In this document: piece after piece, positions 1 through 64,000 of the stretch
Position numbering within the stretch: position 1 is the first letter of the stretch
Layout of the letters: each line of letters opens with the position of its first letter
Assembly: GCA_016212795.1 (NCBI GenBank)
Contig: JACRDT010000004.1
Span: 23,812-87,811, forward strand
Length of the DNA: 64,000 bases
Direction: 5' to 3'
DNA from: Elusimicrobiota bacterium
GTDB taxonomy: Bacteria; Elusimicrobiota; Elusimicrobia; UBA1565; UBA9628
Made by a program: the position numbers and the translations under genes
The notes under the pieces: generated by a model
Database searches by the model: none
Told to the model about the DNA's origin: nothing
What the model saw: only the letters and a program-made list of their open reading frames with translations

Positions 1-1
1 A

Positions 2-1687
2 CTGGGTCGGGAGCGCGAAGGTCAGGTTCTCTGCCTTGAGCACGGGGTCTTTGTGCAGGAGCGGGATGATCTTGCTCAGGGCCTTGATCTGGGCCTGGGC
101 GCTGGCGCCCGCGGCGCGAGCCTCGGCGCCCTCGGAGGCCGCCATGGCCTTATAGGTCGCGCTATGGTCCTCGTAGTGGCTGCCGGTGCGGCGGCCCTGG
201 CTGTCGTAGTCCACGACCTCCACGTTCTCGTTCTGGGAGGCCAGGAGCAGGTACATGGCGCGGCTCTTCTCATGGGAAGCCATGTCCGCCATGTCCTTAT
301 CCGCCCCTTGGGCCATCTCGACGGCGGACTTGAGCGTGCCGTCGGCCGCGCCGGTCAGGTCCTGCAGCCGGGCGAGGTGCGTCTGGTACTCCGCGTCGCG
401 ATCGGCGAGCCGGTCGGAGACCCGGCCGCGCATGGCGCCGTTGAACCTTTCGAAGGCGGCCTTCTCGGGCGCGATCTCGGAGGACTTGAACTCGGCGATG
501 TCGGAGAGGCCGCGCTTGGTCATCTCCTTGAGCCTGCCGCCGAAGAGGCCGGGCACGGTCTCATCGAAGCGGGCGACGTCCTTCTCGTACTGGGCCTGCG
601 CCGCGTCCTGCCTGCCGAGCTCGGCGCGCAGGGACTTGAGGCTCACGGCCAGGGCGCCCTCGAACTCGGAGGACTTGGCGGTGGTCTCGAGGCCCGAGAG
701 GTTCTGCTGCCAGGTCGAGGGGAGCTCGCCGCCGACCCGCTTGGAGGAGTCCTTGGAGACGGCGTTCTCGTTCATCTCGGCGCGGGCGGCCACGAGGCCG
801 TCGAAGGCGGCGAAGGTCCGGCCTTCCTTGACCGAGATGGACTTGCCGTTCGACAGCTCGATTTCCTTCTTGCCGGCGCTCTGGGCGTTGGCGACGCGCT
901 CGTCCATGCGCTTCTGCCGGCCGCGGGACTCGGTCTTGATCGCGTTGAGGGGGGCGGGGTCGTTGTCGCGGCGGGCCTTCTCCAGGGCGATGACGTCCTG
1001 GTTGCTCTTGGAGTTCTCCCAGGCGTCGTTCTTGCTCTTGCCGCGCAGCCAGAGGTAGATGCCGGTGCCGACGGCCGCCACGGCGGCCACGATGGCGATG
1101 ACGATGCCGATGGAGGCCTGCTGGGGGTTCTCGACGGGTTCCTTGACGGGGGAGGGGACTTCCCGGGTCCGCTTGGCGCCGGTGGTCTTGGAGGGCTTGC
1201 CCACCTTGGCGTCGACGCGGTCCGCCGGGATGGCGTCGCCCAGGCCCGCGACGACGGCATCCTGGGTCCGCAGCCGCTTCTCGCCGGTGTAGTGGGCTCC
1301 GAGGCCCTCGCCCGTCGGCGCCGAGCCCAGCTCGGAGCGCATCATGTCGAGAGAGGCTGAGGCGGCCGGGTTCTCGTCGGGGTTCGGCTCGGGAAGGGTT
1401 TCTCGCATGTCGGGCCCGATGACAGGCAGGCTGCCGTCGCCGTCGCCGGCCCGCTTGCCGACGGGGAGCGGCATCGGGCGGCTGTCGCCGGGGAGCCGGT
1501 CGGTCGCCGAGCCGTCGGGGAGGGCGCGGGCTCGCTCGGCGGCGAGCTGCGCCGCGTTGAGGGAGACCACGGTGGTCTTGTTGAGGGGCTGGGGACCGGC
1601 TTGCGTGAAAGCCACGGCGGGCCACGCGGAGTAATGCACGATGCAGGCGGCGAGGAAGGGTGCGACGATGCTGCGGACGGTCTTCAT
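2..1687 (-). CDS. Hypothetical exported/membrane-anchored helical protein, 3'-truncated by the window edge
   Basis: Absent from the ORF track because there is no stop in the window. Read manually: GGAGGTG SD then ATG1687, MKTVRSIVAPFLAACIVHYSAWPAVA (signal-like), internal TM IGIVIAIVAAVAAVGTGIYLWL, open with GC3-rich codons to the edge. Confidence 0.8.
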   Translation of the reverse strand, partial: MKTVRSIVAPFLAACIVHYSAWPAVAFTQAGPQPLNKTTVVSLNAAQLAAERARALPDGSATDRLPGDSRPMPLPVGKRAGDGDGSLPVIGPDMRETLPEPNPDENPAASASLDMMRSELGSAPTGEGLGAHYTGEKRLRTQDAVVAGLGDAIPADRVDAKVGKPSKTTGAKRTREVPSPVKEPVENPQQASIGIVIAIVAAVAAVGTGIYLWLRGKSKNDAWENSKSNQDVIALEKARRDNDPAPLNAIKTESRGRQKRMDERVANAQSAGKKEIELSNGKSISVKEGRTFAAFDGLVAARAEMNENAVSKDSSKRVGGELPSTWQQNLSGLETTAKSSEFEGALAVSLKSLRAELGRQDAAQAQYEKDVARFDETVPGLFGGRLKEMTKRGLSDIAEFKSSEIAPEKAAFERFNGAMRGRVSDRLADRDAEYQTHLARLQDLTGAADGTLKSAVEMAQGADKDMADMASHEKSRAMYLLLASQNENVEVVDYDSQGRRTGSHYEDHSATYKAMAASEGAEARAAGASAQAQIKALSKIIPLLHKDPVLKAENLTFALPTQ

Positions 1688-1856
1688 TCGAGTCACCTCC
1701 GGAGCACAGATTGTATCACCGGCCCCCGGAGGGGGGCATGAGCGGGAGGGCCCATCGCCGTGGAGGAATACGGCCCGGGCCCGTCTGAGCCATCGAGGAA
1801 CCGGCAGGGCCCAGGGGGGCGGGCCCGCGGGATGGGCCCATGGGCCTACCTGCGCG

Positions 1857-2636
1857 CTACTTGATGTGGAGCCGCTGGGGGTCGAGCTTCTCGCGCAGGA
1901 GGCGGATCTCGGCGGCCGACGGGAGGTCCACGCCGCCCAGCGGCTCGGCCACGGCCAGGGGCCAGCCGATGTTCTCCCGGACCTTGTCGACGGTGACGCC
2001 CGGGTAGATGGCCGTGAGGACGAGCTCGCCGGTCTTGGCGTCGGGCTCGAGGATGCCCATGTCCGTGATGACCTTCGTGGGGCCCCGGCCGGGGACGGCG
2101 ACCCCGCCGCGCTCTGCGCCCCGGGGCCGGGTGCCGGGGCTCGTGATGTAGTCCACCTTCTCGAGGAAGGTGCGCTTGGAGAGCTTCATCACGATGAGCA
2201 CGCGCTGGGCGTGGATGGCGATCTCGCAGGCCCCGCCCGAGCCCGGCAGGCGGACCTTGGGCGCCTTGTAGGGGCCGACCACGGTGGTGTTGATGTTGCC
2301 GTAGCGGTCGAGCTGGGCGCCGCCCAGGAAGCCGACCTGGATCTTGCCGTTCTGGAGGATGAGCTGGAAGACGTCGGACATGCCGCAGACCATGAGCGAG
2401 CCCGTGACCAGGGCCGGGTCGCCGATGGAGGGGGGGACCCGGTCGGGGACCGCGCCAACCGCGCCGGACTCGTAGATGAGGACGAGGTTGGGGGCGTGCG
2501 TGGCGCGCGCCAGGTTGCAGGCGAGGTTCGGCAGGCCGATCCCGACGAAGATGACCTCGCCGTCCTTGATCTCCCGGCTGGCCTGTACCGTCATGAGCTC
2601 GGCCAGGGTGTAGTCCGCCGCGGTCTCAATAGCCAT
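1857..2636 (-). CDS. Family I CoA-transferase beta subunit (GctB/PcaJ-like)
   Basis: VFVGIGLP-like start, LIYESG, FLGGAQLDRYGNIN, RLPGSGGA motifs. Confidence 0.9.
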   Translation of the reverse strand: MAIETAADYTLAELMTVQASREIKDGEVIFVGIGLPNLACNLARATHAPNLVLIYESGAVGAVPDRVPPSIGDPALVTGSLMVCGMSDVFQLILQNGKIQVGFLGGAQLDRYGNINTTVVGPYKAPKVRLPGSGGACEIAIHAQRVLIVMKLSKRTFLEKVDYITSPGTRPRGAERGGVAVPGRGPTKVITDMGILEPDAKTGELVLTAIYPGVTVDKVRENIGWPLAVAEPLGGVDLPSAAEIRLLREKLDPQRLHIK

Positions 2637-3531
2637 AGTCCACCCCCGCGCACACGGAAGGCTTGGCCTTGAGGCGCCCGGCCAAGGCCGCGTTCTTCGC
2701 CATGTACTCGGCGCGGTCCTTCACGCCGTGCACGAACTCGTTGAGATAGCTCGCGAGGGACGCTTCGTCCCTCGCGATGCCGTCCCATTTCACATAGAAG
2801 TCGTTATCCCTGTCGTAATAGCCTTGCGCGTAGGAGGGATGCGCCCCCCACGGCTCGTGGACCACGGCGTCCACCTGGAACCCCGGGATCAGGGTGCGGT
2901 TGGGGTCGGAGCGGATGACGGCCTCGTCCACGATCTCCTCGACCGCCACGATGACGCGCTTGGAGGCGAAGGCGGCCTCCTTCTGGACGCCCATCAGCCC
3001 CCAGATCTGGGTGTTGCCGCTGGCGTCGGCCCTCTGGGCGTGGATGATGGTGACATCGGGCCGCAGGCCAGGCACCGTGGCGAGCTTCTCGCCGGTGTAG
3101 GGGCACGCCACCGTCTTGATGAGGGGGTTCGAGGAGGGGATGTCGGCCCCGGTGTAGTTGCGCATGGGCCAGAACGGCAGGTTCGCCGCGCCGGCCGCCA
3201 TCCGGGCGACCATGCCGAAGTGGGAGTACTCCTCGATCTCGAGCCGCGGAGGCTGAGCCTCCACGGCTCGACGGAAGGCGTGCAGGGAGCCTATCCCCGG
3301 GTTGCCGGCCCAGGAGAAGATCAGCTTCTTGGCGCAGCCGGCCGCGATCATCTGGTCGTAGATGAGGTCGGGGGTCAGCCGGGCCAGGGTGAGCCCCTTG
3401 CGGCCCTGGCGGATGATCTCGTGCCCGGCGGCAAAGCAAATGAGGTGCGTGAAGCCCTCGATGACCGCCGTGTCGCCGTCGTGGACGAACCGGGCGACGG
3501 CCTCCTTCATGCTGAGGAGCTTGCCGCTCAT
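2626..3531 (-). CDS. Family I CoA-transferase alpha subunit (GctA/PcaI-like)
   Basis: True start MSGKLLSMKEAVARFVHDGD (ATG3531 overlaps upstream stop); PDVTIIHAQRAD..GN and PWGAHPS..QGYYDRD motifs. Confidence 0.9.
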   Translation of the reverse strand: MSGKLLSMKEAVARFVHDGDTAVIEGFTHLICFAAGHEIIRQGRKGLTLARLTPDLIYDQMIAAGCAKKLIFSWAGNPGIGSLHAFRRAVEAQPPRLEIEEYSHFGMVARMAAGAANLPFWPMRNYTGADIPSSNPLIKTVACPYTGEKLATVPGLRPDVTIIHAQRADASGNTQIWGLMGVQKEAAFASKRVIVAVEEIVDEAVIRSDPNRTLIPGFQVDAVVHEPWGAHPSYAQGYYDRDNDFYVKWDGIARDEASLASYLNEFVHGVKDRAEYMAKNAALAGRLKAKPSVCAGVDYGY

Positions 3532-4844
3532 CGGGAGAGCTCCGTGAGGCAGTCGTCCAGGATGGAGAGCCCGGTGTCCGCGTCGTAGTCCGTGAGCACC
3601 AGCGGCGGGGCGATGCGGATCGTGGATCTGCCGCAGGAGAGCAGGAGCAGCCCCTTGCCGAAGGCCGTCTGCTCGAGCTTCTCGACTAGCTCGGAGGCCG
3701 GCTCCTTGGTCCGGCGGTCCTTGACGAACTCGACGCCGATCATGAGGCCCTGCCCGCGCACGTCGCCGATGCAGGGGTGCTTGCGCTGCAGCCTGAGGAG
3801 GCCGCTCGTGAGCCGCTCGCCGATGCGGCGGGCGTTGGCCATGCCCTCCGACTCGACGACGTCGAGCGTGGCCAGCGCCGCGGCGCAGCAGACCGGGTTG
3901 CCGCCGAAGGTCGAGCCGTGGGTCCCGCGGGGCCAGGTCATGACGCTCTCCTTGGCGACGATGGCCCCGATGGGCATGCCGGAGCCCAGCCCCTTGGCGG
4001 TGAGCAGGATGTCGGGCTCGACGCCCGGGTGCTCGCAGGCCCACCACTTGCCGGTGCGGCCCACGCCGGACTGGATCTCGTCGAAGACGAGCAGGATGCC
4101 GTGCTCGTCGCAGAACCTGCGCCACCACCGCACGAACTCGGGCCTGGGGAAGACGTAGCCGCCCTCGCCGAGCACGGGCTCCATGAAGACCGCCGCGACG
4201 TCCTTGGGGGAGACCTTCTTCTCGAAGAGGTCCATGGCGCCCGAAAGGCCGTCGACGCCGCGGTAGGGGTTGTCGTAGGGCAGGTGGCTGACCTCGGGCA
4301 GGAGCGGCCCGAAGCCGGCCCGGTACTTTACCTTGCTGGCGGTAAGCGTTATGGCCGCGTAGCTCCTGCCGTGGAACGCCCCCTGGAAGGCCAGGAGGTG
4401 CGGCCGGCGCGTGTGGTAGCGGGCGAGCTTGACGGCGCCCTCGACGGCCTCGGTGCCGGAGTTGGTCAGGAACACGCGCTTCTTGTCCTTGCCGGGCGCG
4501 ATCTTGGCCAGCCGTTCGCACAAGGCCGACATGCTCTCGTAGAAGAAATCCGTGCCGCAGATGTGCAGGAACCGTCCGGCGGCCTCCTGGACCGCGGCCA
4601 CGACCTTGGGGTGGTTGTAGCCGGTGGAGGAGACGGCGATCCCGGCCATGAAGTCGATGTACCGGTTGCCGTCGGCGTCCTCGACCATGGCCCCCTTGCC
4701 GCCGGTGACGGCGAGGGGGTAGGCCTTGATGTAGGACGGCGAGCTCCAGGCGCGGTCCTGGGCGATGATGCGGCTGGCCTTGGGGCCGGGAGGGGTGACG
4801 CGGATGCGGGGGTAGTCGTTCTTGGTCATGGTCTTGGTCGGCAT
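3528..4844 (-). CDS. Class III PLP aminotransferase (4-aminobutyrate/acetylornithine-like)
   Basis: NSGTEAVEGA, AFHGRS, EPVLGEGG, FDEIQSGVGRTG, AKGLGSG, HGSTFGGNP; start at MPTKT after SD. Confidence 0.9.
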   Translation of the reverse strand: MPTKTMTKNDYPRIRVTPPGPKASRIIAQDRAWSSPSYIKAYPLAVTGGKGAMVEDADGNRYIDFMAGIAVSSTGYNHPKVVAAVQEAAGRFLHICGTDFFYESMSALCERLAKIAPGKDKKRVFLTNSGTEAVEGAVKLARYHTRRPHLLAFQGAFHGRSYAAITLTASKVKYRAGFGPLLPEVSHLPYDNPYRGVDGLSGAMDLFEKKVSPKDVAAVFMEPVLGEGGYVFPRPEFVRWWRRFCDEHGILLVFDEIQSGVGRTGKWWACEHPGVEPDILLTAKGLGSGMPIGAIVAKESVMTWPRGTHGSTFGGNPVCCAAALATLDVVESEGMANARRIGERLTSGLLRLQRKHPCIGDVRGQGLMIGVEFVKDRRTKEPASELVEKLEQTAFGKGLLLLSCGRSTIRIAPPLVLTDYDADTGLSILDDCLTELSR

Positions 4845-4855
4845 GGCGCGGCTCC

Positions 4856-6217
4856 CTACGATTTCTCCGCCAGGTGGTCGAGCGTCTTGTCGAGGGCGTT
4901 CTCGAAGAGCGAGACGAGCTGGCGAATCTCCTCCTCGGTGATGGTGAACGGCGGCGCGATCATGACGAGGTCGCCGTTCACCCCGTCGGCGTGCCCGACG
5001 TTGGGCCACACGACGAGCCCGTTGTCCTGCGCGAACTCGACGAACGTCTCGGCGAACTTGAGCTCCCGCGGGTGGGGGGTCTTCTTCTTGGCGTCGGCGA
5101 CGAACTCCACCGCGTGGAGCATGCCGATGCCCCGGACGTCGCCCACCCCGTGGAGGGACCGGAGCACCGAAAGGTGGCGCTGCAGCGCCTTGCCGGTCTT
5201 GGCCGCCATGGCCACCAGGCTGTGCTTCTTGATGTAGCGGACCGCGGCCAGGCCGGCGGCGCAGGAGGTCGGGGTGTGGGAGAAGGTCTGGGCGTGCAAG
5301 AGCTTGCCCGAGCCCTTGGCCAGGGGCCCGATGATCCTCTCCGACGTCACCACGGCCGAGAGGGGGACGTACCCGCCGCTGAGCCCCTTGCCCAGGACCA
5401 TGATGTCAGGGACGACGCCGAAGTGTTCGATGCCGACCCATTTGCCGGTCCGGCCCGCGCCCGTGAGGACCTCGTCGTCGATCAACAGGACCTCGTGGCG
5501 GTCGCAGATCTCCCGGACCCGGCGGTAGTAGTCGGGCCGGGGCACCGAGGCGCCGGTGGAGGAGCCTCCGATGGGCTCGGCGATGAAGGCGGCGACCGTG
5601 CCGGCCCCCTCCTCTTCGATGACCTTCTCGAGGATTGAGCCCGAGCAGACCGGGCAGGCCGCCTTGCCGTTGCAGGGGCAGCGGTAGGGGTAGGGGGCCG
5701 GGATCAGCGGGACCCGGACCAGCCACGGCTCGAAGAGCTTCTTGTAGTGGCCGCGCGCCGACGTCGAGAGGGCCAGGAGCGTGTTGCCGTGGTAGCCCGG
5801 GTTCTGGGAAATGATCTTGTGCTTGCCGGGCTTGCCGGTCTCGACCCAGTACTGGCGGGCGAGCTTGAGCGCCGCCTCGACTGCCTCCGAGCCGCTCCCG
5901 AGGAAATAGGAGTAGCCCAGGCCCTCCGGGTTGAGCTCGACCAACTCCTGGGCGAGCTCCTCGGTCGGCTCGCTGGTGAACGCGGTGCCGTTGACGTAGG
6001 CGATGCGCCCCGCCTGGTGGCCGATGGCGTCGGCGATCTCGCGCACCCCGTGGCCGATGTTGACCGTGAAGGCGCCCCCGGAGGCGTCCAGGTAGCGCTT
6101 CCCCTTATCGTCGAAGATCCAGCAGCCCTCGCCGCAGACGATCTTCGGGAACCTCTTGGTGAGGCTGCGGTAGAACACCGGGCTGGCCGGGAAGCGGCAA
6201 TCGGTCGCCGGAGCCAT
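4856..6217 (-). CDS. Class III PLP aminotransferase (BioA/putrescine/beta-alanine-type)
   Basis: SGSEAVEAALK, YHGNT, DEVLTGAGRTG, LGKGLSGGY motifs. Confidence 0.9.
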   Translation of the reverse strand: MAPATDCRFPASPVFYRSLTKRFPKIVCGEGCWIFDDKGKRYLDASGGAFTVNIGHGVREIADAIGHQAGRIAYVNGTAFTSEPTEELAQELVELNPEGLGYSYFLGSGSEAVEAALKLARQYWVETGKPGKHKIISQNPGYHGNTLLALSTSARGHYKKLFEPWLVRVPLIPAPYPYRCPCNGKAACPVCSGSILEKVIEEEGAGTVAAFIAEPIGGSSTGASVPRPDYYRRVREICDRHEVLLIDDEVLTGAGRTGKWVGIEHFGVVPDIMVLGKGLSGGYVPLSAVVTSERIIGPLAKGSGKLLHAQTFSHTPTSCAAGLAAVRYIKKHSLVAMAAKTGKALQRHLSVLRSLHGVGDVRGIGMLHAVEFVADAKKKTPHPRELKFAETFVEFAQDNGLVVWPNVGHADGVNGDLVMIAPPFTITEEEIRQLVSLFENALDKTLDHLAEKS

Positions 6218-6251
6218 GACGAAATTGTAGCAATTTGGGCGCGGCGGGCCG

Positions 6252-7598
6252 TCAATGCTGTTTCCAGTTGACGAGCAGGGCCTTCTCCGGCAGTCCAGGG
6301 GGCGGGAACGAGCGCAGGTTCGCGTCGTAATTCAGGCTTCTCCCGCCCGTGAAGCCGCTCACCGATATCCCCTGGGTGCGCACGCCATAGAGCCAGAATA
6401 CCCTTCCGGTGGAGCCTGACAGGCTCATGTTGGTGGTGCCCTGCTCCACGAAATAGACCCCTACGACCAGCAGGTTCGCCCCCGTCTTTGAGAAGGTGGC
6501 GCAGTTGCGCGCCAGCGCGGCGAAGGACTGGTTGGGCCCCGCCGAGATGGAGCTGGCGCCGACATAATAGAGGTTGTCGTTCACGATGACCCGCCCCGCG
6601 GCCGACCCGCAATTGCCCGCCGCCGCCGCTCCTGCGACCACCGTGACGCGCCCGCTCACGACGCCCCTGACAGTGAGGTTGCAGTTCTCGCCGTAGATGA
6701 TGGCGCCCTGGGCCGGGATGGCGTAGGTCGCCCCTCCCACCACGGTGAACGTGCCGGTGGAGTTGAACACGATCGTCTGGGCCGCGGTCGCCTTGTAGGT
6801 GTAGTGCGCGTCGTAGTAGGAGAAGTCGAGGGTGGGCCAGGCGACGTCGGGGACGTAGTTGTACCTCTGCCCGAGCACCGTCACGCTCCCGAAGCTGGAG
6901 CCGCTGTAGTAGAGGTCGCCGTCGATGACCACCGAAGCGGCTCCCGCAAGGTTCCCTCTGACGACCACGGGGCCGCCGTTGAAGCGGACGTTGGCTCCCG
7001 TGACGGTCAGGTTGCCGTTGGTGTAGAAGCCGCCGTCGTAAGTGACGTTCGAGGCGCCGATGGCGAAGGCCCCGTTGATCATGGTGCCGTACTGCACCAG
7101 GTCCGAGGAGAACTGCACGAGCGCCTCGAGGATCCGGGTGGTCAGGGGCCTGGCCTCGGTCCCGTAGACTCCTGTCGCCTTGACGTGCAGCGTGCGGTTG
7201 ACCTCGTCGGGGATGAAGGTCACGGTGGAGTAGCCGGCGGAGTAGAAGGACTCGGGCCGGCTGAGCGCGTCCGTATCGTAGTGCCCGCCGTAGGCGTTCT
7301 GGGAGAACTGGCGGAAGTAGTCCGACACCGCGCCGTTGGCCAGCGCCGAGGCCGTCTTCTGGCGCCTCTCGGCGACCGCGGACCTGAGGAGCACGCTCAC
7401 CTGCTGGTAGAAATAGAGTCCGATGGGCAGGGCCACGAGCATGACGACCAGGGCCATGACGAAGGCCTGGCCGCGCCCGACGTTCCTGGCGCGGACGTGC
7501 CGCCTCCGCTTGACATGGGGAGCGGCCTGGCCCCTGCGTCCCCTGTCACCTCTATGGGCAGCGGGAGTTCTTGAGCGGCAGCAATGGAGGATAGACAT
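6252..7598 (-). CDS. PilX/pseudopilin-like protein with beta-rich C-terminal domain
   Basis: RGQAFVMALVVMLVALPIGLY pilin-like leader and TM; C-terminal YDANL...PPPG tail. Start uncertain. Confidence 0.65.
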   Translation of the reverse strand: MSILHCCRSRTPAAHRGDRGRRGQAAPHVKRRRHVRARNVGRGQAFVMALVVMLVALPIGLYFYQQVSVLLRSAVAERRQKTASALANGAVSDYFRQFSQNAYGGHYDTDALSRPESFYSAGYSTVTFIPDEVNRTLHVKATGVYGTEARPLTTRILEALVQFSSDLVQYGTMINGAFAIGASNVTYDGGFYTNGNLTVTGANVRFNGGPVVVRGNLAGAASVVIDGDLYYSGSSFGSVTVLGQRYNYVPDVAWPTLDFSYYDAHYTYKATAAQTIVFNSTGTFTVVGGATYAIPAQGAIIYGENCNLTVRGVVSGRVTVVAGAAAAGNCGSAAGRVIVNDNLYYVGASSISAGPNQSFAALARNCATFSKTGANLLVVGVYFVEQGTTNMSLSGSTGRVFWLYGVRTQGISVSGFTGGRSLNYDANLRSFPPPGLPEKALLVNWKQH

Positions 7599-8394
7599 CG
7601 GTTTCCACCGTGTAGTCGGTCTTCGCGTCGCGGAATTTGTCCAGCCCGACCTTGAGCCTCAACGACGTGATGTAGCGCCGTTCGTTCTTGAGGTCCAGGC
7701 CCCCGCTGCGGTTGCCCATGCCGGCGGCGGCTGGGACCCAGTCCATCTCCCTGGCCGTGACGATGCCGTCGTTCTCGCCGCCGTCGCCGGTGCCCGAGAC
7801 GCCGTCGTCGCCAAGATCGATGCTCTTGCCCAGGTCGTTGGCCTTGTTGCCGAAATAGGTGAGCATGAACGTCGAGATGTTGACGGCGAGCTTCTCCTTG
7901 CTGATTCCCCAAGCGGCCCCGTTGGTGCTGCTTTCGAGCCAGAGCGTGGATCCCTCGAGGTAGATGCGGCGCGCCTCGTCGAGGGCGGCGTCGCCGTCCT
8001 CGTCGTCGTCGCACAGGTTGAACCCGATGCGCCACTGGTTGGCGGCCGCCGCCAGTTGGCTGGCGTCCCCGTCGCGGTCCCCGTCCCTTTCATTGGGGAT
8101 GCCGTCGCCGTCCAAGTCCGCGCCGGGGTCGTAGCTCCGGCGTTGGTCCATGTCCACGACGAACTCCACGAAGGTGGACGACGCCACCCTGACCTCGCCG
8201 GCGTGGACCAGGGCACGCTCGATCTTGGCCAGGGCTTGGCGGGTCTCTTCCTGGGACCAGGCCTGGGACTGGACCGAGACCGTGGACTTCATGACGTATT
8301 TGAGCATGGAGGCGAAGCCCGCGCAGAGCACGGCCATGATGGCCATGCCGAGCACGACCTCCTGCAGGCTGAAGCCTCGCTCGCCGTTCTTCAT
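7552..8394 (-). CDS. Prepilin-type N-terminal cleavage/methylation protein with DxDGDG Ca-binding-like motifs
   Basis: MKNGERG|FSLQEVVLGMAIM class III signal peptide; DLDGDG, DGDRDGD, DDDEDGD motifs; ATGA overlap with upstream gene. Confidence 0.85.
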   Translation of the reverse strand: MKNGERGFSLQEVVLGMAIMAVLCAGFASMLKYVMKSTVSVQSQAWSQEETRQALAKIERALVHAGEVRVASSTFVEFVVDMDQRRSYDPGADLDGDGIPNERDGDRDGDASQLAAAANQWRIGFNLCDDDEDGDAALDEARRIYLEGSTLWLESSTNGAAWGISKEKLAVNISTFMLTYFGNKANDLGKSIDLGDDGVSGTGDGGENDGIVTAREMDWVPAAAGMGNRSGGLDLKNERRYITSLRLKVGLDKFRDAKTDYTVETDVYPPLLPLKNSRCP

Positions 8395-10070
8395 GGGACC
8401 GTGAAGTTCCACGTTTCCACCGATTCCACCTTGTCGGGCGGGTCCGCGGCGAAGTGTTTGGCGCGGATTTCCACCGCGTGGGAGCTGCCGGGGGCGAAGG
8501 CCGAGGGAGGCGTGTAGGACACCGTGCCGTCGGAGGGAGCGTAAGCGCCTCCGACGGTGGATGCGTCCACCACGACGACGCCGTCGAGCGTCATCCGGAT
8601 GCTGGCGGGGTCGATGCCGCTCTGGTTGTCGGCGACGCGCGCGGAGATGACGGGCAGGTCCGACGATGCGGAGCCTCCGATGGGGTCCTTGTTGGACACG
8701 GCCGGGGCCGAGTTGTCGGTGTCCGGGAGCGCGAGGGTGAAGGTCCAGGACTGGGTGGCCTTGTAGCCGGCGTAGTCGCCGGCCTCCACGTAGGCCGTGT
8801 ACGCCCTGGAGCTCACGATCGGAACCGTGTTCGTGTTCGAATCGATCCAGACCGCGACGCCGGTGCCCGGGTCGTAGCGGTAGGCGACGGTGGCGCCGTC
8901 GATCTTGAACGTGATGACGTCCGGGCAGATGCCGCTGACGGCCGTGGTGGCCACCCCGACATCCGAGAGCGTCGCGCCGACGTAGGGTGCCAGCGTGCCG
9001 ATCGTGCCCGAGGGGATGGGGCCTGTGATGGCCGGGGGCTTGATGTCGAGCAGGATGGTGCGCTGGGTGATCGGGGAGGTGTAGCCGTCTTTCGCGGCCC
9101 GGGCCGAGAGCAGGTTGGCCCCTTCCACGAGGTTGGCCGTGACCGCGCCGGCGGCTATCGAGAAGGCCCCCGCGGCGTCGGCCCCGGAGCCGTCCAGGAT
9201 CCCGGAGGTTCCGACGTAGAGGTTCACGGCGGCCAGCGGGTCGGTCTCGCCGGATACGCTCAACGCGCTCGCTGCATCGGCCCGGGCCTGGACCACGTCC
9301 GAGGGATAAGGCTGGTCGATGACGAGGCCGCGGGAGCCCGCCAGCGCCGCGGTGTCGGCGCGGTACAGGTAGGCGTTGTTCGTCGGGGTCGAGACCTGGA
9401 GGAGCAGGACCGATTCGCTCGAGGGGTTGGGGGCGCCGGTGAACTGCTCGAGCGAGACGAGCTCCGTCTGCGAGCATGAGAGGCGTCCCTGCCTGTAGAC
9501 GTCGAAGGTCACCTTCTTGATGTGGGTGTCGGGCTGTTCGGCGACCGTGCGGCCTCCGGACGCGTAGGTGTCGTAGAAGTCGCCGTCCGCGTTCTGGTCG
9601 AAGTACCTGATGTTCGAGTCGTAGTCGTCGATGTCGTCGCCGTCGGCGTCCGTGAATGGCATGAGGTCCGAGGCCAGGCCGTTGGCGTTGGCGTCCGAGA
9701 GGTCGCGGCGCATAGGCGTGATCTGGATGCGGAAACGGTCGAACCTCGAGGACGACAGCGTGGCCTTGATCCCGTCCAGGGTCGCCTTGTAGGGATAGGC
9801 CGCCCACAACCCGTAGTTGGAGCTATTGGAGTCCGCGGCGAAGAGGGAGTAGAAATCGACGTTCTTGACCCTCGCGAAGCCCGTCTGGGCCATGCGGGCG
9901 CAGGTGGCCTGCTCCCTCGCCTTGAAGGCCACGACCGTCCCCTTCTGGATCAGCGAGAGGAGTGACAGGCCCACCGTGGTCATGATGACCATGGCCAGGA
10001 CCGTCTCCAGGAGCATGGAGCCTGCCCGGTCCTTGAGAAGCCCGACCACGCCGGAGCGCCGCCGCTTCAT
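8391..10070 (-). CDS. Pilin-leader protein with Ca-binding-like loops and tandem Ig-like domains
   Basis: RAG|SMLLETVLAMVIM leader; DANANG, DADGDD, DQNADGD; Ig-like repeats (DIKPPAIT, DNSAPAVS, DNQSGIDPASIRMTLDG). Confidence 0.75.
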   Translation of the reverse strand: MKRRRSGVVGLLKDRAGSMLLETVLAMVIMTTVGLSLLSLIQKGTVVAFKAREQATCARMAQTGFARVKNVDFYSLFAADSNSSNYGLWAAYPYKATLDGIKATLSSSRFDRFRIQITPMRRDLSDANANGLASDLMPFTDADGDDIDDYDSNIRYFDQNADGDFYDTYASGGRTVAEQPDTHIKKVTFDVYRQGRLSCSQTELVSLEQFTGAPNPSSESVLLLQVSTPTNNAYLYRADTAALAGSRGLVIDQPYPSDVVQARADAASALSVSGETDPLAAVNLYVGTSGILDGSGADAAGAFSIAAGAVTANLVEGANLLSARAAKDGYTSPITQRTILLDIKPPAITGPIPSGTIGTLAPYVGATLSDVGVATTAVSGICPDVITFKIDGATVAYRYDPGTGVAVWIDSNTNTVPIVSSRAYTAYVEAGDYAGYKATQSWTFTLALPDTDNSAPAVSNKDPIGGSASSDLPVISARVADNQSGIDPASIRMTLDGVVVVDASTVGGAYAPSDGTVSYTPPSAFAPGSSHAVEIRAKHFAADPPDKVESVETWNFTVP

Positions 10071-10118
10071 ACGCCATAGTGTGGCGCGAAAACGGGCCCG
10101 GCTCAACCAAACTTCCGA

Positions 10119-11321
10119 TTAACTCTCAGGAGCGGCCAGGGGCAGGGTGACGAGGACTTCGGCGCCGCGCATGGGTCCCTCGCTGCGGAACACGACGTCC
10201 CCGCCGTGCTTCTGCACGATCCAGCGGACCACGAAGAGGCCCAGGCCGTGGCCTCCCTTGCGGGCGCGGGTGGTGGCGAACGGCTCGAAGATTCTGGGGA
10301 GCATGTCGGCCGCGATGCCCACGCCCGTGTCGCGGACCGACACCTCGAGCATGCCTTGGCGGCGGCTCCCTCGGACCTCGAGGCGGCCGCCGAACGGCAT
10401 CGCGAGGATGGCGTTGTCGAGGATGTTGAGGAAGACCTGGGCCAGGTGCCGTTCGCTGCCGCGAACCGCGTCTCCCTCGGCAAGCTCGTCGCGGAATTCG
10501 ATGACGTCCGTGGCGATGCCGGGCGAGAGCTTCCGGTAGGTCTCCTCCACCAGCCGCCGAAGCGGCACCGGGGCCAGGAGGAACTCCGACTCGCCCGTGA
10601 AGTCGAGGAAGTCGCTCAGGATGGCCGAGGCCCGCTCGACCTCATCCTCGATGAGCCGCAGCCGGTCCGCCGACTCCCGCGGCCCTTCCCGGCCGCCGAG
10701 GTCCTTGCGGACGGCTTCGGCATTGAGGAGGATCGTGTTGAGAGGCGTCTTGAGCTCGTGGAGGACGGACGCCGCGATGCGCCCGGCCATGGAGAGCCGC
10801 TCGAGCCAGGTCAGCCGCTCCCGGTACCGGTCGTCGGCGGACTCCTGGACGATCCGCGTGCCGTCGACCACCGCCGCGGCGAAAAAGGTCGTGGCCAGGA
10901 TGAGGGACAGGCGCAGGAGGAACGTCGTGGCCTCCGCGCAGTCCAGCGAGGGCAACGACAGGGCGCCGTAGACCAGGCAAGCGACGCCGCCGACGATGAA
11001 GCTGTGGCCCACTTTGCCCGACAGGCATGAGGAGAGGATGACCAGGAAGTAGGCCACGTAGAAGTCGCCCGAGGCGCCATGGGTGGCGCCGAGGACCATG
11101 GTCGTCGCCGCGATGTCGACGAGGAAGGTCCACGATGCCAGGGCTTGCGAGAGCTTGCCGAGGCGGCTGCGCTGGAACAGGACCAGGCTGGCGACGGCGT
11201 AGCCCGATAGGACCACGGCCAGCCACGGGCCGGCGTGGCTGGCGGCCGGGCGGTAGACCGTCTGCAGGACCAGGATCCCGAGGAGGACCGAGCGGAACAG
11301 CAGGAAATGGTGGGCGTTCAA
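10119..11321 (-). CDS. Membrane sensor histidine kinase
   Basis: About 5 TM segments, H-box HELKTPL, N-box NILDNA, DTGVG, GHGLGL. TTG11321 start inferred because the longer ORF would overlap the divergent regulator. Confidence 0.9.
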   Translation of the reverse strand: MNAHHFLLFRSVLLGILVLQTVYRPAASHAGPWLAVVLSGYAVASLVLFQRSRLGKLSQALASWTFLVDIAATTMVLGATHGASGDFYVAYFLVILSSCLSGKVGHSFIVGGVACLVYGALSLPSLDCAEATTFLLRLSLILATTFFAAAVVDGTRIVQESADDRYRERLTWLERLSMAGRIAASVLHELKTPLNTILLNAEAVRKDLGGREGPRESADRLRLIEDEVERASAILSDFLDFTGESEFLLAPVPLRRLVEETYRKLSPGIATDVIEFRDELAEGDAVRGSERHLAQVFLNILDNAILAMPFGGRLEVRGSRRQGMLEVSVRDTGVGIAADMLPRIFEPFATTRARKGGHGLGLFVVRWIVQKHGGDVVFRSEGPMRGAEVLVTLPLAAPES

Positions 11322-11346
11322 TCCAGTCTTTATATAATATTGGAGG

Positions 11347-12045
11347 ATGGAACCTAAAGTGCTCCTGGTCGATGACGACGCCGCTTTCCGCAAGACTCTC
11401 GCCGGGGTGCTGGGGGCCAACGGGTTCTCCACGCTCGAGGCGGCCAACGGTCTGAGCGGCATCCGCAAGGCCGCCGAGGAGAAGCCGGCCCTGGTCATCC
11501 TGGACCTGGTGATGCCGGACCTGCGGGGCACCGACGTGTGCAGGAAGCTCAAGTCCGGCCTGGCAACGGCCGGCATCCCCATCCTGATGCTCACGGGCAA
11601 CGACCGCGAGGGCCAGGAGGTCGCCTGCCTCGACATGGGCGCCGACGACTACTTGACCAAGCCGGTCCGCACCGAGCGGCTCCTGGCGCACTGCCGGGCC
11701 CTGCTGCGCCGGCTGCCCGCCGGGACGCCGCAGCGGCCGCCGATCGTCACCCTGGGCCGGTTGCGGCTGGACTACGAGCGCAAAGTGGTGGTCCTCGGCG
11801 CCAGGGACTACCCCCATCTCACGCCCAAGGAGTTCGAGCTCCTCTACTGCCTGGCCGGCTGCAGCCCGCACCCCCGCCAGCGCGCCGAGCTCTACCGCGA
11901 GGTCTGGGGCACGGACCCTCCCTCGGAGATGAGCCTGCGCACCGTGGAGGTGCACGTGCGCCGCATCCGGCTCAAGCTGGGGTGGAAGACCGGCCAGTGG
12001 CTCGCGGCCGTGTCCGGGCGGGGCTACTGCCTGGTCGCGGCCTGA
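11347..12045 (+). CDS. OmpR/PhoB-family response regulator
   Basis: LLVDDD, ILDLVMP, GADDYLTKP, LTPKEFELL, RTVEVHVRRIR, GRGY; GGAGG directly upstream. Confidence 0.95.
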   Translation: MEPKVLLVDDDAAFRKTLAGVLGANGFSTLEAANGLSGIRKAAEEKPALVILDLVMPDLRGTDVCRKLKSGLATAGIPILMLTGNDREGQEVACLDMGADDYLTKPVRTERLLAHCRALLRRLPAGTPQRPPIVTLGRLRLDYERKVVVLGARDYPHLTPKEFELLYCLAGCSPHPRQRAELYREVWGTDPPSEMSLRTVEVHVRRIRLKLGWKTGQWLAAVSGRGYCLVAA

Positions 12046-12052
12046 GCTCCGC

Positions 12053-12988
12053 TCAGGCCGCGATATCGAGGGTCGTGACCGCGAGCGTGGCGACGCCGGG
12101 CATGAGCTTGCCGTCCTCATCCTGGAGCTGGTCGCCGATCCAGGTCACGGGCTGGGGCTTGTGGCTGACCTCGAGGAAGCTCCGGCAGCCCTGGTCGTAG
12201 GCGGCCCAGACCGCGTCGAAGTGCTTCTCGAGGGTGAAGGGCTGGGCCGCGAGAAGCTCGGCGATCCTCTTGGGGTCGGTCTCCATGGCGCCCGACGTCC
12301 CCATGAAGACGGGGACCTTCGGGGGCGCGAGGCTGATGGAGGACAGGACCTTCTCCAGGGCCGGCCTGCAGGGGGCGAAGGCCGCGGTGTGGTAGGGGCC
12401 CTCGACCTTGAGCACCTTCACCTTGACGGGCCAGCCCTCGTCTTGGGCCTTGCGGGCCAGGGCCTCGATGTCGGCGAGCTTGCCGCCCGCGGTGCCCTTG
12501 CCGATGGCGTTGTGGAGGGCGAAGGAGACCCCGGGCCAGGCGTTGATGCGGTCCACGTAGTCGCCGATGAAGTCCGTCATCATGGCGGCCAGGCCCATGG
12601 GCTCCTTGAAGGTCCGGCAGACGTCGGAGAACGCCTGCGCGCGCGCGCGCATGAAGACGCCCGAGTCCTCCACGGACATGGCCCCGGCGGCCACCAGGGC
12701 CGCGGCGACGCCCATGGAGTGGCCGATGGCCCCGTCGAGCTCGAGGCCCGGGTGGGCGGCCTGGTAGGCGAAGAAGTGCCCTAGGTGGTGGGCGTGGATG
12801 GCCCGCTGGGCGTTGAGGGTGAGGGCCAGCTCGGCGTCGGGCATGGCGGTCGTGAGGTGCTCGAGGTCGGCCCCGAGGGAGGGCTTCAAGCGCTCGAGGA
12901 TCTCCCGGGCGGCCTTGTTCTTCCAGAGCTCGCGGCACATGCCCGTCTCTTGGACCGATTGGCCGGCGAAAATGACGCAATGTTTCAT
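12053..12988 (-). CDS. fabD: Malonyl-CoA:ACP transacylase
   Basis: IFAGQ, GHSMG nucleophile motif, GPYH; start MKHCV overlaps upstream stop. Confidence 0.85.
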   Translation of the reverse strand: MKHCVIFAGQSVQETGMCRELWKNKAAREILERLKPSLGADLEHLTTAMPDAELALTLNAQRAIHAHHLGHFFAYQAAHPGLELDGAIGHSMGVAAALVAAGAMSVEDSGVFMRARAQAFSDVCRTFKEPMGLAAMMTDFIGDYVDRINAWPGVSFALHNAIGKGTAGGKLADIEALARKAQDEGWPVKVKVLKVEGPYHTAAFAPCRPALEKVLSSISLAPPKVPVFMGTSGAMETDPKRIAELLAAQPFTLEKHFDAVWAAYDQGCRSFLEVSHKPQPVTWIGDQLQDEDGKLMPGVATLAVTTLDIAA

Positions 12989-14361
12989 GTCACCATGAAG
13001 CTGCACGCGGCAAACCGCCCCGAGTGCGAGATGGAGACCCCCCAGTCCTGGGGTTTGCCTTGGCGCACCACCCTCGGGATGTCGTCGATCTCCGTGAACG
13101 ACAGCGAGGCCGGAGACGGGATGTCGTCGGATGAGCCCGCGATGAGCTCGAGGCACAGCTCCCGCGCGAAATCCGAGGGGGAGCGGCCGGGAGGGACCGC
13201 CTCCACCCGCCAGAGCACGTCGCCCGGGGTCTGGCCGTCGCCGACGGCGCCGCCGCGCAGGACGGCGACGCAGTGGAGCTTGTCGCCGTCGTCGTCCGTG
13301 AAGGAGAGGCACAGCTCCAGCTGGCTGGGCAGGTGCCTGGCCTTGCCCTGGAAGAGCTCCACCTCGATGGTGGAGAACCCGCCGGGCAGCACCTTCACCC
13401 CGGCCTGGGCCAGGGCTTTGGAGGCGGCCTCCTTGGCCGCGTGGAAGCGCCAGAAGGTCCTGTAGACCTCGCGGGGCGGGCGGGAGCCGAGGTAGGCGGC
13501 CTCCTTGGCCGTGAGCAGCCGCTCGGCCCACTCGGGGTCGGCCTCGGCGAGGTCCGGACTGAAATGCTCGCGGGCCAGGGGGGACGCGAGGTCCACCACG
13601 TCGTTGCCGGAGCAGTTCTTGGCCATGGAGGAGGAGGCGAACCAGCGCTCCTGCAGCTCCCCGACCCTCCGGAAGAGCTCCTCGGCGACGGACCGCGGGG
13701 TGCTCTCCGGGCCGATCGCCGGGTCCCACAGCTCGGCGTAGATCCTGAAGGTCTCGCCGGCCGCCGGGTAGGCCGTGGTGCCGACCTGGGTCTCCCCGCG
13801 CATGTAGAGGCAGAGGAACTTCACATCGGGGACCCGCAGGGCCAGCCGGCCGAGGAAATCCTTGGGCCGGTGGGCCTCGAACCACCCGTTGCGGGCCCGG
13901 GTGGCCTCCGGGAAGACGAAGACCGTGCCCCCGGTCTCGAGGAGCCAGATGCATTTCTCGAAGGCCTTCTCGCGCCAGCGGACCGACCCTTCGTCATCCC
14001 CTCCCCTCAGGAAAGGGATGCAGCGGCAAAGGTACATGAAGGCCCGGATGAGGCGGCACTGCAGCCAGTTCCCCAGCTTGTAGTAGTTGGTGTACTCCGG
14101 GGTGGACCAGGGGATGCGGTTCCACCTCAGGGATTTGCTGAACGGGAAAATCGCGTAGTAGATCAGGAACGAGTCCCACAAGGTCAGGTGGTTGGCCGCC
14201 CAGATGAACGGCCCGTCGTGGGAGTCCAGCAGGGCCCAGACCTGCCGCCGGAAGGCGTCGACGTCCTTGAACGCGTAGCCCAGCCGCTTCTCGCCGGCGG
14301 CCCACAGGAAGAGGTGGACGAAGGGGGCGGCCGCGTTGGCCAGGCACCGCTGGAGCCGCAT
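12985..14361 (-). CDS. PlsC-type acyltransferase fused to 4'-phosphopantetheinyl transferase
   Basis: N-half NHLTLWD (HX4D) and FPEATR; C-half GNDVVDL, FHAAKEAASKA and SISHSG (PPTase motifs). Start could extend to 14478. Confidence 0.8.
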   Translation of the reverse strand: MRLQRCLANAAAPFVHLFLWAAGEKRLGYAFKDVDAFRRQVWALLDSHDGPFIWAANHLTLWDSFLIYYAIFPFSKSLRWNRIPWSTPEYTNYYKLGNWLQCRLIRAFMYLCRCIPFLRGGDDEGSVRWREKAFEKCIWLLETGGTVFVFPEATRARNGWFEAHRPKDFLGRLALRVPDVKFLCLYMRGETQVGTTAYPAAGETFRIYAELWDPAIGPESTPRSVAEELFRRVGELQERWFASSSMAKNCSGNDVVDLASPLAREHFSPDLAEADPEWAERLLTAKEAAYLGSRPPREVYRTFWRFHAAKEAASKALAQAGVKVLPGGFSTIEVELFQGKARHLPSQLELCLSFTDDDGDKLHCVAVLRGGAVGDGQTPGDVLWRVEAVPPGRSPSDFARELCLELIAGSSDDIPSPASLSFTEIDDIPRVVRQGKPQDWGVSISHSGRFAACSFMVT

Positions 14362-14424
14362 GCTCCGAGCCTCGCCCGCGGACAGCGCGGCCGTGCGCCC
14401 GGCCTGGGCAGTCAGGTCCAGGGG

Positions 14425-14454
14425 GCGGGAGGGCGCGGCGACGCGCCCTCCCGC
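14425..14454. terminator. 13-bp perfect stem-loop after the ACP-like gene (terminator or mRNA stabiliser)
   Basis: GCGGGAGGGCGCG-GCGA-CGCGCCCTCCCGC; no U-tract. Confidence 0.45.
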
Positions 14455-14526
14455 GCTGTGGTCCGGCGTTGGCGCCAAGCCGATGTCCTTGGGTCGGCCG
14501 GTCGCGACGCTAATAGGCCCTCATGG

Positions 14527-15453
14527 CTAACAGGCGACGGGGGTCGCGGCTCTCATGGCCTGCTGGCCGGCCTTCACGGACTCCGCCAGGACGGCGCGCG
14601 TCTCCTGGAACTTGGCCTCGTCGACCTTGGTCCGGCGCTCCGCGCCCCGGGCGGTCTCCTCCGAGACCACCAGCTTCTGGCGCATCATCCTGATGCGGGT
14701 CCTGACCTGGGCCTCCTCGGCGCGCAGGGAAGCCGCGCGGGAGGGGTCGTCCGTGGCCGTCACGCCCTTGAGCTTCTCGTTGATGAGCCGCAGCTCGGCG
14801 TCGAGGGAGTCGAAGGAGGCCTTGTCCGTCTGGAAGTCACCTTGCTTGGACGCGGCCAGGGCCGCGGCGTCGGCGAGCAGGGCCTCGTAGTCCTGCGTCT
14901 GCTGGACCAGGGACTGCAGGTTCGCCTTGGCCTCGGCCCGTTCGGCGGGGGCGAGCTTCTCGAGGCGGGCGAGGGTCTTGCGCAGGGCGTCGTTGAGCCG
15001 GTGGCCCGCGCCGACGGAGACGATCGTGGCGAAGGAGGCCACGCCCTCGAGGTACGCGGCGTCGGCCCGCATGTGCCCGAGCTCCATCAGCTTCTTGATG
15101 GTGAGGCCCGGCGTCGCCATGACCGAGTCCTGCCCCTCGAGGATGCGGAGCTTGCCGAGCTCCCCGTCGACGAGCGTGAACTCCGTCTCGCTGCCCTGGA
15201 CGGGGACCCTTGTCGTCTTCCTGGTCAGGAACTGGCGCTCGATGGACATGGTGATGTCGGCCAGGTTGGCGGACTCGATGCCCATCCCGACGATGTGCCC
15301 CAGGTAGGGCGTGTTCCCGTCGGCCTTGGTCCAGTTGGCCTCGTTGGTGGCGTATTTCTTGACGCCCGCGATGATGCGCTTCTCCGCGTCCTCCGGGGTG
15401 ATGGTGTTCAGGTCCACGGCCTCGACGACGGCTTCCTTGCGCTTGAATGCCAT
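14527..15453 (-). CDS. Acyl-carrier-protein domain fused to long C-terminal coiled coil
   Basis: GGGAGGT SD then MAFKRK; MGIESANLADITMSIERQF aligns with ACP helix II (G.DS...E/D..M..E..F); heptad-rich helical C-terminus; lies between fabF and the PPTase. Confidence 0.7.
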   Translation of the reverse strand: MAFKRKEAVVEAVDLNTITPEDAEKRIIAGVKKYATNEANWTKADGNTPYLGHIVGMGIESANLADITMSIERQFLTRKTTRVPVQGSETEFTLVDGELGKLRILEGQDSVMATPGLTIKKLMELGHMRADAAYLEGVASFATIVSVGAGHRLNDALRKTLARLEKLAPAERAEAKANLQSLVQQTQDYEALLADAAALAASKQGDFQTDKASFDSLDAELRLINEKLKGVTATDDPSRAASLRAEEAQVRTRIRMMRQKLVVSEETARGAERRTKVDEAKFQETRAVLAESVKAGQQAMRAATPVAC

Positions 15454-15461
15454 TTCTTGCG

Positions 15462-16772
15462 TTACCTCCCGTCCCAGTGTTTGAACAGCAGACAACCATT
15501 GACGTCGCCAAAACCAAAAGAAGCCTTGATCACAAGTTCAAGCGGTCGCTCGACGCATGCGCGGGGGATGCTCGACGCGACCGCTTGAATGCCCGGGTGG
15601 GTCTCCTCGCAGTTGATGGAGGGGTGGACGTAGCCCAAGTCGAGCTGGTCGATGGCCGCCACCGCCTCGATGGCGCCCGCGGCGCCCAGGGCGTGGCCGA
15701 TCATGGATTTCGTGGATTGGATGAGCGGGAACCGCTCGGGGGGCAGCTCCAGCGCCTTCATCCAGCTCGAGACCTCGGCCGGGTCGGCCCCCGTCGACGT
15801 CAGGTGGCCGTTGATGAGCCCGATGGAGGTGGGCTGCACGCCGGCGTCCTTGACGGTCCTGCGGACGCACCGGACCACGCCCTCGGGGTTGGGGAAGGTC
15901 ATGGAGCCTCCGTCGCGCTGGCCCCCGGAGTTGCAGTAGCCCGAGAGGAGCTCCGCGAGGATCGGGGCGCCGCGCCGGCGGGCCGACTCCAGCGTCTCGA
16001 TGCGCAGCACGCCGGCGCCGGAGCCCGGCACGAACCCGCAGGCGTTGGCGGCCATGGGCTGGGAGCCCTTCTCGGGCATCTCGTTGTACTTCGAGCACAG
16101 GACGTCGCGCATCGCGTCGAACCCTGCCCAGATCCCGTAGTGGGAGCCTTCGGCCCCGCCCACGTACATGGCGTCGGCGTAGCCCAGCTGGATCATGTTG
16201 AACCCGGCGAAGATCGCCTCGGTCCCGGTGTTGCAGGCCGAGCTGTTGCTGCTCGTGGGGCCGCCGAGGCCGAGGAACCGGCCGACCACGACGCTCGCCG
16301 AGCTCCCCATGATCTTGGGGACGATGTCGGCGCCCATGGGCGCCGGCCCGCGGCCGGGCTCGGCCTGGTCCGCGTCGGCCAGGGCCGGGCCCATCTCCTC
16401 GAGGATCGCGTCCATGCCGCCGATGCCGCAGCCCAGCATCACGCCGGTCTGCCAGTCCACGGAGCCGTCCTTGATGTCCTTGGAGAGGTCCACCTCGATG
16501 CCCGACGAGCGCGCGCACTCGACGGCGGCCAGGGCGGCGTAGACCTGGCACTCGTTGAGCTTGCGGTACTCGGGGCCCGGGATGACCTTGAGGATGTCCT
16601 CCTCGCAGAGGTCCGGGATGCCGCCGATCTGGCAGGAGAAATTGAGCTTCTGGAGGCTCTCGTGGCGCTGGATGCCGGAGCGCCCGGCCTTCAAGGCCTC
16701 CCTGAACGCGGGCACGCCGACGCCGTTGGGCGCCACCACCCCCATCCCGGTCACGACCACTCTTTTCCTCAT
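15462..16772 (-). CDS. fabF: Beta-ketoacyl-ACP synthase II
   Basis: RVVVTGMG, SSACNTG (catalytic Cys), NGHLTST, KSMIGH, SFGFG. Confidence 0.92.
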   Translation of the reverse strand: MRKRVVVTGMGVVAPNGVGVPAFREALKAGRSGIQRHESLQKLNFSCQIGGIPDLCEEDILKVIPGPEYRKLNECQVYAALAAVECARSSGIEVDLSKDIKDGSVDWQTGVMLGCGIGGMDAILEEMGPALADADQAEPGRGPAPMGADIVPKIMGSSASVVVGRFLGLGGPTSSNSSACNTGTEAIFAGFNMIQLGYADAMYVGGAEGSHYGIWAGFDAMRDVLCSKYNEMPEKGSQPMAANACGFVPGSGAGVLRIETLESARRRGAPILAELLSGYCNSGGQRDGGSMTFPNPEGVVRCVRRTVKDAGVQPTSIGLINGHLTSTGADPAEVSSWMKALELPPERFPLIQSTKSMIGHALGAAGAIEAVAAIDQLDLGYVHPSINCEETHPGIQAVASSIPRACVERPLELVIKASFGFGDVNGCLLFKHWDGR

Positions 16773-17257
16773 GGCGTCCCATTCTCCCGCGAGTCCCTGG
16801 GGACCCACATGCCGGCGGTGAAGCCCTCGAAGATGAGCTCTCCGTCCTGGGGGCCGCCGTCGAAGCGTATCTCGACGCAGGCCGCGAGCTTGCGGTTCCT
16901 GAAGTAGCCGTCCTCGCCGAACTCCGCCGTCACCCGGACCTTGTCGCCCGGCCGCACCACCTTCTTGAAGGCGCCCTGCTCGATCTGGGTGAAGTAGCCG
17001 ACCATGCCCTTGACCTCCTCGGTCGAGGTCTCCCGGGCCATGAAGTAGATCGCCCACGCCACGTTGCCGACCTGCGCGGACATCTCGACGAGCTTCACGC
17101 CGGGCACGACCGGGTTGCCCGGGAAGTGCCCGGCGCAGTCCTCTTCCTTCCAGGTGTAGGTGCCGACGATGTGGTCGTCGTCCAGCTCGACGATCTCGTC
17201 GATGAAGCGCATGGGCCGCTGCTGGGGGACCAGGGCCAGGACCTCGGCTGGGGTCAT
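16769..17257 (-). CDS. fabZ: 3-hydroxyacyl-ACP dehydratase
   Basis: PQQRPMRFID, GHFPGNPVVPGVKLVE..AQ, FKKVVRPGD. Confidence 0.9.
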   Translation of the reverse strand: MTPAEVLALVPQQRPMRFIDEIVELDDDHIVGTYTWKEEDCAGHFPGNPVVPGVKLVEMSAQVGNVAWAIYFMARETSTEEVKGMVGYFTQIEQGAFKKVVRPGDKVRVTAEFGEDGYFRNRKLAACVEIRFDGGPQDGELIFEGFTAGMWVPRDSRENGTP

Positions 17258-17264
17258 GTCGTGA

Positions 17265-17283
17265 GCCTCCCCCGCGGGGAGGC
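17265..17283. repeat. Core of the palindromic REP-like family
   Basis: GCCTCCCCCGCGGGGAGGC, same core as the copies at 18059 and ~35520. Confidence 0.6.
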
Positions 17284-17309
17284 GAGCATTGAGGGGGACG
17301 ATCGCCGTG

Positions 17310-18032
17310 TCATAAAAGCATCCCTCCATCAACGGGCAACACCGCCCCGTTGATGTACTGGTTCTCGACGAGGTGCCAGACGGCCTCGGCCACGGCCTCG
17401 GGCGCCCCGAACTCCCCGAGCGCGATCATGGAGCGGATCTTCTCCTTCACCTCGGCGGGGATGCTGGCGGTCATGGGGGTCATGATGAACCCCGGCGCGA
17501 CCGCGTTGACCCGCACCCCCCTGGGGCCGAGCTCCATGGCGAACTGCCTGGTCAGGGCCTCGATGCCGGCCTTGCTCACGCGGTAGAACGCCGACCCGGT
17601 CAGGGCGTGGCGCGCCAGCACGGAGCTGATGTTGACGATGACCCCTCCCCCCGAGGCCATCATCTCCTTGGCGAAATGCCTCATGAGGAAGGCCGGGGCC
17701 TTGAGGTTGAGGCCCATGAGCGCCTCGAAGGAGGATTCCTGGATCGACAGCAAGGGCTCGTGGGGCTTGTCGATGCCGGCGTTGTTGACCAGCACCGAGG
17801 GGGTCCCTTGCAGCAGCACCGCCTCCAGGAGGGCGTCGCGCCCCGCCTGGGAGGCGAGGTCGGCGGCGACGGCGAAAGACCCCGGGATGCCCTCGGCGAG
17901 CTCCGAGACGGCAGCCTCGTTGACGTCGCAGAGGGCGAGCTTGAGCTCCCCGCCGGACTTCTCGTGGATCATGAGCGAGACGGCCTTGCCGATGCCGCCG
18001 CCCGCGCCGGTGACGACTGCGATTTCTTTCAT
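17310..18032 (-). CDS. fabG: 3-oxoacyl-ACP reductase (SDR)
   Basis: TGAGGGIG, NNAG, YRVSK, NAVAPGFI.T.MT, VDGG. Confidence 0.85.
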   Translation of the reverse strand: MKEIAVVTGAGGGIGKAVSLMIHEKSGGELKLALCDVNEAAVSELAEGIPGSFAVAADLASQAGRDALLEAVLLQGTPSVLVNNAGIDKPHEPLLSIQESSFEALMGLNLKAPAFLMRHFAKEMMASGGGVIVNISSVLARHALTGSAFYRVSKAGIEALTRQFAMELGPRGVRVNAVAPGFIMTPMTASIPAEVKEKIRSMIALGEFGAPEAVAEAVWHLVENQYINGAVLPVDGGMLL

Positions 18033-18090
18033 AAAACGGATTTTAGCCCCCCTCGGCTACTTGCCTCCCCCGCGGGGGGAGGCAAGTGAC
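18028..18090. repeat. Palindromic REP-like element
   Basis: ACTTGCCTCCCCC-GCG-GGGGGAGGCAAGT perfect stem preceded by AAAACGG..AGCCCCCC.CGGCT leader shared with 35493 and 31832. Confidence 0.7.
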
Positions 18091-18101
18091 ATGGAGGAAA
18101 G

Positions 18102-19115
18102 TTAGTTCACCTCCATGTACCCGCCGCCCCAGGCCAGGCCCGCGCCCAGGACCGCGTAGACGAGCTTGTCGCCCCGGTGGAGGCGGTCGATGTTCTGCGC
18201 GATGGCCGACGGGCAGCCCGCCGCCGCGATGTTGCCCTGCTCGTGCACGTTGCGGAGGTGCTTGTCCTCGGGGAGGTTCAGGTGCTGCAGGACGGAGGTC
18301 TGCATCACGTAGTTGGCCTGGTGGGACACCGTGTAGACCTCGTCGGCGTAGAGCTCCTTGGCGCCCGCGATGTGCTCGTACATCTCGCAGGTCTTGCGGA
18401 TGGAGAACTCGCGGACCATCTTGCCGTCCTGCGCGACGTGGCCGCCGGCGTCGACGAGGATGCTCTCGGCCCCCTCGGGGTTGGTCTCGAAGATCATGGG
18501 CTCGACCGTGAGCCTTCCCTGGTGGCGCTTGGAGAGGACCTGCGCGCAGGCCCCGTCGCCGAAGATGTAGCCGTCGATGCAGTGCGGGGAGTAGTCCATG
18601 CGCACCGTGTAGGCCGCCGTCTGCACGCACAGGACGAACTCGGGCATCCTCTCGGGCATCATGTCGCCGAGGGCCTGCATGTGGCGGGCGAAGCTCGAGC
18701 AGGCGCAGTTCATGTCGCAGTGCGGGCCGGAGCCCACGCCTAGCCCCTTGGCGACGAGGCTGGCCGTGGAGGGCACGATGTCGAAGGCGGTGTCGCAGTT
18801 GACGAGCACCATGCCGACCTTGTCCGGCGTGACGCCGGCCGCCTTGAGGGCCTTCTGGGCGGCCTTGATGCCCATGGTGACGGGCGTCTCGCCGTGCGAC
18901 CGGGCGTGGATCATGCCCTGGTACGGGTGCTGGTTCTTGGTCTTGGCGATGTATTCCTTCGAGAGGACGGAGTACCTGCGGTAGATCCCCAGGCGCGAGT
19001 CCACCCAATCCGGGCCTCGCTCGAGCCCGACTTCCTTATGGAGGAAGTCGTTGGTGATCTCCGTGGCCGGCAGGTAGCAGCCCATCCCAAGAATGCCCAG
19101 CTTCATTCGGTTCAT
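18102..19115 (-). CDS. fabH: Beta-ketoacyl-ACP synthase III-like
   Basis: NCACSSF (Cys), FGDGA, HQAN, GNIAAA, GAGLAWG. Confidence 0.85.
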   Translation of the reverse strand: MNRMKLGILGMGCYLPATEITNDFLHKEVGLERGPDWVDSRLGIYRRYSVLSKEYIAKTKNQHPYQGMIHARSHGETPVTMGIKAAQKALKAAGVTPDKVGMVLVNCDTAFDIVPSTASLVAKGLGVGSGPHCDMNCACSSFARHMQALGDMMPERMPEFVLCVQTAAYTVRMDYSPHCIDGYIFGDGACAQVLSKRHQGRLTVEPMIFETNPEGAESILVDAGGHVAQDGKMVREFSIRKTCEMYEHIAGAKELYADEVYTVSHQANYVMQTSVLQHLNLPEDKHLRNVHEQGNIAAAGCPSAIAQNIDRLHRGDKLVYAVLGAGLAWGGGYMEVN

Positions 19116-20098
19116 CCTCCCGATATGGCCTCGCCGCCGTCCACGCGTATGACGGCGCCGCTGACCCAGTCGAATCCCGGCTGGCAGATGGCGCAGACGA
19201 CCTCGGCCACGTCCTCCGGGGTGGTGAGCCGATGGGACGGATTGCGCATCCGGGCCTCGGCCTTCATCAAGTCGAAATTGGGGATGGCGTTGCCGGCCGG
19301 GGTGTCCGTGATGCCGGGCTGCAGGACGAAGCACCGGACCCCGTAGGGTCCCATCTCCACGGCCATGGCCCGGCAGGACGCCTCCAGCCCGCACTTGGCC
19401 GCGGCCACGGCCGCGTAGCCCCGCCAGGAGACCTCGTTGCCTTCCGAGGTCAGCCCGACCAGCCGCGCGGACTTGGCGAGCAGGCCTTCCTTCAGCAGCT
19501 CCCTTCCCCATAGGAGGTAGTCGTAGCCCATCATCCAGATCGTGCGCTGGAGGTCGGCCTCGCTGAGGAGCTCTTCGCGGTAGGCGATGCGGCTGTCGGC
19601 CAGCGTGTGGAGGGCGTCGCACCCGCCCTCGTGGAAGGCGGCGTTCGCGGCCTTGCGCAGGACCTCGGGCGAGGCCGAGACGCCAAGCTGGCGGAGCGTC
19701 TCGGAGAGCCCCTGGAAGGCCTTGCCGCGGAAATCGGGGGATTTATCCTCGATGATCAGCTTGCAGGCTCCAGCCGCGATGGAGTGCATGAACAGGTGCA
19801 CCCGGGCGGGGCCGGCGCGGCTGGCGATGCTCTCGAAGACCGCTCCGCGCTCGTCCTCATCGAAGAGGTTGGCATTGTGGGTGACCAGGGCGACGCCTTG
19901 CCGGCGGATCTCCTCGAAATGGGGCTTGATGAGGGTCTCGACCGTCCCTTCGGTGTCCTTGTGGGCTATGATGAGGTTCAGCCCGGCCCTGGCCAGCCGC
20001 TTGGCCGTGGCCAGCCCGAAGCCGGATGACCCGCCAAGGATGACACCCCACAACCCCTTGTTGAGGAACGGTTTCTGTTCGGTCGAGACCTCTGTCAT
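19112..20098 (-). CDS. Enoyl-ACP reductase, FabL/FabI-like SDR with internal insertion
   Basis: LGGSSGFG, HSIA, LTSEG, YAAVAAAK (YX6K), RLTTPEDVA, VDGG. Confidence 0.8.
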   Translation of the reverse strand: MTEVSTEQKPFLNKGLWGVILGGSSGFGLATAKRLARAGLNLIIAHKDTEGTVETLIKPHFEEIRRQGVALVTHNANLFDEDERGAVFESIASRAGPARVHLFMHSIAAGACKLIIEDKSPDFRGKAFQGLSETLRQLGVSASPEVLRKAANAAFHEGGCDALHTLADSRIAYREELLSEADLQRTIWMMGYDYLLWGRELLKEGLLAKSARLVGLTSEGNEVSWRGYAAVAAAKCGLEASCRAMAVEMGPYGVRCFVLQPGITDTPAGNAIPNFDLMKAEARMRNPSHRLTTPEDVAEVVCAICQPGFDWVSGAVIRVDGGEAISGG

Positions 20099-20112
20099 GT
20101 CGGTAACGAGGT

Positions 20113-20126
20113 GGTATTATAGCACA
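20113..20126 (-). promoter_or_regulatory. Extended -10 promoter for the FAS-like operon
   Basis: Minus strand TGCTATAAT about 18 nt upstream of ATG20098. Confidence 0.55.
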
Positions 20127-20300
20127 TGACCGGCATGGCGCGCAATTGACCAAAATCAAATCAGAATGTCTGACACCATTAGTTAAGTACTGCGCATCCG
20201 TGTCGGATATAAAGTCTCATGGCCTCCACCGCTGGCGTCTCAGGGTTGGCCACCCTGGCACCAATTTGTTAAATACTGTGGATGACGTGTTGAAGAAGAG

Positions 20301-20343
20301 CTGAGGGCCGGGGGATATCCTGTGGATAACTCCCGGCCCTCAG
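20301..20343 (-). terminator. Intrinsic terminator of the subtilase gene
   Basis: CTGAGGGCCGGG...CCCGGCCCTCAG stem followed on the minus strand by CTCTTCTTC. Confidence 0.6.
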
Positions 20344-20361
20344 AGTGCCAACGGGGGCGGA

Positions 20362-21573
20362 TTACTTGATCTTCGCCGCGTTGATCATGCCCTTGCCCTG
20401 CTGGGAGGCGGTGAGGCCAGGCAGCTTGGTCGCCGCCCTACCCAGGGCTTTACGGATCTCCTGGCCTCTATAGCCCAAGCCGGCGGCCAGGGCGGCCAGG
20501 CCCGTGACATGGGGGGATGCCATCGAGGTCCCGTCCAGGTTGTCGTAGCCTCCGCCCATGTAGGTCGACTTGATGTCCGCGCCCGGGGCGATGAACTCGA
20601 TCTGGGGGCCCCGGCTGGAGAACGAGGTGATCTTGTCGGCGCTGTCCGAGGCGGACACCGCCGCCACCTCCGGATAGGCCGCCGGAAAGCCGACCGCGCC
20701 GCCGTTGTTGCCCGCGGCCGCGACGATGAGCAGGCCGGCGTCCGCCGCGGCCTTGACCGCGTCCGCGAGGGCTTCCGAGCCTTCCTCGGCGCCGAGGCTC
20801 ATGTTGGCCACCTGCATCTTGTTCTTGGCGGCCCACTCGATGCCCGCGATGATCGTGGAGTAGTCGCCGCCGCCCTCGGCGTCCAGTACCTTGACCCCGT
20901 AGAGCCGGGCCTTGGGAGCGATCCCGACCACCCCCTGGCCGTCCTTGACCGCGGCGATGGTCCCGGCCACATGGGTGCCGTGGCCGTTGTCATCCTTATA
21001 GTTCTTGGGGGTCTGGGGATTGACCACGTTGACTCCGCCGGCCACGTTGGCTTTCAGGTCGGGGTGGGTGTAGTCGATGCCCGTGTCGATGATCGCCACC
21101 TTGACCCTGTCGCCCTGGGTCCGGCTCCAGGCGCCGGCCGCGTTGACTCGCTGGATGCCCCAGGGTTGCTCGGGGTCGTCTTCCTTGGTCCCAGGCTGGG
21201 GCGCCGCCGCGCTCCTGTAGGCGCCGACGACCTGCTGGATGTCGGGCAGCTTGAACTCGCCGAGGGTGGACTTGAGCCAGTTGATCCTCTTGTCCGCCTC
21301 GACCCGCTTGACCTCGGCCAGCGCCGTCAACTCGGTATCGGCGGATTTCTGCCGCTCCGCCATGACGTCGATGACGATGGCGTTGATGAGCTCGAGCTCG
21401 CGCACGACCTGGCAGCCGAGCTTCTCGGCCGCGCCGCGGCACTGGCTCATCGCCACGTCCGCCTTGCAGGACACGATCCTGCGCACCGTCGGGCCATAGG
21501 GGCAGGCCGCGTCGGCTCCGGCGGCGAGGAACAGCTGCGCGGCGACGACCAACAGCAATCTGACGGACATCAT
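20362..21573 (-). CDS. Secreted S8 subtilisin-like serine protease with propeptide
   Basis: Signal peptide; AIIDTG, HGTHVAG, GTSMASPHV catalytic triad; GAGGAGG SD. Confidence 0.95.
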   Translation of the reverse strand: MMSVRLLLVVAAQLFLAAGADAACPYGPTVRRIVSCKADVAMSQCRGAAEKLGCQVVRELELINAIVIDVMAERQKSADTELTALAEVKRVEADKRINWLKSTLGEFKLPDIQQVVGAYRSAAAPQPGTKEDDPEQPWGIQRVNAAGAWSRTQGDRVKVAIIDTGIDYTHPDLKANVAGGVNVVNPQTPKNYKDDNGHGTHVAGTIAAVKDGQGVVGIAPKARLYGVKVLDAEGGGDYSTIIAGIEWAAKNKMQVANMSLGAEEGSEALADAVKAAADAGLLIVAAAGNNGGAVGFPAAYPEVAAVSASDSADKITSFSSRGPQIEFIAPGADIKSTYMGGGYDNLDGTSMASPHVTGLAALAAGLGYRGQEIRKALGRAATKLPGLTASQQGKGMINAAKIK

Positions 21574-21721
21574 CGAGAGGATACCTCCTCGGCGGGGATT
21601 CATATGGGTAAGTGTACTAGGTCTTTCGGTCCCGAAAAGGGCCGGAGGGCCCAGGGTGGGATAGGACCAAAGACCCAGCGCCGGCAAGGGGCGCGGCGCC
21701 GGGCCTTCGCGCGGCGGCAGG

Positions 21722-22867
<1,146 letters not shown>

Positions 22868-23006
22868 ATAGGCTCTCCTGAGGGGTTGAGCCTTCCCACG
22901 AAGTCTTATTATAAGCATACCCCCGCCGGGGGGATAATCAAGCCCGCCATGGTCAGGGAATGTCAGCGGGTTGTTTTCGGCGCCGGATATTTCCTAGAGT
23001 TGACTG

Positions 23007-23684
23007 ATGGCGCGCCTGCTGATCATCGAGGACGACGGCGCTCTCATGGAGCTGATGAGCGTCACCTTCTTCAAAGAAGGGTACGAGGCGCACTACGCCT
23101 TCAACGGGAAGGAGGGCTACGAGAAGGCTCTCGCCCTCCATCCGGACGTGATCATCCTCGACCTCATGCTCCCCGTCATGAGCGGCATCGACGTCCTCAA
23201 GAAGGTCTCGGTCCACCCCATCGCGCGCTCCATCCCGGTCATCGTCGTGACGGGCTACGGCGACAGGCCCGAGGCCCTCGAGGAGACGATCCGCTCCCAC
23301 GGCGCCGTCGACTATCTGCGCAAGCCCTTCGAGCTGGGCGTCCTCGTGCGGACCGTGGCCCGGGTCCTGGGCAGGGCCCCGGTCAAGACGGAGAAGACGG
23401 GCAGGCTCTCCAAGGGCGCCGTCGGCCTCGATGTCCGCTACAGGACCGTCTGGATCGACGACAAGCTCGTCGCCACGCTCTCGCCCCAGAAGGCCGCCGT
23501 GCTCAAGCTCCTCCTGGCGGCGCCGGGGCCCGTCAAGAAGGAGAGCCTCCTGGCCGAGGTGTGGGGCAACACGGGGCAGGTGAGCGCCCTCGAGAAGACC
23601 ATCCAGCGTCTGCGGGAGGACCTGGGTCCAGCGGAAGGCCGCCGCATCCAGACCGCGGCGGACGGCTACGAATTGATCGGCTAG
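23007..23684 (+). CDS. OmpR-like response regulator
   Basis: LLIIEDD, ILDLMLP, YLRKPF, winged-helix ending IQT..DGY. Confidence 0.9.
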   Translation: MARLLIIEDDGALMELMSVTFFKEGYEAHYAFNGKEGYEKALALHPDVIILDLMLPVMSGIDVLKKVSVHPIARSIPVIVVTGYGDRPEALEETIRSHGAVDYLRKPFELGVLVRTVARVLGRAPVKTEKTGRLSKGAVGLDVRYRTVWIDDKLVATLSPQKAAVLKLLLAAPGPVKKESLLAEVWGNTGQVSALEKTIQRLREDLGPAEGRRIQTAADGYELIG

Positions 23685-24680
23685 ATGGGCATCGGCTTGC
23701 TCTTGCTGCGGCTGGCCCTCGCGTCCTGGGCCATGGACCCGGAGCCTCCCTACGGCGTCCTGCTGCTGGCGCCGGGCGGGGAGAAGATGCGCAAGGAGTC
23801 CGCCGCCGCGGCGCAGGCCCTGGGGCCCGGCGTCCCGGCGGCGACCGTGCACGGGACGGCCGACACCGCCGAGCTGCAGGCCGCCGTCGACAAGCTGGCG
23901 GCCGGACGCGCGCGCAAGGTCGTGGTCGTGCCCTTGATGCTCTCCTCTTCGTTCGAGCCGCTCGAATGGGCGAAGGCTTCCCTGGGCCTCAAGGGCGCCC
24001 GTTCGGCCGGGGACTGCAAGGGCGCGAGCTGCGGCGCCGCCGCCGTGAGGACGGGCGTGCCGTTGTCCGTGGTGCCGGCCCTCGACGACCATCCTTTCGC
24101 CGTCCAGATCCTGCTCGAGCGGCTCAAGGCCGTCAGCCGGGACTCGTCCCGGGAGTCGGTCGTCCTGGTCGGCTTCGCTCCGGCGCAGGACAGGGGACGC
24201 AAAGCCGTGGAGCGCTCCGTGAAGGCCGCGGCCCACGCGATCCGCAAGAACACGGCCTTCAAGGCCGTCCGCTCGGCCGTCCTGCGGGAACGCGGCGCCC
24301 CCGCGGAGAAAGCCAGGGCCGCCGGGGCCTTGCGCGAGGCGGTCGGACGGGCGACGTCGGACGGGAAGGTCCTGGTCGTCGCGTACGTCCTGGCCTGGGA
24401 GGGGGAGGAGGACGCCGTGGCCCGGGCGCTCAAGGGCCTCTCCTATGTGTGGGACCCCAGGCCCTTCCTGCCGCATCCTCTGGTCGATTCTTGGGTCAAG
24501 GAATCGGCCGGCATGGGCGCGCGGATGGAGGACATGAGGCGGTTCGCCGCCGCGGATCCCCGCCGGCTCGACGGCCTCAAGTCGCTGCTGCGCAGGGACG
24601 CCGGGGCGGCCGCGCCGCCTCCGCAGACACCGGGCGGCGGCCCGGCCTGCGGCGCCGCCGAGGCTTGCGCGCCCCGCTGA
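23685..24680 (+). CDS. Exported CbiX/sirohydrochlorin-chelatase-like protein lacking the metal-ligand His residues
   Basis: Signal peptide; GVLLLAPGG, KVVVVPLML, PALDDHP, ESVVLVG, PHP..W resemble CbiX, but the His positions are substituted. Confidence 0.6.
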   Translation: MGIGLLLLRLALASWAMDPEPPYGVLLLAPGGEKMRKESAAAAQALGPGVPAATVHGTADTAELQAAVDKLAAGRARKVVVVPLMLSSSFEPLEWAKASLGLKGARSAGDCKGASCGAAAVRTGVPLSVVPALDDHPFAVQILLERLKAVSRDSSRESVVLVGFAPAQDRGRKAVERSVKAAAHAIRKNTAFKAVRSAVLRERGAPAEKARAAGALREAVGRATSDGKVLVVAYVLAWEGEEDAVARALKGLSYVWDPRPFLPHPLVDSWVKESAGMGARMEDMRRFAAADPRRLDGLKSLLRRDAGAAAPPPQTPGGGPACGAAEACAPR

Positions 24681-24681
24681 T

Positions 24682-25311
24682 ATGCTCCAAGGTTCTTCGT
24701 GGCGGCTGGCGCTTTCCGCGGCGGCGGCCGCCGCGTGCGTCGCCGCGGGGCCTTGCTCCGCGGCGGCCGCCGACTCCTCCTACCCGGCGGACCTGGGGCC
24801 CGCGAGCCTCGCGGCGGCGGCCAAGGGGTGGCCGCCGCCCCCTCCGGCGAGCGGAGAACATCCTGCGCCTGCGAGGACGGCGGCCCCTTGGCCGCCGGCG
24901 CTCAAGACGGGGTACCGGCTCACCGTGGCCCGCTGCGGCCGGTGCCATACCCCGGCGCGCGTCTTCAACCACCGGTATGCCGAGCCGGAGGGGAAGAACG
25001 TCCCCGACAAGGAAGACGTCATCGCCTCCTTGAAGGCGGACCATCCCGGGTTCTTCCAGGCGCCCGGGGTCTGGCAGATCGAGGCCGATGTCTGGAAGCT
25101 CTGCGTCGAGAGGATGGCGGCCATGCCCGCCAGCGGGATCAAGCCCGGGGAGGGCAGGACCATCTGGCTGTTCCTCGTCGCCGAAGGGGCCCCCCGGAAG
25201 CTGGGGGAGGGCGCTTCGGCCTGGAAGACGCTCCGGGAATCCCTCTTGAAGCGCTTCAAGGCCGAGCGGCCGGGCCGCTATCGCGAGCTGGAGGCCGTCG
25301 ACGGCCTCTGA
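24682..25311 (+). CDS. Monoheme cytochrome c, exported
   Basis: Signal peptide, CGRCH heme motif, W...VERM..MP distal Met region. Confidence 0.75.
   Translation: MLQGSSWRLALSAAAAAACVAAGPCSAAAADSSYPADLGPASLAAAAKGWPPPPPASGEHPAPARTAAPWPPALKTGYRLTVARCGRCHTPARVFNHRYAEPEGKNVPDKEDVIASLKADHPGFFQAPGVWQIEADVWKLCVERMAAMPASGIKPGEGRTIWLFLVAEGAPRKLGEGASAWKTLRESLLKRFKAERPGRYRELEAVDGL
24829..24897 (+). repeat. 60-bp in-frame insertion element, copy A
   Basis: TGGCCGCCG at 24829 and 24889; 23-nt identity with 61773. Confidence 0.7.
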
Positions 25312-25329
25312 TTTTTGCTAGACTCACGC

Positions 25330-25521
25330 ATGGCCCAGGCTTGCTGCGTCGATTGCCGTTGGTGCGAGCTGAGGATCAGCCTCGACGCCGGCTCCAATTA
25401 CTACTGCGTGGTCCTGGGGGAGTCCCTCAAAGGCGACGTCCTGTGGCGGGCGGCCTGCAAGGATTACTCGCTCCCTGCCTCTCCGGCCCAGAAGCCCGCC
25501 GAGCGCCCGCCCACGCGCTAA
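25330..25521 (+). CDS. Small Cys-rich putative metal-binding protein
   Basis: MAQACCVDCRWCE..YYC..ACKDY; TGCTAGACT -10 box 5 nt upstream. Confidence 0.6.
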   Translation: MAQACCVDCRWCELRISLDAGSNYYCVVLGESLKGDVLWRAACKDYSLPASPAQKPAERPPTR

Positions 25522-26270
25522 GAAGCGGCGGCCAGCGTGTCGAAGGCGGTCTTCAGGTCGTCCGTCCAGATGGCGTCGAAGCCCTGGCTGACGAAGTACA
25601 TGATCTCCTGCGGGGTGTTGGCCACTCCGGCGCTCACCGACAACCCTTGGCGCCGGGCCCGTTCCGCCATGGGCCGGATGTCCCACAGGCGGCAGGCGAG
25701 CATGTAGAGGGCCTTGGTCGCCGGGCGGTCCCAGCCCAGGCAGATGCCGGCGGCGCCCAGGGCGACCGACGCGCCGGTGTTCCACGGCGCGCCCGGCATC
25801 ACGCCGAACCTCACCCCGGGAGCGGCGCGGGCCGCGAGGAGCAGCTGCTGCCGGTTCGAGTAGAAATCGAGGGCGAAGGCCCTGCCGCGGATCGCGGAGG
25901 CCCCCAGGGCGCGGCCGACGGCGCGGGCGAGCTCGTCGGAGCGCTGGTGGAGGTCGAGGTAGACCTCGGCCCCGCTCCACCCCTCCGCCGCGGCGAGGGC
26001 CTCCTCGAGGTGGGGGATGGGGTGGCGTCCGAAGGCGCGCAGCAGCTTGATCTCCTTCCACGGCCGCCAACCCAGCGGACCGCGCACGCCGGCGACCCGC
26101 TCGCCGGTCCTGTCGTGGAAGAGGAAGGGCTGGCCGTCGGCGCTCAGCTGCACGTCGAGCTCGATGCCGTCGGCCCCCTCGTTCTTGGCGGTCTCGATCG
26201 AGGCCAGGGTGTTCTCCGGCGAGGTGGCCATGGCGCCGCGGTGGGCGAGGACGCGGAACCTGCCTACCAT
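25518..26270 (-). CDS. Glycerophosphodiester phosphodiesterase
   Basis: AHRG...PENTL, GIELDVQLSADG, HD, IWTDD. Confidence 0.88.
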   Translation of the reverse strand: MVGRFRVLAHRGAMATSPENTLASIETAKNEGADGIELDVQLSADGQPFLFHDRTGERVAGVRGPLGWRPWKEIKLLRAFGRHPIPHLEEALAAAEGWSGAEVYLDLHQRSDELARAVGRALGASAIRGRAFALDFYSNRQQLLLAARAAPGVRFGVMPGAPWNTGASVALGAAGICLGWDRPATKALYMLACRLWDIRPMAERARRQGLSVSAGVANTPQEIMYFVSQGFDAIWTDDLKTAFDTLAAAS

Positions 26271-27691
26271 AGCTTGCCGGGGTTGAGGAGCCCGCGGAAG
26301 TCCCGGCGGGCCTTCTCGGCCTGCCAGAGCCTCTTCCACCGCGGGTCCAGCGCCCAGTCGATCCAAGGGAGCTTGGCCAGCCCCACGCCATGATGGTGGT
26401 TGACCTTGCCTCCCAGCCTCACGCAGGCCTCCATGGCGGCCTTCCAGGCGGCCAGGTGGTCCCCCGGCCCGTGCCCCGCGACCGTGACATAGAGGCAGGC
26501 GCCCTTGGCGTCGAAATGCGAGAGGTGCGCGAAGGCGAAGGCGTGCGGCTTGACGGCTTCCAGCACCCCCAGATGCAGGGCCTCGAGCCGGTCCCAGGGG
26601 GCCCAGAGGTCCATGGTGTCGGCGAAGCATCCCTGCCGGAAGACCCTTTCGAGCCGCGCCTTGTCGAGGTGGTAGCGCCGCTCCCACCACCGCATGGCCG
26701 GGCCGGGTCCCAAGGCCGACGCCCGGGGGGCGGCCGCCGGAGCGCCCCCCTCGAAGCCGGGCTCGTCCTCGTAGATGAGGACGCACACCCACTTCCGGCC
26801 CAGCAACGGCGAGATGGCGCGCAGCGCGCCGATGCGCTTGAGGACGATGGATTGGACCGCCCCGGTCCACGACGAAGCCGGGGAGGACCTGGCGGCATGG
26901 CGATGGTGGAGCCCGTTGAAGAACGCGTCGACCGGGCAGTAGAGCCTCAGGACGGAAGGCGGGGGCTTGGCCGAGACCGCGGCGCGGGCGAAATCCAGGG
27001 CGGCCTCCAGGGCGCCGAAACCCCAGGCGTGGAACTGCCGCCCCGCGGCCGCGGGCCTGATGCGCAGGGACGCCTCGGTGATGACCCCCAGCGTGCCCTC
27101 GGCTCCCAGGTGGAGGTCGGCCTGCTCCGCGCGCAGGCTCCCGTCGGGCAGCGCGGCCTTGACCCACCGGAGCTGGTCCCTGACGCCGCCGTAGCGCGTG
27201 GAGAGCTGGCCGAAGGAATCCGTCGCGACCCAGCCCCCGACGCAGGAGTCCTCCATGGACTGGGGGAAGTGCATGAGCGACCAGCCGCGGGCCTGGAGCC
27301 TCGCCTCGAGGTCGGAGCCGCGCAGGCCCGCGCCGCAGACGACCGTGGGCCCGTCGGGCCTGTCCTCGACGCGGAAGGTCTCCGTGAGGCCGGACACGTC
27401 GAGGACCAGGCTCTTGGGCCGCTGCGGCACGGCCGCGCCCAGGACCCCGGAGCCGGCCCCGCGCGGCACGACCGCGCAGCCTTGCGAGGCGGCCCAGGCG
27501 AGGACCGCGGCGACGCCCTTCTCGTCCCTGGGCCTGATCACGGCCGCCGGGAGGTGGGAGGCCAGTTCTTCCCGCGTCCACCCGATGGCCTGGGGCCAGG
27601 AGTCCCTGGCGTAGAGGAGCCGGGTCGGCTCGTCTTCGATGACCCGGGCCGGCCCCAGCAGCCGGCCCAGCTCTGAGAAAGGGGAGCTCAT
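26264..27691 (-). CDS. FAD-binding oxidoreductase, alkyl-DHAP-synthase-like (VAO/PCMH family)
   Basis: PRGAGS, HFPQS.E.S.VGGW, STRYG, GAEGTLGVITE, HLSH, NHHHGVG, LNPGKL. Confidence 0.8.
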   Translation of the reverse strand: MSSPFSELGRLLGPARVIEDEPTRLLYARDSWPQAIGWTREELASHLPAAVIRPRDEKGVAAVLAWAASQGCAVVPRGAGSGVLGAAVPQRPKSLVLDVSGLTETFRVEDRPDGPTVVCGAGLRGSDLEARLQARGWSLMHFPQSMEDSCVGGWVATDSFGQLSTRYGGVRDQLRWVKAALPDGSLRAEQADLHLGAEGTLGVITEASLRIRPAAAGRQFHAWGFGALEAALDFARAAVSAKPPPSVLRLYCPVDAFFNGLHHRHAARSSPASSWTGAVQSIVLKRIGALRAISPLLGRKWVCVLIYEDEPGFEGGAPAAAPRASALGPGPAMRWWERRYHLDKARLERVFRQGCFADTMDLWAPWDRLEALHLGVLEAVKPHAFAFAHLSHFDAKGACLYVTVAGHGPGDHLAAWKAAMEACVRLGGKVNHHHGVGLAKLPWIDWALDPRWKRLWQAEKARRDFRGLLNPGKLW

Positions 27692-27773
27692 GGGATAGGG
27701 ACGCTTCGCGTCAACGCGGGCGCGATTATAGTATAGCTTGCATTTCGATTCAAGGTAGCGTTAAATATGTCCC

Positions 27774-28889
27774 ATGCATAAGGCGCAGTCCATCCTGGTG
27801 GTGGATGACGATGCCGAGATCCTCATGGTCTGCGCCGCGGCCCTGCGCATGGAGGGCTATCCCGTCGATGAGGCCCGGGGGGGCGGCGAGGCCGTCGAGA
27901 AGCTGTCCGCGCATTACGACATCGTCCTGACCGACCTGATGATGCCGCCCCCGGACGGCATCCAGGTCCTGCGCGACGTGAAGGCCCGCTCGCCCTCCAC
28001 CGACGTCATCATCATGACGGCTTCGCCCTCCCTGGACTCCGCCATCTCGGCGGTGAAGGAGGGCGCTTACGACTACCTGCGCAAGCCGTTCAAGAAGGAG
28101 GAGCTCCGGGCCGTCATCCGGCGCTGCGCCGAGGCCCGCGTCACCAAGCAGGAGCTGGCGACGGAGCGGCACCTGCGCGAGGAGCTCCAGGCCGCCTACC
28201 AGGAGCTCAAGAGGATGGAGCAGCTCAAGGAAGGCTTCATCTGCCGGGTCAGCCACGAGCTGCGCACCCCCTTGACCCAGGTGGTCGGCTGCCTCGAGCT
28301 CATCGAGCGCCACCAGGGCGACCCCGCCTGCGCCAAAGACAAGCTCAAGTCCGCCGTGGACGGCGCTCGCCGCCTGCGGGAGGTCGTCGAGGACATCGTG
28401 AGTTTCGCGGAGATCCAGGAGCCCGGGCTCGAGCTCGACAAAAAGCCCGTCGACTTCGGCCCCGTCATCGAGCGGGTCCTCGAGGAGACCGCGCCGGAGT
28501 GGCAGGCCAGGGGGCTGACGATCTCGACCCATCTCGAGGAGAACCGCGAGGTGGTCGCGGACGCCGGCATGCTCGAGCGGGCCCTGAGGCACCTGATCCT
28601 CAACGCTATCCGGTTCAACAAACAGGGCGGCGCCGTGGAGATCCGCGTCCAGGACGCGCCGGAGGGGCTGGAGATCGCGATCAAAGACACCGGCGAGGGC
28701 GTCCCCCTGGACCAGCGCCTGACCATCTTCGACGCCTTCTACCAGATCGCGGAGTTCATGACGCGCAAGGTGCGCGGCCTGGGCCTGGGCCTGGCCCTGG
28801 TCAAGAGGATCGCCGAGGCGCACGGCGGCACGGTGACGGTCGAGAGCACTCCCGGCGAGGGCAGCACCTTCCGCCTCAGGCTGCCCTGA
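27774..28889 (+). CDS. Hybrid receiver-histidine kinase
   Basis: REC (LVVDDD, TDLMMP, YLRKPF) plus [24 protein letters not shown]. Confidence 0.93.
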
Positions 28890-28896
28890 CGGGTCG

Positions 28897-30282
28897 TCAG
28901 GGCTTTTCTTTCGAGACGCGCTCGAGCGCCCTCTTCGCTTTGCGATGGCCCGGGTCCGACTGGAGGCAGGCTTTCCAGAGCGCGACGGCGTCCGCGGTCC
29001 CGCCGGCCGAGTAGGCCCTCACGCCCTTGAGGTAGAGGGCCTGGGCCGCGGGGCTGATGACCGCCGGCTTCGAGGCGTCGGCCGGCGCTTCCCCTGGGGG
29101 GGAGACCGGGGGCTTCCGGGCCCGTCGCGCCGATTCGTCAGCCTCCTCGAAAAGCCGGCCGACATCCGCCTCCCGCGCCTGCTCTCTCCCCGGGGCTTTG
29201 GCCGCCGCGGGCGCCTTCTTGTCGCCGCCGCGCAGTTCGTCCGGCCAGGGGATATCGACGGCTTCGGCGCCCTGCGTCCGCGGGACCGGGACCGTGACCG
29301 ACACCGGTTCCGGCGAGGGGGCCGGCCGCGGCGGGGCCGGGGGGGGGAGCTTGGCCAGGTCCTCGGCGCCAGAGAGATAGAACCTGGCCTCGGCGTTCCC
29401 CGGGTCGGCCTCGAGCACTTTCTTCCACAGCCGGATCGAGTCGGCGTAATCGTCCTTCTTGAAAGCGTTCAAGGCCTGGACCGCGGTCCAGAGGAGCTCC
29501 TCCTTGCGCTTCTCGAGGTCCTTGATCGTGGCGGCGAGCGTCCGGATGCCGGCCAGGACCTTCGGGTTTTCCATTTGCGAGATCAAGTCGCTAGCCCCCC
29601 CGCTGCTCGCCCCCCCGCGGGGGGGGCGAGCGATTTGGGGGCGAGCAGTGGGGGGGCTCTGCGCTGTTTTCTTGTCTTCCCCCCAAACCTCGGCGTGGTA
29701 CCTCTCGATCATGGCGGCCTCGGCCAGCGGGCCCGTGGGGTAGGTCCCAGGCCATCTCCCCTTCCAGCGCGGCTCGTCGGCGAGGCGAGGATGGAATTCG
29801 AGGAGCGTCTTCTGAAGTTCGACCTTCGCGTTGGCCAGCGGCTGCATGGCCCGGAAGGAGATGGGGATGTCCGCCAGGGCCTTGGCGTAGGCCTCGAAGC
29901 CGGCCCTGGCCCGGGACGGGTCCCGGATCATGGACGCGATCTTGCCGATCCGGTCTTTCCACGCGAGGACCTCGGCGCTCCGGTCCGAGTCCTTCCGGGC
30001 GGCGCCGGGCTCCTGGAGCTCTTTCAGCAGGGCTTCTTTCTCCGCCAGGGCCTTCTCCCGCTCCCGCCTGTCGAGTTCCTCGGCGGTCTTCCTCAGCTGT
30101 TCCCTGGCGCCGGGGTGGCCCGGGGCCTCGAGCAGGACGTCCATGAACCCTTCCAACGCTTCCTCGAATCGGCCTCCCTCGAAGTCCGCGAGGCTGGCGG
30201 TGTAGGCCAGGTCGGCCCTGATCCTGCGGTCCTGCGCCGCGAAGCAATGGGCGGCGAGCAGCAGGGCGATGAACGCGTTCAT
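28897..30282 (-). CDS. Exported TPR-containing protein
   Basis: Start [15 protein letters not shown]; TPR-like units ([22 protein letters not shown]); Pro-rich linker. Confidence 0.75.
29592..29672. repeat. Palindromic REP-like element in-frame within the TPR gene
   Basis: AGCCCCCCCGCTGCTCGCCCCC...GGGGGCGAGCAGTGGGGGGGCT inverted repeat with a nested CCCCCCGCGGGGGG core. Confidence 0.65.
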
Positions 30283-32297
30283 GGGAGCGCGCCAGGACAG
30301 GCGGAGCCGGCCGCGGACCGGCTCCCCAGGAGACGGTCCGCCAGCCTCAGGGCGAAGGCGTAGATCGTCATCTGCGGGTTGACCCCGAGGCTCTCGGGCA
30401 CGACCGAGCCGTCGCAGACATGGATGCCGGGCGCAAGCCTCAGGTCCTCGTCCACGACCCTGCCCATGCCGCAGGTCCCCAGCGGGTGGAAGGCCATGCT
30501 GTAAAGCTGCTCCGGCCGCACGGGACGGCCGGTCTCCTCCTCGAGCCGGCCGAGGTCGGCGACCTCGTTGCCGGGACGGTTGAACGGGAGCAGCAGGCGC
30601 TCCGCCCCGGCCGCCAGGAAGATCTCGCCCACGAACCGGGCGGCCGCCGCCAGCCGGCGGATGTCGGCGGGGGAGAGGTCGTAGCGGATGAGGGGGAGGC
30701 CGGGGCCCAGGGGGTAGCGGACGGAGCCGCGTGCTTCGTCGCGGATCATGTAGCCGAAGGCCGCGACGTGGTCGTAGCGGTCCAGCCACCAACGCAGGCG
30801 GGACCCTTCCAGGGCCATGGTGACGGCCGAGGTCGCCCTCGGGGTGAAGACGCCCTCGCAGCGGATGGCTGGGTCTTGCGGGTGCTCGACGCCCACGCCT
30901 TGGGGCACGCCCTCCCACCCGCGCACCGGCTCGGCGAAATGGGCGAAGACCTTCCCCGCCGGATGGAGGGAGAGCCCGTCTCCCGCCAGGCGCCAGGCCG
31001 GCCCCAGGCGGAAGGCCCGGACGAAATACGGCGTGGCCAGCGCGCCGGCCGCGAGGACGAGCTCCCCGCATTCGAGTGTCCGGCCGCGCGGGTGGCCCGA
31101 GTCGCGCACGACCACGGACACGGGGCCTCGGCCTGGCCTCGGGGCCCGCACGCCCACCAGTTCGGCGCCCGTCGCCACCGTCAGGTTCGGGTCGTCCGCG
31201 AGAGGGGAGAGGAAGGCCTTGGCGGAGGTCATCTTGGCGTCGCGCGGGCAGACGAAGCAGCAGCGGCCGGACCCGGCGCAGCCGTCCTCGCTGCGGTCGA
31301 GCGGGGCCCCGGTCTTGATGCCCAGCCGGGCCAGGCCCTCCAGCACGATCTTCGACGACCCGCTCAGCGTGGCCTCCGGAGCCCGCTTGACCTTCAGGCG
31401 TTCCCATGCCTCATCGAGGAAGCGCGAGAACCCGGCCTTGTCGAAGCGGCCTCCGCCGGCTTTCTCCCAGCGCTCCAGCAGGTCCGCGGGTGTCCGGAGG
31501 CACGTGCCCGAGTTGATGACCGTGGTGCCGCCCAGCGCCGTCCCGGTCGGGATGGGGATCATGGCGTTGCCCATGGAGGCGACGAAGCAGCATTGAGTGT
31601 AGTAGCGGTACACCGCCGCCATCGGGTCGTCGGGGACGGACGCGGCGGGGCCTTTCTCCAGCAGCAAGACCCTGCAGCCTCCCGCGGCCAGCCTGGCCGC
31701 CGCCGCGCCCCCGCCCGCCCCGCTGCCCGCGACGATGATGTCAAATCGCTTGCCCCCCCGGGTACCCGAGCGGCCTTGGCCGCTTGGGTGTGGGGGCAAG
31801 CAGCCGGGGGGGCTGATTTTCGTTTCATTAAGAGCCGTCTCCTCAGTCCGCTCCCCCCGCGCTGCTTGGGCCGGGAGGCCCGGGGTCCGGGGGGGCGAGC
31901 AGCCGGGGGGGATAGTCGCTGTTTCGAGCTTCTTGGGGTCCGCATAGCACCCCGCGTGCACGACGCTCTTGAGGGCCATGAAGGGCCCCCTGACCAGGGG
32001 GGAGGAGACGAGCTGCAGCCGCCGCAGGACCTCGTCGGCCTGCTCCGGCCCGAGGCGGTCGAACCGCCGGGGCTTGCCGAGGAAGATGAAGGGGAGCAGC
32101 CAACGCAGCGCGAAGGCCGCCCCCGAGGCCAGGAGGACGGCCCACCAAGGCAGCGCCTTCACGCGCAGCTCGACGCCCTCGCGCAGCCGCGCCGCGGCCG
32201 GGGCGGAGCCGTCGGCGGCCCCGCTCCCCGGGGCCGAGGCGATGAGCCTGGCGTAGGCGAGGGCGTGGCCCGCGAGGAGGTCGGCCGCGAAGCTCAT
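30279..32297 (-). CDS. GMC-family oxidoreductase with N-terminal helical domain
   Basis: AGSGAGG, GGTTVINSG, CAGSGRC, HPLGTCGMG, CDGSV, GVNPQMTI; start MSFAADLL. Confidence 0.88.
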   Translation of the reverse strand: MSFAADLLAGHALAYARLIASAPGSGAADGSAPAAARLREGVELRVKALPWWAVLLASGAAFALRWLLPFIFLGKPRRFDRLGPEQADEVLRRLQLVSSPLVRGPFMALKSVVHAGCYADPKKLETATIPPGCSPPRTPGLPAQAARGERTEETALNETKISPPGCLPPHPSGQGRSGTRGGKRFDIIVAGSGAGGGAAAARLAAGGCRVLLLEKGPAASVPDDPMAAVYRYYTQCCFVASMGNAMIPIPTGTALGGTTVINSGTCLRTPADLLERWEKAGGGRFDKAGFSRFLDEAWERLKVKRAPEATLSGSSKIVLEGLARLGIKTGAPLDRSEDGCAGSGRCCFVCPRDAKMTSAKAFLSPLADDPNLTVATGAELVGVRAPRPGRGPVSVVVRDSGHPRGRTLECGELVLAAGALATPYFVRAFRLGPAWRLAGDGLSLHPAGKVFAHFAEPVRGWEGVPQGVGVEHPQDPAIRCEGVFTPRATSAVTMALEGSRLRWWLDRYDHVAAFGYMIRDEARGSVRYPLGPGLPLIRYDLSPADIRRLAAAARFVGEIFLAAGAERLLLPFNRPGNEVADLGRLEEETGRPVRPEQLYSMAFHPLGTCGMGRVVDEDLRLAPGIHVCDGSVVPESLGVNPQMTIYAFALRLADRLLGSRSAAGSACPGALP
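31743..31930 (-). repeat. Two tandem palindromic REP-like elements forming the GMC interdomain linker
   Basis: GAAAC...CCCCCCCGGCTGCT(C/T)GCCCCC leader twice; second copy begins TTAATGAAACG as at 35493. Confidence 0.65.
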
Positions 32298-33691
32298 CCT
32301 CTCTCCACGGACTCCACGGCGGCGGCGTCGGAGGTCCCGAGGTCCTCCGTCGCGCCGCCGTCCTTGGAGGATAGGCGCAGGCGCAGGGAGCCGACCTTGG
32401 AGTTGGCGCACCTCAGGACCCGGCCGTCCGCGTCGTCGTAGTCGAACGCCGCCGTCATCCCCGGAGCGGGCGCGCAGCCTCCCTCGGCGACGAAGTCCCC
32501 GAAGTCGACGCGAAAGCCCCAGCCGCCGCCGGTCGGCCAGGTGGCGTTCCTCAGCCCCATCGTCAAGCCGACGGAAGCATGGTGGCGCCCCTTGCGCCAC
32601 AGGTGCGCGACGGTGACCCTGGGCAGGACGAGCGGTCCCAGGCGGCCTCGAGCGGACAGGATCTCGAAGACCGCCGTGCCGTCTCCGGCGAGAGGAGAGC
32701 GGCCCGCGCCTGCGACGGCCTGTCCTCCTTGCGACAGGCCGTCCCCGGAGGGGTCATCCATCACCGCGTGCGCCCAGCGCCAGCATTCGGCTTTGCGTCT
32801 TCCCCAAAGATGGCCGACGCTCCCGGGAGCCCGCGTGAAGCCGTAGGCGCGGTCCCCGACGCGGATCTCCCCGTCGAAGCAGGCCAGGGGGAGCGCGCTG
32901 GCGTAGACCGTGCCGGCGAGCCCCCAGAGGTGCAGAGCGTCCGGGACGAAGCGGAAAGGCGGGGCTTCGGGCTTCGACCACCGGAGGCGCCAGCTCACCT
33001 CGTCGCCGTCGCAATCGGCCCCGTCGCGGCGCAGGACGCCCTGGGCGATTCGGCAGACCGTCTCCCCTCCGCCGAAGACGCCGGGCCCCGCCGCCGTCCA
33101 CCGGCCGCAGACCGTCTTGCGTTCGCGGGCGTCGAAGACGGCGTACCACAGGCCGCCCTCCAGGCCCGTGGGCCGGCGCTCCAGGGTGTAGCGCAGCCAG
33201 AGGGCGTCGCGGGTCTTGGGGTCGTTGGCCTTGATGAACCACGCCTCATGGAGGCAGTCCGGCGACTCGCCCGTGCGCGGGCTCCAGAGGTCGGGCGGGC
33301 CGGCGAAGCCCCGGCTCAGGAGGCCGAGGTGGAGCAAGATGGCGCCGTCCACGGCGGCCGCGAGGACGAAGAGGGGGTTGCGCTCCAGGACCGCGAAGGC
33401 CAGGAACAGGCCCGTGGAGACCCCCTTGGAGAGCAGGAGGGCGCGCCAGGCGTGCCCCTGCCGAGGGTCCGAGGCGAGGGAGAACGAAAGGTAGGAGATC
33501 ATCGTCATCATGGACCCGGTCAGGCCCAGCCAGAGGGTCTTTCCCTCGCCGGGAAGGACGCGGGCCCCGGGCAGGAGGCCGGCCCCGAGGTTGACGATCC
33601 CCATGACGCTGCCGGTCAGCGCGACGAAGGATGCCCCGACCGCGAGGAACAGCCAGCCGTAGGCTTTCAGGATGACGCGGGGGCCGGGCAT
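32294..33691 (-). CDS. Membrane protein (4 TM) fused to tocopherol-cyclase/AttH-like beta domain
   Basis: Hydrophobic N-terminus; HEAWF, LWLRYT, GHLWGRR.A..W.WAH, FDYDD.DG....C.NS motifs. Confidence 0.6.
   Translation of the reverse strand: MPGPRVILKAYGWLFLAVGASFVALTGSVMGIVNLGAGLLPGARVLPGEGKTLWLGLTGSMMTMISYLSFSLASDPRQGHAWRALLLSKGVSTGLFLAFAVLERNPLFVLAAAVDGAILLHLGLLSRGFAGPPDLWSPRTGESPDCLHEAWFIKANDPKTRDALWLRYTLERRPTGLEGGLWYAVFDARERKTVCGRWTAAGPGVFGGGETVCRIAQGVLRRDGADCDGDEVSWRLRWSKPEAPPFRFVPDALHLWGLAGTVYASALPLACFDGEIRVGDRAYGFTRAPGSVGHLWGRRKAECWRWAHAVMDDPSGDGLSQGGQAVAGAGRSPLAGDGTAVFEILSARGRLGPLVLPRVTVAHLWRKGRHHASVGLTMGLRNATWPTGGGWGFRVDFGDFVAEGGCAPAPGMTAAFDYDDADGRVLRCANSKVGSLRLRLSSKDGGATEDLGTSDAAAVESVERG
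32678..32748 (+). repeat. 60-bp in-frame insertion element, copy C
   Basis: GCCGTC(T/C)CCGG at 32678 and 32738; CTCCGGCGAGAGGAG core. Confidence 0.65.
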
Positions 33692-33713
33692 GGAAATATC
33701 GTACAATATCCGC
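33692..33713. promoter_or_regulatory. Overlapping divergent -10 boxes (probable leaderless transcripts)
   Basis: TACAAT (33702-33707) 6 nt before ATG33714; TACGAT on the minus strand 6 nt before ATG33691. Confidence 0.6.
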
Positions 33714-34583
33714 ATGACGCCTGAGGTCGGTGTCAGCGCCGTGGGCGAGCCTTCCTCTGAGTCCGTGCCGGCGCAGCGGCGCCTGCGGCGCCGCGCCCCG
33801 GGGGTTGACGACATCCAGGAGAGGATGCGCAGCCTCGAGCGCCGCTTCCAGGAGGCCGCCGAGGAGCTCCGGGACCTGCGCATCGACATCCTCCCGGAGC
33901 CGCGCGCCGAGATCTCGGAGATCAAGGACGAGTGGCACGGCGTCCATTACCGGTGGTGGATCGTCACGCTCTCGGGGGTCCTCGGGCTGTTCGTGCTGTC
34001 GTACGGCCTGTACACGCAGTTCGGGTGGGCCGCCGACCACCGGGTCCTGCCGACCGGCTCGGACTGGCTGCTCAACCACCTGCCCGTGATGAACGTGCTC
34101 CCGGTGCTCTCCTGGGGGTGGCTGGGCCTCCACGTCTTCGCCGGGGCGGCGGCCATCGCCTATCACCCGCGCCGCATGCCGTTCCTCATCTTCCTCCTGA
34201 GCCTCTTCATCGCCATCCGGAGCGTCTTCGTCTTCCTCTCGCCCATCGGGGCTCCGGCCGGCATGGTGGACATGCGGCAGTTCGACTTCCTGTTTTCGCG
34301 CATCATGGGGACCTACACCTTCACCAACGAGTTCGTGTTCTCGGGGCACACGGGCATCCCGTTCCTGTTCTACCTGTTCTTCGAGTCCTTCAGGCTCAGG
34401 GTCGTGATGCTGCTCGGCTCGCTCACCATGGGCGTCTGCGTCCTGCTGTCCCGCAACCACTACACGGTCGACGTGCTGGGGGCCTTCTTCGTCTCGTACG
34501 CGATCTTCGTCCTCGCCGAGCGCCTCTACCAGGGCTACATCCGCCCCTTGTTTCAAATCCTGCCTTCCCGCCAGCGCCACTGA
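33714..34583 (+). CDS. Sphingomyelin/IPC-synthase-like PAP2 membrane protein
   Basis: About 6 TM; FSGHT and RNHYTVDV motifs. Confidence 0.75.
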   Translation: MTPEVGVSAVGEPSSESVPAQRRLRRRAPGVDDIQERMRSLERRFQEAAEELRDLRIDILPEPRAEISEIKDEWHGVHYRWWIVTLSGVLGLFVLSYGLYTQFGWAADHRVLPTGSDWLLNHLPVMNVLPVLSWGWLGLHVFAGAAAIAYHPRRMPFLIFLLSLFIAIRSVFVFLSPIGAPAGMVDMRQFDFLFSRIMGTYTFTNEFVFSGHTGIPFLFYLFFESFRLRVVMLLGSLTMGVCVLLSRNHYTVDVLGAFFVSYAIFVLAERLYQGYIRPLFQILPSRQRH

Positions 34584-34586
34584 GTG

Positions 34587-35555
34587 ATGCGTGAACGAGC
34601 GGCGGCGCCCGTCAGAGCGGCTTCCTGGGAGGCCGTCATCGTCGGCGGCGGTCCCGCTGGGCTCGCGGCGGGCATCCATCTGGCGCGCGCCGGCTACCGG
34701 ACCCTCCTCATCGAGCGCGGCGCTCTCGGCGGCGAGGCCGCCCGCCTCGACCGGGTGGAGAACTACCCCGGCTTCCCTCAGGGCATCGCCGGCCGCGACC
34801 TGATGTCGCTCTGGGTGCGGCAGGCCCGGCGCTGGGGGCTCGAGTTCCGCCGCGCCGAGGCGCGCGGCGTCGAGCGGCGCGCGGGGGTCTTTGGCGTCAA
34901 GCTGTCGAAGGGCGGCGTTATCAGGACCTATGCCGTCATCCTGTGCCCCGGGGCCGAGTTCCGGCGCCTGGGGGTCCCGGGCGAGAAGCGCCTGGCCGGC
35001 GCCGGGGTCTGGAACGCGGCCCTCGACGTCAGCCGGAGGTGGCGCGGCAAGACGGTCGCCGTGGCGGGCTCGGGCGAGACGGCGCTTCGCCAGGCGCTGT
35101 CGCTCTCCAGATTCGCCGCCCACGTCCATCTCCTGAGCCGCTCCGGCCGCCTGAAGGCCAACCGCCTGCTGCGCTGGCGCCTGTCGGAATGCGGGAATGT
35201 CTCGCTGCTGCCCGGGGCCGTCATCGAGCGCCTCGAGGGCCGCCGGGCGCTCGAGACGCTCCGGGTCCGGGTGGGGCGCAACGGAGGCACGGAGCGCGTC
35301 TCGGTCAAGGCGGACGCGCTCTTCGTCCTGGCGGGCAAGGAGGGCCGGCGTTTCCCCGTGCAGGGGGGGGGCCGGTCGCCGGGGATCTTCGCCGCCGGCG
35401 ACGCGTCTTCCGGCCGGTTCCGGCAGGTGGCCGTCGCCGGAGGGGACGGCTTGAGGGCGGCCATGAAGTGCATGGAGTTTCTCGAGGCAGCCTTAATGAA
35501 ACGGCATATGCCCCCACGGCTACTTGCCTCCCCGCGGGGGAGGAAAGTTACTTGA
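34587..35555 (+). CDS. Thioredoxin-reductase-like flavoprotein lacking CxxC
   Basis: GGGPAG, ENYPGF, LGVPGE, GIFAAGD, RQVAVA.GDG; GVWNAALD replaces GVSYCAxCD. Confidence 0.8.
   Translation: MRERAAAPVRAASWEAVIVGGGPAGLAAGIHLARAGYRTLLIERGALGGEAARLDRVENYPGFPQGIAGRDLMSLWVRQARRWGLEFRRAEARGVERRAGVFGVKLSKGGVIRTYAVILCPGAEFRRLGVPGEKRLAGAGVWNAALDVSRRWRGKTVAVAGSGETALRQALSLSRFAAHVHLLSRSGRLKANRLLRWRLSECGNVSLLPGAVIERLEGRRALETLRVRVGRNGGTERVSVKADALFVLAGKEGRRFPVQGGGRSPGIFAAGDASSGRFRQVAVAGGDGLRAAMKCMEFLEAALMKRHMPPRLLASPRGRKVT
35493..35549. repeat. Palindromic REP-like element forming the TrxR-like C-terminal tail
   Basis: TTAATGAAACGG..GCCCCCACGGCTACTTGCCTCCCCGCGGGGGAGGAAAGT, near-identical to 18028-18090. 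Confidence 0.7.
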
Positions 35556-37222
35556 AAATAGTCTCTCGGCGCGAGATCCCCGGGCTGGCGGTCAACTACC
35601 TGGCGGACCTGGGCGGCGCCGGCCGCGCGCCCGGTCCCGCGAGGCTCGCGGAGTTCGTCGACACCTTGGAGCCGGGCATCCCCAAGGCCGAGAAGTGGGT
35701 CATGATGATCTCGACCCAGTTCGGCTGCCCGGTGGGCTGCAGCATGTGCGACGGGGGTCTCCTGGGATTCCACGGCAACCTCACGGCGGACCAGATGCTG
35801 GCCCAGGTGCGGCGCATCGCGGCCGGGAACCCGGCCCTCGACATCGGGACCCATCCCAAGGTGAAGATCCATTTCGCGAGGATGGGCGAGCCTTCCTTGA
35901 ACCCGGCCGTCCTCGACGCGCTGGAGCTGCTCGGCCGGGAGTACCCGCACCAGGGCGTGATGCCGAGCCTCTCGACCGTGGCGCCCAAGAGCCGGGCGAC
36001 CGCGCCGTTCTTCGACAGGCTCATCGAGGTCAAGGACCGGCATTTCGGCGGCGGGCGCTTCCAGCTCCAGTTCTCCCTCCACGCCGTGGACTCCGGGTCC
36101 CGGCGCGGCGTCATCCCCATCCCCACGTGGAGCCTGGATGAGGTCGCGGCCTACGGGCGGCGGTTCGTCCGGCCCGGGGACCGCAGGATCACGCTGAATT
36201 TCGCCCTGGGTCCCGGCGGGACCATCGACGCCGCCGCCCTGGCGGCGGCCTTCGACCCCGCCCTGTTCCTCGTCAAGGTCACGCCGATCAACCCGACGAA
36301 GGCGGCCGAGGCGTCCGGCTCGGCCAACGTCTGGATGCAGGCGCCGCCGTCCGTCCAATCCCCGGCCGACGAGCTCGTCCGCCGCGGGTTCAGGGTCATC
36401 CTCTCGCCCAGCGCCCAAGAGGAGATCGAGGCGGAGACTTCCTGCGGGCAGCTCTGGTCGGGGGAGTTCAAGACGGCCGCCGATGTCGCGCTGGCCAACC
36501 GGCGCCGCGAACGGCGTTCTTACGTCAGGCCCTCCACCCTGCCGGCCCGGGCGGCGGCATGGCTGGGAGAGGCCCGGAAAACGGGCAGGCGCGAGTTCCC
36601 GCTCGAGCCGGGGAGCGCCGCCCTGCTGGTCGTCGACATGCAGGAGTTCTTCCTGAGCCGGCGCTCGCCGGCCTACGCCCCGCAGGCCCGGGCCGTCCTG
36701 CCCAACGTGCGCGCGCTCGTCGAGGCCTTCCGGCGCGCCGGGCGGCCCGCGCTCTTCACGCTCCACGCCCACGAGGATCCCGCCCGCGACGGGGGCCTCA
36801 TGACGTGGTGGTGGGACAAGGCGTGCCTGGCGGGCACCCCTGAGGCTTCGGTGTCGCCGGTGCTGGAGCCCGCGAGAGGGGAGGTGCTGCGCAAGTGCCG
36901 CTACAGCGCCTTCACCAACCCTTCGCTGGAGAGGCGCCTGCGCCGCTCCGGCGTGAGCCAGCTGGTCGTCGCCGGGGTCATGACCAACCTGTGCGTCGAA
37001 TCGACGGTGCGCGACGCTTTCGACCTCGGGTTCAAGACGTTCGTCGTCGCGGACGCGACCGCGGCCCACACGGAGGAGCTCCACGTCGGGTCGCTCAGGA
37101 GCATGGCGCAGGGGTTCTCGGCCGTCCGCCTGACCGCGGCGCTGGCGCGGGAGACGGTGGAGGCCGAGAGAGCGCGCGCCGACGAGGATGTTGCGCCGTG
37201 CCTTCAAGGGGGGACTCAGTGA
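35552..37222 (+). CDS. RlmN/Cfr-like radical SAM domain fused to isochorismatase-family cysteine hydrolase
   Basis: TTG start after GGAGG, overlapping the upstream TGA; STQFGCPVGCSMCD, RMGEP, SCGQL; then LLVVDMQ, KCRYSAF, GVMTNLCVESTVRDA. Confidence 0.8.
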   Translation: MKIVSRREIPGLAVNYLADLGGAGRAPGPARLAEFVDTLEPGIPKAEKWVMMISTQFGCPVGCSMCDGGLLGFHGNLTADQMLAQVRRIAAGNPALDIGTHPKVKIHFARMGEPSLNPAVLDALELLGREYPHQGVMPSLSTVAPKSRATAPFFDRLIEVKDRHFGGGRFQLQFSLHAVDSGSRRGVIPIPTWSLDEVAAYGRRFVRPGDRRITLNFALGPGGTIDAAALAAAFDPALFLVKVTPINPTKAAEASGSANVWMQAPPSVQSPADELVRRGFRVILSPSAQEEIEAETSCGQLWSGEFKTAADVALANRRRERRSYVRPSTLPARAAAWLGEARKTGRREFPLEPGSAALLVVDMQEFFLSRRSPAYAPQARAVLPNVRALVEAFRRAGRPALFTLHAHEDPARDGGLMTWWWDKACLAGTPEASVSPVLEPARGEVLRKCRYSAFTNPSLERRLRRSGVSQLVVAGVMTNLCVESTVRDAFDLGFKTFVVADATAAHTEELHVGSLRSMAQGFSAVRLTAALARETVEAERARADEDVAPCLQGGTQ

Positions 37223-39183
37223 GGAAAGTGCTGCTGACGAGCATCTGCCGGCCCATCGGGGAACGCTACGGCGACGGCCCGAGCGTCGGCTACGAGCTGC
37301 TGCACGGGCAGGTGACGCGCAGCCAGGGCATCTTCAGCCCGCGGGCCAACCACCTCCAGTACTCCCTCGAGTACATCGCCGAGAACATCGAGACCCCCGC
37401 CGTGGTCCTCCACTACCCCTCCAAGTCCGAGCTCATCGGCGAGCTCGAGAAGGGCTACGACTTCGTGGGCGTCCCGTTCGTGCTGTCGACCTTCCACCGG
37501 ATGAAAGAGACCGTCGCCCTGGTCCGCCGGCACGCCCCGGCGAGCAGGATCGTGCTCGGCGGCTACGGCACGGTCCTGGGCCCGGAAGTCCTCCAGGCCT
37601 ACGGCGACCACATCTGCCGCGAGGAAGGCGTGGGCTTCATGCGCCGCCTGCTCGGCGAGCCGGAACTCCCCGTCGCCGAGCACCGGCATCCCCTGGTCAC
37701 CAGCCGCATGAAAGTCTTCTCGGTCCCGGTGAGCAACACGGGGCTGATCTTCGGCGGGCTGGGCTGCCCGCACGGGTGCGACTTCTGCTGCACCTCGCAT
37801 TTCTACAAGCGCAAGCACATCCGGCTCCTGCCCACCGGCCGCGACGTCTACGCCGTCATGGAGCGCTACCTCGACCACGACCCGGCCATGGCCTTCGTCA
37901 TCCTCGACGAGGACTTCCTCATCAACAAGCAGCGCGCCATGGAGTTCCGGGACTGCGTCATCAAGGGCGGCCGGGCCGTCTCCCTGTTCGTCTTCGGGAG
38001 CGTGAAGGCCCTCAGCCAGTTCGAGGTCTCGGAGCTCCTCGAGATGGGCGTCGACGGCGTCTGGATCGGCTACGAGGGGACGCGCTCCGGCTACGCCAAG
38101 AGGGAAGGCAAGCCCGCCGAGGCTCTCATGGCGGAGCTCCGGGACAACGGGATCATGGTGCTGGCCTCCATGATCCTGGGCTTCGACTACCAGGACAAGG
38201 AGACCATCCGCCGGGAATTCGACGGCCTGATGGCCTTGAAGCCGAGCCTCTCGCAGTTCCTGATCTACGGGCCCACCCCGGGGACCCCCTTCTACGACCG
38301 GGTGGTGGCGGAGAACCGTTTCCGGGAGGAGTTCCGCGACGATCTGGACTCCTATTGCCATAGCGCCTCCGGGTTCACGTGCATGGTCAAGCATCCGACC
38401 ATGAGCTACGAGGACATCGAGTCGCTCCAGCGCTGGTGCTTCGACGAGGACTTTCAAAGGCTGGGGCCGAGCATCTACCGGGTCGTGGAGACCTACCTGA
38501 ACGGGTACCGCCGCCACAAGGACTCGCCCAACCCCATCCTCAGGGACAAGGCGGCCCGGTTCGCCGCGGACATCCGCCGCGCCTACCCCATCTTCCTGGC
38601 GGGGCGCCTCCTCGGGCCCAACGCGCGGGTCCGGGACTGGGTCGCCAGGCTCGAGCGCGAGCTCCACGACTGCCTGGGCCGGCCGACCCTCAAGGAGCGG
38701 CTCTTGTCGGCGGCCTCGGTGGGGGCGGCGCTCTGGACGGCGGCGGCGCTCAAGCTCAACGTCATGCAGCACCCCGAGCTCACGCGCTCGGCCTACCGCA
38801 TGCCCCAGGAGGATTGGAAGGACTTCCATCTCTGGGAGTCCCTGCCCAAGAAGCTCTCGTGCCCCGAGTTCGACGTGCGCGTCGAGCTCGAGCATGCCCG
38901 CCGGCGCGTCTGGCTGAGGCTCGAGGGCAAGCTCGCGGGCTCCAACGCGGAGAAGCTCTGGCAGCAGCTCAGCGAGCTCCTGGCCCAGCGCAAGACCCGC
39001 CTGGTGCTGGATTTCAAGAAGCTGCAGGCGTCGGAGGGCCCGGCCGTCGCGGCCTTGAGGGAGAAGCTGGCCGCCTATCGCGACCGGGTGCGCCTGGTCA
39101 TGCCCAAGCTCGCCCACGCCCACCCGGAAGTCCTCATCCTGGCGAAGATCTTCCACCAGTACAAGGCGGGGGGAGGGTTCTAA
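37219..39183 (+). CDS. Cobalamin-binding-type radical SAM protein with C-terminal STAS-like domain
   Basis: GTG37219; IVLGGYG, GCPHGCDFC, DEDF, GPTPGTP; tail WLRLEGKL...RLVLDFKKL resembles STAS. Confidence 0.78.
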   Translation: MRKVLLTSICRPIGERYGDGPSVGYELLHGQVTRSQGIFSPRANHLQYSLEYIAENIETPAVVLHYPSKSELIGELEKGYDFVGVPFVLSTFHRMKETVALVRRHAPASRIVLGGYGTVLGPEVLQAYGDHICREEGVGFMRRLLGEPELPVAEHRHPLVTSRMKVFSVPVSNTGLIFGGLGCPHGCDFCCTSHFYKRKHIRLLPTGRDVYAVMERYLDHDPAMAFVILDEDFLINKQRAMEFRDCVIKGGRAVSLFVFGSVKALSQFEVSELLEMGVDGVWIGYEGTRSGYAKREGKPAEALMAELRDNGIMVLASMILGFDYQDKETIRREFDGLMALKPSLSQFLIYGPTPGTPFYDRVVAENRFREEFRDDLDSYCHSASGFTCMVKHPTMSYEDIESLQRWCFDEDFQRLGPSIYRVVETYLNGYRRHKDSPNPILRDKAARFAADIRRAYPIFLAGRLLGPNARVRDWVARLERELHDCLGRPTLKERLLSAASVGAALWTAAALKLNVMQHPELTRSAYRMPQEDWKDFHLWESLPKKLSCPEFDVRVELEHARRRVWLRLEGKLAGSNAEKLWQQLSELLAQRKTRLVLDFKKLQASEGPAVAALREKLAAYRDRVRLVMPKLAHAHPEVLILAKIFHQYKAGGGF

Positions 39184-39184
39184 C

Positions 39185-39562
39185 CTGGCCAAGAGCATCC
39201 TCGTCGCCGACGACGACTTCACCGTGCTCCAACTGCTGCTGGAGCATTACCGGGGGCTCGGCTACCGGGTCCATGCCGCGCCGGACGGCCTGCAGCTCGG
39301 GATCATCGCCGCCAACGTCAAGCCAGACCTCATCATCGCCGACATCGTCATGCCCGCCGCCGGCGGCGTGTGCGCCTACGCGCGGTTGAGGTCCCTGTCG
39401 GTCACCGCGTCCGTCCCGGTGATCTTCCTGACGGGCCTTCCCCTCGACGAGGCCGCCAAGATCGTGCCCAAGGGGGAGAACGTCATGCTCCTGAGCAAGA
39501 TGGACTCGATCTTCCAGAAGCTCGACGAGGCCGTCCGGTCGATGGTCGGTCCCGCGGAATAA
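39185..39562 (+). CDS. Single-domain response regulator (receiver)
   Basis: AKSILVADDD, PDLIIADIVMP, PVIFLTG; the full REC domain needs a CTG start at 39185. Confidence 0.8.
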   Translation: MAKSILVADDDFTVLQLLLEHYRGLGYRVHAAPDGLQLGIIAANVKPDLIIADIVMPAAGGVCAYARLRSLSVTASVPVIFLTGLPLDEAAKIVPKGENVMLLSKMDSIFQKLDEAVRSMVGPAE

Positions 39563-39574
39563 CGAGCGGAGACG

Positions 39575-42500
39575 TCAGAACCGGGCCCCCAGGCTTATCC
39601 TGTGGCTGTTGCCCAGGCCCCCGAAGGGGGTCATGGAGTAATCCAGCCCGATCCCGTAGGCCTTGACCCCGAACCCCGCGGCCAAGCCCGCCAGGTCGTT
39701 GGCCTTGGTCGAGCCAGACATCGCCCCGTGGCTCGACGCATAGCCTGCCCTCAACGCCAAGTTCGATCCCAGGCTGTACTCCGTGCCCATGCCCACCTCC
39801 GCTGTCTTGGCGTAGGGCCTGGTCTTGACGTCGAGCCCCAGGGTGACTCCCAGGCCCGGACAGGTGTAGGATGCCATGGATACCGCCGCCTGGCTTTGAA
39901 CTCCCGTGAAGCCCCTCACCCTGCCTTCCACCTTCAGGCTCGCGCCGGCGGACTCGGGGACGGCCACCTCCACGGGGTCGAACAAGAAGCCCGTTCCGGG
40001 CTCGATGACCGCGTAATACGTGAGCTTGTCGTTCTCGACCCGGCCGACCACCCCGTTGCCCGTCTGCGCAAGCCCCGCTTGGGAGAGCACCATCCCTTCC
40101 AGGGTCTTCAAGGACGCCGTGACCTCGTCCGTCGCCGTGGGAGTCAACCCCTCCGCCACCGCCGTCTTCACCTCCAAAGGCGCCGAACCCCGGTTGTTGA
40201 ACCTCACCCGCACCTTGGCCAGAGCTCCACGGATGAGCGACTCCGCGAACGCCTCCACCACGGGACCAACCGGGTCGCGCACGGAAAGCGCCATGCTCTT
40301 GACCAAGACCGCGGAGGTCCCGTCCTCGCTGGGCAGCCTCACCGAGACTTTCAGGCTGGCCTGCGCCCCCAGGCCCGTGCTCACCCAAACCGCGGCAGAG
40401 ACCTCCCGGCTGCCCCCGGAATCCACGGAGCTGTCCGACGCCTCGGCCCGGCCCGCCGCTTGGCCGTTGGCCGAAAGCTCAAGAACCGTCGGACCCAGGA
40501 TCCGGGCCTGCGAATCCTTGTTGATGAGCGAGACCCGGATCGTGTCCGCAAAGCCCCTGGTCAGGGCCTCCTGTCCGTCCAGCGATATTCCATACCCGGC
40601 CAAAGACACGCCTATGGGCGGGACCGTGACCCTGGCCCGCGGCCCCGCCTGCCCCACCCTGTCCACCGCGGCCACCTCGTAGACGTGAGCCGCGTCCGCC
40701 GAGTAGCCCGGATCGCGGAAGGTCAAGGCGGGCTCCAGGCTGGAGCTGATCCGGTTGCCGTCGCGGTACACCCGGTAGGCCAGGACGTCGGACTCGGGCT
40801 TGGTCCAGGAGAGATCCGCCCCGGCGCCTTCCTCGACGCGAATGGACAAATCCTTCGGCTCCCGCGGCGCGCTGTCCAGGACAAACGACACGGACCTCGT
40901 GGCCGTGTTCCCGGCGCGGTCCGTGGCGCTGGCAAGCAAAACATAGGACCCGTCCACGTCCACCCTGTCGCCGGAACTGAACGCCGCGGCCGTCTGAAGG
41001 GTTAGGTTCTCAAGCACATGGCCGGTCGTGAACGGGCTCAAATCCGTGACCGCGATCACGGCCGAGAAGGACGAATGCAGCAAGGAGCCCTCCTCGACGC
41101 CGCTCAGCGCTATTCGCGGCGGGGTCTTGTCGATCGTGAACGCCACGGTCCTCTGCGAGGCATGCCCTCCGGTGTCAGCGGCCCCGACCAACAGGGTATG
41201 GGCTCCCTCGGCGGATACTCCCGATCCGGAGGTGAACGGAGCCCCGTCGAGCGAAGCGGCCAGCGACCCGGCGTCCAGATTGAGGTCGAAAGCCTGGAAA
41301 GAGGGGAACACGTCCTGCCTGTAGAATCCTCCATCGGAAACACCCGTTAGCTCTATCCGGGGGGCCGCGTTCTCGAAGAGGATATCGAACTGGTTTGAAA
41401 GGCCGCTCTCGTTTCCAGCCGCGTCCTTGGCCGTGACCGCGTAGTAATAAAGGCCGTCCTCCGCGGGCAGGTCGAGGAACGGCGGGAAGGCGGCTTGGAA
41501 GGCTGGCCCGGCGGTTCCAACGATGGGGGAGGTCGCACGAAAGACCCGGAACAGCGAGGCGGCTTCTCCCAGGCCGGGAGCCCAGCCAAGCTCGATCACG
41601 TCCCGGCCATCAACCGTCTTGGTCGAGGCAGCAAGGTCGAACGGCGCCGCTGGGAGAGTCCGGTCGGCCGTCGCGCTCGCGGCGCTCGTCGGCGGCCCCT
41701 CGTTGCCCGCCCAGTCGACGGCCGTGACCTCATAGGAATGTCGCGCTTCAGTCGGGGAATCAAGGAAGCCGGCGCTTGCGTCCACAGCCGGCGCGACAGA
41801 CGTCAGCCTCGCCCCATCCCTATAGACGAAGTACCGGGCCGGCCTTTCGCCTGAAGGGGCGCTCCAACCAAGCTCGATGACGCCGCCGGGCCGGGCAAGG
41901 GCCTCGAAGTCGCGCGGCGCAGCGGGGGGAGCCGTGTCGATGACGAAGAACGTCGCTCCGCCGGACAAGGCAGTACTGATGTTGCCCGCCGAATCCTGGG
42001 CCCAATAACCGATATTCGCCTGGCCGTCGCCGGTTCCCGCGGTGATCGAGAGCGACCCGGTCCAAAGATTGCCTGAGCCGGCGGAAACGAGGCCTATGGG
42101 TATCGCCGGCTGGCCGAACGGGGTCACGGATAACGTCGGCGTCGTAACCGCCGGTTCGTCAAGCGACAGACTGATGTCCTGGGTCCCGGCGGCGGCCAGG
42201 CCGCTCGACAGGGCAACGGTCCCGGCAGGCCCCCGCGTGTGTAGAGCGACGGTTCCGCCCTCGATGACGTCGGTGCCGACGTTGCCCACGAAATCCGAGC
42301 CCTGGAACGTGAAGGCCGCGCGGTCCGAATTGATGGAGGCCGCGACCGTGACCGTCCCCTGCCAAAGGGCCGGCTCCATGGCGGAAAGGCCGACCAGCGC
42401 GGGCGTCCGACCCTCGGGCGTGAAGGTAAGGATGGGCGGCGTGGCCAGGACCTCGGACAGGCTCAAATGCACCAGATGCAGCCCGGGAACGAGGGGTGCA

Positions 42501-45500
42501 ACGGACTGCGGCAAGAGTATGGAGGCGCTCGGGGCAGCGCGATCTGCCACCGCGGGCGCCGCCTCGGAGAGAACCCCCTCGTTCATCGCAGCGTCCACGG
42601 CCGTGATGCCGTAGAAATACAGCCCGTCCTCGGGTGTCGAGTCAGTGAACTCTTCGGCGCCCACGTCGGCCGCGCGAAGAGCCAGGCTCGGAGCGCTTCC
42701 CGGCGCAAGGCCCGTTTCCTGGGTGCTGCGGTAGACCCGGTAGAAGGCCGGGACCTCGCCCGAAGGCGGGAGCCACGTCAGGAGGATCCTGCCTGAACCA
42801 AGGGCTTGCGCGGTGGGATATTGCGGGACTCCCGGCGGGCCGAAATCCAGGATGACGTTGATCGGGCTGGCTGGCGGGCTGGACCCCCTGCGATCCGAGG
42901 CCGCGGCCGTGAGCAGGACGGCGCCTTCCGCCGGCAGGAAGACCGCCGCGAGCGTGAATTGCCCTTGGCTGGAGGCCGTCGCGCCGCCCGCGGCGACGCC
43001 GTTCACGAATACGTCGACCTTGACGCCGGGCTCGGCCGTGCCGGCCGCCATGATGACGGCGCTCGACGTCGTGAAGTTCTGGGCCGGCGACGTGATGACG
43101 GGCGAGGCCGGCGGGAAATAGTTGACCATGACCGGCACCGAGGCCGTTGCCGAGTTGCCGCCCGCGTCCGTCGCCCTGACGGCCAGCGTGTGCGGACCGT
43201 CCGAGAAGGCGGAAACGTCGAAGATGATGGAAGACGGCCAAGCCGCCGGGGCGCCTGCCGGGACTCCATCCACCAGCAGGGCCACCTGGACGATCGCGAC
43301 GTTGTCGGTCGCGTCGGCCGTCACGGCCCTGGGCCGGGAGATGATCGAGCCTGGGGCGAGGTCGATGGCTGCGATATGGGGCGGCACGAAATCCAGGACG
43401 ACATTGTTTGACGGCCCCGAGATGTTTCCGGCCCGGTCTTGGGAGAGGACCATGGCATAGAACGCCTGCGTGGCGCTTCCGGCTACGGTGAATGCGACGG
43501 TCGCTCCCAGGCTCACCGAGCTTGGGATCGTGTAAGACGACGTCTCGGCGTCGAAACCGCCCGTGCTCGACACATAGAGGATATAGCGCGCCACGCCGCT
43601 GAAATCATCCTGCGAAGCGGTCCAAGCCAGCTCGGCCTCCAGGCGGTCGGGGTAGGAGGAGACGACGCGCAGATCCTGGATGGGCGCGGGAGCGAAGAAA
43701 TCGGCGGCCAATATCACGCCGGCGGATGGCGCGCCTTCAAGGCTCGCGATGTTGACTCCGGCGACCCGGTAGTAGTAGGTGCCGGACTGGCTGAGGGAAT
43801 CAATAAGGGAAAGCCCGGAGGTGCTGTAGACAAGCTGGAACGGACCTCCCTCGTTGCCCAAGCTGCGGTAGATATTGAAGGAAACCGCAGGCACGCCGGT
43901 CGCGGCCGGCTCCCAAGAGAGGGCCACAGCGCGGTTCGGGATGTCCAGGACGGCGGCTGCGTTGATAGGCGGGTCCGGCGGCGCCGGGATCGACACCCAG
44001 ACCGTTCCGGATGGAGCGCCTTCCAGCCCGTGATCGTTGGTCCCGCTCACCTGATAATAGTAGGTGCCGGGCTGACTGAGAGAATCCAGGTGGGACGTCC
44101 CGGCCGTCATGCGGATGAGTTGGAAAGAACCCGGTTCGCCGGCCGTGCTGCGGTAGACGTTGAAAGAGACCGCCGGGGTTCCCGTGGAAGCCGGCCGCCA
44201 CGTCAGGGAGACCGATCTCGCGGGCAGGTCAATGTCGGCCGCAAGGTCCCTCGGCGGCTCGGGCGGCCTGGGCCAGGTGGCTGTCGAGCCTGTCTGGGAG
44301 AAATCCGTTGGAACCTGGTCGCGATTGAAGGCGCGGACCATGGCAAAGTAGGTCGTGCCTGCATCGAGGCCCGTTGACAGGGCCTCGGTCAGGACAGTCT
44401 CGAACGGGGAGGTCGAGAGCAAAGTCTCGAAATCGTCCGTGGACAGGTAGAGCGCGTAGAGGGTCTGCACGGCAGGGTTGCCGTTGGCCTCCCAGGCCCA
44501 GTTGACGCGGTCGATGCCCGTCATGTCGGCTGCCGGCTTGCCGGGCACGGCAGCCAGGGTGGCCAGGGTATAGGGCAGGCAGGTTCTTGCGCTCTCGCCG
44601 TATTCGTTGGAGGCCGAGACGCAGGCAGAGTAGTTGGTGTTGGTCGATAGACCCATCGAAACGTACGAGTTGGTCGAGACCGCCGCGACCCGGGGGCCTT
44701 CGGAAGACTCGTGGACCGTGTAGCCGGCCGCGCCGGCGACCAAGTCCCAAGTCCAGGCCATGGACGAGGTCCCAAGAGCCGAGCCGTTCAGGTTGGAGGG
44801 AGTCCCCGGAAGCAGGGTCTCGGCCGTCGGGCCGGCCCAGGTGAAGTCCACCGTGGAAGGCGGGTCTTGCGCGAGGGTCACGAAATCTCGGGCTCGAATG
44901 TGGAGGCGGTATTGACGGCCGTGCGCCAGATACCCGGCCAGGCCGCCCAGTTGCCAGCCGCCCCCCGCGCCCGTGCTCAGGTCGGCCGTCCAAGAAAACG
45001 CGCTCGGCTTGCCCGAAGCGTCCAACCCGACGCCCCCGTAGAGAGGTGTCGCGGTCGTGGCGATCCAGACCCGTGCCCGCGGGTCCCACCATTTGCCCGA
45101 GGTGAGGTCCTGGGCGGCCATGTCGGCGGACGGTTCGGCTCCTATGTTATCGCTCGTGGTCCCCGCCACGGTCGAAAGGGCCGTGATCGTGGAGCCCGCG
45201 ACCGGGAACGTGAAAGCGGCGGCCGGCGGTTCGTTGTCGAGCGCCAGGGAGAAGTCGATGCCCGAAACGCTTCCGCCCTCGGATACCGGCGCTTTGGCGT
45301 AGTCCTGGTAAATGCCCAGCGCGGTCGCGGGTGTGGGCTGGACCTGCATGTCGCCGGCCAAAGCGCCTACCATGAAGTCGTTGGGCGCCGGAACCTGCAT
45401 GGAGTATTCCAGCGTGGTCCCGCCGGTCGAAACATAGGACGCCATGGTGAAGGTGTCCATGCGGAACATGTCGGTCGAGGCGAAGACCGTGACCGTCGAA

Positions 45501-45709
45501 CCCGCGGGGAACCCCGCAGGGCAAGTCAGCGTTCCGGAGATGGACCCTGTAGAGGCCCAGGCAGATGGGACGGCGAGCATGAGAACGGCGAGAAGGCGCA
45601 ACATGCGAGGAGGCGGGCAATCCGGGGATGAAGCTGTTTTCGAAGGGCGGCAGGAAAGCCGGGGGATGCGGGTCTCGGCAGGCCCTTTCTCGGTGTTCAA
45701 GTGATTCAC
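39575..45709 (-). CDS. Giant secreted FN3/Ig-repeat surface protein ending in a PorV/PorQ-like barrel fragment
   Basis: Signal peptide at M45604 (alternative start); many FN3 (LSW...YRS...YYY.V) and Big (D.TPP) units; tail LALRAGY...LDYSMTPFGGLGNSHRISLGARF. Confidence 0.85.
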   Translation of the reverse strand: MNHLNTEKGPAETRIPRLSCRPSKTASSPDCPPPRMLRLLAVLMLAVPSAWASTGSISGTLTCPAGFPAGSTVTVFASTDMFRMDTFTMASYVSTGGTTLEYSMQVPAPNDFMVGALAGDMQVQPTPATALGIYQDYAKAPVSEGGSVSGIDFSLALDNEPPAAAFTFPVAGSTITALSTVAGTTSDNIGAEPSADMAAQDLTSGKWWDPRARVWIATTATPLYGGVGLDASGKPSAFSWTADLSTGAGGGWQLGGLAGYLAHGRQYRLHIRARDFVTLAQDPPSTVDFTWAGPTAETLLPGTPSNLNGSALGTSSMAWTWDLVAGAAGYTVHESSEGPRVAAVSTNSYVSMGLSTNTNYSACVSASNEYGESARTCLPYTLATLAAVPGKPAADMTGIDRVNWAWEANGNPAVQTLYALYLSTDDFETLLSTSPFETVLTEALSTGLDAGTTYFAMVRAFNRDQVPTDFSQTGSTATWPRPPEPPRDLAADIDLPARSVSLTWRPASTGTPAVSFNVYRSTAGEPGSFQLIRMTAGTSHLDSLSQPGTYYYQVSGTNDHGLEGAPSGTVWVSIPAPPDPPINAAAVLDIPNRAVALSWEPAATGVPAVSFNIYRSLGNEGGPFQLVYSTSGLSLIDSLSQSGTYYYRVAGVNIASLEGAPSAGVILAADFFAPAPIQDLRVVSSYPDRLEAELAWTASQDDFSGVARYILYVSSTGGFDAETSSYTIPSSVSLGATVAFTVAGSATQAFYAMVLSQDRAGNISGPSNNVVLDFVPPHIAAIDLAPGSIISRPRAVTADATDNVAIVQVALLVDGVPAGAPAAWPSSIIFDVSAFSDGPHTLAVRATDAGGNSATASVPVMVNYFPPASPVITSPAQNFTTSSAVIMAAGTAEPGVKVDVFVNGVAAGGATASSQGQFTLAAVFLPAEGAVLLTAAASDRRGSSPPASPINVILDFGPPGVPQYPTAQALGSGRILLTWLPPSGEVPAFYRVYRSTQETGLAPGSAPSLALRAADVGAEEFTDSTPEDGLYFYGITAVDAAMNEGVLSEAAPAVADRAAPSASILLPQSVAPLVPGLHLVHLSLSEVLATPPILTFTPEGRTPALVGLSAMEPALWQGTVTVAASINSDRAAFTFQGSDFVGNVGTDVIEGGTVALHTRGPAGTVALSSGLAAAGTQDISLSLDEPAVTTPTLSVTPFGQPAIPIGLVSAGSGNLWTGSLSITAGTGDGQANIGYWAQDSAGNISTALSGGATFFVIDTAPPAAPRDFEALARPGGVIELGWSAPSGERPARYFVYRDGARLTSVAPAVDASAGFLDSPTEARHSYEVTAVDWAGNEGPPTSAASATADRTLPAAPFDLAASTKTVDGRDVIELGWAPGLGEAASLFRVFRATSPIVGTAGPAFQAAFPPFLDLPAEDGLYYYAVTAKDAAGNESGLSNQFDILFENAAPRIELTGVSDGGFYRQDVFPSFQAFDLNLDAGSLAASLDGAPFTSGSGVSAEGAHTLLVGAADTGGHASQRTVAFTIDKTPPRIALSGVEEGSLLHSSFSAVIAVTDLSPFTTGHVLENLTLQTAAAFSSGDRVDVDGSYVLLASATDRAGNTATRSVSFVLDSAPREPKDLSIRVEEGAGADLSWTKPESDVLAYRVYRDGNRISSSLEPALTFRDPGYSADAAHVYEVAAVDRVGQAGPRARVTVPPIGVSLAGYGISLDGQEALTRGFADTIRVSLINKDSQARILGPTVLELSANGQAAGRAEASDSSVDSGGSREVSAAVWVSTGLGAQASLKVSVRLPSEDGTSAVLVKSMALSVRDPVGPVVEAFAESLIRGALAKVRVRFNNRGSAPLEVKTAVAEGLTPTATDEVTASLKTLEGMVLSQAGLAQTGNGVVGRVENDKLTYYAVIEPGTGFLFDPVEVAVPESAGASLKVEGRVRGFTGVQSQAAVSMASYTCPGLGVTLGLDVKTRPYAKTAEVGMGTEYSLGSNLALRAGYASSHGAMSGSTKANDLAGLAAGFGVKAYGIGLDYSMTPFGGLGNSHRISLGARF

Positions 45710-45821
45710 GAACGACCGGCTCGGCGCAAGGCCATATTACTATGTCCTTGCGGCATGCATCAATACGTAGGAATACGAATGGACCCGGGTAGAATCACGG
45801 CATGGTGCGCGGCCGTCATCG

Positions 45822-47450
45822 TCAATCAGCGGCGACGAGCATGACGATGACGTAGGATCCGCCGCCGCGCGGGTCGGGGCGGAACGCGGCGCCCGCGGCC
45901 CAGGCTCTCGGGGCCGGTTCGGACGCCTGGGCCGGCAGCACGAAATCCTCGGGGTCGGGCACGAGCTGCAGGCTGGCATGGACGGACCCCCGCCACTGCG
46001 CGGCCTCGACGGCCGAGCGCAGGTCGGTGTCGAGGACGGCGATCTCGGACCCGGCGGGGGCGGCGAGGGCTTTCTCCGCCAGGGCCTTGGCGGCCCGCAG
46101 GAGCTGGGGGGGGATTTCGGCCGCGGGCATGGAGAGCCTCAGGCGTTCGTTGCCCACCTTCTCGGCCAGCTCCTGTTCGACCGCCTCGGGAGACAGGAGG
46201 CGCTGCGGGACCGAGAGCTCCTCGGCCACGAAGAAATCGGGCTTCGAGCCTCCGGGTTCGACCGACGCCCCGATGCCGGCGTGCGTGTAGCGCAGGTCCA
46301 GCATGGCCGCCCGATGCGCGGGGCTGGCCATCAGGGCCTGGTGGGCGTCCCAGACCGTCTCGCCTGAGGCGAGGACCTCGCCCAGGGCGCGCGCCGCGTA
46401 CCCGGCCTCCTGGGCCCGCTCCGCCGGCCCCCGGCCGTCGGGGGAGAGGTGGGCCAGCTTGTTCATGCCGCGCAGCTCGCCGCTCCAGCGCCGCGCCACC
46501 TGGGCCAGCGCCGGGTCGGGCGCCACGGGCGGCAGGCCGCGCCGGCCGCGCTCCTGGGTGAGGAGGACGAGGAGGGCGCTTTCCGCCTCGTCCGCCGAGG
46601 AGGCCTTGATGTTCTGGACCGCGGGCCGCACGACGCGGTCGGGCACGGGGACGCCCGCGTTCACTTGGAAGAGCGCCAGGACCTTGGGGCCGTCGGCGCC
46701 GTCCGCCATGACCTCGATCCAGTACAGGCCTTTCTCGGCCGGCTGGAAATACGAGAAGAAGCGCCCGTTGGGAAGGACGTTGGCGGGTCCGGGCGCGGGG
46801 TCGTTGAAGACCGGGAGGCTCTCGATCGCGCCGCCCGTCCTCATGGAGAAGACCCGCGGCGACCGGAACCCGCCGGCGATCTCGAAGGCGAGCTTGGCGA
46901 GAGACCCCGGTTCGACGCGGCGCGCCACGCGCTCGAGCCGCACCCCCCGCTCCACGCCCAGCAGGACCCAGGCCGACCGCAGCCAGCCCTGGGAGGCGCG
47001 GCCCACGCCGAAGCGGTCCGCGCGGCGCTGCTGGAACTCGCGAGCGACGCTGTCCAGGAAGGCGCCCGGGCCCCACCCCGAGGTGCAGGCGATGATGGAG
47101 TCCGCGCCCAGCTCGGGGCAGCCCGCGTGCTGGAGCGCGGCCTCCTCGACCCACTGGGGCCAGTACTCGCAGCGCTCTCCGAGGTGGGCCGCCAGGAGCC
47201 CGGCGGCACGCTCCAGGCAGGCGTCCGGCGCCGGCGGCTTGCTGACCGCCCGGCCGAGCCGCTCCAGCGTCACCCGGGTCCAGCGGCCCGGCTGGCCCGG
47301 GTCGTCGGCGTAGGCCTCGGCCGCGGGGCCGGGGAATCTCAGCTCCTGGGGGTCCTGCTGGCGTCCCGGGCCGCACCCCGCGGAAAGCAGGGCGAGCAGG
47401 CACGCCAGCCAGAGCCTGCCCCAAGACCTCATCGGGAGGGTTCGGCCCAT
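45822..47450 (-). CDS. CAP/SCP-domain lipoprotein
   Basis: Lipobox LSAGC; ERGRRGLPP..DPAL, H.SPDG, GEVLA, LMASPAHRAAML...THAGIG. Confidence 0.8.
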   Translation of the reverse strand: MGRTLPMRSWGRLWLACLLALLSAGCGPGRQQDPQELRFPGPAAEAYADDPGQPGRWTRVTLERLGRAVSKPPAPDACLERAAGLLAAHLGERCEYWPQWVEEAALQHAGCPELGADSIIACTSGWGPGAFLDSVAREFQQRRADRFGVGRASQGWLRSAWVLLGVERGVRLERVARRVEPGSLAKLAFEIAGGFRSPRVFSMRTGGAIESLPVFNDPAPGPANVLPNGRFFSYFQPAEKGLYWIEVMADGADGPKVLALFQVNAGVPVPDRVVRPAVQNIKASSADEAESALLVLLTQERGRRGLPPVAPDPALAQVARRWSGELRGMNKLAHLSPDGRGPAERAQEAGYAARALGEVLASGETVWDAHQALMASPAHRAAMLDLRYTHAGIGASVEPGGSKPDFFVAEELSVPQRLLSPEAVEQELAEKVGNERLRLSMPAAEIPPQLLRAAKALAEKALAAPAGSEIAVLDTDLRSAVEAAQWRGSVHASLQLVPDPEDFVLPAQASEPAPRAWAAGAAFRPDPRGGGSYVIVMLVAAD

Positions 47451-47815
47451 CAGTCGAGCACGAGCTGGAGCTCTTGCACGCCGCGGCCGCCCTTGAGGGG
47501 CGCCAGAGCCTTGCACTTGGGGCATTCGGCGACCGGCATGGCGTCGTGCGGGTCGATCTCGCCTTCCTGGTAGGCCTGCTTGAGGCCGCAGGCCGGGCAT
47601 TCCAGCGTGGGGTAGACCAGCTCCAGCTCGAGCTTCGCGCCCGCCAGCTGGGTCTCCCGGCATTCGACGGCGAAGCCCTGGCGGAAAGCGTCCTCGGAGT
47701 GCATCTCCAGCAGGCCGATGCGGATGCGGACCTTGCTCACGCGGGCGTCCTTGGGGAGCTTCTCCGTTTGGAGGATGGAGTGGACGATGTCGTGGATGAG
47801 GGCGTGTTCGTGCAT
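47450..47815 (-). CDS. hypA: Hydrogenase maturation Ni metallochaperone
   Basis: MHE start, CPAC..CPKC, GRG ending. Confidence 0.92.
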   Translation of the reverse strand: MHEHALIHDIVHSILQTEKLPKDARVSKVRIRIGLLEMHSEDAFRQGFAVECRETQLAGAKLELELVYPTLECPACGLKQAYQEGEIDPHDAMPVAECPKCKALAPLKGGRGVQELQLVLD

Positions 47816-47951
47816 GGGACGGGCCTCCGTGGGGCGCTTGGTCCTTTATAGCACTTTGCGCGCCGCGATGGGACACGCGATGGGACGGCCTTGAGCCCCG
47901 GGAGCGCGGTATGCTATGTTCTGGGGACGACGGACGAATGAGGAGGGCGGC

Positions 47952-48416
47952 ATGCCCACGCTGGTCCATGACAAGGTCGACGAGGTCCTTCGGTTCGCGA
48001 TCGCCAACGAGGAAGCGGCGGTCGATTTCTACACCCGGCTGGCGTCGGGTCCCCACCAGCCGGGCTTGAAGGAGCTCTTCCTCGAGTTCGCGGCCGAGGA
48101 GAAAAAGCACAAGGCCAGGCTCGAGAAGGTCCGCTCCGGCAAGAAGCTCCTCAAGTCCGGCGCGGCCATCGCCCGCTCCATCGACCTCGAGGACTACTCC
48201 ACGCCCCCGGCGCCGACCGGCTCCCTGGACCTGCAGGAAGCCCTCCTGCTGGCGATGAAGAAGGAGAAGGCGGCCTTCACCCTCTACATGGACATGGCCG
48301 ACGCGGCTTGCGAGAAGGAGATCAAGGACCTCTTCTTGTCTTTGGCCCGCCAGGAGGCCAACCACCGGTCCCGCTTCGAGCGGGAGTACGACCGGCGCGT
48401 CCGGCCCGATAATTAG
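47952..48416 (+). CDS. Rubrerythrin/ferritin-like diiron protein
   Basis: AIANEEAAVDFY, EEKKH, AMKKEK...Y, QEANH; AGGAGG SD. Confidence 0.88.
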   Translation: MPTLVHDKVDEVLRFAIANEEAAVDFYTRLASGPHQPGLKELFLEFAAEEKKHKARLEKVRSGKKLLKSGAAIARSIDLEDYSTPPAPTGSLDLQEALLLAMKKEKAAFTLYMDMADAACEKEIKDLFLSLARQEANHRSRFEREYDRRVRPDN

Positions 48417-49912
48417 CCGCGCAGGAACCTGTCCATCTCGGCGGCGGCGGTGCGCGCGTCGCCCATGGCCAGGATGACGGTGGCCCCGCCCCGGATGATG
48501 TCCCCGCCCGCCCACACGCCGGGCAGGTTGGTGGCCATGGTCTTCCAGTCCACGTCCACGTTGCCCCACTTGCCCATCTTGAGGCCGGGCGTGGTCTGGC
48601 CGATGAGGGGGTTGGGGCTCTGGCCGATGGACATGACCACCAGATCGACCTCCTTGACGTACTCCGAGCCCTTGATGGGCACCGGGCGCCGGCGGCCGGA
48701 TGAGTCGGGCTCGCCTAGCTCCATCTTGAGGCACTCCATGGCCTTGACCCGCCCGCGCTCGTCGCCGATGAATTTCGTCGGGGCCTGGAGGTAGTGGAAC
48801 TCGATGCCCTCCTCCTCGGCGTGGTGGATCTCCTCGAGCCTCGCCGGCATCTCCTCGGAGGAACGGCGGTAGATGATGGCGGCCCAGTCCGCGCCGAGCC
48901 TCTTGGCGTTGCGCACCGAGTCCATGGCGACGTTGCCGCCGCCGATGACGGCCACCTTCCTGCCCAGCAGCATGGGCGTGTCGTAGTTGGGGAAGTCGTA
49001 GGCCTTCATGAGGTTGACGCGGGTGAGGTACTCGTTGGCCGAGTAGACGCCGACGAGGTTCTCGCCCGGGATCTTCATGAAGTTGGGCAGGCCCGCCCCG
49101 GTCCCGATGAAAAAGGCCTGGTAGCCGCCCTCCTTGAGGTCGTCGAGGGTGGCGGTGCGGCCCACCACGAAGTTCATGCGCAGCTCGACGCCGAGCTTCC
49201 TGAGGTAGTCCACCTCGGCCTCGAGGATGCGCTTGGGCAGGCGGAACTCGGGGATGCCGTAGACCAGCACCCCGCCGGCGGTGTGGAGGGCCTCGAAGAC
49301 CGTCACCTGGTGGCCGGCCTTGGCCAGGTCGCCGGCCACGGTCAGGCCCGCGGGACCGGCGCCGAACACCGCCACCTTCTTGCCCGTCGACGAGGGTAGC
49401 GCCGGGATGACGACCTTGCCTTTCTCCCGCTCGTAGTCCGCCGCGAAGCGCTCCAGGTTGCCGATGGCCACCGGCGTGCCGGCCGCCTTCTTCATGGTGC
49501 AGACGGCCTCGCACTGGACCTCCTGCGGGCAGACGCGGCCGCAGATGGCGGGGAGGCTGTTGGTCTCCTTGAGCTTGCGCGCGGCCGCCTCGAACTCGCC
49601 CTTCTCGATGAGCTTGATGAAGGACGGGATGTCGATGGCCACGGGGCAACCGGCCACGCAGGGCGAGTTGGGGCAGTCGAGGCAGCGTTTCGCCTCGAGC
49701 AGGGCCGCCGCCGCGGGCAGGCCCTGGTTGACCTCGCCGAAATCCGAGCTGCGCACCTCGGCCGGGCGCTCCGGCATCTTCTGGCGAGGGATCCTGGCGC
49801 GTTCCTTGGCCGGCATGGACTTGCGCAGCTCCTTGCGCCACTCCAGGTCGAACCCGGCTTTCAGCCGCGCCTTGACGTCTTCGGGGAGCTCTTTCTTCTT
49901 TTCTTCCGCCAT
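48413..49912 (-). CDS. nfnB: NfnAB large subunit (GltD/SudA-like)
   Basis: EAKRCLDC, CVAGCPV, ICGRVCPQE.QC, GAGPAG, YGIPEFRLP, GGGNVAMD; adjacent to the small subunit. Confidence 0.88.
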   Translation of the reverse strand: MAEEKKKELPEDVKARLKAGFDLEWRKELRKSMPAKERARIPRQKMPERPAEVRSSDFGEVNQGLPAAAALLEAKRCLDCPNSPCVAGCPVAIDIPSFIKLIEKGEFEAAARKLKETNSLPAICGRVCPQEVQCEAVCTMKKAAGTPVAIGNLERFAADYEREKGKVVIPALPSSTGKKVAVFGAGPAGLTVAGDLAKAGHQVTVFEALHTAGGVLVYGIPEFRLPKRILEAEVDYLRKLGVELRMNFVVGRTATLDDLKEGGYQAFFIGTGAGLPNFMKIPGENLVGVYSANEYLTRVNLMKAYDFPNYDTPMLLGRKVAVIGGGNVAMDSVRNAKRLGADWAAIIYRRSSEEMPARLEEIHHAEEEGIEFHYLQAPTKFIGDERGRVKAMECLKMELGEPDSSGRRRPVPIKGSEYVKEVDLVVMSIGQSPNPLIGQTTPGLKMGKWGNVDVDWKTMATNLPGVWAGGDIIRGGATVILAMGDARTAAAEMDRFLRG

Positions 49913-49921
49913 CTCATTGCC

Positions 49922-50764
49922 TCACGCGCACGGCGCCAGCTGGGTGCGCTCCCAGTAACAGAGCGATCTGATCTCGTCGTCGAGATAGGACTTCCTCCGG
50001 GCGAAGAGCTCGGCCCAATCCACGGCGTGGCCGTCGAAATCCGGGCCGTCGACGCAGGCGAACCTGGTCTTGCCCTCGACCGCGCACCGGCACGCGCCGC
50101 ACATCCCGGTCCCGTCCACCATGATGGGGTTGAGGCTCACCATGGTCTTGATCCCGGCGGGCCGGGTGGCCTCGCAGGCCGAGTACATCAGGTAGGTGCA
50201 GCCGATGGCCACGGCCCGGTCGACCTTGGCGCCCTCGGCGAGCAGGGACTTGATCTTGGCCGGGACGTAGTCCTTCGTGGCGAAGCGGTGGTCCCGGGCC
50301 GACACCAGGAAGCGGTCGCTCACCTTGCGGAGCTTCTCCTCCCAGTACAGGAGGTAGCCCGCCTTCACGTCGATGAGGGTGATGACCTTGTTGCCGGCCT
50401 CCTTGAGGGCGCGGGCGATGGGGTAGATGGCGGCGATCCCGAAGCAGCCCCCGGCCAGCAGGACCGTGCCGTAGTTCTGGATGTCCGAGGGCTTGCCCAG
50501 GGGGCCGACGAAGACCGGGATCTCGTCGCCGGCCGACAGCCGGGCGAGCTTGTGCGTCGTGGTCCCGACGGTCATGAACACCGCCGTCACCGAGCCCTTC
50601 TCGCGGTCCCAATCCGCGATGGTCAGCGGGATGCGCTCGCCCCGCTCGTCGGGCATGACCATCACGAACTGCCCGGGGAGGCTCTTGCGGGCGACTTCGG
50701 GGGCCGAGACCTCCAGCACGTGGAGGTTCGGCACCAGCCGTTCGCGTCTGAGTATCTTGGCCAT
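49922..50764 (-). CDS. nfnA: NfnAB small subunit (SudB/PyrK-like)
   Basis: PGQFV, GERIPLTIAD, GPLG, SLNPIMVDGTGMCGACRC, CVDGPDFD. Confidence 0.9.
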   Translation of the reverse strand: MAKILRRERLVPNLHVLEVSAPEVARKSLPGQFVMVMPDERGERIPLTIADWDREKGSVTAVFMTVGTTTHKLARLSAGDEIPVFVGPLGKPSDIQNYGTVLLAGGCFGIAAIYPIARALKEAGNKVITLIDVKAGYLLYWEEKLRKVSDRFLVSARDHRFATKDYVPAKIKSLLAEGAKVDRAVAIGCTYLMYSACEATRPAGIKTMVSLNPIMVDGTGMCGACRCAVEGKTRFACVDGPDFDGHAVDWAELFARRKSYLDDEIRSLCYWERTQLAPCA

Positions 50765-53244
50765 CAGTTCACCCTCGTGATCTTGACCCGGGCGCTCCCG
50801 GCGGCCGCGGCGGAGAGCCTTGAAAAGCCCGAGAGCCCGTGGTCGAGTCTGCTCACGGCCGCGACGCCCTTGGGCATCCCGGCCGTGATGCGCACGACCG
50901 CCTCCATCGTCCCCGAGGAGGACTCCACGTGGGCCGTCGCGCCTTCCTGGAGGCCGGCGCCGGCCGCGTCCTCGGGCCCGATCTTGATCCAGCCCGGGTC
51001 GCGCAGGACCTTGAAGTCCGGGCTCGTCTGGCACAGGGCCAGGGTGCGGTAGTAGTCGGGCGAGTACTCGCCCAGCAGCACCAGCGGGTACTCCCCGGCC
51101 TTGTCCGCCGGCCCTCCCGGCGGGCAGGCCGCGAGGAAGCCCTGGCCGCCCTCCTCCCGGACGGCGAGGAGGCCTTCCTCGTCGATGCGCTCCTTGATGC
51201 GGTCGGCGCCCTCGAAGGCGCAGCCGTCCGCCCCCATGAGGCCGGCGAGCCGCGAGGCGATCCACCAGTCGGGCTTGGCCTCGCCGAGGGGCTCGATGGC
51301 CTTCATGGATTTCTGCGCCCTGCCCTCGAGGTTCACCCAGTTGCCCTCGGTCTCCGCGAACGTCGCGGCGGGCAGGACGGCGTCGGCCGCCTGGCAGGAG
51401 TCGTTCATGAAGCTGTCCTGGACGACGAGGAACTCGAGGCCGTGCTTCGCCGGCAGGCTGGCCGGGCCGGCCAGGTAGAGGGCCTTGAGCGTCCCCGCGG
51501 CCGCGGCTCGCAGGACGGCGGCCAGGTCCGGGGCCCCGGCCGCGCGGCGGCGCATGAGCAGCCACGCGCCGAAGGAGTCGCTCTCCTCGGCCAGCGGGAA
51601 CAGGGCGGCTCCCGTCTGGAGCGCCAGGTTCCACAGGTTGGAGACGCACGCCTTGGTCCAGGGAGCGCCGCAGAGCCCCTGGCCGAACACGAGAGCGGCG
51701 GGACCTCCCTCGGCCAGCGCTCCGGCCAGCCGCCGGCAGTCCTCTTCCTTCACGCCGGCCGATTCGCAGCAGGCCGCCAGGGACGAGCCGTCCAGGGAGC
51801 GCTTGAACGCGTCGAACCCCTTGAGGCCCGACGGAGCGCCCTTCTCCAGCAGGGCCTTGGAGACCGCGGCGAGCAGGGCGGGCTCGCCGCCCGGGCGCAC
51901 CTTGAGCGACAGGGAGGCGTGGCGCGACATCGGGTCGTCCTTGGGGCCGACGACGAGCAGCCGGCCGCCGCGGCGGACGGCGTCGAGTATCTCGACCCAG
52001 GCCACGGGGTGGGAGACGGCGACGTTCTCGCCCAGCACCAGGATGGTCCTGGCCTTGGCCACGTCGGCCAGGGACGCCCGCGGGGGGGCTTTGAGCCCCC
52101 CGGCCGCGGCCGAGAGCTCGTCGAGGATGGACGGGCCCAGCGAGGCGACGATGCCGTCGGCCTTGAGCGCCGAGCGGCTGAACAGGTCGAGGACGAAGAG
52201 GTCCTCCAGCGAGAGCTGCGACGAGGCCACCAGCGCCGCCTTGCCGGCGCGGGGCTTGAGCCCGGCGGCGACGAAGGCGAGGGCGGCGTCCCAGCCGGTC
52301 TCGACGAGCTTGCCGTCCTTCCTGATCATCGGCCTGCGCAGGCGCCTGGGGCTGGCGACCGTGTCCCGGAGCGTGAAGCGCCCCCGGACGCAGGCCTGGC
52401 CGCGGTTGACGGCGGGGGCCTCGAGGGAGGCATCGGGCCTGGAGGCGACGATGCGGCCTTGGAGGGTCTCCACGTCCAGCCGGCAGCCCACGCCGCAGTG
52501 CGGGCAGACCGTCTTGGCCACGGCGTCCGGCGGGGGCTCGTGGCGGCTGGCGCGCTCGGCCAGGGCCCCGGTCGGGCAGACGTCCACGCACGCGCCGCAG
52601 AACTGGCAGCCCGCGTCCATGAGCTTGCGGTCGAGCGCCGTGCCCACCACGGCCTCGGAGCCGCGCCGGACGATGGAGATGACCGCCGCGCCGCGCACTT
52701 CGCGGCAGACGCGCACGCACCGGCCGCAGAGGATGCAGAGGTTGTAGTCCTGGATGAAGAACGGGTCGCCGCGGCGGACCTCCAGGCCGCGGTAGACCGA
52801 ATCATAGGGGAGCGAATCGAGCTTGAGCTTCCCGACGACCTCCTGGAGCTCGCAGCGGCGGTTGGACGGGCAGAAGACGCAGCCCGTCACCTCCCCGACC
52901 TTGCGGATGGACGCCTTGTGGTCCTCGCACTTCTCCTTCTCGGCGCAGATCAGGCAGGCGTTGGGGTGCTCGGAGAGGATGAGCTCGAGGGTCTTGAGGC
53001 GCTGCAGGCGCAGAGGCTCGGAGTCGGTGACGACGGCCATGCCGTCCTCGGGGTAGGTGTTGCACGAGGGGTGCAGGCCGCTGCGGCCCTTGATCTCGAC
53101 CACGCAGAGCCGGCAGGCGGCGTAGGGAGCCAGCCGCGGGTGGCTGCACAGGGCCGGGATGTAGATGCCGTTCTCCTTGGCGATCTCGAGGACGGTCTTC
53201 GTCCCCTGGACCTCGAACCTGCGCCCGTCGATCGTGATGTTCAT
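50764..53244 (-). CDS. NuoG/FdhA-like multi-FeS subunit with degenerate molybdopterin-oxidoreductase domain
   Basis: Start MNITIDG; ACRLC, HPNACLIC, CILCGRCVRVC, CQFCGACVDVC, CPHCGVGC; DAVLPAATFAE; no recognisable CARLC/UH Mo-ligand motif. Confidence 0.8.
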   Translation of the reverse strand: MNITIDGRRFEVQGTKTVLEIAKENGIYIPALCSHPRLAPYAACRLCVVEIKGRSGLHPSCNTYPEDGMAVVTDSEPLRLQRLKTLELILSEHPNACLICAEKEKCEDHKASIRKVGEVTGCVFCPSNRRCELQEVVGKLKLDSLPYDSVYRGLEVRRGDPFFIQDYNLCILCGRCVRVCREVRGAAVISIVRRGSEAVVGTALDRKLMDAGCQFCGACVDVCPTGALAERASRHEPPPDAVAKTVCPHCGVGCRLDVETLQGRIVASRPDASLEAPAVNRGQACVRGRFTLRDTVASPRRLRRPMIRKDGKLVETGWDAALAFVAAGLKPRAGKAALVASSQLSLEDLFVLDLFSRSALKADGIVASLGPSILDELSAAAGGLKAPPRASLADVAKARTILVLGENVAVSHPVAWVEILDAVRRGGRLLVVGPKDDPMSRHASLSLKVRPGGEPALLAAVSKALLEKGAPSGLKGFDAFKRSLDGSSLAACCESAGVKEEDCRRLAGALAEGGPAALVFGQGLCGAPWTKACVSNLWNLALQTGAALFPLAEESDSFGAWLLMRRRAAGAPDLAAVLRAAAAGTLKALYLAGPASLPAKHGLEFLVVQDSFMNDSCQAADAVLPAATFAETEGNWVNLEGRAQKSMKAIEPLGEAKPDWWIASRLAGLMGADGCAFEGADRIKERIDEEGLLAVREEGGQGFLAACPPGGPADKAGEYPLVLLGEYSPDYYRTLALCQTSPDFKVLRDPGWIKIGPEDAAGAGLQEGATAHVESSSGTMEAVVRITAGMPKGVAAVSRLDHGLSGFSRLSAAAAGSARVKITRVN

Positions 53245-55121
53245 TGGGGCACCTTCTCGGGGGCTGGCGCCCCCGAGGTTTTGGTCACGGCCCGCACCTT
53301 GGCGGGGCAGACCTCGAAGCACGCGCCGCACTTGATGCAGACCGCCTGGTCGATGTCGTGGGGTTTCTTGAGCGTCCCGCTGACCGCCTTCACGGGGCAG
53401 GCCTTGAGGCAGAGCAGGCACCCGATGCACTTCTTCTGGTCGATGCCGAAGGTCAGCAGCTCCTTGCACGCCAGGGCCGGGCAGCGCTTCTCCCTGATGT
53501 GGGCGTCGTATTCGTGGCGGAAATGGCGGATGGTGGTCAGCACCGGGTTGGGGGCGGTCTGGCCGAGGCCGCACAGGGACCCTGCCTTGACCGTCTTGGC
53601 CAGGGTCTCGAGCTTCTCCAGGTCGCCTTCCTCCCCCTGGCCCCGGGTGATGCGGGCGAGGATGCCGGCCATCTGCCTGGTCCCGACGCGGCACGGGACG
53701 CACTTGCCGCACGACTCCTCCTGGGTGAAGTGGAGGAAGTAGCGGGCCACGTCGACCATGCAGGTGTCCTCGTCCATGACGATCATGCCGCCCGAGCCCA
53801 TCATGGACCCGGCCTGGGCGAGGCTGGCGTAGTCGATGGGCAGGTCGAGCATGCCGGCCGGGATGCACCCGCCGCTGGGGCCCCCGGTCTGGACGGCCTT
53901 GAAGGGCTTGCCGCCCTTGATGCCCCCGCCGATGTCGAAGATGATCTCCCGGAGCTTCATGCCCATGGGGACCTCGACGAGGCCCGTGTTGTTGATCTTG
54001 CCCACCAGCGCGAAGATCTTGGTGCCCTTGCTGTCCTGCGTTCCGATGGCGGCGTAGGCCTTGGCGCCGTTGCGGAGGATCCAGGTGACGTTGGCCCAGG
54101 TCTCCACGTTGTTGATGTTCGTCGGCTTGCCCCACAGCCCGGCCAGGGCCGGGAACGGCGGCTTTTGCCTCGGGGAGGCGCGCCGGCCCTCGATGGAGGC
54201 CATGAGCGAGGTCTCCTCGCCCGAGACGAAGGCGCCGGCGCCGCGGAAGATGCTCAGGTCGAAGTCGAACCCCGAGCCCAGGATGGACTTGCCCAGCAGC
54301 CCGCGCTGGCGGCAGTCCTTGACCGCGGCGGTGACGTTCTCGACGGCCAAGGGGTACTCGTTGCGCACGTAGACGAAGCCCTGGCGGGCGCCGATGGCGT
54401 AGGCGCCGATGATCATCCCCTCGATCACGCTGTGCGGGTTGCCCTCCAGGAGGCTGCGGTCCATGTAGGCGCCGGGGTCGCCCTCGTCCGCGTTGCAGAT
54501 GACGTACTTCGTCTCCCCGGGCGATCGGCGGCAGATCGCCCACTTCTTGCCGGTCGGGAAGCCCGCCCCGCCGCGGCCGCGCAGGCCCGACGCCGTCGCC
54601 TCGGCGATGACGTCGTCGGGGGACATCCCCGAGAGCGCCTTGGCGAGCGCGCGGTAGCCTCCGAGCGCGATGTAGTCGTCGATGGACGTCGGGTCGATGA
54701 ACCCGTTGCTGCCGAGCAGGAGCCTGTGCTGCTTCTTGTAGAACGGGACGTCCTCCTCCCGGGCGATCTTCTCGCCGGTCGCCGGGTCGGCGTACAGGAG
54801 CCGGTCGATGACCTCGCCGCCGCCGACGGTCTTGGACACCACCTCGGGGACGTCCGCGAGCCGGATCTTCTGGTAGAACACCCCCCGGGGCTGGAGCACG
54901 ACGATGGGGCCGCGCTCGCAGAAGCCGTGGCAGCCCGTCTGGCGCACGTCGACCTTGTCCTGGAGGCCCTGCCGGCGGACCTCGTCCCGGAAGGCCTGGG
55001 CCACCTTGAGGCAGCCGTAGGCGTGGCAGCCGGTGCCGCCGCAGACCGTGATGCACGGCCGCTTCCCGTCCCGGGCGGCGACGATCTCCTGGCGGAGCTT
55101 CTCGAGATCCTTGAGGTCCAT
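53241..55121 (-). CDS. NuoF/HydB-like FMN/NADH-binding subunit
   Basis: CGGTGC, GLRGRGGAGFPTG, NADEGDPG, EESCGKCVPCR, C-terminal 2x[4Fe-4S]. Confidence 0.93.
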   Translation of the reverse strand: MDLKDLEKLRQEIVAARDGKRPCITVCGGTGCHAYGCLKVAQAFRDEVRRQGLQDKVDVRQTGCHGFCERGPIVVLQPRGVFYQKIRLADVPEVVSKTVGGGEVIDRLLYADPATGEKIAREEDVPFYKKQHRLLLGSNGFIDPTSIDDYIALGGYRALAKALSGMSPDDVIAEATASGLRGRGGAGFPTGKKWAICRRSPGETKYVICNADEGDPGAYMDRSLLEGNPHSVIEGMIIGAYAIGARQGFVYVRNEYPLAVENVTAAVKDCRQRGLLGKSILGSGFDFDLSIFRGAGAFVSGEETSLMASIEGRRASPRQKPPFPALAGLWGKPTNINNVETWANVTWILRNGAKAYAAIGTQDSKGTKIFALVGKINNTGLVEVPMGMKLREIIFDIGGGIKGGKPFKAVQTGGPSGGCIPAGMLDLPIDYASLAQAGSMMGSGGMIVMDEDTCMVDVARYFLHFTQEESCGKCVPCRVGTRQMAGILARITRGQGEEGDLEKLETLAKTVKAGSLCGLGQTAPNPVLTTIRHFRHEYDAHIREKRCPALACKELLTFGIDQKKCIGCLLCLKACPVKAVSGTLKKPHDIDQAVCIKCGACFEVCPAKVRAVTKTSGAPAPEKVPQ

Positions 55122-55122
55122 G

Positions 55123-55662
55123 TCACCCTCCCCCGGGCTGACGACGCGGCGACGGGCCCGGGCCGGCGTCCACGGGGGCGTCCTCCGGCTTGCCGCCGCC
55201 GCAGGGGGCCTGGCCCCGGGAGCGGCACCGGCAGTCCTCGACGAGCTTGGGGATCTCGGCGGCCTTGGCCTGGCCGTGGTAGTCGCCGTCGATGATGACG
55301 ATGGGGCCGAGGGCGCAGGCGCCCACGCAGTTGACCGTCTCGAGGGTGAACTCGCGGTCCGGCGTCGTCCGGCCGGCCGGGACGTCGAGCGCCCTCTCGA
55401 ACTCTTCGATGATGCGGGCGGCTCCCCGGACGTGGCAGGCGGTCCCGGAGCAGATCGTGACCACGTGCCTGCCTTTGGGCTCGAGGCTGAAGGCCTTGTA
55501 GAAGGTCAGGACGCCGTACACGTCGGTCTCGGTGATCCTCAGGCGCCGGGCGATCGCCGCGATCGCCTCGGCGGGGACGTGTCCGTGGCGCTCCTGGGCG
55601 TCGTGGAGCGCGTGGATCAGGTCTTTGCGGGAGGGTTCCGTTGAAGCAAGGGTGTCTTCCAT
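55123..55662 (-). CDS. NuoE/HydC-like [2Fe-2S] subunit
   Basis: VLTFY, CSGTACHVRG, VNCVGAC. Confidence 0.92.
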   Translation of the reverse strand: MEDTLASTEPSRKDLIHALHDAQERHGHVPAEAIAAIARRLRITETDVYGVLTFYKAFSLEPKGRHVVTICSGTACHVRGAARIIEEFERALDVPAGRTTPDREFTLETVNCVGACALGPIVIIDGDYHGQAKAAEIPKLVEDCRCRSRGQAPCGGGKPEDAPVDAGPGPSPRRQPGGG

Positions 55663-55685
55663 GGTTCGATCTCCTCGGGATGTCG

Positions 55686-55728
55686 CGGCGGGGGCGACGC
55701 GCCCGGCGGGGGCGACGCGGCCGGCGGG
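55686..55728. repeat. 18-bp tandem repeat (about 2.4 copies), intergenic
   Basis: CGGCGGGGGCGACGCG(C/G)C twice plus a partial copy. Confidence 0.75.
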
Positions 55729-55740
55729 CGAGGGCCCCCC

Positions 55741-56400
55741 TCAGGGGGCGCTGTTCATGGCCTCCATGAGACGCTTGGCGCGCATGTCCCTGGGGTCGAT
55801 CTCAAGGATCCTGCGCAAGGTCGCGAGGGCCTGGGTCGTCTGGAACGTCTCCTGGTAGGCGACCGCCAGGTGGTAGAGGGCCGCGGTGTCGTCGCTGTCG
55901 ATATCGACGAGCTTCTCCAGGTACTCGATGCTCTTCTTGTGGCTGCCCTTGGCGATGGCGATCACCGCGAGGTGGTAGTAGGCCATCCGCGATTGGGGGC
56001 ACTTCTTGAGCAGCTCGGCGAAGCTGCGCTCCGCCTTGGCCTTCTCGCCCATGTGGTAGTAGGCGATGCCCAGCCAGTAGAGGTACATGGCGATGTTCTT
56101 GTTGAGCCCGTAGCCCTTCTCGAGCATCGCGACGGCCTTCTTGAGATGCCCCATGCGGTAATACGTGATGCCCAGGTGGTAGTGCGGCAGGGAGGACTGG
56201 GGGTCCTCCTGGATCGCCTGCTCCAGGACTTCGACGGCGTGCCCGAGCTCGCCGAAGGTGTAGAAGAGGTCGGCCAGCGCCAGCCTCGTCGACAGGTCGG
56301 CGGGGTTGTCCTTGAGGGAGCGCAGGACGGCGTCGACGGTCTTCTCCCGCGGCTCGAGCTTGCTCAGCCGGTCTATGGCGTCGGCGTATTTCTCCATCAT
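55741..56400 (-). CDS. TPR-repeat protein
   Basis: Consecutive 34-aa units (HYHLGITY, LYWLGIAY, YYHLAV, LYHLAVAY). Confidence 0.9.
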   Translation of the reverse strand: MMEKYADAIDRLSKLEPREKTVDAVLRSLKDNPADLSTRLALADLFYTFGELGHAVEVLEQAIQEDPQSSLPHYHLGITYYRMGHLKKAVAMLEKGYGLNKNIAMYLYWLGIAYYHMGEKAKAERSFAELLKKCPQSRMAYYHLAVIAIAKGSHKKSIEYLEKLVDIDSDDTAALYHLAVAYQETFQTTQALATLRRILEIDPRDMRAKRLMEAMNSAP

Positions 56401-56462
56401 ACCCCTCTCCCTCGCCGCAAGGCGCCCGCAACGGCGGGCGGCCGTCCGAACGGCTGAGTCGA

Positions 56463-56491
56463 ATGATAAGAAATTTGGGCGCTCAAAGCAA
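56463..56491 (-). promoter_or_regulatory. Sigma70-type promoter of the TPR-nuoEFG-like-nfnAB operon
   Basis: TTGCTT-17 nt-TATCAT on the minus strand in an AT-rich patch. Confidence 0.6.
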
Positions 56492-56764
56492 TTTTATCGC
56501 CGCTCCAGCGGTGCGGGGAAGAGCGGTCAGCAGAAACGGCGCTTCCCCGCGCAAAGACCTTCCGACCGCCTTTCCAGCCTGCGGTCGCGCTCCTCGGCAA
56601 GAAGGTCGCCCGCTTCTTCCGCAAGCGATGACCCCCTATATCGCTCCGTTGGAGATGGTTGTTGCAGCAAAGCAACGAACCAAGGGAGGCGTCCCCGCTG
56701 GGGAGATCGCCAGGCGCTGAACTGAGGGCCTCGGGCCGGAACGTCCTCCAGCGGCCCCGCCGCG

Positions 56765-57478
56765 TCACAAGCCGAGGAAGACGACGGCGACGCCGCAGGC
56801 GAAGACGGCCCCGCCGGCCAGGGCGTGGGTGTAACGATCGAGCCATGCCCATCGCACGAGGCTCAGCCCATGATGGGCCAGCATCACCACCCCCAGCATG
56901 CAGCCGACCGTCGTGGCGGCGAACACGGCGGTCACCAGGGCGAGCCCGGCCCAGCTGTGGGCCAAGGCTGGATACATGACCACCGGGATCAGGGGCTCGC
57001 AGGGGCCGAAGACGAGCACCGTGAAGACCACCCAGGGCGTGATGTCGACCCCCGCCCGTCCGTGCGGATGCGCGTGGGGGGCCTCGAGGTGGCCGTGGTC
57101 GTGGCCGTGGAGGACGCCGTCGGCGTGCGCGTGCCGGTGGGAGTGAGGCTCGCCCGACCACGCCTTCTTCAGGCCCCAGATCGCGTAGAGGAGCCCGAAG
57201 CCCAGGAGCAGCCATGCCGCGATCCTGCCCCTCCCCGCCTCGATGGGGACGAGCTGCCCGACGGCGGCGCCCAGGGCGACGCCGCCCAGCCCGATCGCGA
57301 CCGAGCTGCCGACGTGGCCCAGGCCGCAGAGCAGCGTGACGGCCGCGGTCCTGCCGCGGGACCAGCCCCGGGCCTTGCTCATCGCGATGAACGGCAGGTA
57401 GTGGTCGGGCCCGAGCAGCGTGTGGAAGCAGCCCAGGGCGGCCGCGGTCGAGCAGAGCGCGAGGAGGTCGGGCCTCAT
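56765..57478 (-). CDS. Nickel/cobalt permease-like membrane protein (NicO/UreH-like)
   Basis: HTLLGPDHY, His-rich loop [27 protein letters not shown]. Confidence 0.8.
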
Positions 57479-59112
57479 GCGCCGGCCAGGACACGGGCGA
57501 AGAAGTCGTTGCCCTTGTCGTCGATCAGGATGCCGGCGGGGAAATCCACGACGTCGATCGCCCAGACGGACTCCATCCCCAGCTCCGGGTAGTCGATCAC
57601 GGAGACCTTCTTGATGTGGTTCTCCGCCAGCAGGGCGGCCACGCCCCCGGCCGAGCCCAGGTAGAAGCCGCCGTGCTTCTTCAGGGCCTGGGTCACCGCG
57701 GGCGTCCTGTTGCCCTTGCCGATCATGACCATCGAGGCGCCGTGGGCCATGAAGTCGTCGACGTAGGCGTCCATCCTGCCGGAGGTCGTGGGGCCGAACG
57801 AGCCCGACGGCTTGCCCGCGGGCTTCTTGGCCGGGCCCGCGTAGTAGACCGGGTGGTCCTTGAAGTACTGCGGCAGGCCCTGGCCCTTGTCCAGCCGCTC
57901 CTTGAGCTTGGCGTGGGCGATGTCCCGGGCCACGACCAGGCGGCCGGTCAGGAGCAGCCTGGTCCCCACCGGGTGGCGGGAGAGGTCGGCGAGGATGTCC
58001 TTCATCGGGCGGTTCAGGTCGACCGGCACGGCGCCCGGGTCGCGGCCCTCCCGGCGCAGCTCGGGCGGGATGAGGCGGCCCGGGTCGCGCTCCATCTCCT
58101 CGAGCCAGAGGCCGTCGCGGTCGATCTTCCCGAGGATGTTGCGGTCGGCGTTGCACGAGACGCCCATCCCGATGGGGCACGAGGCCCCGTGCCGCGGCAG
58201 GCGCACGACGCGCACGTCGTGGCAGAAGTGCTTGCCCCCGAACTGGGCGCCGAAGCCGATCTTGCGGGAGGCCTCGAGCAGCTCGGCTTCCAGGGCGGCG
58301 TCCCGGAAGGCGACCCCGTGGGCGTTGCCCCGCGCGGGCAGCCCGTCGAGGCAGCCGGTCGAGGCGAGCTTGACGGTCTTGAGGCAGGCCTCCGCCGAGG
58401 TCCCGCCCACGACGAAGGCGAGGTGGTAGGGCGGGCAGGCCGCGGTCCCGATGGACCGCATCTTCTCGACGAGGAAGGCCTTGAGCGCCCCCGGGGTGAG
58501 GCGCGCCTTGGTCTCCTGGTAGAGCATGGTCTTGTTGCTCGACCCGCCGCCCTTGGTCACGAAGAGGAACTCGTAGGCGGCGCCCGGGACCGCGTAGATG
58601 TCGATCTGGGCCGGGAGGTTGCTGCCGGTGTTGGCCTCGTCGAACATGGTCAAGGGGGCGACCTGGGAATACCGGAGGTCGTGGGTCGCGTAGGCTTTCC
58701 AGATGCCCTTGGACAGCAGCGCCGGGTCGTCGGCGCCCGTCCACACCTGCTGGCCCTTCTTGGCGACCACCGTGGCGGTGCCCGTGTCCTGGCATGAGGG
58801 AAGCTCGAACCGGGCCGAGATGGCGTAGTTGCGCAGCAGGGCCAGGGCCACGGCCTTGTCGTTGGCCGACGCCTCGGGATCCTTGAGGATGGCGGCTACC
58901 TGCTCCTGGTGCCGCGGCCTGAGCAGGAAGGAGACGTCGCGGATGGCCTGGTAGGCGAGCTCCGAGAGGGCTTCGGGCCGCACCAGCAGGACCTCCTTGC
59001 CCTGGAACCGGGCGGTCCGGACCGCCTTGCGGTCGAGCAGGCGGTAGCTGACGCGCTTCTTCTTGACCGGGAAGGGCTCCTGGTAGCGGAACGGCTTGGC
59101 CTGCGTCGTCAT
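57475..59112 (-). CDS. fumA: Class I (Fe-S) fumarate hydratase
   Basis: [46 protein letters not shown]. Confidence 0.93.
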
Positions 59113-59175
59113 GGTGCGACCTCCTGGGCCCCGCTCCCGCGCCAGCGCGAGGCGCCGCTCAAGGCCATGATAGCA

Positions 59176-60018
59176 CTAAAGATCCGCCTGAGGCAGGCGC
59201 TGGATCTCCTCCAGCGTGAACACCGGGCCGTCCTTGCAGACATAGACGCCGCCCACGTTGCACCGGCCGCACTTGCCCACGCCGCACTTCATCCGGTTCT
59301 CGAGCGTCGAGTAGATGGCCGTCGGCCTGAAGCCGAGGCCCGAGAGCACCGGCAGGGAGAGCCGGATCATGATCGGCGGGCCGCAGACGAGCGCCGCCGC
59401 TCCCGGCGCGGCCGCGGGCATCTCCTTGAGCACCGTCGGGACGAACCCGACCCGGCCCTTCCAATCCGGGGTCTCGCCGCCGGGGTCCACGGTCGTGACC
59501 AGCTCCACGTCCGAGCGCCCGGCCCAGCCGGCCAGCTCGTCCTTGTAGACCAGGTCGGCCACGGTGCGGGCGCCGTAGACCACGGCGACGCGTCCGAACT
59601 CGGCCCGGCGGTCGAGGATGTTCCAGATGACGCTGCGCAGGGGCGGCAGCCCGATGCCGCCGGCGACGAACAGCAGGTCCTTGCCCCGCCAGGACTCGAT
59701 TGGGAAATGGTTGCCGTAGGGCCCGCGGAAGGTCACGGGGTGCCCGACCTCGCGGTCCAGGAGCGCGGCCGTGACCCGGCCCGCCCTGCGGAAGGTGCAT
59801 TCGATGTAGTCGCGGCCGGGCGGGCTGGCCACGCAGAACGTGCTCTCGCCTTCCCCGGGCACGCCGTAGAGGCCGAACATCCCGACGCGATACCGCCGGA
59901 AGAACGCCTCGCGGTCCGGGGCATGGGCGAACGCCAGCCTCAGCGTCCGGACCTCGGGGGCCTCGTCCTTGGCCCGCTCGATGCGCATCTCGACAGGCTG
60001 GTAGATGTTCCCGTTCAT
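59176..60018 (-). CDS. FlxA/AsrB-like FAD/NAD(P)-binding [2Fe-2S] subunit
   Basis: Start MNGNIYQP; RGPYGN, AGGIGL, CGPP.M, MKCGVGKCGRC, CKDGPVF. Confidence 0.88.
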   Translation of the reverse strand: MNGNIYQPVEMRIERAKDEAPEVRTLRLAFAHAPDREAFFRRYRVGMFGLYGVPGEGESTFCVASPPGRDYIECTFRRAGRVTAALLDREVGHPVTFRGPYGNHFPIESWRGKDLLFVAGGIGLPPLRSVIWNILDRRAEFGRVAVVYGARTVADLVYKDELAGWAGRSDVELVTTVDPGGETPDWKGRVGFVPTVLKEMPAAAPGAAALVCGPPIMIRLSLPVLSGLGFRPTAIYSTLENRMKCGVGKCGRCNVGGVYVCKDGPVFTLEEIQRLPQADL

Positions 60019-61049
60019 GCCGGCACCCCGGCCGCGGGCCCGGCGGCCGGCGCCGCGGCGGCGGCGATGCGCTCGGCGGTGTCCGCCAGGGACATGCCGC
60101 GAGGGCAGACCCTGCCGCAGCGGCCGCAGCCGGTGCAGGCCGCGACTTTGAACCGCTCGGGGGCGTAGGCGAGCTTGTGCATCACGCGTTGGCGCCAGCG
60201 GCTGGCCTGGTCGGGCCGCGGGTTGTGCCCGGAGGCGTGCAGCGTGAAGAGCCCCAGGCCGCAGGCGTCCCAGTTGCGCAGGCGGACCACGCCGTTCGGA
60301 CCGGACTCGTCCTGGATGTCGAAACAGTGGCAGGCCGGGCAGGCGTACGCGCAGGCCGCGCAGCCCAGGCAGGGCAGGCTGAGCTCCTTCCAGAGAGGGG
60401 AATCGAAGTTCCCCGCGAGCCATGCCCCGACCCGCCCGATGTCGAAGCGCCGGCGCACCTCGGGGGGAGCGTCGGGGGCGGCGGCGCCGTCTTGCAGCAC
60501 GCCCGAGGCCGCCGCGGCCAGGTCGCGGCCTTGGTCGGTCAGGGGCTCCACGATCAGCGTGCGGCCGCCGTCGGCCGGCCTGAGGAGGGCGTCCGCCCCC
60601 GGCGCAGCGTCGGGGCGTCCCCCGACGCTGGTGCAGAAGCACTCCTCGTCCGCCTCGGAGCAGGCCAGGGCCGCCACCACGGTCGCGGCGCGGCGCGCGT
60701 CATAGAAGGAGTCGCGGAAGTCCCAGTTGAACACCGCGTCGAGCATGGCCAGGGCGGCGACGTCGCACGGCCGCGCCGCCAGCGCCGCGGTCTTGGGGGC
60801 CTCGGGCCGGGTCTCGATGGCGTCGAAGCCGTCGCCGGACCGGCGCCACCGGCCGATCGCTTCCGACGGGGGGAAGAAGACGTCCTTGAGGGAGTTGACG
60901 GGCACGGCGTCGGTCCGGATGGCGGCCCCGGGACTCCAGGGGGCGAACCGCACCACGCCGTCGGCCTCGACCGGGGCGACGACGCGATAGCCCGCGGCGC
61001 TCAGCGCCGCGGCGAGGTCCTGCAGCCTGTCGGCCGAGAGGGATTTCAT
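60015..61049 (-). CDS. FlxB/AsrA-like 4Fe-4S subunit
   Basis: ARPCD, CFCT, CLGCAACAYACPACHCF, R.WDAC, CTGCGRC..VCP. Confidence 0.88.
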   Translation of the reverse strand: MKSLSADRLQDLAAALSAAGYRVVAPVEADGVVRFAPWSPGAAIRTDAVPVNSLKDVFFPPSEAIGRWRRSGDGFDAIETRPEAPKTAALAARPCDVAALAMLDAVFNWDFRDSFYDARRAATVVAALACSEADEECFCTSVGGRPDAAPGADALLRPADGGRTLIVEPLTDQGRDLAAAASGVLQDGAAAPDAPPEVRRRFDIGRVGAWLAGNFDSPLWKELSLPCLGCAACAYACPACHCFDIQDESGPNGVVRLRNWDACGLGLFTLHASGHNPRPDQASRWRQRVMHKLAYAPERFKVAACTGCGRCGRVCPRGMSLADTAERIAAAAAPAAGPAAGVPA

Positions 61050-61055
61050 CTCATC

Positions 61056-61928
61056 CTAGGTGAAGAAGGAGTTGTCATCTTCCGGATCCCAGGTCCCGAT
61101 CAGGGGCTTGGCGGCCGGGTCGAGGCCGGCCTCGACGTCGAACTGCTCGGCGGCTTGGGCCGCCAGGAACGTGTTGAGGAGCATCAGCGGCAGGCCCTGC
61201 GGGCAGGCGCTCGCGCAGGCGCCGCACAGGGTGCAGCGGCCGGCCTGGTGGAAAGCCCGGATCATGTTCCACGCGTAGTTGCCGTGGCCGAGCGCCGCCG
61301 TCGAGACCCACTGGGGGACGTTGCGCTCCGTGACGCAGCGCTGGCAGTAGCAGCCGGGGCACGCGGCGCGGCAGGCGTAGCAGCGGGTGCACCGGGAGAA
61401 CCGCGCGGACCACCACTCGGCCCGCCGCTGCGCGGGCCAGGCGGCGAGCTCGGCCAGCCGCCGTCCGATGTCGGGGTCCCGGCGGGGCTCGGGCGCGGCC
61501 TCCCGGGCCAGGGCGGCGAGCTCTTCGACCTCTTTGACGCCCTCGTAGCGCTCGCCCCGGAAGGCCAGCGCCAGGAGGGCCCCTTGCGCGAACTGCGATT
61601 CGGCCGCCAGGGAGACGAGGCTGCGGCCCACGGCTTCGGAGGCCACGATGGCCAGGGGCATGCGGGCGCGGACCTCGGGCTTCTTGAGGTACGCCGCCAG
61701 GTTCTGGCTGCACGCCCCGTCGAAGACGAGCTCGCCGGCCCGGTGGGCCTCCTCGATGAAGGCGGGCCGGCGGCCGCCCCCTCCGGCGAGCGGAGCGCGA
61801 CATGCGCCTTCGGGGACGGCGGGCCCTTGCCCGCCGCCGGCGTGGGCGCGGTAGCCGATCACGAGCTTGACCCGCCCTTCCCGGAGCAGGCGGGCCGCGT
61901 CCTCGCGCAGGGACGGCGTCGGGCTCAT
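61056..61928 (-). CDS. FlxC/FdhB-like 4Fe-4S subunit
   Basis: Start MSPTPS; LVIGY, RCTRCYACRAACPGCYC, RAFHQAGRCTLCGAC...CP. Confidence 0.85.
   Translation of the reverse strand: MSPTPSLREDAARLLREGRVKLVIGYRAHAGGGQGPAVPEGACRAPLAGGGGRRPAFIEEAHRAGELVFDGACSQNLAAYLKKPEVRARMPLAIVASEAVGRSLVSLAAESQFAQGALLALAFRGERYEGVKEVEELAALAREAAPEPRRDPDIGRRLAELAAWPAQRRAEWWSARFSRCTRCYACRAACPGCYCQRCVTERNVPQWVSTAALGHGNYAWNMIRAFHQAGRCTLCGACASACPQGLPLMLLNTFLAAQAAEQFDVEAGLDPAAKPLIGTWDPEDDNSFFT
61773..61838 (+). repeat. 60-bp in-frame insertion element, copy B
   Basis: GCCGCCCCCTCCGGCGAGCGGAG identical to 24834; GCCGCC at 61773 and 61833. Confidence 0.7.
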
Positions 61929-62398
61929 GACTCCCTCCGGGGTCCCTGGGCTTCCTCCGGCGCCGGCGCCAGGCGCTTCCTCGCCGGGTTCGCCCCCGCG
62001 AAAGGGCCGGCCTCCCGGACCTTCGCCGTGAGGTCGTTGATGAGGTCCGCGAACTTCTGTCCCTCGGCCGCTGAGATCCAGCTGAACTGCAGGCGGCGGG
62101 AGTCGATGCCGGTCAGGTCGAGGAGCTTGCGCAGCAGCCCCCAGCGCCGCCGGGCATGGTAGTTGCCGCTCGTGTAGTGGCAGTCGCCGGGGTGGCAGCC
62201 GCTGACCAGCACGGCGTCGGCGCCGCCCTCGAAGGCCTTGAGGATGAAGAGGGGGGAGATCCTGCCGGTGCAGGGGAGCTTGACGATGCGCACCTCCGGC
62301 GCGTACTGCAGGCGGCTGGTGCCGGCCAGGTCGGCCCCGGCGTAGGTGCACCAGTTGCACACGAAGGCGGTGATGCGCGGGGCGCCGGCCTGGCTCAC
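61925..62398 (-). CDS. mvhD: MvhD/FlxD [2Fe-2S] subunit
   Basis: GTG62398; FVCNWCTYAGADLAG, PCTGR, GCHPGDCHY, WISAAEG. Confidence 0.92.
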   Translation of the reverse strand: MSQAGAPRITAFVCNWCTYAGADLAGTSRLQYAPEVRIVKLPCTGRISPLFILKAFEGGADAVLVSGCHPGDCHYTSGNYHARRRWGLLRKLLDLTGIDSRRLQFSWISAAEGQKFADLINDLTAKVREAGPFAGANPARKRLAPAPEEAQGPRRES

Positions 62399-64000
62399 GC
62401 GGCCTCCAGCGCGGCGATCTGGGCGTGGATCTGCTCGTCCGTGAAGCCGTCGAGGTCGATGCAGTGGGAGCGGCAGACCGCCACGCACGTGCCGCAGCCC
62501 TGGCAGAGCCCCTCGTTGACCTCCGCCACGACCTTGAGCACGCTGCCGGCGCGGTCCTTGACCTCGAAGTCCTTGACGGCGCCGTAGGGGCAGGTGTGGA
62601 CGCAGGACCTGCAGTGGCTGCACAGGTTGCGGTTCACGCGGGCGATGACGGGCTCCCGCTCCAGCTGCGGCTGGGAGAACAGGCCGAGGGTCTTGGCCGC
62701 TGCCGCCGAGGCCTGGGCGACGGCGTCGGGGATGTCCTTGGGCGCCTGGCACGCGCCGGCCAGGAAGACCCCGGCCGCCGCGGTCTCGACCGGCCTGAGC
62801 TTCGGGTGCGCCTCGGAGTAGAACCCGTGCTGGTCGTAGCCCACCCCGAACAGCTGGGCCAGCCTCTCCGAGCCGCGCCGGGGCCTGACCGCGTCGGCCA
62901 GCACGACCATGTCCGCCAGGACCGTGACGGGCCGTCCCGCGAGGGTGTCGGCGCCCTTCACCACGAGGCGGCCGTCCTGGCGGCGATAGACGCGGCTGAC
63001 CCGCCCGCGGACATATCGCGCGCCATCGTTGTCGATGGCCCGCCTGACGAATTCCTCATATCCTTTGCCGGTCGCCCTGATGTCCATGTAGAAGACGGTG
63101 GCCTCGCCGTCGTGCACCTTGTGGCGGTAGAGCATGGCGTGCTTGGCGGTGTACATGCAGCAGATCTTGGAGCAGTACGGGAGGCCCTTCTTCTCGTCGC
63201 GGCTGCCGCAGCACTGGATGAAGACCACGGTCTTGGGCTCGGCTCCGTCGGAAGGCCGCTTGATGGCGCCGCCGGTCGGGCCGCTGGCCGAGGCGAGGCG
63301 CTCGAAGGCGAAGCCGTCGATGACGTCGGCGAGCCTGCCGCCGCCGTACTCGCCGTAGGACGCGTGGTCCCACAGCTCGAAGCCCGTGGCCAGGACCACG
63401 GCCCCGACCTTGACCTTCTCGAGGCGGTCCCGGTCCTTGAAGTCCACCGCGCCGCGGGGGCAGACCTTGGCGCAGAGGCCGCACTTGCCCTGCTTGAGCA
63501 TGGTGCAGCGCTCGGCGTCGATGACGGGCTTGTTGGGCACCGCCTGGGGGAAGGGGACGTAGATGGCGCGGCGCGCGCCCAGGCCGGCGTCGAACTCGCT
63601 GGGGATCCTCTTCTGCGGGCATCTGTTCCAGCAGTCGCCGCAGCCGGTGCACTTGTCCGGGTCCACGAACCTGGCCTTGCGGCGCACGGTGACCTCGAAG
63701 TTGCCGACGAAACCCTCCACGGCCGCGACCTCGGCGTAGGTCATCAGCCGGATGTTCGGGTGGCTGGCGGCCTCGACCATCCTCGGGGTGAGGATGCACT
63801 GGCTGCAGTCGAGGGTGGGGAAGGTCTCGGAGAGGCGGGCCATGTGCCCGCCGATGGAAGGGCCGCTCTCCACGAGCACGACCTTCTTGCCGCCGGCCGC
63901 GATGTCGAGGGCCGCCTGGATGCCCGCGATGCCGCCGCCCACCACCATGGCCGTGGGCTCCACCGGCACCCGCACGGGGCGGAGGGCCCGGTCGCGCCGC
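62395..64000 (-). CDS. hdrA: Heterodisulfide reductase subunit A, 5'-truncated by the window edge
   Basis: GGGIAG, TFPTLDCSQCIL, FPQAVP, QCCGSRD, YCSKICCMY, AGACQAPKDI, C-terminal ferredoxin motifs. Confidence 0.95.
   Translation of the reverse strand, partial: RRDRALRPVRVPVEPTAMVVGGGIAGIQAALDIAAGGKKVVLVESGPSIGGHMARLSETFPTLDCSQCILTPRMVEAASHPNIRLMTYAEVAAVEGFVGNFEVTVRRKARFVDPDKCTGCGDCWNRCPQKRIPSEFDAGLGARRAIYVPFPQAVPNKPVIDAERCTMLKQGKCGLCAKVCPRGAVDFKDRDRLEKVKVGAVVLATGFELWDHASYGEYGGGRLADVIDGFAFERLASASGPTGGAIKRPSDGAEPKTVVFIQCCGSRDEKKGLPYCSKICCMYTAKHAMLYRHKVHDGEATVFYMDIRATGKGYEEFVRRAIDNDGARYVRGRVSRVYRRQDGRLVVKGADTLAGRPVTVLADMVVLADAVRPRRGSERLAQLFGVGYDQHGFYSEAHPKLRPVETAAAGVFLAGACQAPKDIPDAVAQASAAAAKTLGLFSQPQLEREPVIARVNRNLCSHCRSCVHTCPYGAVKDFEVKDRAGSVLKVVAEVNEGLCQGCGTCVAVCRSHCIDLDGFTDEQIHAQIAALEAA

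Follow-up and report, generated by a model that had tools for sequence, protein, structure and literature searches.

A divergent type II FAS operon with an unusual carrier-like protein and a PlsC::PPTase fusion in a groundwater Elusimicrobiota bacterium

Introduction

Few parts of bacterial metabolism are as conserved as AcpP and the core Fab enzymes, which are also antibiotic targets. In the canonical type II FAS of E. coli and B. subtilis, the genes are arranged as plsX-fabH-fabD-fabG-acpP-fabF, with fabZ, fabI or fabL, and acpS. The rhizobial cluster acpXL-fabZXL-fabF2XL-fabF1XL-lpxXL supplies lipid A with its very-long-chain fatty acid; its carrier AcpXL is an ordinary small ACP and its acyltransferase belongs to the LpxL family, and it is not known to include FabH, FabD, an enoyl reductase or a PPTase. 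It adds to a canonical FAS and does not replace one. Mycobacterial FAS-II (fabD-acpM-kasA-kasB) elongates the products of FAS-I, and its carrier AcpM is C-terminally extended. Among the megasynthases, a PPT domain is integral to fungal type I FAS, and an AGPAT domain is fused to myxobacterial PUFA synthases.

Here we describe an operon from a groundwater Elusimicrobiota bacterium whose genome is 89.9% complete. The window analyzed is a stretch of 64,000 nucleotides of contig JACRDT010000004.1. We favor, by a modest measure, the reading that this is a complete type II FAS operon with its own unusual carrier module, and that it is the main FAS of the lineage and not an add-on.

Results

Gene content and layout of the operon

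Eight genes form a tight operon on the minus strand at positions 12053-20098 of the window, in the order FabL-like enoyl-ACP reductase (ER), FabH, FabG, FabZ, FabF, a carrier-like protein (ACPcc), a PlsC::PPTase fusion and FabD (Table 1). A previous sequence-only reading had named these eight genes in one direction, and all of them were found at the positions it gave. It had also described them as mostly overlapping, which holds in part: 4-bp overlaps are present at three of the seven junctions (ER/FabH, FabZ/FabF and fusion/FabD), but at the other four the genes are separated by 8 to 165 bp. As it had stated, plsX and rpmF are absent from the locus; plsX was found on another contig together with fabG and acpP (C25:6174-8472). 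The synteny of the operon is kept across 69 loci. An alternative start is possible for FabZ at 17332, and the database gene call starts the fusion at 14478, which gives 497 aa.

Table 1. Genes of the operon and parts of the fusion, with positions in the window and domain matches
Feature	Position	Strand	Length (aa)	Match
ER, FabL-like SDR enoyl-ACP reductase	19112-20098	-	328	Pfam adh_short_C2, 121.1 bits
FabH-like KAS III	18102-19115	-	337	Pfam ACP_syn_III_C, 56.2 bits; ACP_syn_III, 29.8 bits
FabG-like 3-oxoacyl-ACP reductase	17310-18032	-	240	adh_short_C2, 169.8 bits
FabZ-like 3-hydroxyacyl-ACP dehydratase	16769-17257	-	162	Pfam FabA, 40.3 bits
FabF-like KAS I/II	15462-16772	-	436	ketoacyl-synt, 94 bits; ketoacyl-synt_C, 77.1 bits
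ACPcc, unnamed family	14527-15453	-	308	no Pfam or NCBIfam family
PlsC::PPTase	12985-14361	-	458	PF01553 and PF01648 in a single ORF
PlsC part of the fusion	about 13672-14361	-		PF01553, 35 bits (cut-off 23)
PPTase part of the fusion	about 12988-13629	-		PF01648, 29.1 bits (cut-off 25)
FabD-like malonyl-CoA:ACP transacylase	12053-12988	-	311	Acyl_transf_1, 73.8 bits

The six FAS II enzymes

All six FAS II activities have Pfam domains as discrete proteins, and all six enzymes score under their NCBIfam equivalog cut-offs. The best NCBIfam match of the ER is FabL (NF005975, 94.1 bits against a cut-off of 328). FabH reaches 163.2 bits with NF006829 (cut-off 249) and 133.1 bits with TIGR00747 (cut-off 292.1), and similar shortfalls are seen for FabG (TIGR01830, 176.8 bits, cut-off 297.75), FabZ (TIGR01750, 67.7 bits, cut-off 155.15) and FabF (TIGR03150, 275.8 bits, cut-off 493.75). 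FabD, earlier called divergent, is indeed so (TIGR00128, 91.8 bits, cut-off 260.9). The translations carry the catalytic motifs, as we take these to be defined for KS, FabH, FabD, FabZ, FabG and ER: YAAVAAAK (Y-x6-K) in the ER; CACSSF, SHQAN and GNIAAAG (Cys, His and Asn) in FabH; YRVSK in FabG; HFPGNPVVPGV (HFPGxPVxPGV motif) in FabZ; ACNTG (Cys) and GHLTSTG plus GHALGAAG (His) in FabF; and GHSMG in FabD. By its gene content and predicted catalytic motifs, the operon is a type II (dissociated) FAS. Besides every FAS II step, the locus encodes a carrier-like protein as well as an activator and an acyltransferase, in agreement with its description as self-contained.

The internal insertion that had been noted in the ER is real. 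Its best solved match, 3oic (NADPH enoyl-ACP reductase), aligns in two blocks (query 18-117 with chain 7-100, and query 211-324 with chain 134-247), between which lie 93 query residues against 33 in 3oic, an insert of about 60 aa. For the operon KS, no specialized KS family of NCBIfam (aryl-polyene, PUFA or other secondary-lipid) beats FabF: the scores are 275.8 bits for FabF, 271.7 for PRK07314, 238.6 for FabB, 65.4 for type I PKS and 46.4 for PfaA. The operon-type KS form a single clade in the KS tree (SH-aLRT 100) with a stem length of 2.63.

The PlsC::PPTase fusion

The PlsC-PPTase fusion proposed earlier is genuine, with both domains over their Pfam cut-offs within one ORF (Table 1), and the same fusion is found in 160 relatives. 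In the PlsC part, H58/D63 (NHLTLxD) and F148, P151, E152, A153 and R155 (FPEAxR) are invariant in 32 sequences; invariant in the PPTase part are G252, D254 and D257 (GNDxxDL), K310, E311 and K315 (KEAxxKA), and S445 and H446 (SHSG). We take these to represent the HX4D motif, the FPEGTR-type block and the Mg/CoA-binding motifs. Among solved chains, holo-ACP synthases come closest (3qmn at E 0.0014), and yeast FAS PPT chains (2was) are among the weak PDB matches. The fusion has no NCBIfam family at E<=1e-5 and is not an equivalog of the housekeeping PlsC; four other PF01553 genes in the genome score higher (75-95.7 bits), and a separate AcpS-like gene is present. Neither of the two fusions named earlier (ACP-coiled-coil and PlsC-PPTase) nor the carrier-like family was found in Pfam, NCBIfam, PDB sequences or the published literature searched, in agreement with the earlier remark that they were not recognized from characterized systems.

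ACPcc and its predicted complex with the fusion

ACPcc comprises an N-terminal domain (residues ~1-140) and a C-terminal half (~141-302) that is a helical bundle, and none of its 245 relatives is named. The label "ACP" that it had been given stands at the level of the motif, in an invariant serine, but the window protein has no PP-binding match. PF00550 does not match ACPcc at E<=0.01, ACPcc is not among the five PF00550 matches of the genome, and 0 of 7 family members match PF00550 at E<=10. The serine, Ser61 in GMGIES, is unchanged throughout the 32 sequences compared (32 of 32) and in each of 7 distant members, which go down to 28% identity with P0251, the reference member. Ser61 sits in a (D/E)S-type motif, directly followed in the model by the start of a helix (62-74).

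The full model (pLDDT 82.8, pTM 0.79) has a helix at 20-34, a loop, the helix at 62-74, a beta-hairpin at 75-101 and a helix at 115-124, packed against the helical bundle. It differs from the four-helix ACP; the pLDDT of the serine loop (55-61) is below 50, and that of the N-terminal domain modelled alone is 54. Fold searches return generic helical bundles only, and a profile of the N-terminal domain matched only 23 proteins in 1.84 billion. ACPcc is not a recognizable ACP by Pfam or fold. In a comparison with ACPs by hhalign (probability 32.6%, score 25.7), Ser61 was aligned to the AcpP serine; none of 60 shuffled profiles scored as high, although one came to 24.0. A PPTase-bearing gene lies directly downstream of ACPcc in all 64 loci with room for one, fused to PlsC in 60 and alone in 4.

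The predicted complex of ACPcc and the fusion passes its controls, with a score of 0.76 against 0.00 for the best of three controls. Of 157 solved complexes, 116 attain this mark, as do 2 of 215 mismatched pairs; because own alignments were used here, these counts are a rough guide. Contacts agree between runs at a level of at least 81%, and the pLDDT of the partner is at least 78. The modelled interface includes ACPcc residues 59 and 61-69 and, on the fusion, residue 61 (HX4D motif) and residues 307-314 (KE motif), and the contacts of lowest error join the ACPcc bundle (153-185) to PPTase residues 419-437.

This last interface is of the kind expected for a stable subunit, and ACPcc could be read as a non-carrier, a structural or regulatory subunit on the fusion (e.g., a membrane tether or gate), with AcpP as the sole carrier and the PPTase acting on AcpP or serving as a docking module. 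The lack of a PP-binding match, the predicted helix-loop-helix and beta-hairpin on a long helical bundle in place of an ACP fold, the generic hits of the fold searches and the family-wide retention of AcpP all agree with such a role. It accounts poorly, however, for an invariant (D/E)S-type serine at a helix start in members as distant as those at 28% identity, for the hhalign register that sets this residue on the ACP serine, and for the invariant pairing with a PPTase whose motifs suggest that it is catalytically intact. Moreover, AcpP has the separate AcpS-like gene available, and in distant loci the neighboring offloading-type enzyme varies while ACPcc and the PPTase are constant. We regard a non-carrier ACPcc as unlikely and prefer the reading of ACPcc as a carrier.

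Other fatty-acid genes in the genome

A second canonical fab/acpP set, the check suggested by the sequence-only reading, was looked for, and no FabH, FabD or FabF match over the NCBIfam cut-off was found anywhere in the assembled genome. The top FabH match and the sole discrete FabD-like ORF of the genome are those of the operon. Its ER is the sole PF12241 match; there is no FabK match in the genome, no FabV match besides this ER and no convincing FabI (best 65 bits against a cut-off of 337). A second, near-canonical FabG (296.1 bits) adjoins acpP on contig C25, and a canonical FabZ (179.2 bits) lies on C47 in an lpxD-lpxC-fabZ-lpxA cluster. PUFA-synthase-like megasynthases are found on C6, the Pfa-like synthase having its own PPTase, and a further FabF-like/ACP pair on C12. 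The canonical genes could sit in the missing part of the genome, and the C6 megasynthases or the C12 pair could make bulk fatty acids.

On our reading, canonical FabH, FabD and FabF are gone from this family, and the operon enzymes would then have canonical AcpP to serve as well (lipid A and phospholipids). Canonical AcpP and the lipid A genes persist, so that housekeeping synthesis, too, must draw on the operon. The sequence-only reading had instead proposed an extra, dedicated pathway. Its strict form is a secondary-lipid pathway that would build one special chain on ACPcc, with bulk fatty acids coming from C6, C12 or the unassembled ~10% of the genome. The additional FabG and FabZ copies, the four further PlsC-family genes and the Pfa-like synthase with its PPTase speak for it. 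LpxA and LpxD require hydroxyacyl-AcpP, which speaks against it.

Distribution in the family, the phylum and distant genomes

The operon is not a housekeeping FAS conserved throughout the phylum: of 201 Elusimicrobiota genomes sampled, ACPcc turned up in 5, which all belong to one GTDB family. Of the 78 genomes of this family, 66 carry ACPcc, and so do 17 of the 18 genera; genus g2 is without it (0 of 9 genomes). Canonical FabF over the cut-off is found in 8 of 9 g2 genomes vs 0 of 69 other family genomes, a complementarity that rests on one clade and hence on one evolutionary event. Canonical FabD over the cut-off is found in 0 of 78 family genomes, and the sole discrete FabD type across the family, g2 included, is that of the operon. 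Both absences argue against a purely dedicated pathway. So do the genomes of genus g4 (2.0-2.2 Mb, 94-97% complete), in which there is one KS at E<=1e-10, of the operon type, and no megasynthase AT domain, yet AcpP is retained. Canonical AcpP is present in 69 of the 78 family genomes. Furthermore, g2 retains operon-type FabH-(FabG)-FabD (55-70% identity) with canonical FabF and without ACPcc, and these enzymes therefore work with AcpP.

Four distant genomes do fit a dedicated pathway. In these the operon is clearly accessory: canonical FabF stands alongside it (4 of 4), and the PPTase is not fused to PlsC. A thioester reductase is found near the operon in three of these four loci (L050, L051 and L061), and the operon FabD is followed in L050 and L051 by an NAD_binding_4 reductase and by a gene resembling Ald_deCOase (PF11266). 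The NAD_binding_4 reductase and Ald_deCOase-like genes are absent from the window and its family. In other families of the same order, 4 of 5 genomes seem to be without a discrete FabF, which is also in keeping with a dedicated pathway. The proposal of an extra pathway thus suits the four distant genomes but not the present one, which lacks canonical FabH, FabD and FabF. For this genome, we consider a purely dedicated pathway improbable.

Discussion

Gene content, intact motifs, the ACPcc-PPTase pairing, the modelled complex and the distribution among genomes are what the analysis shows, and on our reading the operon appears to be the main fatty-acid factory in this family and not an extra pathway. 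In the mechanism that we propose, the AcpS-type PPTase domain of the fusion would transfer phosphopantetheine onto Ser61 of ACPcc, and FabD, FabH, FabF, FabG, FabZ and the FabL-like reductase would build a saturated acyl chain on this arm. The PlsC-like domain, held in a stable complex with ACPcc via the helical bundle of the latter, would then pass the chain on to a membrane acceptor such as a lyso-lipid. The operon may originally have been an accessory FAS, with canonical FabH, FabD and FabF later lost in this Elusimicrobiota family.

A bolder form of this proposal, which we put forward tentatively and hold to be somewhat less likely than not to be correct as a whole, is that ACPcc represents a new acyl-carrier class of ~300 residues. 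Its serine loop, derived from an ACP, would be permanently docked, via the bundle, on its own PPTase-acyltransferase in a channelled FAS-to-lipid machine. The module would have come from a mobile accessory pathway, which other lineages have together with a thioester reductase and, in two genomes, an aldehyde-decarbonylase-like gene, and would have displaced canonical FabH, FabD and FabF in one Elusimicrobiota family.

If the proposal is true, the family-wide loss of canonical FabF, FabD and FabH to a divergent operon would show the core to be exchangeable, and it would be a rare case of a secondary system taking over core fatty-acid synthesis. A carrier-like protein that is invisible to profiles and tied to a PPTase-acyltransferase fusion would likewise be a new carrier architecture. 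The operon offers a testable model for the channelling of acyl chains from synthesis to membrane lipid. Automated annotation labels the carrier "hypothetical", so that pathway reconstructions can be expected to misread the lipid metabolism of these groundwater bacteria.

The operon is a type II FAS of a new form. With the canonical system it shares the same six discrete activities and the same catalytic motifs, and its ER has FabL (3oic) as best solved match. It differs in that all its enzymes fall under the NCBIfam cut-offs, its KS lies on a long separate branch, its ER has the ~60-aa insert, plsX, fabG and acpP lie away from it, and a 308-aa carrier-like protein takes the place of the small AcpP, next to a PPTase fused to a PlsC-like acyltransferase. 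The alkane pathway of cyanobacteria (acyl-ACP reductase and aldehyde-deformylating oxygenase) is resembled only by the distant loci L050 and L051, whose NAD_binding_4 reductase presumably belongs to a family other than cyanobacterial AAR, and the likeness bears only on the probable ancestry of the operon. The rhizobial acpXL cluster is similar in having a dedicated carrier with a KS and a dehydratase of its own, and in using an acyltransferase to transfer the product onto a lipid, whereas the operon acyltransferase is of the PlsC family and FabH, FabD, an ER and a PPTase are included. Like mycobacterial FAS-II, the operon is a second type II system with its own FabD and KS and a carrier longer than AcpP, but AcpM matches ACP models while ACPcc does not, and the mycobacterial system is not known to have a PPTase or acyltransferase fusion. 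Finally, the fungal and myxobacterial megasynthases have a PPTase for activation or a glycerolipid acyltransferase for offloading built into the synthase itself, whereas the operon joins these two accessory activities in one protein and has a dissociated synthase.

Organization of the operon

Scanning the candidate frames against Pfam and NCBIfam identified eight genes, collinear on the minus strand, whose starts were set from stop-to-stop translations; raw ORF lists are crowded because the window is ~70% G+C. The scans and translations bear out the eight-gene type II fatty acid synthesis (FAS II) operon proposed in the sequence-only reading. The genes had been described as mostly overlapping, which is overstated: at three junctions the genes overlap by 4 bp, and at the remaining four they are separated by 8-165 bp. 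All six enzymes score below their NCBIfam cut-offs. The best solved match of the FabL-like enoyl reductase (ER) is 3oic, an NADPH enoyl-ACP reductase, which aligns in two blocks with ~60 extra residues between them, confirming the internal insertion noted earlier.

Genes of the operon (window coordinates)
Gene	Position	Strand	Basis
ER	19112-20098	-	Pfam/NCBIfam scans and stop-to-stop translation
FabH	18102-19115	-	Pfam/NCBIfam scans and stop-to-stop translation
FabG	17310-18032	-	Pfam/NCBIfam scans and stop-to-stop translation
FabZ	16769-17257	-	Pfam/NCBIfam scans and stop-to-stop translation
FabF	15462-16772	-	Pfam/NCBIfam scans and stop-to-stop translation
ACPcc (308 aa)	14527-15453	-	Stop-to-stop translation; no NCBIfam family matched
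PlsC::PPTase	12985-14361	-	Pfam scans and stop-to-stop translation; no NCBIfam family matched
FabD	12053-12988	-	Pfam/NCBIfam scans and stop-to-stop translation

The genes on either side have no relation to lipid synthesis: downstream lie a response regulator and a histidine kinase, upstream a subtilase and a MopE-repeat protein. In the upstream pair (20362-22918, minus strand), which directly precedes the operon, the neighbor of the subtilase (Peptidase_S8, 198.7 bits) bears three Cu-binding motifs of the MopE type, and no link between this pair and the operon was seen. A promoter and terminator scan of 11800-20500 returned one promoter-like and two terminator-like sites, not above shuffles. 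Among sequencing runs, no RNA data set containing the sequence is listed; seven DNA entries, from groundwater metagenomes of two studies, are, and one of them may be the source.

The carrier-like protein and its predicted partner

ACPcc belongs to an unnamed family and carries Ser61 in an ACP-like GMGIES motif. Its 245 relatives are all unnamed and without a Pfam domain, and the profile of its N-domain matched just 23 of 1.84 billion representatives. One product of the representatives search, P0261 (687 aa, 6 stretches), was considered as a tandem-ACP protein and rejected as a low-complexity repeat. Conservation is extremely high over the N-terminal 140 residues of ACPcc, where GMGIESxNLADITMSIERQFLT hardly varies, and Ser61 is retained in the most distant members. 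The label "ACP" given in the sequence-only reading is backed by this motif but by nothing beyond it, as PP-binding profiles have no match in ACPcc, and was therefore overstated.

We then consider whether ACPcc could be a scaffold that carries no chain, a reading that we regard as improbable. Structural searches are consistent with it. In the AlphaFold model (pLDDT 82.8, pTM 0.79), helices at residues 20-34 and 62-74, with a loop between them, a beta-hairpin and further short helices pack against a helical bundle at the C-terminus; confidence in the serine loop is low. Foldseek and wide VIA-align searches with the full model returned generic helical bundles only, none at E<=0.001, and the Z values of 9.5-11.7 lie in the range that helical proteins would be expected to give. 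Folding the N-domain by itself gave a model (pLDDT 54) too poor for a fold search, the best ESM Atlas score for residues 1-140 was 0.87, under the 0.9 lead level, and the ACPcc profile found nothing below E 0.065 among PDB sequences. Profile alignment points toward a carrier: when 131 family N-domains were aligned with 11 ACPs by local hhalign, Ser61 fell on the phosphopantetheine serine (probability 32.6%, E 4.7e-4, score 25.7). None of 60 column-shuffled ACP profiles reached this score (highest 24.0), and the reversed profile gave 16.7. This richer-profile alignment, which supersedes a single-sequence hhalign against AcpP (probability 1%, E 0.053), is suggestive, not proof.

The neighboring gene also argues for a carrier. 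Directly after ACPcc lies the fusion of a PlsC-like acyltransferase with an AcpS-type 4'-phosphopantetheinyl transferase (PPTase), which retains the PlsC blocks HX4D and FPEAxR and the PPTase motifs GxD, KEAxxK and SHS; its nearest solved relatives, weakly matched, are AcpS enzymes. The complex model of the fusion and ACPcc scored 0.76, whereas none of its three controls exceeded 0.00. Of 157 solved complexes, 116 attain this mark, as do 2 of 215 mismatched pairs; these counts are only rough because our own custom-made alignments were used. At least 81% of the contacts agree between runs, and partner pLDDT is at least 78. The predicted interface places ACPcc residues 59 and 61-69 with fusion residues 61 (in HX4D) and 307-314 (KE motif), and the lowest-error predicted contacts join the ACPcc helical bundle to PPTase residues 419-437.

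It is most likely that the operon is a self-contained FAS II with a dedicated carrier subunit, activated by the PPTase, on which chains can be assembled and then passed to the PlsC-like domain in one complex. ACPcc would be the subunit on which the acyl chain is built, the PPTase would activate it, presumably by phosphopantetheinylation, and the PlsC-like domain would receive the chain inside the complex; both the chain and its acceptor are putative.

Other fatty acid synthesis genes in the genome

No complete second canonical fab/acpP set was found in the window's own genome (4.18 Mb, 50 contigs, 89.9% complete). Contig C25 carries canonical plsX-fabG-acpP, followed by an acyl-CoA dehydrogenase gene, but no FabH, FabD or FabF over the cut-off was found anywhere in the genome. 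A canonical FabZ lies on contig C47 within lpxD-lpxC-fabZ-lpxA-lpxI. FabK was not found in this genome, nor FabV apart from the operon ER; no convincing FabI was found there either, a weak negative because its model, NF005717, is narrow, with no match over cut-off in any of 14 control genomes. Five PPTase genes, one of them AcpS-like, and five PlsC-family genes are present.

Outside the window, the genome encodes other condensing enzymes: contig C6 has PUFA-synthase-like megasynthases, C12 a FabF-like/ACP pair and C5 two FabH-like genes. The C6 ORFs (~15000-33700; 2087, 2328 and 1175 aa) have KS, AT, tandem ACP and FabH-like parts, with their own PPTase just upstream; the megasynthase AT domain is found in most larger genomes of the family and is missing from small-genome genera. 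The C12 genes (~94877-99565; 4878-9566 in locus L001) form a second lipid-type cluster. Its FabF-like condensing enzyme (KS; 346-406 bits, under cut-off), whose long ORF also includes a short KS-like tail, and its ACP-like gene are followed by a PIM/LpxL-type-like acyltransferase and then a B12-binding radical-SAM protein with a weak match to TIGR04072 ("lipid biosynthesis B12-binding/radical SAM"). Similar KS genes occur in some other genomes of the family, including those of genus g2. The C5 pair (91454-93395) consists of adjacent FabH/thiolase-like genes scoring 91.9 and 28.4 bits to TIGR00747.

Distribution within the family and the phylum

Close homologues are named as Elusimicrobiota, which points to this phylum for the window organism. 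ACPcc was found in 5 of 201 sampled Elusimicrobiota genomes, all from one GTDB family. Within the window organism's family, it is present in 66 of 78 genomes and 17 of 18 genera, the exception being g2 (0/9). Canonical AcpP occurs in 69 of the 78 genomes (45/47 among those of high quality), so that ACPcc coexists with AcpP and does not replace it. Canonical FabF is found in 112 of the 201 phylum genomes; in the family it is found in 8 of 9 g2 genomes vs 0 of 69 others, and in the same-class families f4 and f5 in 0 of 58 and 0 of 11 genomes. No FabD passes the cut-off in any of the 78 family genomes, and the operon-type FabD (like that of the window operon) is their only discrete FabD, g2 included.

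The g2 genomes have operon-type FabH-(FabG)-FabD contiguously, without ER, FabZ, FabF, ACPcc or the fusion. The FabD tree places g2 (SH-aLRT 99) in a 12-row subclade (94) of the family's operon clade (98), and this nesting suggests that g2 lost the ACPcc module secondarily. The FabF/ACPcc pattern of the family is the history of one clade, not repeated independent events. Several family members have two tandem FabH copies in the operon (L039, 5135-7136; also L073, L077, L081, L094 and L116), which may use different primers.

Megasynthases could alternatively make the bulk of the fatty acids, leaving the operon a purely secondary pathway. Such enzymes are encoded in the window's genome, and in five genomes of other families of the same order (G072, G078, G092, G144 and G182) all FabD-like domains lie within ORFs of 2778-2967 aa. 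Four of these five lack a discrete FabF at E<=1e-60, and such relatives may obtain their fatty acids from megasynthases only. On the other side, genomes of the small-genome genus g4 (2.0-2.2 Mb, 94-97% complete) encode the operon ER and just one KS, which is of the operon type. We consider a purely secondary role to have little chance of being correct. Since the operon is the only source of FabH, FabD, FabF and ER in the window organism's family, it must also serve AcpP-dependent synthesis there.

The operon beyond the family

When 185,579 species genomes were scanned, 69 operon loci were found, and nearly all of them have the order ER-FabH-FabG-FabZ-FabF-ACPcc-fusion-FabD. A PPTase-bearing gene directly follows ACPcc in all 64 loci with room for it, PlsC-fused in 60 and stand-alone in four (L050, L051, L058 and L061). 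The host genomes of these four also have canonical FabF (610-670 bits). In L050 (11455-13935) and, at the same positions, L051, the genes after FabD encode an NAD_binding_4 thioester/fatty-acyl reductase, a PF11266 Ald_deCOase-like protein and a conserved ORF of no known function, and a reductase is nearby in L061 (11488-13518). These surroundings resemble a pathway to fatty aldehydes, alkanes or alcohols, of a non-cyanobacterial kind, that would run on the putative ACPcc carrier. The operon is thus accessory in these four distant genomes, and in three of the four loci it has a different neighboring enzyme, of a kind that would release the product.

Upstream of L050 are an AMP-binding enzyme, a methyltransferase, a LolA-like protein and a MacB/FtsX permease. 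L058 (depositor label Planctomycetota) has two PPTase-type genes (4228-5457 and 9827-10477): the stand-alone PPTase after ACPcc and, next to FabF on the opposite strand, a separate gene that resembles PlsC::PPTase over its full length (34% identity).

The operon-type enzymes group as one clade in the KS tree (support 100), which has a very long stem and is distinct from both canonical FabF and the C12 type. The distant genomes G271-G274 are known by depositor labels (Planctomycetota, Acidobacteriota and "uncultured bacterium"); their canonical FabFs, G273 excepted, group with those of g2, and some of these genomes may therefore be relatives of the window organism's family. The operon probably began as an accessory pathway, with an order of losses that we infer. 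A literature search of titles and abstract openings returned no description there of the operon, the PlsC::PPTase fusion or the carrier-like protein. The known systems with which they can be compared are AcpXL, AcpM, fungal FAS and the myxobacterial PUFA synthases.

Follow-up and report, generated by a model that had tools for sequence, protein, structure and literature searches.

We found that the genome of a groundwater member of the Elusimicrobia carries at least 158 non-overlapping copies of 60-nt hairpin repeats, counted by a family profile search of the whole genome. These are probably non-autonomous mobile DNA repeats of the same kind as the Rickettsia palindromic elements, and a new copy would arise at the DNA level by insertion of one unit at a matching target. 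The repeats fall into three families, A, C and D, which have the 60-nt unit in common. Four copies lie in the stretch of DNA analysed here (64 kb, the window), at the positions given by an earlier sequence-only reading and each with direct repeats 60 nt apart; the expectation of that reading that many more would be found genome-wide is borne out by the count. The copies and their host genes are listed below.

24829..24897, plus strand: copy A (family A); unit at 24829-24888, followed by the second 9-nt target TGGCCGCCG at 24889-24897
24682..25311, plus strand: host of copy A; 209-aa secreted protein with a CGRCH motif and no Pfam/NCBIfam family
61768..61841, plus strand: copy B (diverged member of family A); 20-aa insert, read antisense in a ferredoxin-like gene
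61056..61928, minus strand: host of copy B; 4Fe-4S dicluster protein
32672..32748, plus strand: copy C (family C); 20-aa insert, read antisense
32294..33691, minus strand: host of copy C; membrane protein of no known family
7464..7537, plus strand: copy D (family D, two hairpins); most of a 94-nt intergenic spacer

The four copies had been read as a single element, which holds in part: A/B and C have a 37-nt core in common, and copies A and B carry the identical 23-nt string that had been reported for them, but the repeats form three families and not one. Copy C has the core as in family A with a different terminal hairpin stem, the stems of A and C being swapped around an identical CCTT loop. 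Family D, previously taken for a diverged relative of the others, has no sequence relation to A or C and forms a family of its own, built to the same 60-nt plan. Its copy in the window had also been counted as a gene insertion, but it lies in the spacer that separates two minus-strand genes, 7552-8394 and 6252-7457, and is not clearly in a coding frame; it is located 7 nt upstream of a start codon and is 99% identical to copies at C21:115144 in its own genome and in G017, a genome of another genus. The host labels “cytochrome c” (copy A) and “cyclase-like” (copy C) find no support in Pfam or NCBIfam, although the host of A does have a CxxCH motif, and homologues of the host of B are named ferredoxin or F420 formate dehydrogenase beta subunit in the sources.

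The similarity among the copies is far beyond chance. At E<=1e-3 the profiles of A, C and D gave 67, 61 and 82 matches in the real genome, respectively, and 0 matches in both composition-matched decoys, the reversed and the codon-shuffled genome. The copies are spread over at least 20 contigs in both orientations, with DNA identity of up to 99%. Most loci consist of a single unit and a short run of bases from the next; furthermore, TRF found 15 arrays with period 60 that comprise 2-7 units each, three of them with 100% matches. No Rfam family reached its gathering score anywhere in the 64-kb window, viral contigs had 0 matches to two core patterns, and JGI metagenome contigs contained no match to the A/C core and no relative of the host of copy A. 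A literature search turned up no report of comparable repeats in Elusimicrobia.

At the level of the single unit, exact direct repeats stand 60 nt apart in each of the four copies: TGGCCGCCG in A (9 nt), GCCGCC in B (6 nt), GCCGTC in C (6 nt) and GGCCTGGCC in D (9 nt). This spacing is specific. Among single D copies, an exact run of at least 6 nt occurs in 30 of 50 at spacing 60, compared with 0-5 of 50 at the control spacings of 51, 54, 57, 63, 66 and 69; for family C the corresponding counts are 14 of 25 and 0-4, and for family A 12 of 18 and 1-9. The genome has 69% G+C and a strong period-3 structure, which raises all repeats spaced by multiples of three. The flanking repeats are 2-21 nt long (median 6), a variation that fits a fixed enzymatic cut poorly, and the duplicated sequence is near-constant across most copies while its length varies. 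Each unit contains 2-3 short hairpins with compensatory pairs (DNA fold z from -0.7 to -3.1, the latter for copy A), which corrects the earlier view that the element is not an obvious palindrome. At the ends of the D unit the folds pair the 4-bp palindromic GGCC alone, with no terminal inverted repeat of at least 10 nt. This unit-plus-hairpin plan is common to several unrelated families.

Comparison with relatives shows the gain of exactly one unit at several sites, in agreement with the proposal of a tiny insertion in unrelated genes. The 20-aa insert of copy B corresponds to a 20-column gap in 12 of 12 homologues from a large protein database; among 30 relatives, the search for orthologues of its host gave weak partial matches only. 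Copy C corresponds to a 20-aa gap in 3 of 3 orthologues, and its 60 nt are absent from the DNA of four relatives. Copy A, which is read in sense and placed directly behind the signal peptide of its CxxCH host, adds exactly 20 aa relative to two of four orthologues, within a variable linker where orthologues are ~20 aa shorter. Outside the window, a D copy in uvrA is absent from the DNA of 5 of 5 relatives and appears as a 20-residue gap against PDB 2r6f. In the NAPRTase gene an exact 20-aa gap was found in two of three relatives, with no indel against a distant PDB homologue. The PPK2 host is 18-19 aa longer than three g18 orthologues, a difference that becomes a 20-aa insert when realigned by eye; the insert in a FabH-like host is 35 aa and not 20, and the alignment of the YfiH host to PDB covers only the region beyond the insert. 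The reciprocal case was also found, a D copy of 60 nt present in G181 and missing from the source genome (G000).

The duplication of the target is visible at empty sites. GGCCTG, the target in uvrA, is present once at the empty site of the relative G192. Likewise, in the X3 contig, which comes from a ~94%-identical strain sequenced in another study, 7 letters bridge positions 24818 to 24889, so the unit of copy A is absent; one TGGCCGCCG is kept, a reading that rests on our alignment of these 7 bridging letters. Presence at orthologous sites thus varies both between genera and between two ~94%-identical strains, which supports the claim that the repeats are mobile. The added residues were further proposed to form protein loops, and in the AlphaFold model of the host of B the residues 30-48 have pLDDT<50 and are flanked by two confident strands, so that the insert models as an unstructured loop.

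Based on home-made gene calls, 127 of the 158 copies (~80%, with a range of 74-87%) are inside genes and 23 are intergenic, and by a stricter GC3 flank test 48 of the 158 are clearly intragenic. Some copies are found at gene junctions and gene ends. For the REP-like families C7-G7 of the same genome, 21 of 323 copies are in genes. The hosts are unrelated to each other and include uvrA, NAPRTase, PBP1, PPK2, a DinG-like helicase and OGG. Overall, translation of the units uses both orientations and several frames; within family D, 55 of 61 genic copies use two of the six frames. The units of A and C are almost stop-free, and 8 of 13 copies in relatives are in frame.

The families occur in several genera of one GTDB family, at non-orthologous sites, with D in 16 and A in 34 of 61 genomes. 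Between genera the copies are 87-99% identical and the flanking DNA is 66-75% identical. A sample of 150 other genomes of the phylum, two of them from the same family, gave no D copy when six candidates were scored per genome. In the source genome 55 of 74 D loci (against 19) lie on the C-rich strand (p=3e-5), which hints at a single-strand step; in five relatives the counts were 23 and 16 with 10 undecided, which is not significant, and families A and C have no strand bias.

In-frame selfish repeats have been a Rickettsia curiosity for 25 years, and to our knowledge the way in which they move is not known. The cited account describes the Rickettsia palindromic elements RPE-1 to RPE-10 as short hairpin repeats of ~150 bp that form several families in one lineage, have no known transposase, and in many cases lie in frame in unrelated housekeeping genes, where they add a peptide and leave the host protein intact (PMC10969869). 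The element had been called undescribed; its kind is already known from Rickettsia (PMC10969869). Compared by that description, the repeats reported here resemble RPEs in being dispersed multi-copy families with hairpins, located in frame in unrelated genes. They differ in that the unit is 60 nt and not ~150 bp, in that a short duplicated target is identical to the unit boundary and direct tandem dimers occur, and in that a free-living groundwater member of the Elusimicrobia, a MAG of 69% G+C, takes the place of an AT-rich obligate intracellular alphaproteobacterium as host. What is new here is the 60-nt quantum, a duplicated target that is a hairpin arm, and the strand bias of D.

Three other systems show partial likeness. 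IS200/IS605 elements move by “peel and paste”, with end hairpins on one strand, a specific short motif and clean gain or loss of the unit; they make no target duplication, their left and right cleavage motifs usually differ, and their orientation is biased with respect to the replication strand. The units described here also have hairpins near both ends on one strand, a specific short motif at the insertion site and gain or loss by clean unit lengths, and D has its strand bias in the source genome, but the target is duplicated, no intact Y1 could be tied to the units and the bias is not reproduced in relatives. MIRUs are dispersed 40-100-bp units of mycobacteria that form head-to-tail arrays between the genes of operons, with frames joining neighbouring genes in a high-G+C host. 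The short dispersed units, some head-to-tail arrays, frames joining neighbouring genes and the high-G+C host are found here as well, whereas 74-87% of copies are inside genes and most loci have just one unit. A REP is a single palindrome outside genes that bears a conserved GTAG head; REPs frequently form inverted pairs and are associated with RAYT transposases. The REP/BIME/REPIN group and the present repeats share short GC-rich hairpins in hundreds of copies and a RAYT-like gene in the genome; in contrast to REPs, families A, C and D are mostly intragenic, have several hairpins and are arranged head-to-tail, and GTAG is absent from the copies read.

Under the preferred reading, a new copy would consist of exactly one 60-nt unit inserted, at the DNA level, at a target of 4-9 nt. 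As the target sequence is the unit's own boundary, the unit would then be flanked by the motif, with 60 nt from one occurrence to the other. For A and C this motif is the 3′ arm of the terminal hairpin; for D it reaches into the 5′ arm of the hairpin that comes first. If a further unit entered at either of the two flanking motifs, the perfect two-unit tandems that are observed would result. Genic insertions would survive owing to a unit length divisible by three and, in A and C, the near absence of stop codons; such insertions would be read through as 20-residue loops rich in Gly, Pro, Ala and Ser, and selection may then purge the frames that give basic or Cys-rich peptides.

For the mobilising step we tentatively propose a single-stranded hairpin intermediate and an HUH-type enzyme acting in trans, similar to the “peel and paste” of IS200/IS605, which would cut after the same short motif at both ends. 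The recombinase or transposase with matching ends that had been suggested was searched for and none was found in this genome, which is 90% complete. No Y1 link could be made, the sole IS200-type tnpA being split over two frames. A RAYT-like ORF at C21:103121-104131 has Tyr and Gln in place of the HUH histidines; the nearest A or D copies are at least 1.8 kb off, and the RAYT-like gene is found in 51 of 61 genomes of the family regardless of carriage and therefore does not track the elements. A Y2/IS91 link was discarded: Y2 is present in 20 of 61 genomes, a distribution that does not follow that of the elements, and the Y2/IS91 copy is at a contig end next to a palindrome unlike the units. A search for a longer parent element with half-unit profiles gave no pairs enclosing a gene-sized segment.

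An enzyme-free route, template switching during replication, is nearly as likely as the HUH route, though we regard neither as probable. Here a nascent strand ending in the motif would anneal to the start of a unit elsewhere, copy 60 nt and return, with the hairpins stalling the polymerase and favouring the jump. The variable flanking homology, the identical motif in target and unit, the perfect tandem dimers and the failure to find a linked transposase or parent element all fit such a process, and the strand bias of D could equally reflect a lagging-strand process. It accounts less well for sharply defined unit ends, for several unrelated families with the same plan, or for units that are so much more alike between genera than their flanks, a contrast that points to constraint from a recognising factor or to transfer from genome to genome.

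We consider it improbable that the repeats are classical MITEs moved by a DDE transposase through staggered cuts: the target duplication and the small, numerous, non-autonomous elements are as expected of MITEs, but the folds lack a terminal inverted repeat of at least 10 nt with the GGCC core as the only common end, the duplicated sequence is nearly identical in most copies and inconstant in length, and no parent IS with these ends was found. An equally low probability is assigned to repeats kept for a cellular function, whether through a peptide module or through an RNA or DNA structure controlling expression. Near-identity across genera, the strong frame preference and copies at gene junctions or ends, including the window D copy just upstream of a start codon, point in that direction; against it, the unit is read in either orientation and several frames in unrelated hosts, relatives do not share the insertion sites, the modelled insert is a loop without structure and Rfam has no match. 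Finally, high G+C and period-3 structure could make non-mobile low-complexity linkers or local tandem duplications look alike, an explanation that we regard as very improbable given the zero matches in composition-matched decoys, the near-identical DNA on many contigs and in both orientations, the intergenic copies and the clean presence or absence at orthologous sites.

Returning to mobile repeats of the Rickettsia kind, a bolder and rather doubtful version is that they form a distinct class: codon-quantised (60-nt, generally 3n) single-stranded hairpin units that target through their own hairpin arm, insert and excise one unit at a time, have replication-strand polarity in D, and pass between genera of groundwater Elusimicrobia while adding 20-residue loops to proteins including UvrA, with machinery that would be their own or self-templated. 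If true, this would be a natural loop-insertion mutagenesis system.

The same phenomenon as in Rickettsia is thus met in an unrelated, free-living, high-G+C phylum, in a form far more amenable to dissection: the unit is both exact and very short, the target duplication can be seen, close strains provide empty as well as filled sites, and there are several parallel families, all with lengths divisible by three. Short repeats make up about 2% of the genome and contigs break at the elements; at this density they affect how these MAGs are assembled, how genes are called and how proteins are aligned. Insertions are tolerated even in essential genes such as uvrA, each adding a 20-residue loop. The mechanism, if found, would explain the one-step gain of protein surface loops and might yield a tool for precise small insertions.

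The four stretches that the sequence-only reading had grouped as copies of one 60-nt element are present in the DNA as stated:

24829-24897: copy A, in the gene of a secreted CxxCH protein
61768-61841: copy B, in the gene of a ferredoxin-like 4Fe-4S protein
32672-32748: copy C, in the gene of a membrane protein
7464-7537: copy D, intergenic, in the 94 nt that separate two minus-strand genes

Copies A and B share an exact 23-nt string plus further blocks, the central part being found also in C. Searching the source genome (4.18 Mb, 69% G+C, 50 contigs; one of its close relatives is recorded as an Elusimicrobia MAG from groundwater) with A, B, C and D by blastn-short gave 39, 26, 38 and 56 hits respectively, which resolve into three clear families, A (B included), C and D. 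Family C has a 37-nt core in common with A, while its terminal stem differs around an identical CCTT loop. Family D, taken until now for a diverged relative of the others, equals them in length and plan but is unrelated in sequence, with two hairpins of its own.

With profiles made from these hits, the genome gave 67 (A), 61 (C) and 82 (D) matches at E<=1e-3, and merging reduced these to 158 copies without overlap (37 of A, 39 of C and 82 of D), so that the many further copies expected from the four in the window do exist. The same profiles found no match in the reversed genome or in a decoy with codons permuted within 3-kb blocks, which argues against an effect of composition. Furthermore, half-unit profiles suggest that the core of A and C occurs in about 100 copies, several different modules being attached to it on the 3′ side.

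When the genome was compared with itself, 872 short repeat regions emerged, together 92.5 kb long (2.2% of the genome), and these cluster into three groups: families A/C and D, other families with unit lengths of 63, 69 and 57 nt by our own count, and, as a large group, REP-like hairpins of the C7-G7 type. The 63-nt family is the largest intragenic repeat family of this genome, with 113 of its 141 regions inside called genes, and includes several two-unit arrays with 100% matches. Every one of the extra small families has a unit length divisible by three, and two extra 60-nt families have part of the A/C core. The window itself holds four REP-like copies (17251-17319, 18031-18093, 29593-29645 and 35483-35556), the one at 29593 lying inside a called gene (28897-30282) where the contig depth of the source run is highest, 607 against about 50.

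Further unit families in the source genome (contig:positions)
C23:26788-26923, C11:17267-17391, C40:70866-71008: 63-nt unit, plan as in A, C and D
C1:137228-137375, C50:13291-13440: 69-nt unit, tandem-forming
C33:43848-43970: 57-nt unit, tandem-forming
C22:41042-41180, C48:22014-22141, C2:27941-28080: further 60-nt units, tandem-forming

Comparison of host proteins with their homologues bears out a clean 20-residue insertion for copies B and C: exactly 20 residues are missing from all 12 homologues of the B host in a large protein database and from all three orthologues of the C host, and the 60 nt of copy C are absent from the DNA of four relatives. For copy A, which follows the signal peptide within a variable linker, the size agrees but the exactness holds in only two cases, orthologues being 20, 20, 21 and 22 residues shorter. 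More telling for this copy is a contig from a sequencing run of another study than the probable source run, carrying a strain about 94% identical. This contig aligns to 24222-24818 and 24889-25864 of the window, differs from it in about 6% of letters and has just 7 letters in between. If these are placed on 24822-24828, as we infer, what the strain lacks would be precisely the 60-nt unit 24829-24888 plus a GGC codon, and a single TGGCCGCCG would be kept. A contig of the same strain has 70 letters against 157 in the window at 31759-31917 (gene 30279-32297), another length difference between the strains.

Similar gaps were found in other hosts. The D copy in uvrA corresponds to a 20-residue gap against PDB 2r6f and, in DNA alignments with relatives, to a gap of 60 columns in five out of five, and the empty site in one of them, G192, reads AAGGGCCTGGAC, in which GGCCTG occurs once. 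The NAPRTase host shows an exact 20-residue gap in two of three relatives, a gap that is absent against a distant PDB homologue. PPK2 is 18-19 residues longer than three orthologues, a difference that, realigned by eye, is probably a 20-residue insert. In a FabH-like host the insert is 35 residues with the element contained within it, and the YfiH alignment begins only downstream of the insert. In the PBP1 gene (C42:212459-214444), a C-family copy lies in the transglycosylase-transpeptidase linker (residues 198-220). Because the same linker carries an A-like antisense peptide in the relative G187 (locus L084), it looks like a hot spot, or recurrent landing site; the relative G014 has neither. 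Reciprocally, a D copy of the relative G181 is missing from the orthologous spacer of the source genome, the difference being 60 nt. G181 also carries a composite insert (locus L056, contig C24, ~1485-1566) combining a D unit's first half with an antisense A unit, a net in-frame gain of 69 nt that is absent from the source genome (C47:11397-11410).

Our own simple gene caller, based on codon usage (3202 genes, 90% coding sequence), places 127 of the 158 copies within genes and 23 between them, the other 8 overlapping the end of a gene. A stricter test, which demanded an open frame and agreement of the two 240-nt flanks in their high-GC3 frame, accepted 48 copies, and the true intragenic count lies between 48 and 127. 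For the REP-like families, only 21 of 323 regions are inside called genes. Of 13 copies inspected in relatives, 8 lie in frame within open frames.

As had been proposed, units are read in either orientation: among the 61 genic D copies, a single sense frame accounts for 32 and a single antisense frame for 23, and 31 of 36 genic C copies are antisense. The favoured frames encode Gly/Pro/Ala/Ser-rich peptides, the avoided ones peptides that are Arg-rich or contain Cys. Since the phases of GGCCTG within genes do not predict the antisense preference, the skew points to selection after insertion. The supposed lack of stop codons applies to A and C, in whose copies a stop is rare whichever frame is read; in D copies stops are more frequent. 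The B host was modelled with AlphaFold from an alignment of 13 rows (mean pLDDT 64.8): residues 30-48 come out as coil, with pLDDT<50, and are flanked by strands 20-26 and 51-56, for which the 10-residue blocks have scores of 82-98.

The units had been described as not obviously palindromic, whereas single-stranded copies fold into two or three hairpins. DNA fold z-scores range from -0.7 to -3.1 for the eight strands tested, and consensus folding reveals compensatory changes, clearest for the terminal hairpin of family C. In A and C, the terminal hairpin has the duplicated flank as its 3′ arm; in D that flank extends into the 5′ arm of hairpin 1. No Rfam family matches the units. Three D variants (C49:48570-48647, C33:166388-166465 and C5:8034-8111) have about 15 extra bases that form a small extra hairpin in the loop of hairpin 1.

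The enrichment of direct repeats with a 60-nt period is sharp within families and only modest genome-wide. For D, 30 of 50 single copies have an exact run of at least 6 nt at spacing 60; the corresponding figures are 14 of 25 for C and 12 of 18 for A, against 0-5, 0-4 and 1-9 respectively at control spacings. Across the genome, 146 exact 10-mers recur at spacing 60, against 90-130 at neighbouring 3n spacings. The runs measure 2-21 nt (median 6) and straddle the same unit boundary every time. Among periods longer than 50 nt, 60 is the one that TRF reported most often, with 15 arrays, including three two-unit arrays with 100% matches.

Within the GTDB family, family A is present in 34 of 61 genomes, including 9 of 9 of genus g4 and 4 of 4 of g18; a 76-nt query found D in 16 of the 61, strongly in 4 of 4 of g18 and in g5. 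A sample of 150 other genomes across the phylum, for which scoring covered few candidates, yielded no D. Between genera, element copies are 87-99% identical, flanking DNA is 66-75% identical and the sites are non-orthologous.

The data require a mechanism that gives a DNA-level gain of exactly one unit and uses a short target equal to the unit boundary. A single-strand, HUH-type route is a tentative candidate: one strand carries hairpins at both ends, both junctions have a constant short motif, the gain is unit-exact, and 55 of 74 D loci in the source genome lie on the C-rich strand (p=3e-5), independently of host gene orientation (the genes themselves being 1451 vs 1381). However, this bias was not reproduced in five relatives (23 vs 16, 10 undecided, in noisier ±10-kb stretches), direct-repeat length is variable, no intact linked Y1 or Y2 gene was found in the source genome, and Y1/Y2 genes do not co-occur with element carriage. 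The variable repeats and the missing enzyme would be accounted for by template switching at microhomology, which explains conservation between genera more poorly and which we hold to be only slightly less probable than the HUH-type route. Transposase-related genes in the source genome are:

C33:216594-216957: IS200/IS605-type tnpA in a patch of lower G+C, its sequence split between two frames
C40:761-1222: IS91-type Y2 transposase, at a contig end
C21:103121-104131 (locus L030, 1318-2331): Y1-transposase-like protein, 337 residues, with Tyr and Gln at the HUH histidine positions

The last looks domesticated, because 51 of the 61 family genomes conserve it, at 50-78% identity and with many paralogues.

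The closest known elements are the Rickettsia palindromic elements, described as about 150 bp long, in ten families and often in frame in metabolic genes (PMC10969869). On that description the present elements work alike, but differ in size, duplicated target, direct tandems and host; at the level of search results, the literature yielded no description of such repeats in Elusimicrobia. Taken together, strain polymorphism, copies 99% identical and perfect tandems require that the elements have been recently active, and the data further require that units are tolerated in coding sequence.
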